A stretch of 62,961 nt of DNA, filler included, from Octopus bimaculoides (Eukaryota), in assembly GCF_001194135.2 (NCBI RefSeq). It is 5 parts of 4 records of this genome, joined end to end, with 100 filler letters (N's around TTAATTAATTAA, not from the genome) between each part and the next. Parts side by side here need not be neighbours in the genome. Positions count along the whole stretch, not along the records: positions 1 to 14,952 come from NC_068995.1; positions 15,053 to 23,514 come from NC_068996.1; positions 23,615 to 47,307 come from NC_068984.1; positions 47,408 to 59,684 come from NC_068982.1; 1 more part is not named here. The stretch is one strand, 5' to 3'. The position numbers and the translations under genes are program-made. The notes under the pieces are model-generated. The model made no database searches and was not told the origin of the DNA. It worked only from the letters and a program-made list of their open reading frames with translations. Position 1 is the stretch's first letter, and each line of letters starts with the position of its first letter. Below, one piece after another: positions 1 through 62,961 of this stretch.

Positions 1-81
1 ATATATATATATATATATAAATATATATATGTATATACAGATAGATAGATAGATAGATAGATAGACATATAGGTACTCACT

Positions 82-127
<46 letters not shown>

Positions 128-242
128 CGCACACAGAAAAGCATATTTGTGCATGTGTGCGTGTGTGAATATGTATATATACGTATTGCTATATTTCGGG
201 AAGATCATTTTTTTTCTTCTGTTAAATAAACATACGCATTAT

Positions 243-449
243 ATCCTTTCTACTGCAGGCACAAGGCCTGAAATTAGGGAGAGGGGAATATTTGTTCACA
301 TCGACCACAGTACTCAACTTGCACTTAATTTATCGACCCCTAAAGAATGAAAGATAAAGTCGACCTCGGCGGAATTTGAACAGAGTACGTAGCGACGAGC
401 GAAATGCCGCTAAGCATTTCCTCCAGCGTGCTAACGATTCTGCCAGCTC
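243..449 (-). mobile_element. tRNA-derived SINE, family A (OK-like octopus SINE), near full length
   Basis: Reverse complement reads GAGCTGGCAGAATCGTTAGCACGC...TTCAAATTCCGCCGAGGTCGACTTT...GGCCTTGTGCC...AGAAAGGAT; the same sequence recurs many times in the window. Confidence 0.9.
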
Positions 450-1589
450 TTTCTTGACTTGAGTTTTATTGTTATTAAATATAACAACAATTATAAAGCT
501 AAATTAAAGGACGAATAGATGGTGTGTATTTATTTGGCAAAAAAATATAAATATAAATAAATGACCATTCCGAACTATAACAATATCTGATTTAACACAG
601 AATTTCCCATCAGAAATCTTGCAAAACATGTGCATACGGACATAAGCATGTATGTATATGTGTGCGTGTTTGCGTGTGCTTATATGTGTGTACTTGTGTG
701 TGTGCTTGTGTGTGTGTCTGTACCTGTGAATATATGTCTGCACAAAATGGACTGAATTATGTATTAAACAACAAGTATTACATCGTAGCTTTAAGGAACC
801 ACGTTGTTGAATGTATCACGTTACGTCGCTCTTCCGTCGTGTATAAGTCAGAAATTATGGAAACCCCATTGGCGTCAGCATGAATTGTATTCAGAATGCA
901 ATCAGATAAAATAAATATCACAAGTGATTTAGTCCAACGGATTTCACCATTCCAGCCTAGAGAAACGTCAATAATATACTGGCATTAATCAAATTCATAA
1001 TACATCTCGCTCCAGCAGATATCGGTAATGTCGCTAACTGGATAATTCTTGGTGCATTAACTTGAACTTAGATACGGTGTATGGTGGATTTGACAAATGG
1101 TCATCACATTCTTCTTAGCATTATGTATACATGGAATACACATTTCTTATTCTCTGATAATATTGTCCGAGGAAGATTCAAATTCAGTACAAGTACAGAA
1201 TGCACACTTCAATATTCCAATATAAACGATCTATGGAAATACACCGAACAAGGATATCGACATTATAAACATCTTTTGCTAAGGAAGTTTATCATTGTCG
1301 TGTTGTAGTACAAATATCTCAAGCGTTCTGATCCTTGTTTTTCAGCACACTAAAGTAAGAACTGAATTTAAATATAATGAGACAAATTGAGTTTCAGGTG
1401 CGACTTACTTTATTTAAAGACATGAATGACCATTGAAATTTCATTGAAGTTTAGTTGAAAGTTCTAGGAAAGTAGTTATATTGTAGACTTCATTCATTAC
1501 TTAGTTTAGCAGTAAAGCCTGACGTTTCAGACGGACTAAGTATCAAGACTGAAGTTAGTTCAATTAAAATCGGCAAGTGCTTTCACCCA

Positions 1590-1594
1590 TCACA

Positions 1595-1658
<64 letters not shown>

Positions 1659-1659
1659 A

Positions 1660-1709
<50 letters not shown>

Positions 1710-1727
1710 ACTATCTCTTTATCTATC

Positions 1728-1758
<31 letters not shown>

Positions 1759-1764
1759 GTATAT
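1590..1764. repeat. (ATCT)n and (TA)n microsatellite next to a gap
   Basis: Direct reading. Confidence 0.97.
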
Positions 1765-2107
1765 NNNNNNNNNNNNNNNNNNNNNNNNNNNNNNNNNNNN
1801 NNNNNNNNNNNNNNNNNNNNNNNNNNNNNNNNNNNNNNNNNNNNNNNNNNNNNNNNNNNNNNNNNNNNNNNNNNNNNNNNNNNNNNNNNNNNNNNNNNNN
1901 NNNNNNNNNNNNNNNNNNNNNNNNNNNNNNNNNNNNNNNNNNNNNNNNNNNNNNNNNNNNNNNNNNNNNNNNNNNNNNNNNNNNNNNNNNNNNNNNNNNN
2001 NNNNNNNNNNNNNNNNNNNNNNNNNNNNNNNNNNNNNNNNNNNNNNNNNNNNNNNNNNNNNNNNNNNNNNNNNNNNNNNATATATATATATATATATATA
2101 TATATAC

Positions 2108-2365
2108 GTATGACTTAGTGGTTAGGGCGTTGTATTCATGATTGTAAGAGTATGGTTTCGATTCCCAGATAGGGAGTTCGTTTGTTTTTGTGTTCAAACC
2201 AATTCATTTCCCGTCACGTTACTCTGCGATCATTTCTTTTTGTGACATGTAGCAAACGGTGCACCTGTACAGGTACTGTCGATTTGATGGAAGGAGGGTG
2301 CCTATATGTACACAAACATTTGATCGCTATAAACAAATCATGTGTGGTTGTTCGGCAAATAATTA
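2108..2365 (+). mobile_element. tRNA-derived SINE, separate family (CORE-like body), degenerate
   Basis: A-box-like TGACTTAGTGG and B-box-like GTTTCGATTCC, followed by a body (GTCGATTTGATGGA...CATTTGATCGCTATAAACAAATCAT) resembling a cephalopod SINE as I recall it. Confidence 0.6.
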
Positions 2366-3721
2366 TTTCCTCTATTAGCCACTAGGGCCTCATATGGAGG
2401 AACGATGCAAGTTATTCAAGTGGGGTGATACATACATTCGTGTACACAGTTTTAACAAAGGTACATATTCCCATATATGAACTCTTGGATGAAACAGGTT
2501 TAAACATATAATACAACAGTTGTACCCAAAAGGGTCCGGTATTCTGAGTTAGTTGTGGAAACCTCACAAGTTAGAAATCAACCTGATCTCCAGATCAAAA
2601 GCCTAGAAGTTTATTCCTAAGTTAGACCCATTCATTCGAACCATTCGTGCAACTTTTACCTATCGTTCCCCAAATTTGCACGAGGGCAGCACCTCCCTCT
2701 CCACTAGATTAGGAAAGCGATTAAGAAAACGGCGGGGCAATCTTTATGATAGATTCAGTTGACAGCTGTTTTATCAGACGCGACAGTAAGTGTTCAACAT
2801 AAACCCACAAGTCAGATATCTTCGGCACCGGACGGGCGCGTGCAGAACAGTCTAGTCACTCTTCTTGCATCTCGAAAGATCCGACTGATCGCACATTTTG
2901 TGCCCGTAAAGTTTATCCCAGACAGGTAGCGCTTGCCGGTAGCACTGCCAGGCGAGGGATTTCTGNNNNNNNNNNNNNNNNNNNNNNNNNNNNNNNNNNN
3001 NNNNNNNNNNNNNNNNNNNNNNNNNNNNNNNNNNNNNNNNNNNNNNNNNNNNNNNNNNNNNNNNNNNNNNNNNNNNNNNNNNNNNNNNNNNNNNNNNNNN
3101 NNNNNNNNNNNNNNNNNNNNNNNNNNNNNNNNNNNNNNNNNNNNNNNNNNNNNNNNNNNNNNNNNNNNNNNNNNNNNNNNNNNNNNNNNNNNNNNNNNNN
3201 NNNNNNNNNNNNNNNNNNNNNNNNNNNNNNNNNNNNNNNNNNNNNNNNNNNNNNNNNNNNNNNNNNNNNNNNNNNNNNNNNNNNNNNNNNNNNNNNNNNN
3301 NNNNNNNNNNNNNNNNNNNNNNNNNNNNNNNNNNNNNNNNNNNNNNNNNNNNNNNNNNNNNNNNNNNNNNNNNNNNNNNNNNNNNNNNNNNNNNNNNNNN
3401 NNNNNNNNNNNNNNNNNNNNNNNNNNNNNNNNNNNNNNNNNNNNNNNNNNNNNNNNNNNNNNNNNNNNNNNNNNNNNNNNNNNNNNNNNNNNNNNNNNNN
3501 NNNNNNNNNNNNNNNNNNNNNNNNNNNNNNNNNNNNNNNNNNNNNNNNNNNNNNNNNNNNNNNNNNNNNNNNNNNNNNNNNNNNNNNNNNNNNNNNNNNN
3601 NNNNNNNNNNNNNNNNNNNNNNNNNNNNNNNNNNNNNNNNNNNNNNNNNNNNNNNNNNNNNNNNNNNNNNNNNNNNNNNNNNNNNNNNNNNNNNNNNNNN
3701 NNNNNNNNNNNNNNNNNNNNN

Positions 3722-3768
<47 letters not shown>

Positions 3769-3771
<3 letters not shown>

Positions 3772-3940
3772 TCATACAGACAAGAAAGTAATATTTCGAA
3801 CACATTATTAACGTGAAAACAGCAGAAAGATAGGGTATTTACCGTTGTATGACGGTAGATGTCGCCAGTTGACTGCCGCAGGTTTCGAATCCTCACTTCT
3901 TAGATACCAGCTGATTGCTCTACCAATAACGCATAAAGCG
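3769..3940 (-). mobile_element. tRNA-headed SINE-like element
   Basis: Minus strand TGCGTTATTGG (A-box-like) and GGATTCGAAACC (B-box-like); body 3769-3870 is repeated at 4303-4405. Confidence 0.55.
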
Positions 3941-4302
3941 CGACGGGCCACTGTCGTGGCCCAGATAGATTCACTTAATTTATGGGGACTAATGTAACTC
4001 AAACTCTCTGAATGACTTTTCAGATGATGTAAAATTTGCCCCTATTAAATACTAAGGAGATATTTTAAGTATTTTCTGTCTTTTATGCGTGCATGGTAGT
4101 CTCAATTTCATAAGATGTGCGCAGCAGTTCATCCTTGGTAAGTGCAAATCCCAGCGCTTTATGGGTTAAGGGAAACTGCCCGCTGGCAAAAATCTCCATC
4201 AAATTAAACGCTAATTACATAGTTTGTTTTTGAAATGCAGCAACATATGCTAACAAAGTTTGTTTTGTTTTGTTTTGTCTCTGGAATCGTCAAATATGTC
4301 TC

Positions 4303-4480
4303 ATATCATACAGACAGGAAAGTAATATTTTGAACTCAGTATAACCAGGAAAACAGCGGAAAAATGGGTATTTTACTCTTATATGACAGGAAAAGTTGTC
4401 AGCTATATATTTAGCGTTTAATGTGATTGAGATTTGTATCTGAGAGGTGCTTGTTCGAGTCCCGCGGCCATCTGCTTAGA
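4303..4480. mobile_element. Second copy of the 3769-3940 element with its tRNA-like head in the opposite orientation
   Basis: ATATCATACAGACAGGAAAGTAATATTT...GAAAACAGC matches 3769-3870; GTATCTGAGAGGTGCTTGTTCGAGTCCCGCGGC on + matches the minus-strand head of copy 1. Confidence 0.5.
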
Positions 4481-5471
4481 GCAACACGCATACACACACA
4501 CACACACACACANNNNNNNNNNNNNNNNNNNNNNNNNNNNNNNNNNNNNNNNNNNNNNNNNNNNNNNNNNNNNNNNNNNNNNNNNNNNNNNNNNNNNNNN
4601 NNNNNNNNNNNNGTCATCAAAATTATTTAAGTGATGCAGGCAGTCGCTGGGGTACTACTCTGGGCGCCCTCATAGCCAGCTGTTACTACTGGTCTCTGTT
4701 CTCTATCATACGAAGCTGGTTCGAAAAGTTGCGAACTCTACACTCGTTAATGTAGGGAATTCAGTGTGTCGTAAAGGTAGAAGTTTATTGCAATACTGGA
4801 ATGTAGATGAAAAATATAAAGCGTATAGCAATACTGCCTTTCCTATTAATATACACTTTACTAAGGGGACAATGCATTATAGATTCACAATGTATTATTT
4901 ATCCTACAATTATTTCTTAAATGCTTATCAAAATGGTTCATTTTGTGCCTGAAATGAAATGCATAATTAAATAATTCAAATTAAACTTACTATATTCATA
5001 ACATAAATGATGTTTTGCGCTCCTTATTTATTGCATATTATGCAATCCTAATTGTATGAGCCGATATATAATTGTGAATGGACGAATTTATGAAGGCACA
5101 CACGTAGATCTATAGCTACATTAAAGTAAACATTGACGGAGATTTTATACGAAATATCCAATTACAGACATTTAATTAAATAGATATTAATGCAAATACA
5201 AGCATAGAGAAAGTGATTACGTAAAATTTGTAATGGAATATATGGTAGCAATGCTTGATGTTGACTACAAAATAATACCAAATTATCTATTATATTGTCT
5301 GTTACACTATTCTTGTCTGTGTAATATTCGTATACCTGCCGAAATTTTACGCTCTCTTCTGTCACATATTGCTTTCGCACGAGGGTATATGTATGTCTAT
5401 AAATTCATGCATACTAACATATCTATTGATACATATATAAATAGATACGTACATGGTTAGATAGCTAGCTA

Positions 5472-5533
<62 letters not shown>

Positions 5534-6231
5534 CACTTATATACACTGTTTTATTTAGTAAATTTGATATATCTGTCGGGATGTGTATTATGTGTGTGCG
5601 CGTGTGTATTCTACTTTCGTTTTTTACTTTTATCACTACATTTTTTCCTTGCTTATTTTCCTTTATATAGTTATTCCTTGATTTCCCTTGTACAATATGC
5701 TATTGAAATATTCCATATTGTATATCAGAGATCATTTGTTGAACAAAGTTCCTTCCTTTTACAAAATTCTGAGAAGTTTACAAAGCATAATTACAACAAT
5801 GCAACAAGTACTTACACATTTCTGTCTTGTTTCTTTGTATCTGAAACACAGACATACATAGAGGCATACAGGTGCACACGGACATATGCATACATGTCTG
5901 CTGCTTGCGCGCACTCACGTATATACGTATGGGATAGTATATTATATAGTATTATACATATATTTGCTTGTTGGGAAAATTTCCTCTATACGAATTTTTA
6001 TGTGCGAATTTTTACACAAATGTATTTATGTAAATTCTTAGGGAAAACAAAATGTAATAAATCATTTAAGACACAGTGACAGTTCAAAACACAGTGATAC
6101 AAAAAAAGCCATCAGGTGAAACGAAATCGAATAATTTATCACTGGTCATATGTGTGTGTGTGCATTTGAGTGTTTGTGAGTGTGTATATGTGTGTGTGCA
6201 CACGTGCCCGTGTGTTAGATATTATACAACA

Positions 6232-7790
6232 GCTTCCCCACCATGCTTCAACACCTCCGCAGATATCTCAAGCATGCCAGCTGATTTGTTGCTCTTCAAA
6301 CTGCGGAATGTCTTGTCTATTTCTGCTGTGTTAATGTTCAGTTCAATCAAGATTGTTCGTTGCTTATTCTAAAGGCTTCTGCTGGAATCGGCCGACAGAC
6401 AACCTCACGAAAATGCTGTTTCTATCTCCTTACTTGTCTCTCCTCCGTTGCACACGAACTTATGTAGAGTTCTTGATTCATTTTTGTCTGTAGCTACTTG
6501 AGTTTCCAAACCTCTCTTTTCTAACCACTGCTGCCTGTTTCTTCCATGAATTTTCTTCACTGCCCGGTCTAAATCTCCGTTAGTCATCATCGCAAAGGTT
6601 CAACTGATCGTCTAGACTTTCTTGATCCCACCTTCATTTGGTCTGTTTCTTTCGTTGATGCAAGTCCACTTCTCTGCTCTTATGCAACTGTCATTATTGC
6701 AACCCGTTCGACTGTTCAAAGTGACATTTGCACTATCTGTTACAGTCTAGAGAAACAACTTCCACTACTCCTCAAAGTCGCTACCTTGACGAAGTACTGC
6801 AAATCAGTTGCCCATTTCGAATTAGCAGTACTGCTGTCTTTAAACTGTGCCACTTCAAACGGCTTATTTTGCTTGACAGATTTTGTTCTTTTCAAATTTA
6901 ATAGGACATTTCCAACAATATTGTGCTCCAATCCGATGTCTAACCTGTTGGCATGTCTTCAGCTTATGCAGATGTGGTATATCTTGTATCTAGTTTACCC
7001 ATCAGGGGAGACCTACGTTACCTAGTTAATATTCTTGACATGATAGATTTTCCCAACAATGATTTCCATGTTTCCAATCAGCGACTGCATTTTTATAGCC
7101 AGAAGATCCTAAATCACTCGCTATACACTGCCTCTTAGAGTCTAGTTACGCATAGAAGTCATCAATGATGAGCTCGAGGTCCTAATTCGGTATTTCCGGA
7201 AGCATAGACTGGAGGTGGTAATAGTTAAGCTTAGACTGGAGGTGGTCATAGTTAAGCTTAGACTGGAGTTTCTGCTGCTCCATACACTTAAACTATAGTA
7301 ACTTACTCGTATCTATTTGAAAGCAGGCTGTTCCTTTATTTTCAATTTTAGTCTCGCCTTCCTGCTAAAAATAATACCAATTACATACATACATTTGGTC
7401 TTCCATGCCAGAATAAAGGATTTATCTGATATAACAGAAGCTTGACCTTTTCAACACATTTCGCAAATGTCAAAACTATCTAGATAGTAGCACTGTATTT
7501 GTAGAATTATTTAACTCAGCTTTCCGATTTGGTACAATGTCTGTACACTCCATCTCGTATTCCTTTTCCAGGATCCGGGCTTCCTTTCCACGTTGCTCGC
7601 ACCCGTTACATGTCCCACCTTAGATGACATGCCTTCACTTCTATGTCCATCAAGAATACCTTGCTTCATCCCCGTTGTCTCTCTACCATATGAATATTTT
7701 TATAGTATGATGTTACTAGCCCAACACACGACTTATGTGATGTGCGTCTGTTTACGGACCCACGGGTTACCCAATCACTAACTCTCTCAT
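6232..7790 (-). mobile_element. RTE-clade LINE, 5' half (APE endonuclease, linker, start of RT), decayed and 3'-truncated
   Basis: Minus translations SVQTLYQIGKL (TWNVRTL..GKL), IDDFYA (GDFNA), SPDG-TRYKIYHIC (SPDG.TRNQID), DIGLEHNIV (SDHNLV), LDRAVKK..QWLEKRGLE, EIDKTFRSLKSNKSAGMLEISAEVLKHGG; multiple stops and frameshifts. Confidence 0.88.
7206..7270. repeat. 27-bp local tandem duplication inside the RTE fragment
   Basis: TAGACTGGAGGTGGT(A/C)ATAGTTAAGCT x2 plus a partial third copy. Confidence 0.9.
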
Positions 7791-8255
7791 CTTTCTTTCA
7801 ATCCATGTAGCTTGTGTGGAAGACATGGAAGTAAAACAAAGTGGCGTAGCCATAAATTAATGTGAAATAAGCTAAAGCAAAAGCGATTTGTTGTGGACTA
7901 GAATTTTAGAGACGATATCGTAAATGTATGAAGCCAACTACTGAACAAAATGCAAAATGTCATTGAAAAATATATACAAAAATGGATATGAGATCGTATG
8001 TGAGTTTAAATGCGTAATAAGATTTCTCTACTTTGCATCATCTCTGAGGAAATCTCTTTGGAAACAAAATGAAATAAGTACACTTTATTTCCACTTTGTA
8101 TGGACGCTCATTGCATTAACCCGATTGGCATTGTTTAGAAATATAAACATATATTTTCTTTTCAGTTTTCCTTTAACCGGTAATGAAATTAATTCAATCC
8201 CGCACACACAAACGGACACACAATTCCACACAAATCATGCGCACTTATGTAATTG

Positions 8256-8376
<121 letters not shown>

Positions 8377-9379
8377 GTGTGTATGTGTGTATTTGTACAA
8401 GTTAGTATCTCTATGTATTCATTCACATGTAGATGTATATATACACGTAGTTATACACATTTACTTACAAAACAGAAAAGAAAATTTCATTATATGATGG
8501 AATAAATCCCTTTGGTGTATCGTTGTAAATGAATTAGTAGATTATTTATGTGCCATCGGTGCTTTAAAGAAAATTGCAGCTAATGTTATGCTATATCAGA
8601 TGGTTTTGAAAGAGAAAATAAGAGATTGTAAAAGGTACACTTAATTCCGATCTACAGAATTTTATTACTTTATGCTATGAAACAATTTGGAATTTGTTAT
8701 TTCTTTGAAGAATGTATCATGATTGTAATGTTTTATTAAGCTCATGTATCATAATTTTCAGACATGTGAGCACTTTTTCGATTCTATGTTGCTTAATTAA
8801 TCTTGTATCTGCAAAATTTAAGCAATATTTAATATAATTATAATTGATAATTATTGTAATTATTAATATTGGGAGAAAGAAAATATTACAATATGGCACT
8901 CGTATTATATTTATGTGTTTCACTGCCAGGAATTTCATATTGGATGCAATCAAAATTCTGTATCTGCACATGTGTGTTTGTATTTGTGTGTGTGTTTATC
9001 AACATTTAGTATTATTTTGTATACTTTCGTAGATCAACCTGCATACATGGCTGAAGTATTAGATTAAATAACTTTCAAGAAATTTGTGACAACTCTCCTC
9101 TCTTGATTGGACAATGAATCACAAAACTAGACAGGTAAACTTCCTGTATTTAATGGGCACTAATTGAATAAAAGAACGTATAGACATCTATTTAAATTGT
9201 CCGAGTTTTAAATAAATGAAATACAGTTACCTAAAATTTGTGTTAAGTTTGTAATACACGCACTATCAGCAATATATAAATAAATCACTACTTCTCAGAT
9301 TACGACAATCCCACTTCATTCTGTAAAACAATGGAAAAACTATTTCAAGAAGCCTCTTGATGTGTATTCCTAAATAAAT

Positions 9380-9970
9380 GTGTGTTTGGCATGTGTTTGA
9401 TTCCAACGACATGGTTTCGGTTGAGTTCTACTGCTTGGCACCTTTGTCAAGTATCTTCTGTCATAACCTCGGGCTGGCCGAAGCCTTGTGAGTGGATTTG
9501 GTAGACGGAACCTGGAAGAAGCCCGCCGTATATATATATATATATATATATACATTGATAGAAAAGGCAACAAAAAACAAAAGAAAGAGAACTCGATATT
9601 ATGTAAATAAAGGAATTTATCTGTAAAAATATGTGACAATTATTCGGTAGCCATAATAAAACTCCGAGTTTCCGCCCTGGCATCCGAAACTCGGAGTTTT
9701 ATTATGGCTACCGAATAATTGTCACATATTTTTACAGGTATATATATATATTCGTGTGTTTGTTCCTGTGTTTGTCCCCTACACTTACGCTTGACAACCG
9801 ATGTTGGTGTGTCTACGTCCTTGTAACTTAGTGGTTCGGCAAAAGAAACGACACTGTAAGTACTAGGCTTCCAAAGAGTAAGTCCAGAGGTCGATATCCT
9901 CGACTAAAAGGTGGTGAAGCAGCATGGCTACACTCAAAATGACTGACGCAAGTGAAAGAATAAAAGAATA
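9380..9970 (+). mobile_element. tRNA-derived SINE, family B (Meta-domain-like core, internal microsatellite), interrupted by a fold-back insertion
   Basis: Core GCCTTGTGAGTGGATTTGGTAGACGGAACCTGGAAGAAGCCCG, then (TA)n, then 3' half CGCTTGACAACCGATGTTGGTGTG...GACTGACGCAAGTGAAAGAATAAAAGA; the Meta-domain assignment is from memory. Confidence 0.85.
9621..9737. repeat. Perfect 52-bp inverted repeat with 13-nt loop
   Basis: Arms 9621-9672 and 9686-9737 are exact reverse complements; loop CGCCCTGGCATCC. Confidence 0.97.
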
Positions 9971-10454
9971 ATATAATTCCGGAGGGAATTACCTAATTCT
10001 GACTATTGTAACTTGTTCCAGGATACAGCGTTTTACTAAGAGCCAAAAATCGCAGAATACAATGTTCATACTGCGAGTGGTTGAGTTCTGTGTGATGTAT
10101 AGATCGGTTTTAAAGGATTCTCATTTCTATTGTAAGTTGGCAATGTGTATCTGAATATCTCAATGTAGCTGTATTTCGAGAAAAGCAGAAGAAAATGTTT
10201 TATGTATCATATACAATGAGCTCCATGCTATTCTGTTTTTGTTTTTGTTGTTAGTTTTTTAAAGAAGTTGCCATGGAGATCTTAATTTACTAAACAAATC
10301 TTTTCAAAAATAATTTTTTGGTTTAAACTTGTTATATATAAACACATATATGAGTGTGCGTTTCTGTGTGTGCATGTGTGTTTGTGTGTGTGTTTGTGTG
10401 TGTGTGTGTGCATGTGTGTGTGCATGTGTGTGTGTGTGTGCGCGCATGTGTCTT

Positions 10455-10645
10455 TGTGTTTGACTCCCGCTACCACTTGACATCCGGCGATGTTATGATT
10501 ACGATCCGGTAACCTAGCTGTCCGAGAACAGAGATTGACCCAATACGCTCCTGGCTTAAGAATAATAATTACTTGGGTCGGATTCATTCCTTTAAAAGTT
10601 CTTCAGGGCGATGATCCAGCATGACTGAAATAAGTACAAGAAATG
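10455..10645 (+). mobile_element. Family B SINE, 3' half, degenerate
   Basis: CGCTACCACTTGACATCCGG...CAGCATGACTGAAATAAGTACAAG following a (TG)n tract. Confidence 0.65.
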
Positions 10646-10683
<38 letters not shown>

Positions 10684-11699
10684 NNNNNNNNNNNNNNGGG
10701 GGGGGGGGTTGCATATTTGATTATAAGTGTATATATGTAGAATGGTTGCTTTGTATAAAGGCTTCACTTAAACATATCACGTAACATAGTCTTCTTTATG
10801 CTTATTTACACATAAATAACATTTTGACAATTTAAATTTCTATACCATAACTTCTTGCCTGTTTGACGATTTTGCGGATATCTTTAAACATTGCATGACA
10901 TTTAGTCGGTTGTAAATAATCGCTTTCAGATGTATCCCTTTCTACTCCTCTTCTCAATACATAGTCAACTCATCGGTAACGAATGCTATTTAAAGCAACG
11001 CTTTACAAGCAAACTGTTGTTAAATTATTGTTAAAAACTTTTAGATTGATGGAAAGGTCAAGGCATTGTAATTATAAACACGTTCTTTTATTTGGCTATA
11101 TACTGGAAACCTTTTTTTCTTTCTTTCATATTGGCTGTTATCATGGTCGCATCAATTTTCTTGTAAATCTAGTGGGGTTGGTTTTGAACATCAACACTAC
11201 GATAGAAAGAAATTAAAGCAGAGTTTCATAGTAAGAAGATGAATTACGAGTTATTTAGATTGTCCCCATGACTGTTTGATGAACAAACTAGATGAATTCA
11301 GTTAACGAAAGTTCTTTCTTCTTCCTCACAATATTACCTGTCTGAAAGACTACCTCGTGAGCCGTTAGTATGCAGAACGTTACTCTGCTGCACTTTTATC
11401 AGCTATTTTGTTAATATTTACATTTGGCAATTTTTTCGTTTCTTTCCATAAGAAAGTGATAACTTTTAACCCTGAGACGTTTTGGTACAGCTGTTTTTCA
11501 CCATCTTCGGTGTCGCTGATTCTCACACTGATTTATTTGACATTAGCCGTTTTCTTTCTGGGATATTTTACAGCTGTGGAAATTTGAGTTATTTTCTAGT
11601 AGACAAAAAAGGAACATGTAATCACAATTACTAAGTTATTCCAGGACTAAAATTCTTTTAGCTTTCGGCTTAATTTAATGTCAAAATGTGTCAAATTAA

Positions 11700-12090
11700 T
11701 AACGGAAATGGAGGCAGTTCAGCGTCACTACACTAGGAAAATTGCATCAACGGAACCGATGTGCACATAGGCGACTGAAAGAGTTGCAACTCCACTCTCT
11801 AGAGCGAAGACGGCAGAGGCATCAGGTGTTATACATATAGAAGTTCCTAGAATGGTTGGCACTAACTTCGGTGTAGATAGTTATACCAGCCAACAAACTG
11901 GGTGTCACTGCTGTGTGCCAAAAGAGAAACCCATCCCGTCTAGAGTGAGGACCCTGTACTGAAATAGCTTTGGTTTCAGATTTCCAGTACTATTTAATAT
12001 CTTGCCAAAACATCTGAGAGCTCTAAATAAAGCACGGAAACAAGATTTGAAAAATAGCTTCATCTCCAGCCGATCAAGATCTCAGATGAA
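11700..12090 (+). mobile_element. CR1/L2-like LINE, C-terminal ORF2 remnant
   Basis: Translates to EAVQRHYTRKI...RLKELQLHSLERRR...RVRTLY-NS.GF...LFNILPKHLR, typical of the post-RT region of CR1-group LINEs. Confidence 0.8.
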
Positions 12091-12349
12091 ACTATATCAT
12101 GTCTCCAGTGTATATTTCCACTTGTAAAGACACTGTATCATATGGCAATTATAATACAGTGAAAAAGTAAATTTGCGATTGAACATGCTCATCAAATCCT
12201 GTAGTTGTAAAATCGATTCCTAAGCAGGGTTTTAAAATTACACGAAATATACAATTATGACGCAGATGAAAGAGGATCTTGTAAATAGAGCCAAGATTAA
12301 AGAACGGATGTGTTCAGTTTTTTAGAACATCTTAGTGTAGTGTCCAGTG

Positions 12350-13980
12350 GCAACAGAACGTGATAATTTGGCACGGTTCTTTATACATATGAGTGTGTAT
12401 GTAATTAAATCACGATGGGGATTTTTTAAAGGCTGGATATTCAACCTGTTTGCCACTTATGGGGAAATTATTGACGAGAATAGTTGCCGAGTCAATGTAC
12501 AGACATCTGGAAAAAAATGGAGTCCTGCCACATGAGTGTAAGGGTTGCAAGCATAAGTGCAGAGGTACAAAGGATCAACACCTGATAGACAAAAGTGTAC
12601 TTAGAGACTGGAAGAAGAGGAAAAATATCATAACCATGTCATGAATCGACAATCGTAATGCGTACGATATGACCCCACATTCTTGAATTATATAATGTAT
12701 GAACCTGTTTGGTATTACATGGAATGTTGAGCAATTGCTTCGAAAATGTATGGCGAATTGGAGGACGGACCTGTCAGCATATGGAAGAAGTTTAGGGACA
12801 GTAGAAATCAGGAGGGGCATCTTTCAAAGGGATTGCCTGTCCCCACTGACCGTTGTACTGAACGTGATACACTAACACTGATTCTGAAGAAAGCAATGGG
12901 TGGGTATGTATTCAAAATCTGCCAACAAAAAGTCAACCATTTGTTATTCATGGATGACCGCAAACGTTACCGTAAAGATGAAGCCCAAGACAGTTACTTC
13001 GTTGATACGGTGTACACTCTCAGTGCTGAAATCAGAATGGAGTTCGGACTGAGTAAGTGTGGAGTGTTAGTCTTGCAGAGAGGTTAAATCAAGTGTATGG
13101 ACGGGCTATCGATACCGTCGGGGGAGGTTATGAATCTATAAGTACTTGGGGATTTATAAGTACTATAAGTATTTGGGGATTTTGGAAGTGGATAAATTGA
13201 GACTGAAAGAAGTGACAGAAAAATTTAAGGTGGAGTAATTGCGAAATTAAACGGACGGAATGAGATTGAAACTATCAACATCTGGATTGGCGCAGGGGTA
13301 ATCGCATGGACAGTAGACGAACTAAACAGCTTAGACAGAAACACAAGGAAGTTGCTAACCAGATATGAAACACTCCGCCCAAAAAATGACACAGATAGTC
13401 TCTATGTACAAAAAAAACCCAGGGGGAAGGGGACTTATTGGATGCAAACACAGCATTAGAGCAGAAGAAAACAACATAGCATTGTATGTAAGAAATGCCA
13501 CAGAACCGGTATTATTATAAGTAAGAAGGTCAAGCTAGTGTAGGATTAAAGGTTGCAAAGATATAGCACTATACAAGCAATTGAAAACGAATAAAACAGA
13601 AAATAGATGAGTAAAGAAAAGAATGCATGGACAAAGATGATGAAGATAAGACAGACAGAGAAAAAAGATGGCTGTATATGACTAAAAGTGATTTAAAATC
13701 GGGACAACACATCAGAAAGTGATATGTGTAGAATCTGTGGACAGAATGCTGAAACGCCACTAGCCCTTATTGAGTATAAAACAATATAACAAAGCTTGTC
13801 CATTGGATACTTTGAAACAAGTGTATACACCCGAATTGTGGAGCACTTGCAGAAAACAGCACCGCTTGGAACCGCTCGAATACTCCGGAAGGTACTCGAA
13901 ATATAATTGGTATTACCTTAGTTCACTGGTAGTGAGCTGCTGACACCATAGTACATCTCCAGCGTTAGAAGCTGTGCAAA
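12350..13980 (+). mobile_element. R4/Dong-like non-LTR retrotransposon remnant (RT through 3' end, internally deleted)
   Basis: KGCKHKCRGTKDQHLIDK, RRGIFQRD, VNHLLFMDD, MEFGLSKC, YKYLGILE, GGRGLIG, CRICGQ and terminal QKTAPLGTARILRKVLEI*; followed by (AAT)n. Confidence 0.88.
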
Positions 13981-13983
13981 GGC

Positions 13984-14030
<47 letters not shown>

Positions 14031-14034
14031 TGAT

Positions 14035-14402
14035 GATGTATCAATACCAGCAGATAACAACGTTTCCCTAAAAGAAATGGAAAAACTTTCAAAATACAAA
14101 GACCTAGAAATAGCGGTAACTCGAATGTGAAATCTAAAAACAGAAACAATTCCTATCATAGTAGGGGCCTTAGGTATAATAAAAAAAAATATTCAGACAA
14201 ATACATAACAAAAACACCAGGACTTACAAATATATATAACATACAGAAAATTGCACTACTAGGCACTGCACACATCCTACGCAAAACACTTTCAATACAG
14301 TAACCATAAGAGCACCACAGCAAACCACAGCACATACCCAAGGCACACAGAGCTGCGCTCGGTAGTGAAGTGAAAGCACGTTATAAAAATAAAACTACTG
14401 AA
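14035..14402 (+). mobile_element. R4/Dong-like element, 3' end (REL endonuclease C-terminus and 3' UTR)
   Basis: DVSIPADNNVSLKEMEKLSKYKDLE...IPIIVGALG...QKIALLGTAHILRKTLSIQ*; near-identical to 18715-19078; (AAT)n on both sides. Confidence 0.9.
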
Positions 14403-14420
14403 CAATAATAATAATAACAA

Positions 14421-14620
14421 TAATCCTTTCTATTATACGCATTGGCCTCAAATTTTAGGGATGAGACTAATTGACCCCAGTGTTTCACCAGTACTTAATT
14501 TATCAAGCCCGTAGAGGATCAAAGGGAAGGTCGACATCATCGGAATTAGAAGTCAGAACGAGATTACGGGGAAAATACTACTACACATTTCGTCCAGCGC
14601 ACTAATAACTCTTCGAGTTC
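14421..14620 (-). mobile_element. Family A SINE, degenerate
   Basis: Homology to 243-449 and 18333-18548. Confidence 0.8.
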
Positions 14621-14635
14621 GTTAACTTTATGGTG

Positions 14636-14728
<93 letters not shown>

Positions 14729-14952
14729 TCAAAATTAAAAGAAGAGTGCCATTTGCTATCTTGTGAAAAATATTTCGACATCTCGCGTGTCTTCCACTGG
14801 TTCAAAAAATAAATTTGTCAATCTACTTCATTTTGGTTAATATAGAAAGGATTGAGGTAACTCCTCCTGAAGATATAGAGTCAAAATTAAAAGAAGAGTG
14901 CCATTTGCTATCTTGTGAACAATATTTCGACATCTCGCGTGTCTTCCACTGG
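14729..14952 (-). repeat. 152-bp tandem repeat (at least 1.5 units, runs into a gap) with an HHR-like motif per unit
   Basis: TCAAAATTAAAAGAAGAGTGCC begins at 14729 and again at 14881. Confidence 0.9.
14764..14804 (-). ncRNA. Variant minimal type I hammerhead-like motif
   Basis: UGAAC-CAGUGGA-A-GACA-CGCGAGA-UGUC-GAA-AUAU-U-UUUCA; the second unit (14916-14952) has the fully pairing GUUCA arm. Core positions 4 and 6 deviate from CUGANGA. Confidence 0.5.
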
Positions 14953-15052
14953 NNNNNNNNNNNNNNNNNNNNNNNNNNNNNNNNNNNNNNNNNNNNTTAA
15001 TTAATTAANNNNNNNNNNNNNNNNNNNNNNNNNNNNNNNNNNNNNNNNNNNN
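14953..15052. other. 100-bp scaffold spacer (44 N + TTAATTAATTAA + 44 N); also at 23515-23614, 47308-47407 and 59685-59784
   Basis: Identical geometry at four sites; the 12-mer places stop codons in all six frames. Confidence 0.97.
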
Positions 15053-15219
15053 ATATATATATATATATATGTATGTATGTATATATACATTTATTTATAA
15101 ACAACTATGAGTTCACCTCATCTTATAGACGAAAAAATTGTAAGCTAATGATGTTCATCAGATAATCGTTTATTCCTTTGTTATCTATCTATCTGTCTGT
15201 CTATCTATCTATCTATCTG

Positions 15220-15296
<77 letters not shown>

Positions 15297-15684
15297 AGTG
15301 AAACGAAGCATAAGACTATTTATAAGTATTTTTGGTTATAATGTCTTATGTAGGTTCATTAACATAAAGTAATTATTGGTTACATTATGTAAATTACAGA
15401 AGAAAACTTTGTCAAATCATCAGAAACGTGTAACTTTTAAACGTAACGTTATTGAACTTAACATATGAAAGAATTCTGCATTGAGGAGATAGCTAGATAG
15501 ACCCGCGCGCGTGCGGCGTGCATATCAAATATACACACATAAAAACGCTTACACGCATATTTTTTTTAAATACCTGACAATATACAGCTGTTTCAGTACA
15601 TAATTATGTTTTCAAAAGTAAGCATAAATATATATATGTCCTGCAATAGAGGTATTTTTGTTTTGTTTTTTGTTCTTCTTTATT

Positions 15685-16008
15685 GAAGTGTTGTTGTTTG
15701 TTCTTTCTCGAGCCATGTTTGGTTCATAGGTGCCGGTTTCCCGCTTTTATTGGTGTATAGGTTCTCCACCTGGACGGGACGTCGGTCCGTCGCAGGTGTC
15801 GCAGGTGTCGCAGGTGAACTGCTAGATGTAGGAGGAAAGAGTGAAAGTTGTGGCGAAAGAGTCAGCAGAAGTTTGCTGTTACCTTCTGTCGGAGCCGCGT
15901 GGAGCTTAGGTGTTTCGCTCATAGGTACACATTGCTCGGTCTGAGATTCAAACCCAAGATCCCTCGACCGCGATTCCGCTGCTCTAGCCACTCGGTCATG
16001 TGCCTTTA
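15685..16008 (-). mobile_element. tRNA-derived SINE, family C (V-domain-like segment, AAC-rich tail)
   Basis: Head GACCGAGTGGCTAGAGCAGCGG...GGGTTTGAATCTC; internal CCTGCGACGGACCGACGTCCCGTCCAGG; tail CTCGAGAAAGAACAAACAACAAC; contains a 10-bp triplication (GTCGCAGGTG-like). Confidence 0.8.
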
Positions 16009-16032
16009 CTTTTATTTAAAGTACTTATGCTA

Positions 16033-16192
16033 ATTATTTACATTATTTACATTATTTACATTTGACAGATATTTGTCCTCATCTTGTTTGTTGTTAACAC
16101 AACATTTCGGCTGTTACACCCTCCAGCCTTCATCAGGTGTCTTGGGAAAATTTCGAACCTGGGTTCCCATTCCTAAGGTATTTTTTGATGTA

Positions 16193-16262
<70 letters not shown>

Positions 16263-16341
16263 TCACTGCCTGGAATCGAACTCGGAATCCTGGGGTTAGT
16301 AGCCCGCGCTCTTAACCACTACGCCATATGTCCGTAGGCAT
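16033..16341 (-). mobile_element. tRNA-headed SINE with internal (AAT)n and a hammerhead-containing 3' module
   Basis: A box TGGCGTAGTGG (16316-16326), B box GAGTTCGATTCC (16272-16283), (AAT)n ~16192-16258, HHR 16096-16141, 9-bp tail repeat (GTAAATAAT)x3 at 16033-16059. Confidence 0.85.
16096..16141 (-). ncRNA. Minimal type I hammerhead ribozyme motif
   Basis: GACAC-CUGAUGA-A-GGCUG-GAGGGUGUAA-CAGCC-GAA-AUGU-U-GUGUU: stem I GACAC/GUGUU, stem II GGCUG/CAGCC, near-palindromic stem III AUGU, intact core; predicted cut 3' of U at 16101. Confidence 0.75.
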
Positions 16342-17110
16342 ATACTACTACTACTACTACTACTAATAATAATAATAATAATAATAACCGAAGCAATTTT
16401 AGTAGCAGAAGCCAAAAAAAAAAAAAAAACATTGACAACAGCAATTACAAGCAAATATATATACGCCTAAGAAAAACGACAACAAGAACAACAACAACCT
16501 CAATGGCAGCAACAGCAACAACAACAATTGCAAGCGAAACGTAAGAAAATAAAAAGCGACAGTATCAATAATAACGACAAGTAAAGCGGTAACGTCCACA
16601 ACAACAATTACGTGCGAAAATATTGTCGAAGACAAAAACAACACGAACAATAAAGCGAAAACTGTATTATTGATCTACTTAACCTGGAAGAATAGAATTA
16701 CAGGTCATCGACAGACAGGCCCGGTCATGAATTTTCTTAAGGTATAAATGTTAATCAAGGTAACATTNNNNNNNNNNNNNNNNNNNNNNNNNNNNNNNNN
16801 NNNNNNNNNNNNNNNNNNNNNNNNNNNNNNNNNNNNNNNNNNNNNNNNNNNNNNNNNNNNNNNNNNNNNNNNNNNNNNNNNNNNNNNNNNNNNNNNNNNN
16901 NNNNNNNNNNNNNNNNNNNNNNNNNNNNNNNNNNNNNNNNNNNNNNNNNNNNNNNNNNNNNNNNNNNNNNNNNNNNNNNNNNNNNNNNNNNNNNNNNNNN
17001 NNNNNNNNNNNNNNNNNNNNNNNNNNNNNNNNNNNNNNNNNNNNNNNNNNNNNNNNNNNNNNNNNNNNNNNNNNNNNNNNNNNNNNNNNNNNNNNNNNNN
17101 NNNNNNNNNT

Positions 17111-17286
17111 CTATGTCATCCGTCGTCAGCGTCATCACCGTCCAGCAACGTTAAGATGACCCACACCTTTCATAGGTAGAGCATCTATGTCATCCGTCGT
17201 CAGCGTCATCACCGTCCAGCAACGTTAAGATGACCCACACCTTTCATAGGTAGAGCATCTATGTCATCCGTCGTCAGCGTCATCAC
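17111..17286. repeat. 74-bp exact tandem repeat at a gap edge
   Basis: CTATGTCATCCGTCG starts at 17111, 17185 and 17259. Confidence 0.85.
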
Positions 17287-17379
17287 GATTATCATCGTTA
17301 GCAGAGAAGCAGCATTGTCATCATCGACACTTTCGTTTTTTTTTAATGTCATTAGATGCATCAACAACATAACCGTGTT

Positions 17380-17548
17380 CATTTCCATCACCACCATGAC
17401 CATCACCACTGCCGACCCCAACACCACATCATCATCGTCCTCATCTTCTTCTTCTTCGTCGTCGTTATTATCATCATCATCATCATCATCATCATCGTCG
17501 TCGTCGTCGTCGTCGTCGTCATCACCATCGTCGTCATCACCATCGTCG

Positions 17549-17583
<35 letters not shown>

Positions 17584-17670
17584 GTAATTGTCATCGCCGT
17601 CGTAATTAACTTCAACAATATCTTCTTCTTCTTCTTCTTCTTCTTCTTCTTCTTCTTCTTCTTCTTCTTC

Positions 17671-17705
<35 letters not shown>

Positions 17706-17800
17706 TGTCGCCATCATCATCATCATCATCATCATTATCAATGCTGTCGTTGTCGTCATCATCATTGCCGTCGTCATCATCATCATCATCATCATCATCA
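17380..17800. repeat. Compound trinucleotide array (TCA/TCG/TCT)
   Basis: Direct reading; the source of the poly-D/E, poly-S, poly-I and poly-M pseudo-ORFs. Confidence 0.95.
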
Positions 17801-17972
17801 GCGGTATTTCGTCCGTCTATAGATTCTGTGTTCAAATTCCTCCGAGGCCGGCTTTACTTCTCACCATATTGAGGTCAATGAAATGAATTCCGGTTGCACG
17901 CGAGGTCGATGTAGTCGACTAGCCCCTCCCTCCAAATGTCAGGCCTTGTGCCTATAGTAGAAAGGATTATTA
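17799..17972 (+). mobile_element. Family A SINE, 5'-truncated, with (ATT)n tail
   Basis: GCGGTATTTCGTCCGTC...GGCCTTGTGCCTATAGTAGAAAGGATTATT. Confidence 0.85.
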
Positions 17973-17975
17973 TTA

Positions 17976-18033
<58 letters not shown>

Positions 18034-18227
18034 TATTATTATCTTATAATGATTCTGCTTGCCATTGCGTTACTTACGCCGTCGGTAACACTTTCACGTG
18101 ATTAGAGAAAAAAGAGAGAGACAGAAAAGAAGAGAGAAAAAGAGGATAATGCGAAGCGTGACACTGACAAACAAGGGAAAAGAAGAGGGTGAACTTACAC
18201 GAAGAACATAGTCTGCAAAGAAGTATT

Positions 18228-18544
18228 GGATTGAAAGGTGTACGCAAATTGAAATGTGTATTGCGTAAAGACGCGCGAAATACCGTTAAGCATTTCGCCC
18301 CGCGTGCTAAAGATTCTCGCCGCCTTAACAATAATCCTTTCTATAATAGGCACAAGGCCTGAAATTTTGGGGGAGGGGACTAGTCGATTACATTGACCCC
18401 AGTGTTTCACTGGTACTTATTTTATCGACTCCGAAAGGATGAAAAGCAAAGTTGACCTCGGTGGAATTTCAACTCAGAACGTAAAGACGGGCGAAATACC
18501 GTTAAGCGTTTCGTCCAGAGCGCTAACGTTTCTGCCAGCTCACC

Positions 18545-18548
<4 letters not shown>
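18228..18548 (-). mobile_element. Two tandem family A SINEs (partial 18228-18329, full length 18333-18548)
   Basis: Direct homology to the other family A copies. Confidence 0.88.
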
Positions 18549-18636
<88 letters not shown>

Positions 18637-18637
<1 letters not shown>

Positions 18638-19078
18638 TGCCAATACACACAGATAGAGAAATAGACCGGATATAGTTGTCAAAGATCATGAAGAAAAAAA
18701 TGCTTTCTAATTGATGTATCAATACCAGCAGATGACAACGTTTCCCTAAAAGAAATGGAAAAACTTTCAAAGTACAACGACCTGGAAATAGAGGTAACTC
18801 GAATGTGGAATCTAAAAGCAGAAACAATTCCTATCATAGTAGGTGCCTTAGGTATAATAAAAAATATTCAGACAAATACATAACAAAAACACCAGGACTT
18901 ACAAATATATATAACATACAGAAAATTGCACTACTGGGTACTGCACACATCCTACGCAAAGCACTTTCAATACAGTAACCATAAGAGCACCACAGCAAAC
19001 CACAGCACATACCCAAGGCACACAGAGCTGCGCTCGGTAGTGAAGTGAAAGCACGTTATAAAAAATAAAACTACTGAA
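18637..19078 (+). mobile_element. R4/Dong-like element, 3' end with REL endonuclease
   Basis: MPIHTDREI..RPDIVVKD...IDVSIPADDNVSLKEMEKLSKY...LGTAHILRK (PD..D..K-type motif); (AAT)n on both sides. Confidence 0.9.
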
Positions 19079-19134
19079 TAATAATAATAATACAAAATCT
19101 TAACAAAAAATGAAGTAGACTGACACGCAATTTT

Positions 19135-19175
19135 TGAACCTGTGGAAGGCACGCTAGATGCCAAAATATCGTTCA
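19135..19175 (+). ncRNA. Degenerate hammerhead-like motif, dispersed relative of the 152-bp unit
   Basis: UGAAC-CUGUGGA-A-GGCA-CGCUAGA-UGCC-AAA-AUAU-C-GUUCA: perfect stems I and II, palindromic stem III, core changes at positions 6 and 12. Confidence 0.55.
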
Positions 19176-19218
19176 CCCAATTTCCCATGATAACTATAGC
19201 ACTCTTCAATTTTTTAGT

Positions 19219-19273
<55 letters not shown>

Positions 19274-19309
19274 TGATGATGATGATGACGATGATGATGA
19301 TGATGATGA

Positions 19310-19480
19310 TCCTTTCTACTAAAGGCACAAGGCCTGAAATTTTGGGGGAGGGGGCTAGTCGATCACATCGACTCCAGTGTGTAACTGGTACTTAACTTAT
19401 CAAGCCCGAGAAGATAAGGTGAAGTCGACGTCGGCGGAATTTAAACTCAGAACATAAAGACGAACGAAATGCTGTCAAGC
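19310..19480 (-). mobile_element. Family A SINE, head truncated
   Basis: Homology to other family A copies. Confidence 0.85.
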
Positions 19481-19499
19481 ATTATTATTAATCTTGACT

Positions 19500-19960
19500 C
19501 AGGATTACTCTTATTCCCAATAGAAATTATATGGGTTGTGAGTTACTTCCAATAATCTTCGATATCCACATGATTTCATTGAACCATCAAGTGCTCACTA
19601 CCCTTCTGATGATCTTCCCTGTTCCTTAAAGACAAACTTTCTGTTGAAACTCTACAGGACGTTCCATTCCAATCTCCTTTATCCATTTGTCTATTTCATT
19701 ACTCCGTCTCTTATGCACCAATTGTCATGGGTACATTCTTTACCGATTTCAAGTTCCAAATCGTCGCAATCTCAAATTTGAAGGGGTTGTAACTTCTCAA
19801 CTTCAAATCTATTTTCTTCGCATAACTGAAATCAAACGGACATAATGGATCAATCAGTATGCAAATTCTATATTTCTATCTCCATAATATCTGGCTAGTT
19901 ATGTTCCATCTTCTTATCCGTTTCAGTAGTAATACTATCAATATTTACTGGTTCCTGTTG
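19500..19960 (-). mobile_element. R4/Dong-like REL and 3' end, older subfamily
   Basis: TETDKKMEHN-PDI...CILIDPLCPFD...FEIATIWNLK...GTGKIIRRVVST*. Confidence 0.75.
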
Positions 19961-19984
19961 TTGTTCCTTCTATACAGAGCGAGA

Positions 19985-20640
19985 TACAAATCATGGTCTT
20001 AGGACACCAAAGGGTGTGTTTAATTATTTAATGGAGAACACCTTTCTGAGTAATGTGGGCTGTTCTCAAGATGATGATCACTTGGAGCTCGTGGTCGTTG
20101 ATGTTACCAGGCAGTTTGTTACTGCATTTGTTAAGTCTATTTCTTTTCTACGAACCTCACAACATTGATAAAGATAGATATTACTTCGTTTTTCATTTCT
20201 ATCTCTATGTCTTAATACTTTAATAATTTTGTCGGTGACTTCTGTAGATTGTACTCTCCGTATGGCGGCGTCTGTTATTAAGCATTTCTTTTCCTTCTCT
20301 TCCTTGTTAAACTTGTACGGACCGTTTACTGCTATTTCCTGCTCTCTATGAATAGACGTATTCCATAATATGGTGACACTCTTTTTTTTTTCTTCCATGA
20401 CTGTTTCCAGTTGATGATACACCGTTTCTCAGTGGTCTTATCATATTCTTTGCACATCTTCCAGTGAATGTATGCTGCTGCTTTGTTGTAATGTTGGATG
20501 TATTCTGTCTTATCAAGTTCCGGGCAGCCCAACACACACTGATCAACTATCTTTTCGAACTTGCTACATGGATATGTAGCATTGGGAGTCGCTGCTGTGT
20601 TTTTTTGGTATTCTCTCTTTGTAGGACTTGTTGTTGTCGT
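19985..20640 (-). mobile_element. R4/Dong-like zinc knuckle, REL and 3' end
   Basis: GCPELDKTEYIQHYNKAAAYIHWKMCKEY, TILWNTSIHREQEIAVNGP, KCLITDAAI; preceded on its own strand by (AAT)n. Confidence 0.82.
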
Positions 20641-20641
20641 C

Positions 20642-20680
<39 letters not shown>

Positions 20681-21242
20681 GAGTGAGAGAGCAGTGCATG
20701 CCATCAAAGTGACACTGGGGTAAAATATACAAAGCCCAATATACCCATCATGACTACCCGCCTGATAAGGGTACACCAGGCACATTCATCACAACCACAT
20801 GTGCGCGACATGGTGATCTCATATCAAGATAAACAGCGCATGACCTCGCAGGTGGGGCCCAGTTAGAATTTTTTTCAGGGCGAGTAGCCCATCCCGCTCA
20901 AAAGGTCCCTGCGTAATGTTTGTTTAAGGATGTTGAGTAAAACACCCATGTTTCCAAAGGTGAATTATTCAAACCCCAAAGAATTCCTCTCAACACATAG
21001 CTATGCTGCTCCCCCACTACTTCTGCTCATGATCAGAGATGCACATATCGTCAGCCACCAAGGGACATGTTCAACTGGTTATGGTCAAACAACTGACAAG
21101 CAAATCTGTGGTATTAAGCAGAATATTTGCTGTAGCCCATCTTTTATACCAAAACAAAACAACATACATGATAACACTTCCAATCAATTAAGATCAGAAA
21201 CCATGAGAGCCACTGCCTGGTACTGCATCAGGGCATCCATAC
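20681..21242. mobile_element. ~560-bp non-coding element bounded by (TTA)n arrays
   Basis: Complex sequence with sharp (TTA)n borders at 20643-20680 and from 21243; no credible ORF and no tRNA boxes; I recall it as a common octopus repeat (unverified). Confidence 0.55.
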
Positions 21243-21298
<56 letters not shown>

Positions 21299-21341
21299 NN
21301 NNNNNNNNNNNNNNNNNNNNNNNNNNNNNNNNNNNNNNNAT

Positions 21342-21560
21342 TAAGGCAGTGAGCTGGCGGAATCGTTTGCACATCAGGCAAAATGCTTAGCGGCATATCG
21401 TCTGTCTTTACGTTCTGAATTCAAATTCCGCCGAGATCGACTTTGCTTTTATTTTTTAGAGTCGATAAATTAAATAGCAGTGAAACACTGGAGTCGATAT
21501 AATCGACTCGTCCCTATCCGCTAAATTTCAGGCCTTGTGCTTTCAGTAGAAACAATTATT
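21342..21560 (+). mobile_element. Family A SINE, full length
   Basis: AAGGCAGTGAGCTGGCGGAATCG...GGCCTTGTGCTTTCAGTAGAAAC. Confidence 0.9.
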
Positions 21561-23240
21561 GTTATCATCATAAAAATCTTCGAACATTTCTTTTCACGAA
21601 ACCAAACTTAGGTACGTCTGGGAGGAGGACACATGCAATGCTCTCAGCCTATGGAACCCTTCACTTCTCAACCTCACTCCCCGTTGTTCAATGCTTTACT
21701 TCATCCAATTCTACTTTGTCCAGTCTTGTCAGGTATTAGCGTTTTGGGTCTGACATTTTTTTTTTCTTGCCAACGTCTTCTTGACATGACATTTTCTAAT
21801 CCCATTTTCAATTTAGTTTTTAGTTTTGTAATAGCTTCTGTTGATGTTTCTCTGTCCTGCTAGCATCTGTCTGTCACCCCAATTTCTGTTTTGCATTTGT
21901 TGTCTTCATTCGAAAACAGAAAATGCTTTTCTTGTGTGTGTATGTGTGTATGGTGTGTGTGTGAGTGTGTGTGTATGGTGCGTGTGCGTGTGTGTTCTTT
22001 GTTCGTGTTTTGTAACTCTTTGTATTATATTAGTTTTCTATTGTTCGTTCTTTATTAGATATTTCTTAGCTTTACAATGGGTATTGTATATGTTTCTAGT
22101 TGCCGAAGACTTATAACATCCTGTATTTGTGGAAAATACGCGACATCTTGTTCAGATTTTGAGTTGCTTATTAGAAATGAAGTCAGGAATTTTTTGTCTT
22201 TTTTCTTTTCTTTTCTGACTTGTGGTTAACTCACTGAATTTCTAGTTGAGAATATTATAACTATAACATAGCTAGAATACCTTGTATTGATGCTGTTTAC
22301 CTTATTTCTTTTGCAAGTTGGTTGTGATTTAAATGTCAATGTAATGCGTCTATCACACACTTCTTTAATATTTTATCTTTATAGCTGTGTCTATCGTACT
22401 ATGTGTAGTTTATTGATGTCTAAATCTGTATAACAAACGCCAAAACTTCTGGTGAACAAGTATTTTCAAGTCAACAACACTGGCCTTTATCATGGCATCT
22501 GTAGAGAGCTTTTCTTTCTCGGTACAACTAAAACCTAGACTATGAAAGAAAGAGCTTCAAGATCACATTGACGGCATGTGCACCAAGCTTTTCTCGAGGA
22601 CTCAAAATATTTTATGGCGTAAGCACAAAGTCCATAGAGGAGATTTAGGGACACATTCCACTGAACTTTGCTATTGCTAGCCACATCAACAGCCCACGTC
22701 AGATATTATATTTTGGATACTTTCCCATCTTAACAAAAGACGTCAGAGACACAATATGCTATTAAGGGCTTACCAAAACTAATAGGAGACTGAGGTTCAT
22801 GTCGCAGCATTTTGAAACGTATATCAGTTGCGGCCGAATTTGTTCAATTAACTTTGGGCTTAAATTTATTCTCTTATGTCTCGTTCGTTTTCTGATAGGA
22901 AGGAATTTCAACTATGTTTCGTGGTCTGCTACCACAACAACTCCTTTATAGGATCCAGTTAGCTCAAGACATCATCAGAAGGAACCACGTCCGGTTTCGG
23001 CCCCTACTCCTCTACCGTCTTGACCTGTGTATTTATTTCGAAAGCTCGTTCCGTTTTGTGTAATCGTATGTATTCCTATCCAAAACGGAAACGAGTACCA
23101 ACACTCCTATGTGGCACGATTAAACAATTGCGAAGCGCGCTCTGCACGTGAAACTACTCGTAACTTTATTAAAGCACAATTAAAAAATAATTATCTCTCA
23201 AAGCGGTGTGGACCACTCATTCTCACTGTTCGATATCAGC

Positions 23241-23281
<41 letters not shown>

Positions 23282-25242
23282 TATATATATATATATTCAT
23301 ATCATAGAATATTTCGACGGATTCATATAGCTAACTCTCGTACACATGTTTCCTTATATGTTCTCTTATATTTTGAATATTCTTTTCAATATTTATTATA
23401 GAAGCATGCATAAGAAAATTATTCAAACAAATACTTTTAAATATTATATTACTCTAATGATTTTTTAACAATATCAACTGGTCAAATAGTCATAAAAATA
23501 GATTTTTCTTAATTNNNNNNNNNNNNNNNNNNNNNNNNNNNNNNNNNNNNNNNNNNNNTTAATTAATTAANNNNNNNNNNNNNNNNNNNNNNNNNNNNNN
23601 NNNNNNNNNNNNNNCATAGATAGATAGGTAGATAGATAGATAAATAGATAGATAGATATATAGATAGATACATACATACATACATACATACATACATAGT
23701 CTTGTGAAGTTTTTGGACGTATCAATGCGTATCTATGATCTTTATGCTTAACCGTAAATTGCTCAACTTTGAGCCATGACATTTAAGTTTATATTTATCA
23801 CATACCATTTTATATCACGAAATTTATATACTATTTGCAATTCTGCTACTAAGGGACGAAAAAGCCTTGGAGATTTCTTCGTTTTAATTTAGCACAAGTG
23901 TTTCCATTCTTTTAAGCATTCAATTTTTAGTTTGAATAAATTCATTGATTTCTTTTAGTTTCATAATTTACACACACACGTGCGCGCCGTCACAAACTCA
24001 TACACACACACGCACGTACGCGCTCACACGTTCAAGTACGCAGAGAAATAAACATATACAGGAATACACGATTATTCAGCAGAATCACGTTGACAAAATT
24101 TTAAAAAAGGAATAAAAAGAACACATAAGAGTGATAAAATAAAACAACAATAATAAATTAGAAATGTACGCAGAATTCGTAGGAAAAAACAGTAAAAAGA
24201 TAACGATGATAAAACAGTATCTTAACTGAATGAATTTCGATCGTATTTATTTTCTGCTTCCGAAAATGTTGGAATCCGTGGTAAAATTTTGTGCTGATCT
24301 ATCTTTATCAATATTTATAACGCAAAACATCGAAAACAAAACGAACCAAATACATGAGTTACAGATTTCTATTAAATTATCACCCTCTGGATATTTATAA
24401 AACTTTTGATTTGGTAAGCCAATTTTGCAATGATTCGGGTCAATATTTTTTTCTTGTGTCTAAACAACCTGTAAAATAAAATAATAATAATAATAATAAT
24501 AATAATAATNNNNNNNNNNNNNNNNNNNNNNNNNNNNNNNNNNNNNNNNNNNNNNNNNNNNNNNNNNNNNNNNNNNNNNNNNNNNNNNNNNNNNNNNNNN
24601 NNNNNNNNNNNNNNNNNNNNNNNNNNNNNNNNNNNNNNNNNNNNNNNNNNNNNNNNNNNNNNNNNNNNNNNNNNNNNNNNNNNNNNNNNNNNNNNNNNNN
24701 NNNNNNNNNNNNNNNNNNNNNNNNNNNNNNNNNNNNNNNNNNNNNNNNNNNNNNNNNNNNNNNNNNNNNNNNNNNNNNNNNNNNNNNNNNNNNNNNNNNN
24801 NNNNNNNNNNNNNNNNNNNNNNNNNNNNNNNNNNNNNNNNNNNNNNNNNNNNNNNNNNNNNNNNNNNNNNNNNNNNNNNNNNNNNNNNNNNNNNNNNNNN
24901 NNNNNNNNNNNNNNNNNNNNNNNNNNNNNNNNNNNNNNNNNNNNNNNNNNNNNNNNNNNNNNNNNNNNNNNNNNNNNNNNNNNNNNNNNNNNNNNNNNNN
25001 NNNNNNNNNNNNNNNNNNNNNNNNNNNNNNNNNNNNNNNNNNNNNNNNNNNNNNNNNNNNNNNNNNNNNNNNNNNNNNNNNNNNNNNNNNNNNNNNNNNN
25101 NNNNNNNNNNNNNNNNNNNNNNNNNNNNNNNNNNNNNNNNNNNNNNNNNNNNNNNNNNNNNNNNNNNNNNNNNNNNNNNNNNNNNNNNNNNNNNNNNNNN
25201 NNNNNNNNNNNNNNNNNNNNNNNNNNNNNNNNNNNNNNNNNN

Positions 25243-25333
<91 letters not shown>

Positions 25334-26194
25334 GCTTTGTGTAGTTATTTTTGTGTTTATAGTACTATGTGCACCTCTATTATGCAGCACGATTCATTTC
25401 TCTATTCTCATCAGTAAACTTTTTTCTCTTAGCAACAAATGAACATAAAACCAAATAGTTTTCTTTCTCTTTAATATGATAGGGCACTATTGGTTTGGAA
25501 AGAAGATTGCCCAATTCATTAGTTTATAAACAATTTATGATAACATAAGACATTCACTCCATTTTGTGAAACATCCTATACAAAGATAATACAATTCCCA
25601 GAGTTATACACTTTCTAAATGCTTTTATAGCGATCAGAAATTGCTAATATTATCCATTCAGCTATAGAACCACGCAGCTTACGTATATGCTTAATAAAGC
25701 AAAAACTAATTCTTTCAAAGCAAAATTTTTATCAATAAAACCAAAAATGACTCGATTGTATTTTGTTATTCCCCTTTCTCTGATATTTCAAATGTTTAGG
25801 TAAGTTGACCATGAATATTTGGAAATGATTTACAAATGTGTACATTCCAAAACATTAACGAAATTTGAATCAAATATATCATGTCAAATATAAATACTAC
25901 AGAGACTCTTGGTAGTTTGCTGATTTAATAGGGTCCCAGACATGTAGATAGGGGAATGATCGAAAATGGCAAATTGTTTGAAACTAATGCGTCACAAGTT
26001 TTGTATGCTGCCCTCTTGTGTGTCGGGTATTGAAATGTCACCAAGGTCAAATGTGCCATTCACATATCGGAATCAGAAATGGTAAATCCGACAAATCTCA
26101 CAAATTTATGTGTAGGAATGTAGGTTATTGAATAGCGCTATGTATTTCGTTCGATGAGCTAACGGTTTTGCTATCTCGAAATCATTTGATATTG

Positions 26195-26312
26195 GAGCAA
26201 GGCCAGCAATTTCAGGGGGTGCGTGTAATTCGATTACATTGGACCAGTAACCAACTGGTACTTATTTTATCGACCCACGAAAGAATGAAAGTCAAAGTCG
26301 ACCTCGGCGGAA
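26195..26312 (-). mobile_element. Family A SINE fragment
   Basis: CTGGTACTTATTTTATCGACC...AAAGTCGACCTCGGCGGAATT. Confidence 0.85.
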
Positions 26313-26754
26313 TTTTATTTTATCTAGTTTACTTAACAGGCAATAATGTGTAATTTTGTGATGGTCAGGTGTTTTGTCTAGTAGGAAGGGACTATATAAT
26401 CCTATAATTTTTTAAACAAAAGCACTGAATTTTCTTGATTCACCTATAAATCATTAAATCAACACGGTAATAAAAGTTCCAGCATTTACAAAAGGAAATA
26501 GGACGTAACTAGAGACACGAAAAAAAAAAACCAGTTAGTAGCATCATTGAACACCACTTCATCAGTGCCCTATTCGAAAGTGCTACGCTGTATTCACTTT
26601 GAAAACTAATAAATATNNNNNNNNNNNNNNNNNNNNNNNNNNNNNNNNNNNNNNNNNNNNNNNNNNNNNNNNNNNNNNNNNNNNNNNNNNNNNNNNNNNN
26701 NNNNNNNNNNNNNNNNNNNNNNNNNNNNNNNNNNNNNNNNNNNNNNNNNNNNNN

Positions 26755-26793
<39 letters not shown>

Positions 26794-27612
26794 TTGGACA
26801 CGATAATTTACAGAAGTGATTCATAATCGTTATATATGTAAACAAAGAAATGCCCATATTTATATTTTATACAGAATATATATTACATTTAAAAGTTTGC
26901 ATAGAGTTTCGTTTGATAACTTCACTTTTAAGTATATCTTAAAAGCCATGACAAATGATTTTGCTCCTATTATTATGTTGTAGGTTACATTTAGTTTTTT
27001 CTTTCCAAACATAGTTTTATTTTCATATCTTTTTTCGCGTCTCATATAAGAAATTTTGAAATTATAAACAAAAATTATGTTACAATACAAATACTCAACT
27101 AAACTAATTCAAGCAATAAACAGTGAAATGCAATTTATACGAGAAAAATAGAAAAATAAAACAGACAATAGCAAAACAAGCCCGACCAGAAATCAATTAT
27201 ATAAATGCTATCTTAGGCAATTAAGACGTCTGCCTGTGTCTGAATAACATCTAATTATTCAGTTTTCTTTCTGTTAATCAATATTTTACATACACTACCT
27301 TGAGTATAAAAACAATAAAAAAATGTAATTATTCAGGACAACTTATAGAATTTCATATAAACGTCACAAGGTAAGTGAAACTGTGAAGATGCTGTATAAA
27401 CAGGACGACAAAATTGTACCCAATTATGGATAAAACCATTTAGGAAACACTTTATTACCTGAAGATTACTCAGCTATTCATTTCGATATGTTCATAAACA
27501 CATGTACACAATTATGTATATATATGTATATGTGTGTATTCAAGTGTCTGTATGTGTGTGTGTGTGTGTGTGTGTATGTGTGTGTGTATGTGTGTGTGTG
27601 TGTGTGTATGTG

Positions 27613-27644
<32 letters not shown>

Positions 27645-28282
27645 GGAATGGAGATGGAGGGGACAGAATTATATTAGTACTGTATTTTAGAATATGTAAG
27701 GAATTAGTGCCTGCTTGAGTTATATGACTAGTTTTGAAAGTGAGAGATATCTTCAAATTTAGGTTAACAAACAATTCATGAAATTCTAAGATGGATTAGA
27801 TCTTCGAGAGCGATAAGAAGGCTGAGAAAGTACGAATTATGCATTAGATTATAAAATCAGATCATAACAACCTGCAATAGTGAATACTGAACATATAGTT
27901 CGCTGAAGATCATGACGTTCTCGTGGCTACAAAGTGTTTCAAGAACACCATATAATCACTTAGCATTTATTTGAGAAAGTATGACGATAAACAGAATTAT
28001 GGTGTCCTTTTTATGCACAAAACGGTGTGGGTAATAACAAGTGGCAACTCAAACGCGTCAAGATGTCCGTGTCCATCTCCGCTATCCAAATTCTGTTTCT
28101 TTCATTTCCCAGTAAATATACCTAATTTATATGTAATAAATTTAATGGAGTAACATTTATGTAAAGTACTGTGTTCACAAAAGTTCGGCGAAAGTACTGT
28201 TGTATGTGAAATGTAAACAAAAAACAAAAACAAATCGACAGAATGTAGTATAGATAATCAAAATAAATAAGTGTGCCGGCAA

Positions 28283-28486
28283 TATGAGGGGTTGCGGAAA
28301 AGCTCCTGGCTTAAAGGGAATTGTCAAAACCCTGGTTGGGGGAACAACTTTCCACTTTCTTTTACATGGATTTTAAAACAACAATAGGACCGCACCAATC
28401 TTAGAGGACATGTTGAATAAAATTATAATGAAATAATCCTTGCGTATTTTCTTTTATCCAAAGCCAGGAACTGTTCATCATATGTA
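28283..28486. mobile_element. Mariner-type MITE, degenerate
   Basis: Left TATGAGGGGTTGCGGAAAAGCTCCTGGCTT and right AAGCCAGGAACTGTTCA form imperfect TIRs resembling mariner ends; TA-rich termini. Confidence 0.65.
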
Positions 28487-29705
28487 TGTTTGTACGTGTG
28501 TGTATGTGTGTGTATGTGTGTGTGTGCGTCTCTGTGTGTGTGTATAACTCTTGGAAACGCCAATGTTATAATGGTGGCGGCTGATGAAGCAAATGTTCTC
28601 TATGTGGCCTGTGTGTTTTTTCTACCTTGTTTATCATTTTGTGCATGTTTATTTTTTGGCAACGTCATGTACCCAGGTATGCATCTATATGTACATGTAG
28701 ATGAAGGTATGTACATACATGTACATATATATACATATACTCATATATTATATATATGTANNNNNNNNNNNNNNNNNNNNNNNNNNNNNNNNNNNNNNNN
28801 NNNNNNNNNNNNNNNNNNNNNNNNNNNNNNNNNNNNNNNNNNNNNNNNNNNNNNNNNNNNNNNNNNNNNNNNNNNNNNNNNNNNNNNNNNNNNNNNNNNN
28901 NNNNNNNNNNNNNNNNNNNNNNNTTCAGAAAAATTCAATATCATGCATGCACTCTTTGCTAGTTCTTATTCAAATGACTTAAAATTTTAACAGCATGTGT
29001 AGAAATAGGGCAACATTTTATGCTTAATATTTGATATGTTTATCTTTTCAGGTACAGAAATGGCACACACAGAGAGAGAGATAAGTATATGGGCTGTGAC
29101 ATAATATGATTATATTTCTAAGCGGTACAGTGCTTATTCGGCTTACGCCATAATACTAATTCTAACTATTAGTGAATACCTTTAAGCTGTAACTTTTGTT
29201 TCCTAAACGTTTGGAAAAGATCTATAATGTTATTTATGTTGATCTCTTTTCAGATTATTTTTCTACTTATAACTGTTTACGTTGACCAATGTTGATATGT
29301 CTTCCTAACGTTTTATTTCATCGTGTTATATGAATTAATTTGTTTTTTGTCCTGTTGGTTTCTTTATAACCTGAACTATGTACTAATAATGTGTTCAAAT
29401 TTCAGCTCTCTAGATATCCATGAAGGCCTATTATCAATAGCTTAACAAGCGTATTTTTTCAAGTGTTATTTGGGCTTCGATATGTAGCGACGAGTCTATA
29501 TATCACATATATAGTACAATCATTACAAATATTTTAATGTATTGTGTCGAAAAAGATCATTGATTTATTCTCGGTCTATTTGACCATATGTCTCCTTTTT
29601 TCTTATTGTTACAAATATGTAGATTGCATTCTTACAATATAAATAATATATGTGTGTATATACCCACACGTACACGGAGACACACTCACACGCATACATA
29701 CATAT

Positions 29706-30325
29706 ATGCATATATGGGTACAGGACGTCACCAACACTAAACAATATGAAATACGAAAACAAATGAGTTAAATACGTAAACGAGAGAAATAAAATGAAAA
29801 ACTGGACAAGTAACACAAAGAACGACACTTCATCAATTGTCGGCTGTCTATCTACTCCTCATTTCGAGCAGTGAGCGACAATATGAGTCATCGAAAACAG
29901 TTGCTCCCATAAATCCCAAAATAAAAGTTTGGATTTATGGACGGTCAAAGTTTGGAACAAAAACATGACTGGAGATATACAAGGAAATCAAATGAAAACA
30001 AACATAGAAAGTTGTTACACCAGAACGAGGGTAAAATAGCGAACGCTGGAGAATTATTTTCTTTCAAAAGAGAAAAGATAGAAGAGAGAGATAGAAGACG
30101 TCCTGTCTTTAGCTATTTATGGGAGCAACTGTCTTCGAAGACTCATATTGTGGTTCAAAGCTAGAACTGAGAAGTAGATAGACAGCCGACAACTGATGAA
30201 GAGTCGTTCTGTGTCTTACTTGTCCTGTTTTCCATTTTTCTCTCTCATTGTTTGCGCATTGCACTCATTTGTTTTCGCATTTCATGTGGTTTACTGTTGG
30301 TGATGCCCTGTACCCATATATGCAT
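29706..30325. repeat. Long imperfect inverted repeat (~210-bp arms, ~200-bp spacer)
   Basis: 29706-29914 is the reverse complement of 30115-30325 (e.g. TTGTCGGCTGTCTATCTACT / AGTAGATAGACAGCCGACAA). Confidence 0.92.
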
Positions 30326-30326
30326 G

Positions 30327-30387
<61 letters not shown>

Positions 30388-31171
30388 ATGTGCATTCATA
30401 TACATGCATGTGTGAATGTATATTTGCAGTTTTCTATCTCTCACGTATTTTTGAATTTGCACTTGTAGATATGTTTCATATTTGTAAACTTATATTTTAG
30501 TTCGATAACATCTAATTTAATTTTCTTATACTTATTTATTAAAATTTCATTATTAATTTTGTATCTATATATGCGGAACAAAAATGTATTAGTAAAATTT
30601 TACGAATGAGATTTAAATATATAGATTTATTTGGTATGAAATCAAACGAAATATTCCGAAATACTTTACAAATGCATCCATGATATATAGACAGTTTCCA
30701 ATCGTCTATAGTTCACTCATTTAAGAATGGCGACCGAATGTTGCATGGAGAAGGAAACTGAAAGATTAATTGTTTAAAATGTGGCAGTATTGTCATATTA
30801 AGATTAATGTGAGATAACTTACTTTTGGCAAAAAATATTTCTTGTATGATTTCTAAAGTCTTTGATATTGAAAGATGATTTTTAGAGGAGTCGGTCTATC
30901 GGAGAGAGATTTTCAATCTGATAACATGAGCATGTAATAAATCAAAACCGATGTTATGTAAGAAATCGTGACTTATATCTTTCCTTTTTAGCACACTACT
31001 CCCTTTTAAATCATACAAAAACACACACGCATACATACAAATATGTACATACATTCTTTCCTGCATGATTTATAACAAATACGAATGAGCGTAGCATACA
31101 CATCTGAAGCTGTTTCTCATAAACTCACTTTTATAATGCATATATATATATATATATGCATGTGCGTATGT

Positions 31172-31230
<59 letters not shown>

Positions 31231-32267
31231 CATGCATGTAAATGATTTTGATTTCTCTTTCCTTAGAAGTCGAAACATCAAGAGAACAGGACATTCCATA
31301 TTTAGACATGATCAAGCAACTGTTTGAAACAGCCAAAATATAATGGTTCTCCATACACTTATTTATAAAAATATCTATCAAATGATTTATGGCTACATTG
31401 GACATAGAGTAAACGTTTCCATAAATATTGTGCTAAATACAGTATGATGTATGTTGTAATGCAGATTAGTCTAACGCGTACCGATAAGAATGATTTCTGC
31501 AATAGGAACAAGTCCATACAGTGTTTGCTTTGTTTCTGTATTACTATCACATGGTACCGAACTTTAAAAAAATAGCGATGCAATTAGGTGGTTTTACTTG
31601 AAATGAGTGAGAGAAACATTATGAGTAAATTTCCGCACGTAAATTACAGCCTTCTATACTTCCTCTTCTCTACTATTTACTATTTACTTCCTTACCTTCG
31701 CTAGGTATCCCGAAGCAGATGGAAGGATGCAGAGAAAAGTACTCATCATGCTTGGACTGTGACAGTGAAGAAGTGGGCATAAATAACACCATAACAAATT
31801 TGATGAAATCCAGGATACGATGACAGTAGTGAGTACGGTTTGTTTAATATGTGTGGAAGGAAATAATATAACTTGTGGAGTGATTACGTATTTAAGAATG
31901 AGTGAATTTATACAAATGCTACCATGCTGTTCATGAAATCACTAGTCAATGATGTTATACAGTTGAACGGGATATGGGTGTTTGATTGCGCACACAGAGA
32001 TAAAATACAGTGAGAAATGATATGCTAAGTAAAGAAGGGTATGTATTTTGAACGGTAAAAGAAGAGTTAAATAATATACAAGATGTATAATATAGAAATA
32101 CTAATCTTTTTAATGAGGTCAAGATCAACCAAAAGAGAAGCGAAAGTAAAAAAGCCAGAATATTTGAGATGAGAGGCAAACGGGAGTGAGAGCCAAATGA
32201 AATATGAAGGACAAAAATATAGTCACACGCGGAAGTACGGAAGTGTACAAATAATCGTGTTCTCCGT

Positions 32268-32305
<38 letters not shown>

Positions 32306-32399
32306 AAATGCCTCTCGTGGAAAATACATAAACATATCTAGATTTCTTGTTTAGTCTGGAATAGCTAAGCTGCTATTCACATGAACTTACTGTTTATTA

Positions 32400-33040
32400 T
32401 CATATGCACATCATATGATAAGTCTTCAAATTCGCCTTCACCACCAGATCATATCAGGGGAAAATCTGATATTATTTCAGGTGGGTATTGTTGGTTTACT
32501 TCAAGGTTACCTCACTGAAGATGGGTGTAGAGTGCATCACTTGAAGCCAGAGAAAATGAAACATGCTGTGCAAATACACCCTCACCCGCTCCAAAACGGT
32601 CAAGGTCGTTTCATCCACAAAAAGCCTATTTTGAAATGAAAATGCTAGTGTTTATTGATTATCTTTAAAGAGCCACCTAGTCAATGGCGAGTACTATGCC
32701 AAGTCCCTGAGAGTAATATGCTAATTTCCAGTTATGAAAGGTTATCAAGATAAAAGGAGCTGGAAAACTCACGAAAGTTGTATTGTTTCTTCGGGAGAAT
32801 GCTCCAGGACTTCCTCTTAAGTTTCAGTGACACCTGTGCGTGACTGTGGCTTTAAACTGGTTGGTCAGCATCCCTGTCCCCGCATCACTATCATCATTTC
32901 CCTACCACGAAAAGAATATTTGACTGTGAACCAGTATCGCAGTTATGATGAGGTAATATCTCTCTTCTCTTCATCAATAGCATCCAAGCACTGCTACTCC
33001 GGTGGAAGAAACGTGTGGACCACAAATGTCGAAAAATAAA
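32400..33040 (+). mobile_element. Mariner-family transposase remnant
   Basis: TEDGCRVHHLKPE (T.DE.W.H...PE), VFIDYL, VNGEYYAK, ENAP, VRDCGFKLVGQHP, QYRSYDEV, RWKKRVD. Confidence 0.85.
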
Positions 33041-34689
33041 ATTCTTTTGTCACATTCTTTTAGTATCTTGGTCACTATTAATATTTCAGCCGACGATCTT
33101 ACAAAGCTTATAAATAGAAAGCGTCTATATCGTGGGAGCTTGATTTTTAGCAAGAGTTTGAATAGAATAGCATGAATTGCTAAATTAATCAACAATGCAT
33201 ACTGCCAGAACTCTACATTTCTATTTAAGAGCCTACTACCTCTATGAGGAGAAGTTAGCGTGGAATCAAGCAAAAAACGCTGAAACCTCTGAATCATGGT
33301 TTAAAATTCTGAGCATATTTCACTTTCAATATTCTATATTTGGAGCTTAAGTGCTGAATTATGTTTACTGTTTCATTATCACTGAGGGACCGATGAAAAA
33401 ATTACAAGTTGTATTCTAGAATAAATTGAATCGATTATAATATTGTCGCCCGAGAACAAAATAAATTATTGCATTGTTTAATGAAAATCAATCATCATTT
33501 TTTCATAGATAGCCCAGTCCTTTACGGAACATTTTTGCAATTATAAATAAATTACAAGTTGGTATGATCAATTTCTATTACTTAATTTAGAAATTGTATA
33601 ATTTCTATTTATTTTTATTTAATTTGATTGTCAAATTATTTAATTTAATTTTCTAGTGAAAATTTCATCTCATAAGTTATCAATTTGAATCTGAGAGTTA
33701 CAAAGCAAATAAAATATAAATTATTCGATCTGTTTAGGCCACAAAACTCTTAGATTCGTTTCTTATAAAAGATGATTGCTTTAATTACATTAGTATATAT
33801 TTCCGCTCGTTTCTGCGTGTAAGAAATATGGGAGTGTAGGTATACATAGACATAAGCAAGCATCTTTGTATGAATCAAAACACGCTCCCACACAGAAATA
33901 ACACAATACACACACATACAAAAAAGCAAACACTAAATCGCACACGTACACGCACTTGAATTCACCTAAATTACTATGAATAAATGTGTACCTTATATGT
34001 ATGTCATTATTCAGTTTTATTTCAAGAATTCTTGCCAATAGACAAAAAGCCGGTTTCTAACCTAGATCCAAGACTCCTTCATTGGAATTTCAGCATCAGG
34101 GTATTTGCAACAACAGGGTATTTTTGTTTGTATACATCTATGTATATGTGCAGATTTGTATCTGTTGTTTTATGTATGCATTCTAATGCATATAGTTGTA
34201 TATCTAGACATGCTCGTATATACTTAAATGATAAACGTCTGATACAGTTTTACAGATTTGTACAGTTCCAGTGATCGATTGAATCTTTAGTCTTCGAAAT
34301 AGCTTTCTCTTTACTCGTTTTGAGAAGCTTAATTTTTTAAGATTGGTATTTAGGCAGTGTGTTACATTTCCAGGGTTTGATAATTACAGGTATAAACCTG
34401 AAATTGTAATCTGGATAGAGTAAATGCTTTCTTGATCAATGTTACTATCATATCAAAGATTTCTACTGATATATCAATGCATAGACTCTCCTGCTCATGT
34501 ATGTTCATTCTTTCATTTGATAATAGAGACGTGTGGCACAGGCAAGTGTTTAGAGTAAATTCTAAAAGCGAATGTTAAAACGATTAATAAATAACACAGG
34601 TAGGTGTTTTGGGTAAATTTCGTAATGTTTATGTCTCATTTTGTCAAGTACAGATTCATGTTGAGGGAGAGAGTCAAAGTCGTTGGAGA

Positions 34690-35330
34690 GGATAATGATG
34701 AAATTTGTAGTTTAGATGTTAGGTATCATATAGAATTCGAAGCAATCTAAATATTGGAAAAGTTTTACCTGTATCATACGATGTGACACCAGATATAAAC
34801 TGCAGTTAAATGCTCTGTGAACAATGTAAAGATTGTAAGACGTGATATGGATAGCTCTAACGGCGATTACGAAGGCGTGAGTAGGAGGCAGAAGCACAGG
34901 TGATCTGGTCAATTCAGCACGTTCGAATACTTCCTCAGATCTTTAAACAGGGCCTTAGGCTCAGTTTAGGCGGATATTTGAAGATTCTTCGGACTATGGT
35001 TAATCATATATGTGGCTGTATGATTCCACTCCTTGTCAAACATCCGGAAAGACTTAGAATGATTGTCGGACAATTTCTATGAATTCGTCAACCCCAATTT
35101 CTCTGATTCGTATCACATGGATTACTACATGTGTGTTGTTGTTGATAAAAACACCAACTGTTCTACCTGCTAATCTAAGGTCGTGATGTTGACGAAGATT
35201 AACGAGCTGGGAAAGTCCTCCCATGTAGACAGTCAGAAACGCATGCGCAAGGCTCTGGAGCTGTCTTGAGGCCGTTGTGGAAGCTAAAGCAACTACTTAG
35301 AGTAAACTGTAATCTCCCAGCTATACTCCA
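34690..35330 (+). mobile_element. Tc1/mariner superfamily (DD37D/maT-like) transposase remnant
   Basis: DSTPCQTSGKT...LSDNFYEF, PNFSD..HMDYY, terminal LEAVVEAK..YLE-like motif after frameshifts. Confidence 0.75.
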
Positions 35331-35719
35331 ATTGATATTCTTATTTTTGGATGGGATGTTGTACTTTATGACGAGTTTTGTTCTAAAACCATCTGTTTAA
35401 ACTGAAATGATCGAAAGACAAAAAAGAAAAATAATAAACAAAGTCGACTTTACCATAAAATTTACTTGTAATTATTCGGTCAAACTTTTCATTGCAGGAA
35501 ATTGTGTCCTGTTCATTGCTCGGCCACCTCCACGAGCACCAACAAATTGTTGCATCTGGCAATAGTAGAAAATGACGCGATAAATATAGCTTGGAAAATG
35601 TCTTCTGTTGCTTTTGTTAGTATAGTTCACTCGTTGTAATTCTTGAGGGCAACGGCAAAAGCAGTAGACATTTATAGTAGCAGAGGTAGTAGTAAAATAG
35701 TACAATACCAGTAATTATA

Positions 35720-35940
35720 ATGATATTGGTTTCAAATTTTTGACACAAGGTCAGCAATGTTGGGAGGAATAAGACCATTACATCCAATACAGTACTCAAC
35801 TGGTACTTGTTTTATCGACCTCTAAATGATGAATGGCAAAGTCGCTCTAGTCAGAATTTGAACTCAGAACATAAAGCCGGACGATATGCCGTGAAGCATA
35901 TTAACCGGTGCGGTAACGACTTTACAAGATCGCCGTCTTA
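35720..35940 (-). mobile_element. Family A SINE, degenerate
   Basis: CAACTGGTACTTGTTTTATCGACC...AATTTGAACTCAGAAC. Confidence 0.8.
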
Positions 35941-36036
35941 GTAATTGAAATGATCTTGACAGCAATAGCGGGGCAAATACAATATTAGTAACATTATTAA
36001 AACTTTAAAGGTATAAACGATGAAAAAGTGAAGAGC

Positions 36037-36140
36037 AAATGGCGTAAGCTAAAGTGGTAGGGGGAAAGTAAAATGGCGTAAGATAAAGGGGGTAGGGGGA
36101 AAAGTAAAATGGCGTAAAATAAAGGTGGTAGGGGAAAAGA
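36037..36140. repeat. 34-36-bp minisatellite, 3 units
   Basis: AAATGGCGTAA starts at 36037, 36071 and 36107. Confidence 0.9.
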
Positions 36141-38082
36141 AAAGGAGTAACAGGAAATTGGTGGAAGAGGTGAAACGACGAAAACAGACATACAATGAAT
36201 AAATAAGTAAAGCCAATACTCACATATGAACATTAACGTATGGAAACCAATCGTCCATTCTTTAAATCTATAGAACATATACTAGGATGCATATACACAT
36301 TGATGTGATTGATATATGTTCTTCAAAAGATTACTTTCTATTTATTAAAGTTATTGACATTCAAATCGATATGCAAGAACGTACCGAATAATTTTAGTGA
36401 AAATACCGATGAAATATTTGTAAAACAACTTATGAATACGATAAATTTGAGTGGTCACTGAGCTTATCGAACACTTTTGGAATGAGCAATGTCCATTCTG
36501 TCACTTTAGCTGGAATCGATAAAAAATTTCTCTTTACCTTTCTCCACGTTTAAGTCGTTAATATCAGATCAAATATGTTGCAGCAATGTTTAAGGTCATT
36601 CCAAGAATTTAGCATATTTGTGAAACATATCCAAATACATATGTCACGAATGACAAACGTGAATGTATGCCTGTGTATGTCTACCTTACTATATGTATGT
36701 GAACGCTAGCCAGTCTCAATACGGAATTCTCTTTTACTATATGTGAGGACTGATCAGTATGCATATGTAGAGAGAGTTGGTTGTCTGCCGGTAAAGTTAT
36801 ACACATCAGGTGATTACGAGAATATAAAATGAAAGTGCACTTATCTATTCTTATTAAATCAAAATGGTGGATCAAAATTTGCCCCTTATTTTACCTCTAC
36901 AATGATTTTCAACTTATGATCAGAAACATTGACCCTAGAAAAAGTTTAATTTGCATGTATAAACTGAAAGGTGATTATCATAATCGATTAAAACTACCTT
37001 TAATAGATTATGTGTTTACATTTGCAGACATTAGGAAAATATATTAACATGAAGTTAATACAAAAATTCTGCCAACGAAATTGTTCCATATACAAATTTG
37101 AACACGTTCCACATCATGAAATTCCGAACGCTTGTTCAATTATACAAGGCTACGTGAAACAATTTACAATTAGTCCCTTTCTCTACTGCCCAACACATTC
37201 TGGATCTGCTACGGAAAATCTAAAACCTGTAAGATTTTGCGTTTTTATATCCTTATCCAGAGAATGTAAACCTATTCTCAAAAATACTAATGAAATATTG
37301 CCAGTATTCTCAGCTGTAATTTTTAAGCAGATATAGTGGTGAGATACTTCCTTTTTGAGGAAGTATACTTTTGAGCAACAAAGGAACTATATGGTTATTT
37401 ATGCAATACATTTATATTGGTATGTTTTATTATGTTTTGCATTTCAAGTAATAGTAACGTGAAACGGAATATTAAAAGGGGAATAATAAGTAATATTGAG
37501 ATCTTTTTAATATTCTTTACTCAACAACAGAAATGTACTTGATACAATATCAATATAATATTATTCACAAATATATTACGATCAAATATCGTCACTAAAA
37601 ATACGCAACACATTGGTGTTTTGGAAAATTATAATCATCAAGTAATTTCCATATAATTCTTTCAGGTTGAATAAGCTATTTAAAAGGTTCTTATTCAATA
37701 AATGCCCAGATATCTCCCTTTATAAACATAACATAAGTCGTGGGAAATTACATACATCTATGATAAATTTTATATTAATACAGGAGATGATGTGTAACAA
37801 CACATTTTAGTTTCAGATATTTCCGTGCTAATTTCTGAATTTCTTTAAAATTGTTCGTTTAATTTCCTCCTTTTGTAATATCCAAAATTACCCCTGTAGC
37901 TTATTGCAACGATTATCTAAATACACACTTTGAAATATGAAGTATGCAATGAGTTTGCAAATGCACCTGAATATTAATCAGCTATGGAACATATTCGAAA
38001 ATTAAGGGAATAAATATCGATAACGTAGCACAAGTTTTGTTTGGAGTTTGTCGGAACCTGAATCATGAAAATCAGGTGGATA

Positions 38083-38458
38083 CGTGGCTGTGTGGTTAGA
38101 AGTCTGCTTCCCAAATACGTGACTGCATATTCAGTCCCACTACTTGACATTTTGGGAAAATTTATTTTGCAATGATCTAGGGAGGACCGAAGCCTTCTAA
38201 GTGAATTTGGTAGACGGAAATTGAAAGAAGCCTGTTGTATACATGAGAGTGTGTGTGTGTGCACGTGTGTATGTGTGCACGCGTGTGTGTGTGCGTGGGT
38301 GGGTGTTTTTATATTCGTGACAATCGGTACTGGCGTGATTACGTAAACATAATTAGTGGCTAGGCAGAATGGAACGATAGAATAAGTACTAGGTTCCAGA
38401 AAACTGAAGTGCTTTTTCCAACGATGCCCGCAGTCCAATGAGTGAAACAAGTAAAAAA
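38083..38458 (+). mobile_element. Family B SINE, full length, degenerate
   Basis: GTGGCTGTGTGGTTAGAAG head, GAATTTGGTAGACGGAAATTGAAAGAAGCC core, internal (GT)n, GAGTGAAACAAGTAAAA end. Confidence 0.85.
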
Positions 38459-38599
38459 AAATCAGAACCTACCGCATGTAAATTAGAAATTAAATGTAAG
38501 TAGTAGAGGCAAATTACCAAAAAACTGTCAATTTGGTAATATCGGGATACAGGATCGTTATCGGTTTGCTGTCACCACCCGTCATATATTCAATGAGAA

Positions 38600-38880
38600 A
38601 GCTCGTCAAAAAGGAGATACTATCTCTGTCAATCTCTTCAAATCAGCTAGGAAATACTCGCAAGGGAATAGGAGTTGAAAGAGGGCATTAGGAAATAATG
38701 TAATAACATATCTACAACACACCTCCGATTGACAGACGATAGCTTTCTCAGATAAGCTCTAGCAAAATCAGAACTAAATACGATTACTTCAACACGAGGT
38801 CTCATAAGTAACAATAAGGAAACAAAATACAAGTGGTATTAAACATCACCAAAAACAGACCTCTTGACATCGGAAACATA
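38600..38880 (+). mobile_element. Possible non-LTR RT remnant
   Basis: KGDTISVNLF resembles QGD.LSP.LF, with weak downstream similarity only. Confidence 0.35.
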
Positions 38881-38918
38881 AAACTCAGAGTATTGCCAAT
38901 TATGGGCATTTCTGTGGC

Positions 38919-38964
<46 letters not shown>

Positions 38965-39149
38965 TAGTTTACGCATAGCGAATTAAACTATTGGAAAAAT
39001 AAAACTAACAAGGGGCTACAAGTCACCTTAAATCCCCGAAACATAGCTAAGTATCCAAACCATCCTGAATAGTAGTTTTCTTGCGCTGCATTAACCTGCG
39101 TTTTATTATTATTTATTCTATCCATTTGTTCAAATATTTAGGGATAAAT

Positions 39150-40290
39150 GCTAATGCACCTATAAATAAAGGGATACATTGTAACCACATTTTCCTCAGC
39201 CTTTGTAACACAATGGTTAGTACTGGTGCTTGCTATTAACTCTAGACTTCTCACATTCTCTCACCATTCGGAAGTGCAAATTTAATTACCTGAAACTTTC
39301 TACACTGTCTGCCCGCAACTAATAATTCACGTCTTCCGTCCTCTATTATGCTATCAGTCTGAATATTAAAACCACCCAGTATCTTTTACATCTTACTTTC
39401 TTGCATTTTTCTAAGTTCATGATCATACCACTTAACTGTAACGTCAAATCCTAGCTTTCTACATAACACCCAATGGATTGTTTTCCCAGATTGACATGTC
39501 TTTTCTTGTATTTTATGTGTCTGCATACTAGTTTCACTAACTATATGAGTAAATTTTCTTTTTTAGATTTGTGTAATCTACATCGGCAATCTATCTCATT
39601 TTTGGTATCTTAGCATTTATTCATTTATTACTCAATGCCTGGTCTTCTGTTGCTCTTAATAAACTTTCTTCCTCTTGTTTCAGATTTCCTTTCTACAAAC
39701 AAAACCATGTCTTACTATTAATATTTCCTGTAAGTATATTTGCAAATATGCTGCAAAGTCTTCTCTTCATGGTCAGATAATCATGCTACTGTTTTTCTTG
39801 TGTTTAACAACGTTTGGCTGTTTGGTTTCCCTTTCGCCTCCTGTTACAGTAGCAGATGTTAATAATTATATTTCTTGAAAATTACATACAAAAGTGTTTA
39901 TGATTGCTCTAGCTAATTTCACGAAGTCTTCTATTGATATTAAACTGTTAATAACTTCGTTACTTAAATATTATATTGCTACTCCAACTCTAGGATGAAA
40001 TCTTTTTATATTGAATTCCTCCCTAGCTCTGTGTCGATTTGCTAATTCGATTTATGTTCAAGCTACAAAAGCTACTGAATATTTAAGTAACGATATTACC
40101 CAATTAATTATAGCCTCCACTTGATTACGACTATTTAGCTTGACTTCACTACGTTCCTCACCCTTCTCCCATACTCCTTTTGAACTTTCTCTGTTATTTC
40201 TATAATTAGTACTCTGGCAGATTCTATACTCTTAACTTTCTCCTACTTTGAAAGATGTATGCTTTCATTATTTCATATACGATCGCTCAA
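39150..40290 (-). mobile_element. R4/Dong-like remnant (RT C-terminus to REL), old
   Basis: KVQKEYGRRVRNVVKSKLNSRNQVEAI, ESLLRATEDQAL, YKKRHVNLGK. Confidence 0.75.
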
Positions 40291-40309
40291 CAGATTAAAC
40301 TGTTGTAAA

Positions 40310-40980
40310 ATAGAAAGACCTAACATCGGGCTACAACATGTAAACTCAGATGCCAAGAACCCTCCAAAGTATCTTAGCTGTCCCTAATAACACTATTTTT
40401 TGGAGCTGGGTTTCTTGCTTATTTCCTCCATCCATCTGATGAATTATAGTTCTCAATGGACCTATAAATACGAGGATGCATTTTACCCGCAATTCTCTAA
40501 TTCAATGGCTAGGACCTGGTACTTTTCTATTTTTTCTACATCTCTCATATTGACTTTCCCACCATTTGGGACTGTTATGTTAATCATCTGGTACTTTCTA
40601 TTCTTTTTATCTACTATTACTACATCAGGCTTTCTAGCGTCTATTACTCTGTTAGTCTGAATATTAAGGTCCCTTATATTTCTTACTTTCAAGTACATTA
40701 CTAGGTTCAGGTTCATTTTATTTATCAGTATGTTCAAATCCTAGCTTTCAACATAAACCCAAGTGGATTACTCACCCTAGTTTGTCTGGTACTTTTCTAT
40801 TTTCTCTATACCTCTCACATTGGTTTTGTCACTGTAAAGTCGATTATTTGACTCTTTCTATTCTCTTTATCTACTGCTAGTAAGTCTTGTCCTTATAACT
40901 TCTATTACTCTGTCAGTGTCAAGGTTAAAGTTTCATAATACCTTACATTTCTTACTTTCTACTAGGTTCGCTTTCAAAAC
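40310..40980 (-). mobile_element. Two stacked R4/Dong-like REL/3' fragments (40310-40770 and 40780-40980)
   Basis: NIQTNRVIDARKPDVVIVDKK...KIEKYQVLAIEL...QKIVLLGTAKIL; 40780-40980 repeats the same motif block. Confidence 0.8.
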
Positions 40981-42469
40981 ATTATTAGAAAGCATTTGCT
41001 AGACACTTACTCAGAAATTAAGTGGTATCTGATGATATATTTCATTCTATCCTTGACTGAAAAAAAGAACTATAATAATCGGCGTTTTAGGTACGAGACT
41101 TAACTTTCCCTATTGATGTATATTTATTACACCGTGTAATTACGTATATTTCCCTTAGGCGTAGTCCAGTGCACTTGGAGGGATATCGTCTTGTCTTTCT
41201 AACTTCATTACTTCTTGCAACCTGCTTTTTGATATCCAAGTGTAAGGTAAACAATGTTATAAATTGATATGTAGGAGTGTTAGCCCCCATTCCCGTTTAT
41301 CGGGGCCTTATTTAACTATGAGTGTGTATCTTGTTTGAATTTATATCTGTAATTGTGGAGATTATTTGCTGCTGGGCTTTTGTTAATGCACAATGTACAT
41401 GAAAAGACCACAATAAGTACTTTGTGATATTTACTTGGAGATGGAGATTTTTGCAGTGTACAGATCATGATGGAGTTTCTACCATCTTATGAAAAAGAAC
41501 AAAATCTTACACAAAATAACGCCAAATTTTACGAAAATCCATATTGGTGAAGAAAATATTTAATCAGAGGTATACTTGTGGTACAGATCTGAATATCACA
41601 GCCAAAACGACATCGACAATAGGATATTGCTCTATTTTCTGAACGGGTAGTTCGATGTTCCTAGATCTAGTATACATAGATGTAAGTACTTGCAATATAG
41701 TAAGGAAAACACATCACAGGAAGCAACTGCTACATTTTTTCCTTAGGTTTCAGTCTATTTTTCATCGGTTTCTTAGTATCTTCCCAGAGGCCGGTGTTCG
41801 AGTTTTAGCACAGAATAAAAAGAAAATATGAAAGTGCATAATTAAAGAGTTGAGTTAGTTGTCTCTGAATAGTTATAAAAAGTAAAACTAAAATGTTAGT
41901 TAAAACTGTCGAATGTAAAGCATAATCATAAACATTGAATTTGTATTATTGGGAATATGAAACTTTAAAGACAAAATTGAAGTACTTTACTTGTAGCCAA
42001 GAAAGTATATCGATCTCGGTCTATATTAACTACAGGTTCAATACAGTGAACATTTCGTTAAACATATTGTCATGTGAATCGAAATCGCACCCGTAATTCC
42101 GTACTTATTCTTCATAAGCTTCTATAACCTAAGATTTTACTGAGAAGAAAACCTTCAGAAAAGTTCTAAATAAATTACATATAAATAAAAGATTGCATTT
42201 TTCCATACGTGCTTTAATGCAATGCTAAACTGAATATATTTTCAAATGTACCAATGTTTGAGGGATATTCTAAAACAAGATTCTCCAAACTTATTAGAAA
42301 CCATGTAAGTAGATATTGCGATTTGAGAAAACCTAACTGAACACAAATATGTGCTTCAGCCTGATAGCAATGAAATTATTAGTAATTACTCTTATTTAGT
42401 TGTGAATCAAAATTGTATGAAACTGTATATCAAACATAGGCGTATTCCAGAAATTTCGCTATCATTACT

Positions 42470-42471
42470 CA

Positions 42472-42502
<31 letters not shown>

Positions 42503-42620
42503 GGTGATGATGATGATGACGTTGATAATGATGATGATGACGATGATGATGATGGTGATGATGATGATGATGATGATGATGATGGTAATAATAATGATGA
42601 TGATAATAATGATCATATAT
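42470..42620. repeat. (TTA)n(GAT)n compound microsatellite
   Basis: Direct reading. Confidence 0.95.
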
Positions 42621-44026
42621 TATCATGGTGTTTCGTGGAATTGCATAATGAATACCGTCTCAGATTAAATGATGTAGATTATTTAATTGTATTAATTTGC
42701 CGTCTGAGTTAGAATCTCGCTGAAATAAATTCTGCTTTCATCACTCGGAATGTGATTAAATAAGTACTAATCAAATACTTGTTTCTATTCATCAAGATAC
42801 ACTTCTTCCTCAAAACTGCCATTTTCTGAAAATGATAGCAATCATTATCAATGATGATATTTCAATCGTTACATTAACAGTAGAAATTTGCCCCAAATCA
42901 GACTGAATAGAAATAGTAAGTGGATGTATTTGAATTTAGAGCTGGCATTAATGTGGCAAATAGTCGATGTGATTTCATAGAGAAGTTTCTAATAACTGCA
43001 TTTTGCCTGAAGAAAAAACCGAAGTGTCCATAATTTACTCATAACATAGGTAATAAACACAGTAATGTATTTGTTGCAAGTCTCTAGTTTCTCGGGAATC
43101 ACTAAAGCATTCAATTTATAATGGTTACTAACTTTGGCACACGACTACTTAATTTTGGGTAGAATATATGAGATTAAAAGGCGCCAGTACTTTATGGCTT
43201 TGGACACAGAAGTATAAAAGGCAAATATGATCCTGACAGCATTGAAAGTATAACGTAAAAGATATTAACTAAAGACGACAATATATTTTTCTGATGCACC
43301 TTTGATTCTGTATCACTCGTATTTATTTGTTTATTATGCACCTATATTTGATTTTTTTTAAAGTTCTCAAAATAACAGTCAATTAAATTGTATAATGAAT
43401 AATTTGATGTACATAACTTACAGTAATGTATGTAAAATGGCGCGTTTGGATGGCATGGGGTAGATTGTGTTGGTTAGACGAAAATAGTAACCATTTGAAT
43501 ATCTATATACATTGTGTTAACTTAGGAATCAAATGCAATATCTGGCGTAGGATTACCCTCTCAGTTTCTCACACTTTTAATCCTTGTTCATCTTCGTGTA
43601 ATAGAAAGAGAAATATCAACTTTTACAGGAAAATATTGTTATATCGGCAGGTTAATATGCGATCAGATTTCTATTGATTTAACAGCAATATATTTTCTGC
43701 AACCACAAATGATTTCCAAGCAGTTCAAGATCACCTTTGCGCTGTTAACGTTTATAAGTAGTTCCATATATTTCTTTCACATTTCATTAAATTGAATGTC
43801 AAAGGAGAAAGTAACACTGATTTGAGCAAGATTTATTGTGCAGATCGATACTGTACAGTGAAGATTAGATGTCTTGCTTGTCATCAAACATAGATACTAT
43901 ATTCAGTGTAGCAGCAATTTACTGCAGACAATCAAAACACATTCATTGGATTGTATATGAGAACAGCAACCGAGTGAAGTATAACAGTTACTTCACAAAT
44001 CTGTCAACTGATTTCCATAGCTATAC

Positions 44027-44058
<32 letters not shown>

Positions 44059-44259
44059 NNNNNNNNNNNNNNNNNNNNNNNNNNNNNNNNNNNNNNNNNN
44101 NNNNNNNNNNNNNNNNNNNNNNNNNNNNNNNNNNNNNNNNNNNNNNNNNNNNNNNNNNNNNNNNNNNNNNNNNNNNNNNNNNNNNNNNNTATATATGCAT
44201 ATATATGTGTGCATATACGGACACGTTTATGTGTTCGTTTCAAATGTTGGTAGAATGCC

Positions 44260-44410
44260 ACCAAATTCGGGGGAGTGGTAACTTGATTTTATCGGCACCA
44301 CCGCTCAACTGATAATTATTTTGTGGCTCCCGTCTCTAGTGGCATTTGAACTCAGAGCGTAAACGTGTCTCCCGGCGTGCTAATGGTTCTGCTAGCTCGC
44401 CGCCTTAACT
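44260..44410 (-). mobile_element. Family A SINE, degenerate
   Basis: TTTGAACTCAGAGCGTAA...GTGCTAATGGTTCTGCTAGCTCGCCGCCTTAA. Confidence 0.8.
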
Positions 44411-44649
44411 ACATGAAACACTATCTTCACCAATTGTACCACCACGATAGCTGATAAAACAATGGAGAAATCTTGCTCCCTCTTTAAATAAAGTAGTTTA
44501 ATTATTCTTGAAATCTGAAGTGATAAATATTTCTTATCGAACCTCCGAAACCTAAGTAAATTGCTATGGTTATGAGACACTATCCTTGATATACACTAAA
44601 TCTAGATACATCAAAAGCTTATTAGTAATCTTATTATTATACTCGTTTT

Positions 44650-44862
44650 GAAGGCGGCGAGCTGGCAGAATAGTTAGCACTTCGGGCGAAAGGCTTAGCG
44701 GTGCGCTCTGACGATACATTCTGAATTCAAATTCCACCAAGGTCGACTCTACATTTCACCCTTCGATGAAATAAATACCAGTTACGCACTGGCAGCGACG
44801 TAATGGACTAGTCTCCTTTCCCCCAAAATATTTTCAAGTCCTTGTTCCTGGAGTAGAAATAA
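44650..44862 (+). mobile_element. Family A SINE, full length
   Basis: AAGGCGGCGAGCTGGCAGAATAGTTAGCAC...TAGAAATAATTATT. Confidence 0.9.
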
Positions 44863-45189
44863 TTATTATATTCGTTTTGAATACCTAGCCAATCATTAAT
44901 CGAGTCTATATTGAAGGCCTATAGAATCTGTAATATTGTTTTATTAAATTGCTTTATCCTCACAAAGAAAATCAGATAAATTAAACTCATCTTTAATATT
45001 TAAATGTTACAAAATATAACGGTGTGTACGAAGACATAATCTGGCAGATATATCACTGAATTTAACACATACGTGGTCAGATTATTCTTTTCAATACTTT
45101 CACTAAAACATGCAATTCATAAGATATTTTTTTACGATTGCAATAAAACTTTCTACTTCCCCAACACACATAATCTCGGTTCATAATCT

Positions 45190-45320
45190 GCCGAGGTCGA
45201 CATTCTCTATCATCCTTTCGGGGTCGATAAATTATGTACCAGTTAAACACTGGGATTGATATCATCGATTAGACCCCTCCCACCAAAATGTTAGGCCTTG
45301 TGCCTTTAGAAGAAAGGATA
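45190..45320 (+). mobile_element. Family A SINE, 3' part
   Basis: CCGAGGTCGAC...CATCCTTTCGGGGTCGATAAATT...GGCCTTGTGCCTTTAGAAGAAAGGAT. Confidence 0.88.
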
Positions 45321-47205
45321 TTATGGATTTGGTTATTTATACGTCATATTTCTTCCTTTGAACAAGAAAAATAAAGTATCATCTACCAAATTGAAACTTT
45401 CCTTTTGTTTCATGGCACAGGTTTTTCAACATAATAGTCATGAGAATTCCCAAAAGTTATTGGACAACAATTGACTAAGTGGGATTTAGTAGCTTCCTCA
45501 CTTGTACTCCACTTAAGCAAAAGCGAATCTAGTGTAGAGTTTCCTTTATATAATGTCATATTAGAAAATAAATACATATATTTTAGGATACATTTTCATT
45601 TCACGTTATATTACTAAAATCTTATTTACACAAACTGTTATCTCTTTAAATAATATGCAGCGCTTTCATTGCTTTTCTCTATGACATTTCCCAAGCTTTC
45701 AGTCCACTGGCACAAAAATAATTATGAATGAAATTCACAAGAATGGTGTTATAACTACTGTGTAGGTATCAATATATTTTCAATTACAAATTCATTGTGC
45801 ATATTCACGTGTGACTAGTTAAATATTTGTGAGTGTATCAGGGCCTATATGTTATTTCTGACTCTTTTCCTTTTATTCCACTACACATCATACGTTCATA
45901 TTCATGTAGATTGATATAATTTTCCATCAACTGATACGTTTGACTGTCGTGTCAAAATTAGTTAATGAAATATAAGGTGTTGCGATCAACGTTAAACAAA
46001 CCAAATCGTTGATTATTCTTTATCCACCAAAGAAATACTGATTGATTCGAAATAAACATAAAATAAACATTTACTTCGCTTTTTACTGAATCTTGCAATG
46101 ACATTTTTCATTATAACAACCATGAACTCAATACTAAATCTGAATTTTACCTTATGTTGTCTAAACTCAATAGTGGTTACTTATATTTGATATTCTGGTC
46201 GAAAATATAATTTTTCACCTGCTCCTGGGAAATTTTAAACACAAACCAGTAAGGAACTTTTGCTACAAAAGAATTTCATCTCAAGCTGAATAAACATCAG
46301 AAAAATTACATATATGAAATCACATAAAATAATTAACTGATACTAAAAAAATATAATTTCTGAGATTTTGAAAAGAAAATTTTAATAATTTCTTGCTGTA
46401 AAAAAATATTCCAGTTTAGGTTTATAAAAATTTTAAGATAAAGTATAACGTTCTACGCTTAAGTTATCCAGTAGAAAATGTTTAAAGCTAACAAACTATT
46501 TCTGTTATGTAATATTATATTTGAAAAATTGTATCAAATTTGTTGTTATGAACAGCTGCTGCAGCGACTGCTGCTTGTACAGGAGTATCTCAAAAATGTT
46601 TAGAAAATAGTTACTGTAATAATGAAATTTTAGAAATACGAAAATTCACACAATTTGAGACAGGGTACATTCCATTGTATCGAATTATGTACATTACTGG
46701 TTTCGATTTTAATATTTACAGAATGAGGAAACATGTAATGTGATTAGTTGGTTGAATAGCGAAGTAATGTAAATTCAGCAACATGCATCCATGTAAACAT
46801 TCCACATATCATGACGTCGTAAGATTTTGTCAGTATGATTATGGGTTTTACAACATACACTCGTCTCTGCAATACGACGCGGGTTGATCATGTTTATGCA
46901 TATGTCAAAGGGTTTTCATACCAAGCGCAGCAATTCAAAGAAGGTGTCATTGCTTACAACAATAACTGTTGTAATGTATGTTAAGTGAGGTTGTTGTAAA
47001 TTAGATTCCAACTATTTTACAACAGTAAAACATGGAACGTTATTATAGTATCTTGGTCGAATCACACATTAATAGGCTAATGATAAAAAATGGCAGTAAT
47101 AATGTTTCATTTCTATCTAATAAATACACAGATATGCATTCCCCTAACAATTTGCTAACATACGCCACCAACACGATCATGCACTACCACCATCCCCACC
47201 ATCAC

Positions 47206-47288
<83 letters not shown>

Positions 47289-47407
47289 AAGAAGAAGAAG
47301 AAGAAGANNNNNNNNNNNNNNNNNNNNNNNNNNNNNNNNNNNNNNNNNNNNTTAATTAATTAANNNNNNNNNNNNNNNNNNNNNNNNNNNNNNNNNNNNN
47401 NNNNNNN

Positions 47408-47454
<47 letters not shown>

Positions 47455-47507
47455 TATACATTGCCTTATAAATATTCATTACTAGTAGTCTTCTTAGCCC
47501 ACAAATA

Positions 47508-47548
<41 letters not shown>

Positions 47549-48062
47549 TGTATGTGTGTGTGTATATGTGTGTGTATGTGTGTATGTGTGTATGTATGTA
47601 TGTATGTATTATGTATGTATGTATGTATGTATGTATGTATGTATGTATGTATGTATGCAGCTTACTGTTCCGCTGAGGTAAGACAACAAAAACAGTTCTC
47701 TATCCAGTGAGAGATAAATATCTTTTAATATGCGTAGTATAAATATATAAGCTACTAATAGTTCCTTGCTTTCTGACCAACTGGTCTAGACAGTTTTTTT
47801 ATAAAACGCCTGGTTTCTCGAAGCAATATTGGGACCCGGAGCAAAAGGAGTATACTATTTGCAAACCAGGACGGTGGTATAAGAGAAATCACGAGAAAAA
47901 AAAAACTAGTAGAACGTATATGAATCTCCTTCCTACTTGTGTATTTTTTTTTCGTGATAGCTTGGAGAAGCAAGACATTTTATAAAACACTGCCTAAATC
48001 CGTGTCGCCAAGGCAAGAAACTATTAGTACATATAACTATTAGTATCTTTAACTGTGTACAT

Positions 48063-48115
<53 letters not shown>

Positions 48116-48637
48116 ACGCGCACAGCTACATTTACAGAGACAGGAATTGATGTATAGAGTAACTGAATGGCAGATAAAAATCCATTCTGTATCGTATCTT
48201 TCTTTATGCTGTGGGCGCTTTTATTTCTTTCATGTTTTCACCAGCTATCTTCGAAGCGATCAGGAGAGAGATCAGCTGAAATAATCGGAACTACGTGTGA
48301 GAGTATGGTGTCACAAAGAAAATTTGCCTCACTCAACCAAGCCTGTACCTTGAAACCAACGTAATTATTCNNNNNNNNNNNNNNNNNNNNNNNNNNNNNN
48401 NNNNNNNNNNNNNNNNNNNNNNNNNNNNNNNNNNNNNNNNNNNNNNNNNNNNNNNNNNNNNNNNNNNNNNNNNNNNNNNNNNNNNNNNNNNNNNNNNNNN
48501 NNNNNNNNNNNNNNNNNNNNNATATATATATATATATATATATATACACTGACAGGTATATATATATATATATACTAATTTTAAATTATATAAATAATTA
48601 AAATAAAAGGTGCGGATCGACCACACTAACACGCTAG

Positions 48638-48945
48638 AAGTAGATGCCAAAATGACTCTGCAACCACCTCAAAACTCCATTAGCGCGGGTTGTAAGCGAG
48701 CAGATGAAAAAGTAATTAAAGTGTATATATATGGTCGTGCGAATACGGTGTTCGTACGAGTATGTATGGATATTTGCATATGTATATTTTGACATATTGT
48801 ACTGAAGATAACAAGGTGTTTTATATCGTTAAGTTCGAAATCGATTGATCAATTGATCAAAAAAGTCTTGTTTCTTCATCTGCGCGCTTACAATCCGTAC
48901 TAATAGTGTACCGACGTGGTTTTACAGTCATTTTGGCGTCTACGT
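48638..48945. repeat. Imperfect inverted repeat, ~70-bp arms
   Basis: TAGATGCCAAAATGACT...GTAAGCGAGCAGATGAA (48638-48710) versus reverse complement of 48874-48945. Confidence 0.8.
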
Positions 48946-49362
48946 GTTTTATTGCCTGTAAGGTTTTTAATTCAGGCTGGCCACTTGATAAAATGATTAA
49001 AGTGACTTCATCCTTAATTCTATATAAAGAAAATATATATAAATATATATATTTCATTACGTGATAAATAATCCAAGAGAAAATATTTGCGAATATATTA
49101 TTGACTCTGTTATTATCTAGTGTAACAATTAAAAGTGATAATAGAAGAATCAACAATATAGGTAATTGCAGGCCCAAAAAAGCATTAAATCGCTGAAGGA
49201 TTAAAATTAATCAAGGGATACACGAAGTAGGTCTACTTGTTGGAATTCACAGTCAAAGCTTGTATTTAAATCGCCGAAAAATTTTATGATAACTACAGAA
49301 ATCCAGCGCTTGCGGGTAAACGGGCTAAGACAATCTCTCAACATACATTCAAGTATTTGCAC

Positions 49363-49417
49363 TCACGTGGACTGGTTTCTGGACTGGCATTAGAACCTCA
49401 CATTCTTCAGATTGCGT
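49363..49417 (-). ncRNA. Hammerhead-like motif, partner arm
   Basis: CUGAAGA-A-UG...CA-GAA-ACCAGU-C-CACGUG; core intact, 5' arm of stem I mutated. Confidence 0.4.
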
Positions 49418-49770
49418 TACCATGATGGAAAGCTCCAACCCGCCACGTTGAAGTCTGCGGTGCAACTGATTCGCTATGAGCCGCATCGTGGCAGCCACCA
49501 TGTGGAAATAGTCTCAATACGGAATAAATAATTCAGGAGAAAATATTTACGGAGAAACAGGCTAACACAATCTCTCAACGTACTATTATCATTTTTAATT
49601 ATTACACTAGATAATAACAAAGTCAATAATATATTCGCAAATATTTTCTTCTGAATTATTTCCTCCGTATTGAAGATATTTTGACACTGGTGGCTGCCAG
49701 GATTCGGTGCAAAACGAATCAGTTGCAGCGTAGATTTCAACGAGGCATTTTATGACTTTCCATCATGGTA

Positions 49771-49825
49771 ACGCGTGCTGAGGAATGTGAGGCTATAATG
49801 CCAGTCCAGAAACCGGTCCACATGT
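49771..49825 (+). ncRNA. Type I hammerhead-like motif
   Basis: ACGCGUG-CUGAGGA-A-UG...GGC-UAUAAU-GCC...CA-GAA-ACCGGU-C-CACAUGU: intact core, 6-nt palindromic stem III, stem I 6 of 7 pairs, bulged stem II. Confidence 0.62.
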
Positions 49826-49974
49826 GTCCAAATACTTGAATGTATGTAGAAATTGACGGTTTGCCTGCAGACGGTTGGTTTCTGTAGTTATCATCAAATG
49901 TTTTCGGTGATTTAAATAAGAGTTTCGACTGTTATTTCCAGCAGGTAGACATACTAAGTATGTCCTTGGATTAA

Positions 49975-50399
49975 TTTTAATCTTTCAGCTATATATCTGT
50001 TTCGATTATTTTACTGCGACCATGCTAGAGCACCACCTTAAGGGGTTTTATTCGAACAAATCGCCCCCAGGACTTATTCTTTGTAAGCCTCTTACTTATT
50101 CTATCAGGGTTTTTTGCCGAACCACTAAGTTACGGGATCATAAACACACAGACATCGGTTGTCAAATGTTGCTGGGACCACAAACGCAGACGAACACACA
50201 AATATATATACACGCACACATATGTACGCGCGTGTGTGTGCGTACACAGGCTTCTTTCAGTTTCCGTCTACCAAATTCACTCACAAGGCTTTGATCGGCC
50301 CGCGGCTATAGTAAGAAACAACATGCGCAAGGTGTCACGCAGTGGGATTGAACCCCCGGAACCATGTTGTTGGGAAGCAAGCTTTTAATCACGCAGTTA

Positions 50400-50400
<1 letters not shown>
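49975..50400 (-). mobile_element. Family B SINE, full length
   Basis: GGCTTCTTTCAGTTTCCGTCTACCAAATTCACTCACAAGGCTTTG on +, with head and 3' end recognisable. Confidence 0.9.
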
Positions 50401-50457
<57 letters not shown>

Positions 50458-52439
50458 AAATATATATTCTTCTATTCTTTTATATATTTCTGCCTTCAGG
50501 CTGCGGCCATGCTGGGGCACCATATATGCACATATATATATATATATATATATATATCTTAAAAGTTTCTCTTTTGAAGGTGAATAAAGCTTTTCTTGAT
50601 GTACGTATATGGTATTATGATATGGATCATTATACTAGGTTTCGATAACAGTGTATAAGCTTTTACTGCATTATTGCTGACATCTTGATTAATATCACTA
50701 AAGCACTGTTATTGCATTGATAATTGATAGCGCCACTATCGATTTACATCCTCCTTTGATGTTATGAATATTATATTCAATCGGAATAATAACTATGGTA
50801 CATACAGAGATGTCTAGAAGAATACATTTCTTTCTCCATAACACTGAACTGAACTCTGAGACACCAATGCTTATCGTACTACACTGTCTCTTATAAAAGC
50901 AAATTGTTTTTAAAGCTACAGTTGTCCATTGCATGAATTCATGTAATGCTAAAATTTAGTCTCAAAATGATCTCAACATGATCTATGTTGCTTTTATTGA
51001 CACGGCTTCTCAGTGGAATTCTTGTCCGGAATCCCCAAATATTTTGCTATAAATTCACACAGACATTCAACGTATTTTATTCTATTTTGGTGGCATTCTT
51101 TGCTTTCATATTTAAACACTAATTAACTATTTCAATACCACCTTAAACTACTCAGGGAATTCAGCAAATGGTTTTTAACGCAGCTTATACTGCTATAAGC
51201 GCATTAGACGCTTTTTTTAAGAGAGAAGAATCGACCAACACGATATAAACTTTTTGTAGGGAAAACAGAATGAGATCGTATCCAAATTAATTGTGGTTAA
51301 TTTTCAAATGAATCCAATACACAATACGACATTCTTCAGAATACAACAGATAAGAGTTCGGTTTGCCAAACCATTTCTTATTTAAAGTCGATGCTTCAAC
51401 GTCATTAAGAATATTGGATCGTGAAATATTTGAAAGAAGCGAAAGTCTGCATAATTCAATATTTCTGTAGATGAGTATATAGTTCTTTGCATAATTTGAA
51501 TGTGAATGTTTGCACATGAGATAAATTCTGAAACTTAAAGATTTAGGAAAGAATATAACTTTTGAAAATTTACCTGCTGAAAGGTTATTGATCTTTTTGA
51601 GATAAAACTTTCTGAACTCTACTTTGTTTTGCAAAAAACTACAGTTACAGTTTGTAAGTGATGTAGAAAATTCCATGAGGAAATTTGGTATGGATATTAA
51701 CTGTGAGCATCAATTGCGATGCAGCTAAATTGACATAAAAGTTTCATTTGAAATGATGATCAAAATGTAGATTCTGGAGTGACGACTGAGAGTAATAATT
51801 GTGTCGCACTTCAGTGATATGAATATAATGAATTATGACTTATTTCAGAAGTCCCTTTCACTGAAGATTGAAGCAAGGGCAAAGTTGGAAGAATTATTAG
51901 TTCATTGCATACTTCTGAAATAATAGAAAGACATTAAATACTTTCGAAATTTATTAAAGAGGAGCATGGTCAGGAATTGTAATTAATAATACAATGAGAA
52001 AGGAAAATGGTTTATTTGCAATGCTAGAACATTTCCCATTCCTTAAACGTTGTATTACTAAGGTTATGATCTTTATGGAGCAACACGTCACTATTTAGAT
52101 AATGAATGGAGAACTTGGTCGCAAAATGCAACATTCATTTCTACGGGATTTATATTTGTTTCGATCAAAAAGAATTTTAAAATACTCAAATATCTTTATT
52201 GCTGAGAAAATATATTGAGAAAAGAATTGGACAACAAAGGAATAAATTTTTTAATAGTTTAATGAAATATTGAAAAATGAAATAAACATCAGAGATGCTT
52301 TGTCCCACGCATAAAATGCCGGAGCTACTCAGAGGTTTTTCTAGCACCTTTAAGTTCATTGCAATGCTGGAAACCCTTCCATATAGTCAGCGGGTATCTC
52401 CGTGGTCCCCAAGCATTTCGCCTCTTAGTCTCTAGGCTT

Positions 52440-52900
52440 CGCCTGAGTGGTGCAGCCAGGACCTCCACATAAGGAAATGTTCGACTTGTGGTCTCTTATC
52501 AACCATAGAGATCTTGAGCTACTTTCAGCTACCATGCCTATTTCCTTGATGGTTTTCGTTCGTATCTGGATTTCAGACCCATCTTCTACAGGAAATAGTG
52601 CACTGAACCAAATGCAAAGCTGCGGCCGCTGACTTCAATGGGGAATGAGGCTGCATGTCAGCTCTTGATATTTCCATTTCGATAATGGTGGAAAAATCTC
52701 GAGTATGTCTTCGACCACAATGATTGGTTTTGTATTCATAAACACCAGAAACATATTTGGTAGGAGTGATGTCACCACTATCTCCACTGAGAAGACAAGT
52801 CTGGCCCTCAGGCCCACTTGCATCTCCCAATCTGAAGCTGAACCAAAAAGGTCCCCTTCCATTGCTTTCGCCTCGGCAGGTTAAATTATTTATAATTTTG
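52440..52900 (-). mobile_element. HERO-like (REL-type) non-LTR retrotransposon, 3' remnant
   Basis: SASDWEMQVGLRARLVFSVEIVVTSLLPNMFLV..TKPIIVVE, KWKYQEL, FPVEDG, IKEIGMVAESSSRSLWLIRD match the HERO C-terminal pattern as I recall it. Confidence 0.72.
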
Positions 52901-53079
52901 CTATTAAAATCTTCACGACACAGTATCGCAAACAAGTTCTATAGAAGTATGCTTGTCACTTCATCAGAATTACCTAGTTCGAATTCCGATTCTCAAATCA
53001 TGATAATTGAAGCACCAACCTCGCCAAAAGATAATTGAAGCACCACGCTCACTAAAAGATAATTGAAGCATCAACACAG

Positions 53080-53760
53080 TCACATAGATGAAATGTTGTC
53101 ATTAACGAAGCTGCTGACATTAATTATGAGAACATTCATTCGCTAAATGACACAAACGTTTATCAAGGAGAGAGAAAAATTTGGAATTACTAGACATAGC
53201 ATTGATAGTTTGCAGAAAGTGTTCTTTACGCTTAGCAGTAGTTCACTAACTTCCTTCAAAGCAGAGGAAGCCTCGTCATTCCCTATGAGATATTTGTTGC
53301 AAAATCGTGACGGCATAATCAACGATGTATGATTCATGAGAGACTATCAATCAGACTGAAATATTTTTAGTTTGCAAGAAAATCTGCCACGTTTTTTGTT
53401 TTCGAAAATTTTTGATATTTTTTTCAAAGTATACAGAATTTTTTAATGGAATTGGTTATTTTGATCATGATTCTTGATTTCTCGTGTAAACTGTGCACAT
53501 GTTCAGACTCTGAACATTCCTGACATTTGGATTTATATCGGACACCTTTTATCGCGTGAATAACTGATCTCGATGGTAAAGATAAGCCTGTCTCTTTTGT
53601 TTGGAAAAAAGTTCTGACAGTTTCCATCTTTGATGGCTATTATAAATGAGTTTGTGCGGTGGACGAGATTTTGATAACTAACAAGAGTGACTTTCTTCAT
53701 GCAACAAACTTTATTTTCATCTAAAACTTGAAAAGCAGACGATCTCCTCCGAAAGTTTGG
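53080..53760 (-). mobile_element. Possible Helitron Rep-helicase linker remnant
   Basis: Weak resemblance (ALKEVSELLLSV, KGVRYK..CQEC, SLHE); no diagnostic HUH or Walker motif seen. Confidence 0.3.
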
Positions 53761-53839
53761 TGGAAGTCGTCGAGTTTTGCGAGGCTGATGTCGGAGTGTA
53801 GGACTCCTTTAATTTTCTTTTCTAATTAAATAAGAGTAA

Positions 53840-54055
53840 GTCACCGAACTGGCAGAATTGGTATTGCGCCGGACAGAATGCTTAGCGGCATATAGTCCAT
53901 CATTGTGTTCTAAGTTCAAATTCCGTCGAGGCCGATTTTGTCTTTCATTTGTCAGCGTCGATAACACATAAGGATCAGTTGAGTACCGTGGTCAGTGCAA
54001 TGGACCTGCCTCCCTCCCACGAAATTGCTGGTCTTGAGACAAAATTTGAAACCAA
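53840..54055 (+). mobile_element. Family A SINE, full length, degenerate
   Basis: GAACTGGCAGAATTGG...GCTTAGCGGC...TTCAAATTCCGTCGAGG. Confidence 0.85.
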
Positions 54056-55864
54056 TTCAATTGCTGGAAACAGATACTGAACATAACGTCCAACAGCTTT
54101 AGAGATTTATGAGGTGTCACAGATTTTCTGGATGGAAGATTTTGTTAAAGACATTCATTGAATATTTTTATTTTTGTGCTCAATTGATATTTTTGTCCCA
54201 TTTTTTTCTTTTTATTTCACAGTCGGCATAAATTTACCGGCACTTTTTTTCTATTTATTGCAGCAAAAATAATGGTGAAAATTATTATTTATTCGTATGC
54301 GGAAAGGAACAGGTTATGATTGCAAATACCCTTACTCCATTCGTTGGAACGTGCACACAATCTCGATATACCTGGTGGTTATCACGTAAGAGAATGAAAA
54401 AAATGATATCAATTTCTATCTGATAATGCCAAGTTTGGCTTGGAGAGAAAAGTAAAGTTGCTCTCATCTTACAAATTTCCTGGAAGGTAGATGAGATTGA
54501 GAGAATGATTAAGATATTTTATTTCATCCATTTTGTATTCTGTCCATCTTGTCTAAACCTGCAGGGTTTTCTTGTTTGCCCTAATTATGTCTGTTTATCC
54601 GTTCCGAGTTTAGATTCTACCGAGGTTAACTTTGCTTTTCATTCCTTCGTTATCGTTAAAATAAGTCCTCGTTGAGCCCTGGAACCGAACGAATCGCCCT
54701 GCCCCACCAACCTCTCAGAAATTGCAAATTTTGGCTTGGAAATATTGATTGTATCTTTTATTATTAAGTCTGTAATAACCAAATTTGTTTGCTTTTTATT
54801 GATGTTATCATTAAGCCTTATTTTGGGATGGTGCTCTCGGTGGCTCATAGAATCTATTCATTTTAATTCCTGAATTTTGATTACCATCATCATGATTTCT
54901 TACTTCAGAGAATTTCCTGTTTTTAAACCGACTTCAAATTCCTTCTTTCGTACCTTTTTTGTTTGAGGGGTTCTCGACTGGTATTTCAGTCATTACTCTG
55001 CAGTCACGTGGTTTGGTTTTGTTGCACCTCTTATTTCTATTTCCATATTTTACATTTTCAGTGCTGTGATCATTACTTGTATTTTCGCATTATATTCTTC
55101 CTTTTAAAGTTTCTATTTCAAGCCTCTCCCTAAGATATCACCTTAGAAATAAATAGTGAACAGTATTTCAAACAAAACAGACCGTTCCGAAAGCTATTGC
55201 TTCATTTTGTAGCTCTACATTCCGAGTTCACATCCTGCGACAGTTGACAAATGTATGGCATTATCGGAATGCTAGAAATTAGTCGTTTCAGCTAAATTTG
55301 TAAAGCAAACAAAAATAGGCAATTTGTCATTGTTTACCTCCATTTTTGTATCTTCATTGATATCGATACGTGCTATTCCATCATATTCTGGCAAGCAATC
55401 TTTTATGATTTCGTAGAAATTCTATACAAACGAAGGAATAAATTAACCAATTATTATTGAAATATAATATTTACATTTTCAATGTTGGCGAATATATTTT
55501 GTTGCCGATGTTGAGGTTGTGTATTTGCAGTCGATGCAAATAAATTATTATTGTTGCAGAAGAGGATTTAGAAAAAAGTCCTGAAGCGAACTTTTTCTGT
55601 ACAAACTACATAGATCGATGAATATTTTAAAATATTACTAAAATATTTGTAATGAATTTGAGCAGATGAAATCTCTACACAGCTTCACAGTGACTCAATG
55701 TTTCGCCGGTTCGTTTTCTGTCAACGCATTTGATACGTTAACTACCCACTTGAGTGTAAAAGCAGTTTATATCTTTGCAAACCTGACTAATAGAAAAAAA
55801 ACCCCGAAGATTGGAATTACAAAACATTCCAAAGATTTCAAAGCTATAGTTAAATTTCATTTCT

Positions 55865-56497
55865 TTTTCATCTTTTACTTGTTTCAGTCATTAGACTACG
55901 GCCAAGTAGGAGGACCGCCGCGAAGAATGTTTAGTCGAATGGATCGATTCCTGTACTTATATGTTTATGCCCGATACTTATCTCGTTTCTCGCTTTTGCC
56001 GAAGCGTTAGTTAGAGGGATGTAAAGACACCAACACCGGTTGTCCAGCGGTAGTGGGAGACAAACACAGACACAGAGATACACATGCACACACGTATATA
56101 TATATAAATATATATATATATATAAATNNNNNNNNNNNNNNNNNNNNNNNNNNNNNNNNNNNNNNNNNNNNNNNNNNNNNNNNNNNNNNNNNNNNNNNNN
56201 NNNNNNNNNNNNNNNNNNNNNNNNNNNNNNNNNNNNNNNNNNNNNNNNNNNNNNNNNNNNNNNNNNNNNNNNNNNNNNNNNNNNNNNNNNNNNNNNNNNN
56301 NNNNNNNNNNNNNNNNNNNNNNNNNNNNNNNNNNNNNNNNNNNNNNNNNNNNNNNNNNNNNNNNNNNNNNNNNNNNNNNNNNNNNNNNNNNNNNNNNNNN
56401 NNNNNNNNNNNNNNNNNNNNNNNNNNNNNNNNNNNNNNNNNNNNNNNNNNNNNNNNNNNNNNNNNNNNNNNNNNNNNNNNNNNNNNNNNNNNNNNNN

Positions 56498-56535
<38 letters not shown>

Positions 56536-56604
56536 TATATACACAGATCTATATATGTACATTTATATATAAATATACACACACATATGTACGCACACGC
56601 ACAC

Positions 56605-56639
<35 letters not shown>

Positions 56640-56825
56640 ACGGGCTTCTTTCAGTTTCCATCTTCGAAATCCACTCACAAGAGTTTGGTTGGCCTGAAGC
56701 TATAGTAGAAGACACTTGCCCAAGGCACCACGCAGTGGAGCGGAACCGGAAACCATGTAGTTGGAAGGCAAACTTCTTACCACAAAGCTATGCGCCTCAT
56801 AAGCTACGCTTGCGACTATAGCCAC
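55865..56825 (-). mobile_element. Family B SINE with an expanded internal (TA)n spanning a gap
   Basis: 3' half at 55865-56090, core GGGCTTCTTTCAGTTTCCATCT...CACTCACAAG at 56641-56690, head to ~56825. Confidence 0.85.
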
Positions 56826-57041
56826 ACCTGCGCCTATCTTTGAAATAAAGGTTGCCTGAAATATGTTAGTAATTCGTCAGTGTGTGTGGGTGTGCTTGTG
56901 TGTGTGTGTGTGTGCGTGCGTGTGTGTGTTTGTATTCGATCCTTCTAATTAAAGAGAACGTAGGTTTCCATTTGCTATAGTAAAATACTTCTCACTACTC
57001 ACTGGTTTGCAGTAGTTATATGTAAATAGAAAACGGACATT

Positions 57042-57730
57042 ATGGCAGTGAGCTGCTAGGGTAGCTAAGCACAGATCAAAATCTTTACGACGTCTTGTAG
57101 TAAAGATTGTTAACCAACATAACATGGCAGTCCTGGTTTAGGACGAATGTTGCTGTAATTTAGCTCCGAAAGACATCGTCTCCAGCTGGCTATATGACAC
57201 GATCTGTGTCGTTATATTTTCGAACAAGGGAATCTAGCACCCCCACTCAGCTCAAAATAGTATCTGTGTTTCGCTATTTCCGGGTTATTTCCCTTCATCA
57301 GCATAGAATTTCCCCTTCAGCAAAGAATTTCCTTTCATCAGCACAGAATAATTGACATGTGCTGATAAAGGGAAATAACTCGGAAATCGCCATATAGAGA
57401 TTTTTTTTTTCAGCTGAGTGGGGGTCCTAGATTCCCTTATTTGAAAATATAAGGACACAGATCGTGTCGTATAGCCAGCTGAAGACGATGTTTCCTGGGG
57501 CTAATTTACAGCAACATTCGTCCTAAACCAGGACTGCCAGTACTGTTGCTGAATATCTCACGTGAGATTTAAAAATAGTAATTTTCTATTTTACGTTCTG
57601 GTTTCAAATTCCACCCAGATCGACTTTGCGTTTCATTATTTCGGAGTCGATAAATTAACTTGATTGAGTATCGGGATCGATATGATTGATTAGCCCCCTC
57701 CTCTTAAAATTGATGGCCTTGTTCTAGCAT
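57042..57730 (+). mobile_element. Family A SINE split by the 57125-57539 fold-back element
   Basis: Head GGCAGTGAGCTG at 57043-57100; body resumes TTACGTTCTGGTTTCAAATTCC at ~57591. Confidence 0.65.
57125..57539. repeat. Long inverted repeat (~180-bp arms) with a short tandem triplication in the spacer
   Basis: TGGCAGTCCTGGTTTAGGACGAATGTTGCTGTAA... versus ...TTACAGCAACATTCGTCCTAAACCAGGACTGCCA; units like TTCCCTTCATCAGCATAGAAT x3 at 57288-57349. Confidence 0.93.
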
Positions 57731-57984
57731 CTGAGACTCTTGTTGAATAATAAGTAAAGTAGCATGCCGCCACTTTACTTATTGAACAAAACACTTTGCG
57801 GCTTTTCTTCCAATTCTTTTCCTTCTAATTTCCAGTTCCATCCAGTCTAAGTTTCTCGTTCATCATTTCGGGATTGATAAAACATACTACCAGTCAGTTT
57901 AATCGATTGGACCCTCGCCTGAAAATTAGTGGCATTGTCCAAACTCAGAATTAATTAGAATTAACATTAAGGAAGTGTGCCTTG

Positions 57985-58130
57985 AGAATCGGTAGCGCGC
58001 CGGGGAAAATGAAACGTTTCTTCCGACTTTCTGCATTCAAATTCCGCAGAGGCCAATATTGTTGGTCTTTCTTTTGGGGTCGATAAACTAAGTACCGGAT
58101 GATCACTGGGGATTTAGCGACGAAATCATC
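57985..58130 (+). mobile_element. Family A SINE, degenerate
   Basis: TTCAAATTCCGCAGAGG...TTTTGGGGTCGATAAACTAAGTACC. Confidence 0.75.
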
Positions 58131-59474
58131 AAACCCGCATTCCACGTGCCCTTTCAGAATAGGAGCATTATTGATTTGTGGAATTATGCTGAACACCTAA
58201 CGCCGCCGTGGAACAAATTCATCTATCATCAAAATCCATTGTGAACATTGTCTTCTTTTGCCGAAAAGGAGAGGCTTTCTGACGGATGAGGTTGCCCAAG
58301 AGAAAGATGTTGAAAGCACTGAAGACAGACACCAGACGCTTTCCTCTTCGGTCAAGTTATCACCAACATTTTCAAGTTTCAGGTGGAGATGTTAGTGAAG
58401 GTGGAGACATAAATGCTACCCCCCATCACGTAAATTCTTTGAAAAGTTGTGAGAGTAGCAAAAATGGCACGTGTGATAGTTTTAACTGTTGCTGAAATTT
58501 ATTACTTGCCGAAGGAAAGAAACGTTAAAAAATGTCAAAGAATGTCTAGAATTTAAAATGTTAGCAGAAAATAATCAATTTTAGTACAAACAAAAACAGT
58601 TACTAGAGAATGCGTGCGGAATCATGATGGAAAACAAAACAAAACGACAGTAAACAATATAAAAATATCAAAGACCAAAAAGAAAAAAATATGCGCACAA
58701 GCATACTGAGGTTAATGCATAAACATTACCTATACTCAAATTTTCAGCTCTAGTTTCACTCACAATCCGGAAAGTGAAATATTATTTTATGTTACATGAA
58801 AATAGATTGATTTCTTCATGCAACGAACGAGTACTCTGATGCAAAATTGCTGGTGAATAGTTAAAAATAGGCTTTACTTTCACGAAAACAATGTTAATAT
58901 GAATCCTATGAGAATTTTTTGGTACATAACGGAAACGACGTTTAGACGTTAAAAATTGCCCTAAAAATAAACTCCTTGGATGAGACGACTCTAAAATTCA
59001 ACTTGTAAATGACAATGACAAATCTCTGACATAAAAAGTATACGTGAAAAGAAAGAAAAAATGTATTGACTATTTGATATATTTAAATTTCTAAAAAAAT
59101 GAGTTATCTTCTTCACTCAAAATGGTAATTGTATTTCAAATCACGGGAATGGCATTTAGCTTTTGAAAGTGAACGTTGAAAAAAATTGAAAATTCAGCAG
59201 ACAAGTTTGAAAAGAGTGACTCGAACTATCATATTGACACAATTCTAACATTAAATGATGCTGAAAGTAAATAGAAAAATATATGGTGTGTCTGTAGCAC
59301 GACGTGACAATACGAGCTTGTGGGTGTATTTGCATGGTATTAAACAGCTTTCCATGTAATGTTCCTAAGAGAACGACTATTATATGTTTCGTTTTTGTAT
59401 TTAGTTTGCATTATTCTTGATGTGAATTGGTGAGTTGAAACAAAATTTTGTTATGTTTGAGAGGATCATTACAC

Positions 59475-59540
<66 letters not shown>

Positions 59541-59542
<2 letters not shown>

Positions 59543-59684
59543 GAAATACTCTCTGAACCAACCATAAACACTAATGCGGGTGAAAATCAAATAGATGAAG
59601 GAAGTCATACAGAAATCGACGCAACAGAACTACATGATCTAAAAAATCAAATCATGATTGAATGGCTGAAAATTAAAGAAACTA
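59541..59684 (+). mobile_element. Probable R4/Dong-like ORF fragment (pre-RT region) directly after (AAT)n, running into a gap
   Basis: Open frame ILSEPTINTN...ELHDLKNQIMIEWLKIKET; resemblance to the pre-RT region is from memory; same (AAT)n context as the other copies. Confidence 0.45.
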
Positions 59685-61049
59685 NNNNNNNNNNNNNNNN
59701 NNNNNNNNNNNNNNNNNNNNNNNNNNNNTTAATTAATTAANNNNNNNNNNNNNNNNNNNNNNNNNNNNNNNNNNNNNNNNNNNNATATAGTCAAAAAGAT
59801 TCCCGAACGCATAAGTGAAAACATTCAAAGTAGTTGAATCATATATATTTATACACATCAACATAAATTATGCATGTACAGGCATGAGGGTTATGTGGAT
59901 GTGTATAAATACATATGATTCAAAATCTTTGATTGAATGTCTTCACTTATGCGTTCGGGAATCTGTTTGACTGCCTGCGATTTGCGTTTTCAATTTTCTC
60001 TACTCTGTATTTTTTTCATTGGCTCTCTATGAGCACTCCGTAGATAGCCCATACAATTTAAAACATACCTAATATTATAAGTATATACATATACGTGTTT
60101 GTGTATGCATGTATAGAAATATGCGTGTATGTGCACATACATATTTATAAATGTGTGCGTGTGTGTGTTTGTGTGCAGGTTAAGTATATTATTTTAGGCA
60201 AAAATCGAGAGAAAAGTGGGAGAAAGTGGGTGGGGGGATATCATGTAAGTGTGTTGTTCCGGTCATATATGAATGGCTAATCTATCATGAAATGATGGGA
60301 AAGCCAAATCTATTGTTTAGACCGGGCTTATAGATTCCAATAAATGAAGTTATGATAAAGTATGTTTAGTTATTTATCAACGTATTTTGTTTGTTTTTTT
60401 TTCTTTTACGTTTAAGAGTTCAGATCAATAGATCGATTGAGAGAAGCTTTGAAAGGGAAACTAGGTGGAAAAGAGAAGGTGAAGTATTGGTGATAAAAAA
60501 AAAAAGAGAGGGAAAGAGAAAACCTAATGTCTGGCGTCTAATGTAGATGAATTCAATAGATTAAATATTATAAAGTATAAGTATATATGCTAAATTAAAA
60601 AGAAAAAAATATCGAAATAAAAACACAAATTTTAACTTTCTGACCCAACTAGTTTATAAAACTAAGATTTTACAAAAAGAATTCAGTTGAACGGAGAAAT
60701 AATATTCAAGTCTGAATTAAATTTTTATGAAATTACCTATAAAATCTTATGGGAGGTCTATTTTTATTCAATGAAAAAAGGCATAATTTACGAAAGCAAA
60801 CAATATGAAAATGGAGAAAAAATAACGGAAGTCAGTAAATAAATTATCAAAATATGTGTGAAAGAAATTATCAATCAAACATCGCGCCAAGGAAACTTGA
60901 AGTTCCCCTCTAAACGTTTTTGATCTATCTCAAAACACGCACAGCATTACCGCAGTTTAGTGCGAGGCTGAGTCGTTGTAACAACCAGATATCTTCCCAA
61001 ATATCATCTGAAATTTCAGTGAGGCGAGACAGTAACGAAGTCAAATATT

Positions 61050-62620
61050 TCTTTGTCAGTTATCCAGTACTCCACAACGTTTCAAAAGTTACAAGCTGAA
61101 AAGAATTTTATTTATCGACGATTGCAGTATTTAGATGTCTTGTTTAGCTCATCTACGAACGTCGTAACCCCCAATTCCGTTACTGCACTAAGGACGTGTA
61201 ATGGCAAAATAAGTCGCTAAGAGTGGCCACTCATACGATGCATGTACCTCGAGGCCAAAGCAAAAGTGAATCTAACGGGACACTTCTCATTATCTTTGGA
61301 CAACCCTATTGGCTCCATAGTTTAGAAAATATTTACTCTAGCTAGGGTTCATTTGACAAGAAGGTTTACCTCGTTGTGGTGACCAATGCGATCTACATTT
61401 AGTTGACAAAATAATTAGTGAAGAACTTTGAGATTACAGGGCATACAACAGTAACATCTCGTTCTACGTGCATTAGCCTCGACTTAGGACAATGCTAAGA
61501 TAAGGTTCATCTAGGCTAAGTAATCCATCAATATTTGCTACAAGAAAGGCTTCAACCCAATCTCCAGAAAATTTGGCACTAGCAGAAAATAGGTTGCATC
61601 TTGAGTATTAATCGGATCGATCTAAAAGAGACCCGAAATGTGTTTTGACTTGGACTAACAATACAAGACCCCCAGTACCCCACCAACCTGCAGTTGTAGA
61701 TTTTGATTCGTTTACTTATTGGAAATAGTACTTGTTGGAAAGGAGAGAAAGCTGCTTGCAATAGGAGATCTAGTTTAAATGAGAAAAAAGATACAAGGGA
61801 GAAGCTTATCCCTTTGATATGTATGGTTGCTTCGCACCCCAGTTTAGTGCCAAATCCGAGTTGAACGGGTACGAATTCTGAAGAGATATTAGAAGATCGT
61901 TGACAGAACATATTCGACGTGAGATGCCTAAAAGTACACCCACCTGCAGTGGGGTGGAGATCAGTATTAGACTTAAGAAGATCGAATAGCCTAGCATCAA
62001 AGAACAGGAAAGATACGCTCAGAAGAAATTTTGTTCATGAAATGCGTGAAACATTCCTAAAGTTGAAAGCCAACGTCATCGCCCGACTGGAAATGCTGTC
62101 TTTATAATATTGAGGGGCAAAGACTATTAATTCCAGAACCAAACACCGCAAGAAAGGAAGTGGTAGTCATTCTGACATTATCTTGGGTGAAGACTAGTCT
62201 TTAGTAAGCCGGTAGTTCGGGTAATTATAAAATAATCATCAACAGAGGATATTTCTGAGTAAATTTACAAACTCTGCAGTACACTAATCAAGAAGAAAAA
62301 GAGAAGAAAAAAGACGGATTGCCATTTTGATGTCATATTTACTGAATTTAGCATTGATGGCTTTCATCAGGTCTGGATACCGACTGACATCTGAATCTAT
62401 TACAAATTTGCTTTGGACTTGAGTAGAGAAATTATTGATGAGGTTCCGCATGATTCAAATTATTGCTTCAGGGATAAGGTTCATCGTTACTCATGGGAAG
62501 TGTGTCAAGTGGGAAATGAAACAATCTTTACCAAACGGATTCGTCATTAGATATAATTTTTTTTAAATTTCAGACAGACCATGGGTGAAACATCTTCGAG
62601 CTCCCTTTGGGATACTGTAG
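61050..62620 (-). mobile_element. CRE/SLACS-like non-LTR RT remnant
   Basis: LHPTAGGCTFRHLTS (IRPIAVG.TLRRL.S) and VQLGFGTKLGCEATIH (QLG.G..GG.EA..H), then KLD; many stops. Confidence 0.7.
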
Positions 62621-62961
62621 GGGTATCTTAAGACGATAGCAAAAGTCTTCTGCAAGGAGTTAGTTATTAACTGGTTTTCGTATAACAAATCAATAAATCA
62701 ATTAATAAATAGAATAAACGGTTAAAAACCAACTGCATAAAAAGATATTTAGGTTCTTAAAATCTCTAGTCAAACTTATACAGAAAAGCTAGTGAATAGA
62801 GCAAACACTTTTTATGATTGTACTTAATTCATTTTAGTGAAAATTTGATTTTATGTCAAATATTTACAGATTTGGAATTCAGGGGTTTTGCCGAAAAAGT
62901 AGTTTGAGAGAGAGAGAGTGGGGGGGGGAGAAAGAGAGAGAGAGAGAAGGAGCGTAGAGAG

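Follow-up and report, generated by a model that had tools for sequence, protein, structure and literature searches.

The window, a stretch of 62,961 nucleotides joined from five parts of the Octopus bimaculoides genome (RefSeq assembly GCF_001194135.2), holds candidate minimal hammerhead motifs in three short repeat families, located at 16096-16141 (family 1), at 14764-14804 and 19135-19175 (family 2), and at 49771-49825 and 49363-49417 (family 3), as well as fold-backs at 9615-9743, 29717-30314 and 57115-57548. All five motifs of the original prediction were found at these positions, three of them on the minus strand, and in each an A is inserted between A9 and position 10.1, as had been claimed. 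The parallel drawn at that time with the CChMVd(+) viroid is unneeded, since an extra nucleotide is already a described hallmark of the minimal hammerheads of Penelope-like elements (PLEs). The three families proved mutually dissimilar, also as predicted, their pairwise similarity being at chance level (16, 83 and 173 of 200 shuffles equalled or exceeded the scores). A strict hammerhead descriptor was run on the window and on 20 shuffles of it, and a relaxed scored scan was compared with 143 shuffles; at scores of at least 12, the relaxed scan gave three real matches against 0.1 per shuffle. Candidates at 52900-52973 and 15101-15169 were discounted, with 48 and 97 of the 143 shuffles reaching scores of 10 and 8, and 48640-48943 and 59789-59972 gave no complete motif, whichever of six strand orders was assumed.

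The family 1 motif (16096-16141, minus strand) was the sole match of the strict descriptor in the window, with no match in the 20 shuffles, and its relaxed score of 24.0 lay far above chance (none of 143 shuffles reached 16). It consists of a helix I of 5 bp, CUGAUGA, the extra A, a helix II of 5 bp opened by G-C, GAA, AUGU and U17, with a predicted cut after the U at 16101. On its sequence, which shows the CUGANGA, GAAA, U16.1 and H17 core of PLE minimal type I hammerheads, it is a perfect Penelope-type minimal hammerhead and the only textbook motif of the three. The motif lies within a row of sequence features at 16033-16345 (minus strand), made up of a candidate tRNA-like head (about 16262-16337) with a small hairpin at its start, an (AAT)22 run, a body (16063-16190) that contains the hammerhead, and a tail of 3.3 copies of a 9-nt repeat. 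The head has an A box and a B box with one mismatch to the consensus; ARAGORN called no tRNA gene there. Family 1, present as a single copy in the self-comparison of the window, may be a tRNA-related SINE-like repeat with a hammerhead, head and body forming one putative element. Such a combination may be shared with Sm-alpha and Sj-alpha of Schistosoma, which passages of PMC2770079 describe as tRNA-related SINE-like elements with canonical hammerheads, whereas that of family 1 is minimal. If family 1 is truly tRNA-headed, it would represent a SINE that relies on PLEs instead of LINEs.

Family 2 occurs as a partial tandem at 14729-14952 (minus strand), which follows an (AAT)31 run and ends at the N gap, and as a copy in opposite orientation at 19092-19220 (plus strand), between (AAT)n runs. 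In the tandem, with core CAGUGGA, a third motif (14916-14952) forms with that at 14764-14804 a 152-nt repeat of 1.5 units; the other copy has the core CUGUGGA, AAA replacing GAA (G12 to A), and G-C at one helix II pair where the first copy has A-U. A CUGANGA-type core had been claimed for every family, and this was borne out for families 1 and 3 but not for family 2, which departs from the PLE core consensus by carrying U instead of A at position 6 while keeping the helices, GAAA and AUAU. U6 was found in all three copies and in the loose-end consensus lines of other copies, and no difference was seen at 14796, the U6 position, among the 40 of 46 family 2 differences listed. RNA reads had U at position 4 in 26 of 53 and in 16 of 36 cases, yet less than 5% of contig depth did.

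Summed contig depth over family 2 reached 977,122, against 31-73 for single pieces, and peaked across the unit junction. We estimate that this most abundant family numbers roughly 10^4 copies, summed depth being distinct from copy number and biased towards copies that resemble the query. Six DNA inversion joints at differing points were seen among 12 joints listed, and both (AAT)n and (ATT)n occur at the ends of copies. Within the 41-nt motif, all four shared DNA-level differences (again among 40 of 46 listed) fell at free positions, namely loop II twice, N7 and H17, a bias with P of about 0.002, or 0.009 counting U4/A4 and 0.02 with one helix II difference found in RNA only. The CpG at C11.1-G12 showed no difference among the same 40 of 46, whereas both loop CpGs varied by 40-56%, and the helices and G8/G12/GAAA were constant among subfamilies.

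Family 3 comprises a left arm of about 1.15 units (49053-49585, minus strand) and an inverted right arm of about 0.9 unit (49583-49995, plus strand). In the self-comparison they pair up as an inverted repeat (49053-49995, 75% alike), so that the two motifs, earlier regarded as two copies, belong to the arms of a single inverted insertion. The right-arm motif (49771-49825) has an intact core (CUGAGGA, GAA, ACCGGU, C17), with a predicted cut after the C at 49818, and agrees with the PLE core in CUGANGA, GAAA, U16.1 and H17. Its helix II is atypical, being bulged and closed by U10.1-A11.1; U-A is found at this place in both arms, and G10.1-C11.1 in families 1 and 2. The left-arm motif (49363-49417) is decayed: it carries ACCAGU, which is no palindrome, has a broken helix I, and fell outside the 30 best matches of the relaxed scan. 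The self-complementary stem III expected in every motif was accordingly present as ACCGGU, AUAU and AUGU and missing from this arm, self-duplex energies being -8.3 kcal/mol for ACCGGU, +1.6 for AUAU and +2.6 for AUGU, which pairs with itself through G.U only. In other copies the left-arm ACCGGU palindrome is restored, 49373 T>C accounting for 4,313 of a depth of 8,297 (among 40 of 201 differences listed). Loose ends at 49992 and 49085 run into the opposite end of the unit, which measures 460 nt, and summed contig depth over the motif regions was 15,438 and 20,847, against 25-56 for single pieces, from which we conclude that family 3 has hundreds of copies or more. Opposite-strand joints were excluded from the inversion count because the reference contains both arms.

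Could the motifs be chance matches in AT-rich DNA, and the fold-backs satellites or MITE-like DNA transposons? A single copy of family 2 or 3 rises only modestly above chance (score 12.2, with 14 of 143 shuffles reaching 12, and score 14.8 at 49771-49825, with 4 of 143 reaching 14), units fold no better than shuffles (z of -0.4 and +0.6), and Rfam gave 81 matches in the window, and 7 around family 1, with a hammerhead in neither set. Family 1, however, stands far above chance, palindrome and helix I are restored in other copies, and the arms are unequal, permuted and devoid of fixed ends, which makes this reading highly improbable. The expected excess of motifs over shuffled sequence thus held clearly for family 1 and to a modest degree for single copies of the other two.

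We consider it likely that the repeats around the three motifs, which are short, mutually unrelated and ORF-less, were copied by PLE enzymes encoded elsewhere in the genome. Families 2 and 3 are circularly permuted high-copy units with partial tandems, inversions at variable points, microsatellite seating and no coding frame. Partial tandems, an inverted 5' copy, a 30-40-bp tail and a bias for microsatellites have been described for PLE insertions, and the partial tandems, variable inversions and microsatellite targets seen here fit Penelope-driven copying. Octopus vulgaris has 190 PLE families, 31 of them recently active, and mobilisation of such repeats by PLEs is a published model (in passages of PMC4209133 and of preprint 10.64898/2026.07.22.740005). 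A partial tandem read through by transcription would yield an RNA with two motifs, whose self-complementary helix III strands could pair into a dimer fold; the dimer would cut after position 17 and release unit-length RNA, on which a PLE reverse transcriptase (RT) and GIY-YIG endonuclease might act, with priming from nicked DNA in a TA-rich or (AAT)n run. The PLE enzyme would copy more than one unit, and frequent template switching would produce the inverted arm. The predicted cutting is weak, and plausible for families 1 and 3; most copies in the window, single or decayed, are likely inert.

Against copying by PLEs stand the lack of a helper ORF among the window frames, the non-consensus core of family 2 and the lack of G10.1-C11.1 in family 3. 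Among the longest 300 of 400 unmasked open frames of at least 45 aa, Pfam gave five weak matches, all under curated cut-offs and none to RT or GIY-YIG, in line with the earlier statement that no such PLE ORF is visible in the window; the scan is of limited reach, as evident LINE fragments were also unmatched by it. The claim that several ribozyme-bearing non-autonomous families exist here applies to families 2 and 3 as high-copy ORF-less units, less so to family 1 with one copy in the window, and the ribozyme activity is predicted.

RNA reads, about 6% of each run being read (11.5-12.9 million), numbered 148 and 95 for family 2 and 329 and 306 for the family 3 stretch, many of the latter on an adjacent SINE, and came from both strands. 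No abundant transcript of either family was seen in them, nor any position where many molecules begin or end; the read ends anticipated at the predicted cut sites did not pile up, although fragmented cDNA libraries would hardly show any. A joint going back 152 nt occurred in four and one RNA reads and was rejected as evidence of a circle, because the tandem junction is present in DNA, which it fits equally well.

Both family 2 loci adjoin the 3' end of one LINE (14034-14400 and 18712-19076, 96% alike), whose frames presumably resemble a restriction-like endonuclease tail of the Dong/R4 kind; the Atlas label for the fragment is 'hypothetical protein' only. Given the recent activity of Dong-R4 in O. 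vulgaris and the non-consensus core, family 2, and perhaps family 1, might have been carried SINE-fashion by such an (AAT)n-targeting LINE, with the hammerhead as a dead relic. This seems quite unlikely to us: the window self-comparison revealed no 3' end common to family 2 and the LINE, family 2 is oriented oppositely relative to the LINE at the two loci, its copies terminate in (ATT)n as well as (AAT)n and show variable inversions, and constant helices and G8/G12/GAAA speak against a relic. Moreover, an unrelated 15-copy SINE occupies the same (AAT)n runs, which are therefore shared landing sites.

Copying by PLEs agrees with what is known of related systems. Passages of Cervera and de la Pena (2014, PMC4209133) describe PLE minimal hammerheads with a short helix I, an extra nucleotide after A9 and a 4-6-nt palindrome replacing helix III, in many unrelated families per genome and as singles or opposite-strand pairs 100-700 bp apart, and a G10.1-C11.1 pair and weak dimer cleavage are described in part of that literature. 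The window shares with them helix I, the extra nucleotide, the palindrome, the unrelated families and the singles and opposite-strand pairs, but differs in U6 and often A4 of family 2, in the U10.1-A11.1 and bulged helix II of family 3, and in that its motifs are known without a linked PLE ORF. Metazoan non-LTR retrozymes, which derive from PLE ends, have canonical hammerheads with loop contacts, dimers to multimers and abundant circular RNA according to passages of PMC7229834 and 10.64898/2026.07.22.740005, the latter including minimal motifs in its definition; only one of nine predicted frog retrozyme dimers cleaved in vitro, which counts against the model. Families 2 and 3 resemble them in being ORF-less, of low GC (33% and 40%), permuted, with one type I motif per unit and a proposed PLE helper, and the 152-nt unit (1.5 units) falls within their range of about 150-450 bp in tandem, the 460-nt unit (1.15 units) just above; minimal motifs without canonical loop I-II contacts, copies of 1-1.5 units and no abundant RNA seen set the window apart.

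The overall kind is already published, as PLE minimal hammerheads and retrozymes, and what is unusual is the U6 family, the tRNA-like head by family 1 and a fold-back apparently in S-G-C order. A search of titles and abstracts found no report of hammerhead repeats in octopus, and the window adds a probable cephalopod case to a pattern published in many animals, in which one genome harbours several minimal-hammerhead repeats unrelated to each other. Short words from the window repeats matched no named element in the supplements of two papers, and these families may already be present in the O. vulgaris repeat library; family 1 and 2 motifs had no matches in metagenome, viral and prokaryote collections. 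The value rests in the exceptions, since the very successful family 2 has an altered core yet constant helices and catalytic guanines. Changes at position 6 reduced activity in tested hammerheads, no natural A6U hammerhead was found in a search of the non-subscription literature, and cutting by family 2, with U6 and with A4 in a large subfamily, is likely slow or absent as predicted from these bases. Its spread despite the altered core suggests that fast cutting is not needed for copying, and the family offers a direct test of the question, left open in passages of PMC8557442, of whether the ribozyme is required for copying by PLEs.

The near-perfect hairpin at 9615-9743 holds what seems to be no more than a 3' hammerhead half (GAA ACU C), with no complete motif in six strand orders, and is not a ribozyme as it stands, since CUGANGA occurs on neither strand. 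The head-to-head fold-back at 57115-57548 (arms 81% alike) shows near its centre decayed CUGAUGA/CUGAUAA - A - GGG...CCC/CUC - GGAAAU halves and no complete type I motif. That at 29717-30314 (arms 85% alike) sits in a TA/CA microsatellite and is a probable Naiad-type stump: by eye, its strands follow the same order as the Naiad ends of Octopus and Acropora in the parts of PMC8557442 that describe 'HHR_half_core' ends, while none of the short words tried matched a published Naiad end exactly. Naiads are said to lack hammerheads. The motifs might on these grounds be pLTR ends of autonomous PLEs, left as 5'-truncated, inverted stumps, with no independent non-autonomous families. Most single minimal hammerheads are described as stemming from truncated PLE ends, all three fold-backs can be read as head-to-head stumps, 29717-30314 is laid out like published Naiad 3' ends, and family 1 is a single copy in the window. 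We regard this as unlikely, because in families 2 and 3, in the window and in other copies, the stretch downstream of the motif leads back after 152 and 460 nt into the stretch upstream of it, which leaves no room for an ORF.

Besides PLE-copied repeats, we tentatively propose, at somewhat less than even chances, working non-textbook hammerheads, be it S-G-C forms at ends of the Naiad type (29717-30314, for example), a natural A6U core that family 2 has amplified to some 10^4 copies, or both. Descriptor searches would miss either form, so that, if this is true, one would have to revise both the tally of ribozymes in animals and the idea that Naiads can do without one. Type-SGC ribozymes are reported from metatranscriptomes, not animal genomes, in passages of PMC10085705, and an S-G-C fold-back would bring this recently described layout into animal retrotransposons. 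With type-SGC hammerheads, 29717-30314 appears to share the order of cut-site, GAAA and CUGAUGA strands (30147, 30164 and 30193 in the right arm), but each of its arms alone is decayed. A single-copy S-G-C scan did not rank it, shuffles outscoring every real match. Read jointly, the arms appear to give hammerhead strands in non-circular S-G-C order, with a 6-bp helix I and a 5-bp helix III, while in helix II an upstream strand may pair in place of the bases after A9. Both arms together scored 35; none of 7,491 column shuffles attained this value, whereas 5 of 1,620 core-fixed shuffles did, this being one of six fold-backs tried.

All five hammerhead motifs of the original prediction were recovered, at 16096-16141 (minus strand; family 1), at 14764-14804 (minus) and 19135-19175 (plus; family 2), and at 49363-49417 and 49771-49825 (family 3), and sequence comparison agreed that the three families lack mutual similarity. 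A strict descriptor of the minimal type I hammerhead matched once in the window, at family 1, and in none of 20 shuffles. In a relaxed scan, family 1 scored 24.0, the family 3 right arm 14.8 and the copy at 19135-19175 12.2; among 143 block-wise dinucleotide shuffles, none reached 16, 4 reached 14 and 14 reached 12. Three matches scored at least 12 in the real window versus a mean of 0.1 per shuffle. The copies at 14764 and 49363 were absent from the best 30 relaxed-scan matches, and an Rfam search gave no hammerhead match. We consider it extremely unlikely that the motifs are chance matches or a MITE.

The single architecture proposed for all families stood in every listed trait for family 1 and in part for family 3, whose helix II is bulged, has a U-A closing pair and deviates from consensus; it failed for the core of family 2. 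Family 1 has all the minimal hammerhead traits of Penelope-like elements (PLEs) listed in PMC4209133, and families 1 and 3 fit that known system. The traits of family 1 are a short helix I, the extra A, G10.1-C11.1 and a four-base helix III strand, AUGU, which self-pairs solely via G.U and perhaps represents a decayed CpG. On the minus strand, an A-box-containing tRNA-like head, beginning with a small 7-bp hairpin, is followed by (AAT)22, the motif and a 9-nt repeat tail; the window holds one copy. The region holds two distinct tRNA-like heads, each with an A box, at 16255-16345 and 15915-16004 (both minus), the former directly preceding family 1.

The family 3 motifs are carried by the two arms of a single head-to-head inverted insertion at 49053-49995 (left arm 49053-49585, minus; right arm 49583-49995, plus), and their spacing of 354 bp falls within the 100-700 bp given for opposite-strand minimal hammerhead pairs in PMC4209133. 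At its far end, the left arm returns to the sequence with which it began 460 nt before; the unit is therefore a permuted repeat of 460 nt, and no ORF was found in it. The arm cores differ at N7 only. Family-level evidence came from sequencing-read comparisons of families 2 and 3, for family 3 with 2,605 and 1,953 contigs of two DNA runs and 40 of 201 difference rows. In other copies the sequence continues from one unit into the next, as seen in loose ends at 49992 and 49085, and the palindrome of the left arm is restored (49373 T>C, 4,313/8,297). Single pieces had depths of 25-56, whereas summed depth reached 15,438 and 20,847 over the motif regions and 170,086 in sequence farther downstream; roughly hundreds to thousands of copies may exist, summed depth being no copy number.

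The 152-nt unit of family 2 showed the highest depth of the comparison at its junction (977,122 versus 31-73), so the permuted unit is a family-wide trait, with roughly on the order of 10^4 copies. Helix I is restored in other copies (14768 A>C, 4,579/5,466), and a helix II A-U pair is swapped for G-C between two window loci. DNA-level variants inside the motif all occupy free positions, namely loop II (40%, 56%), N7 (58%) and H17 (46%); the P value varies with the choice of rows, from about 0.002 to 0.02. A CUGANGA-type core had been claimed for every family; family 2 contradicts this, with U at position 6 in all three window copies and in the loose-end lines of other copies, and no difference row at 14796 (position 6) among 40 of 46 rows listed. 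The window-like subfamily has A at position 4. U at this position made up 21,752/579,201 and 4,964/107,502 of contig depth, a share skewed towards query-like copies, and about half of the RNA reads (26/53, 16/36). A natural A6C core is reported to cut at <0.1 per minute, and A6C strongly reduces activity in Mg2+ while sparing that in Mn2+; a literature search found no natural A6U hammerhead. Despite its PLE-minimal build, family 2 therefore fails the core test and is not classed as a consensus hammerhead.

Six DNA contigs contain family 2 inversions, at six different points, and many copies end 43 nt past the end seen in the window. These inversions, the microsatellite ends and the 43-nt extension agree with the footprints of PLE insertions described in PMC8557442, namely inverted copies, tails of 30-40 bp and a bias towards microsatellites. 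Family 2 copies terminate in (AAT)n as well as (ATT)n. LINE 3' ends terminating in (AAT)n lie at 14034-14400 and 18640-19076 (plus), with older pieces of the same LINE at 39342-40959 (minus); their frames look like a restriction-like endonuclease tail, Pfam and the Atlas returned no name, and we take the element to be Dong/R4-like. Carriage of the motif repeats by such an (AAT)n-targeting LINE is very unlikely.

The RNA comparison covered about 6% of three raw runs. Reads on family 2 numbered 148 and 95; the stretch with family 3 had 329 and 306, many of those on the neighbouring SINE and none 99% alike. The reads were even on both strands and mostly continued into unrelated sequence, and no accumulation of read ends, at cut sites or elsewhere, was seen in either family. 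This RNA looks like passengers in other transcripts; the libraries could miss circles. A 2-nt gap at 14877 (within 14850-14903) was present in 23/83 and 15/58 RNA reads and almost absent from DNA contigs; the gapped reads share flanks and probably derive from one transcribed locus with a family 2 piece.

PLE minimal hammerheads, non-LTR retrozymes and Sm-alpha are already known; families 2 and 3 would behave like non-LTR retrozymes, but they fail the canonical-motif test and gave no abundant RNA. We consider it probable that families 1-3 are non-autonomous repeats that PLE enzymes would copy in trans, with weak dimer cleavage that would release the unit RNAs; anatomy and footprints were observed, and cleavage and helper we infer. 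Only one of nine predicted frog retrozyme dimers cleaved, which makes it doubtful that any particular copy is active. As originally observed, no PLE RT or GIY-YIG ORF was visible: of 400 window frames, the 300 searched gave neither domain, with limited sensitivity. That the motifs are instead stumps of autonomous PLEs is rather unlikely; for other fold-backs, that reading likely holds.

Six strand orders were tested in six fold-backs. The fold-back at 29717-30314 has CUGAUGA with GAAA upstream; its single arms fail the scan for S-G-C order (cut-site, GAAA, CUGAUGA), and the two arms combined give a full S-G-C core with helices of 6, 4 and 5 bp, a score reached by 0/7,491 column shuffles and 5/1,620 core-fixed shuffles. 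In the left arm alone, an upstream strand could pair to form a helix II of 5 bp. By eye, the same order occurs at the ends of Naiad, a PLE type, of two Octopus species and Acropora, with different yet complementary helix I and III strands, in PMC8557442, which calls these motifs non-canonical and labels Naiad_Ovul 'HHR_half_core', with a (TA)n preference. Type-SGC ribozymes cleave in vitro, but according to PMC10085705 the genomes of known organisms yielded none; a literature search by title or abstract found no report of S-G-C order at Naiad ends. The 29717-30314 fold-back is a probable Naiad-type stump. That at 9615-9743 has the hammerhead 3' half only and that at 57115-57548 decayed halves; 48640-48943 and 59789-59972 showed no hammerhead motif. 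The last three have unequal, diverged arms. With six or seven fold-backs in 63 kb, PLE-type inversion seems to have shaped much of the window.

At 15101-15169 (minus), an 8-bp helix I and CUGAUGA accompany a broken GAA, at a chance-level score. Both this site and 9615-9743 have three bases, ACU, between the GAA-like and cut-site bases, possibly the mark of another decayed family whose helix III strand is 3 nt long.

With a GC content of 18-39% by bin, the window is AT-rich; it abounds in microsatellites, contains 3,606 N and no long clean reading frame, and resembles animal DNA from an intergenic or intronic region. A perfect 74-nt repeat (2.4 copies, 17110-17286) abutting an N gap, and the TA-rich 12-letter filler in N gaps, are likely assembly artefacts. 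A SINE-like family has 15 pieces, 68-87% alike and often beside (AAT)n (223-452, 14425-14623, 18326-18544, 19311-19487 and 11 more), and two smaller repeat families occur at 9401/38088/50245/56639 and 9782/50046/55930.
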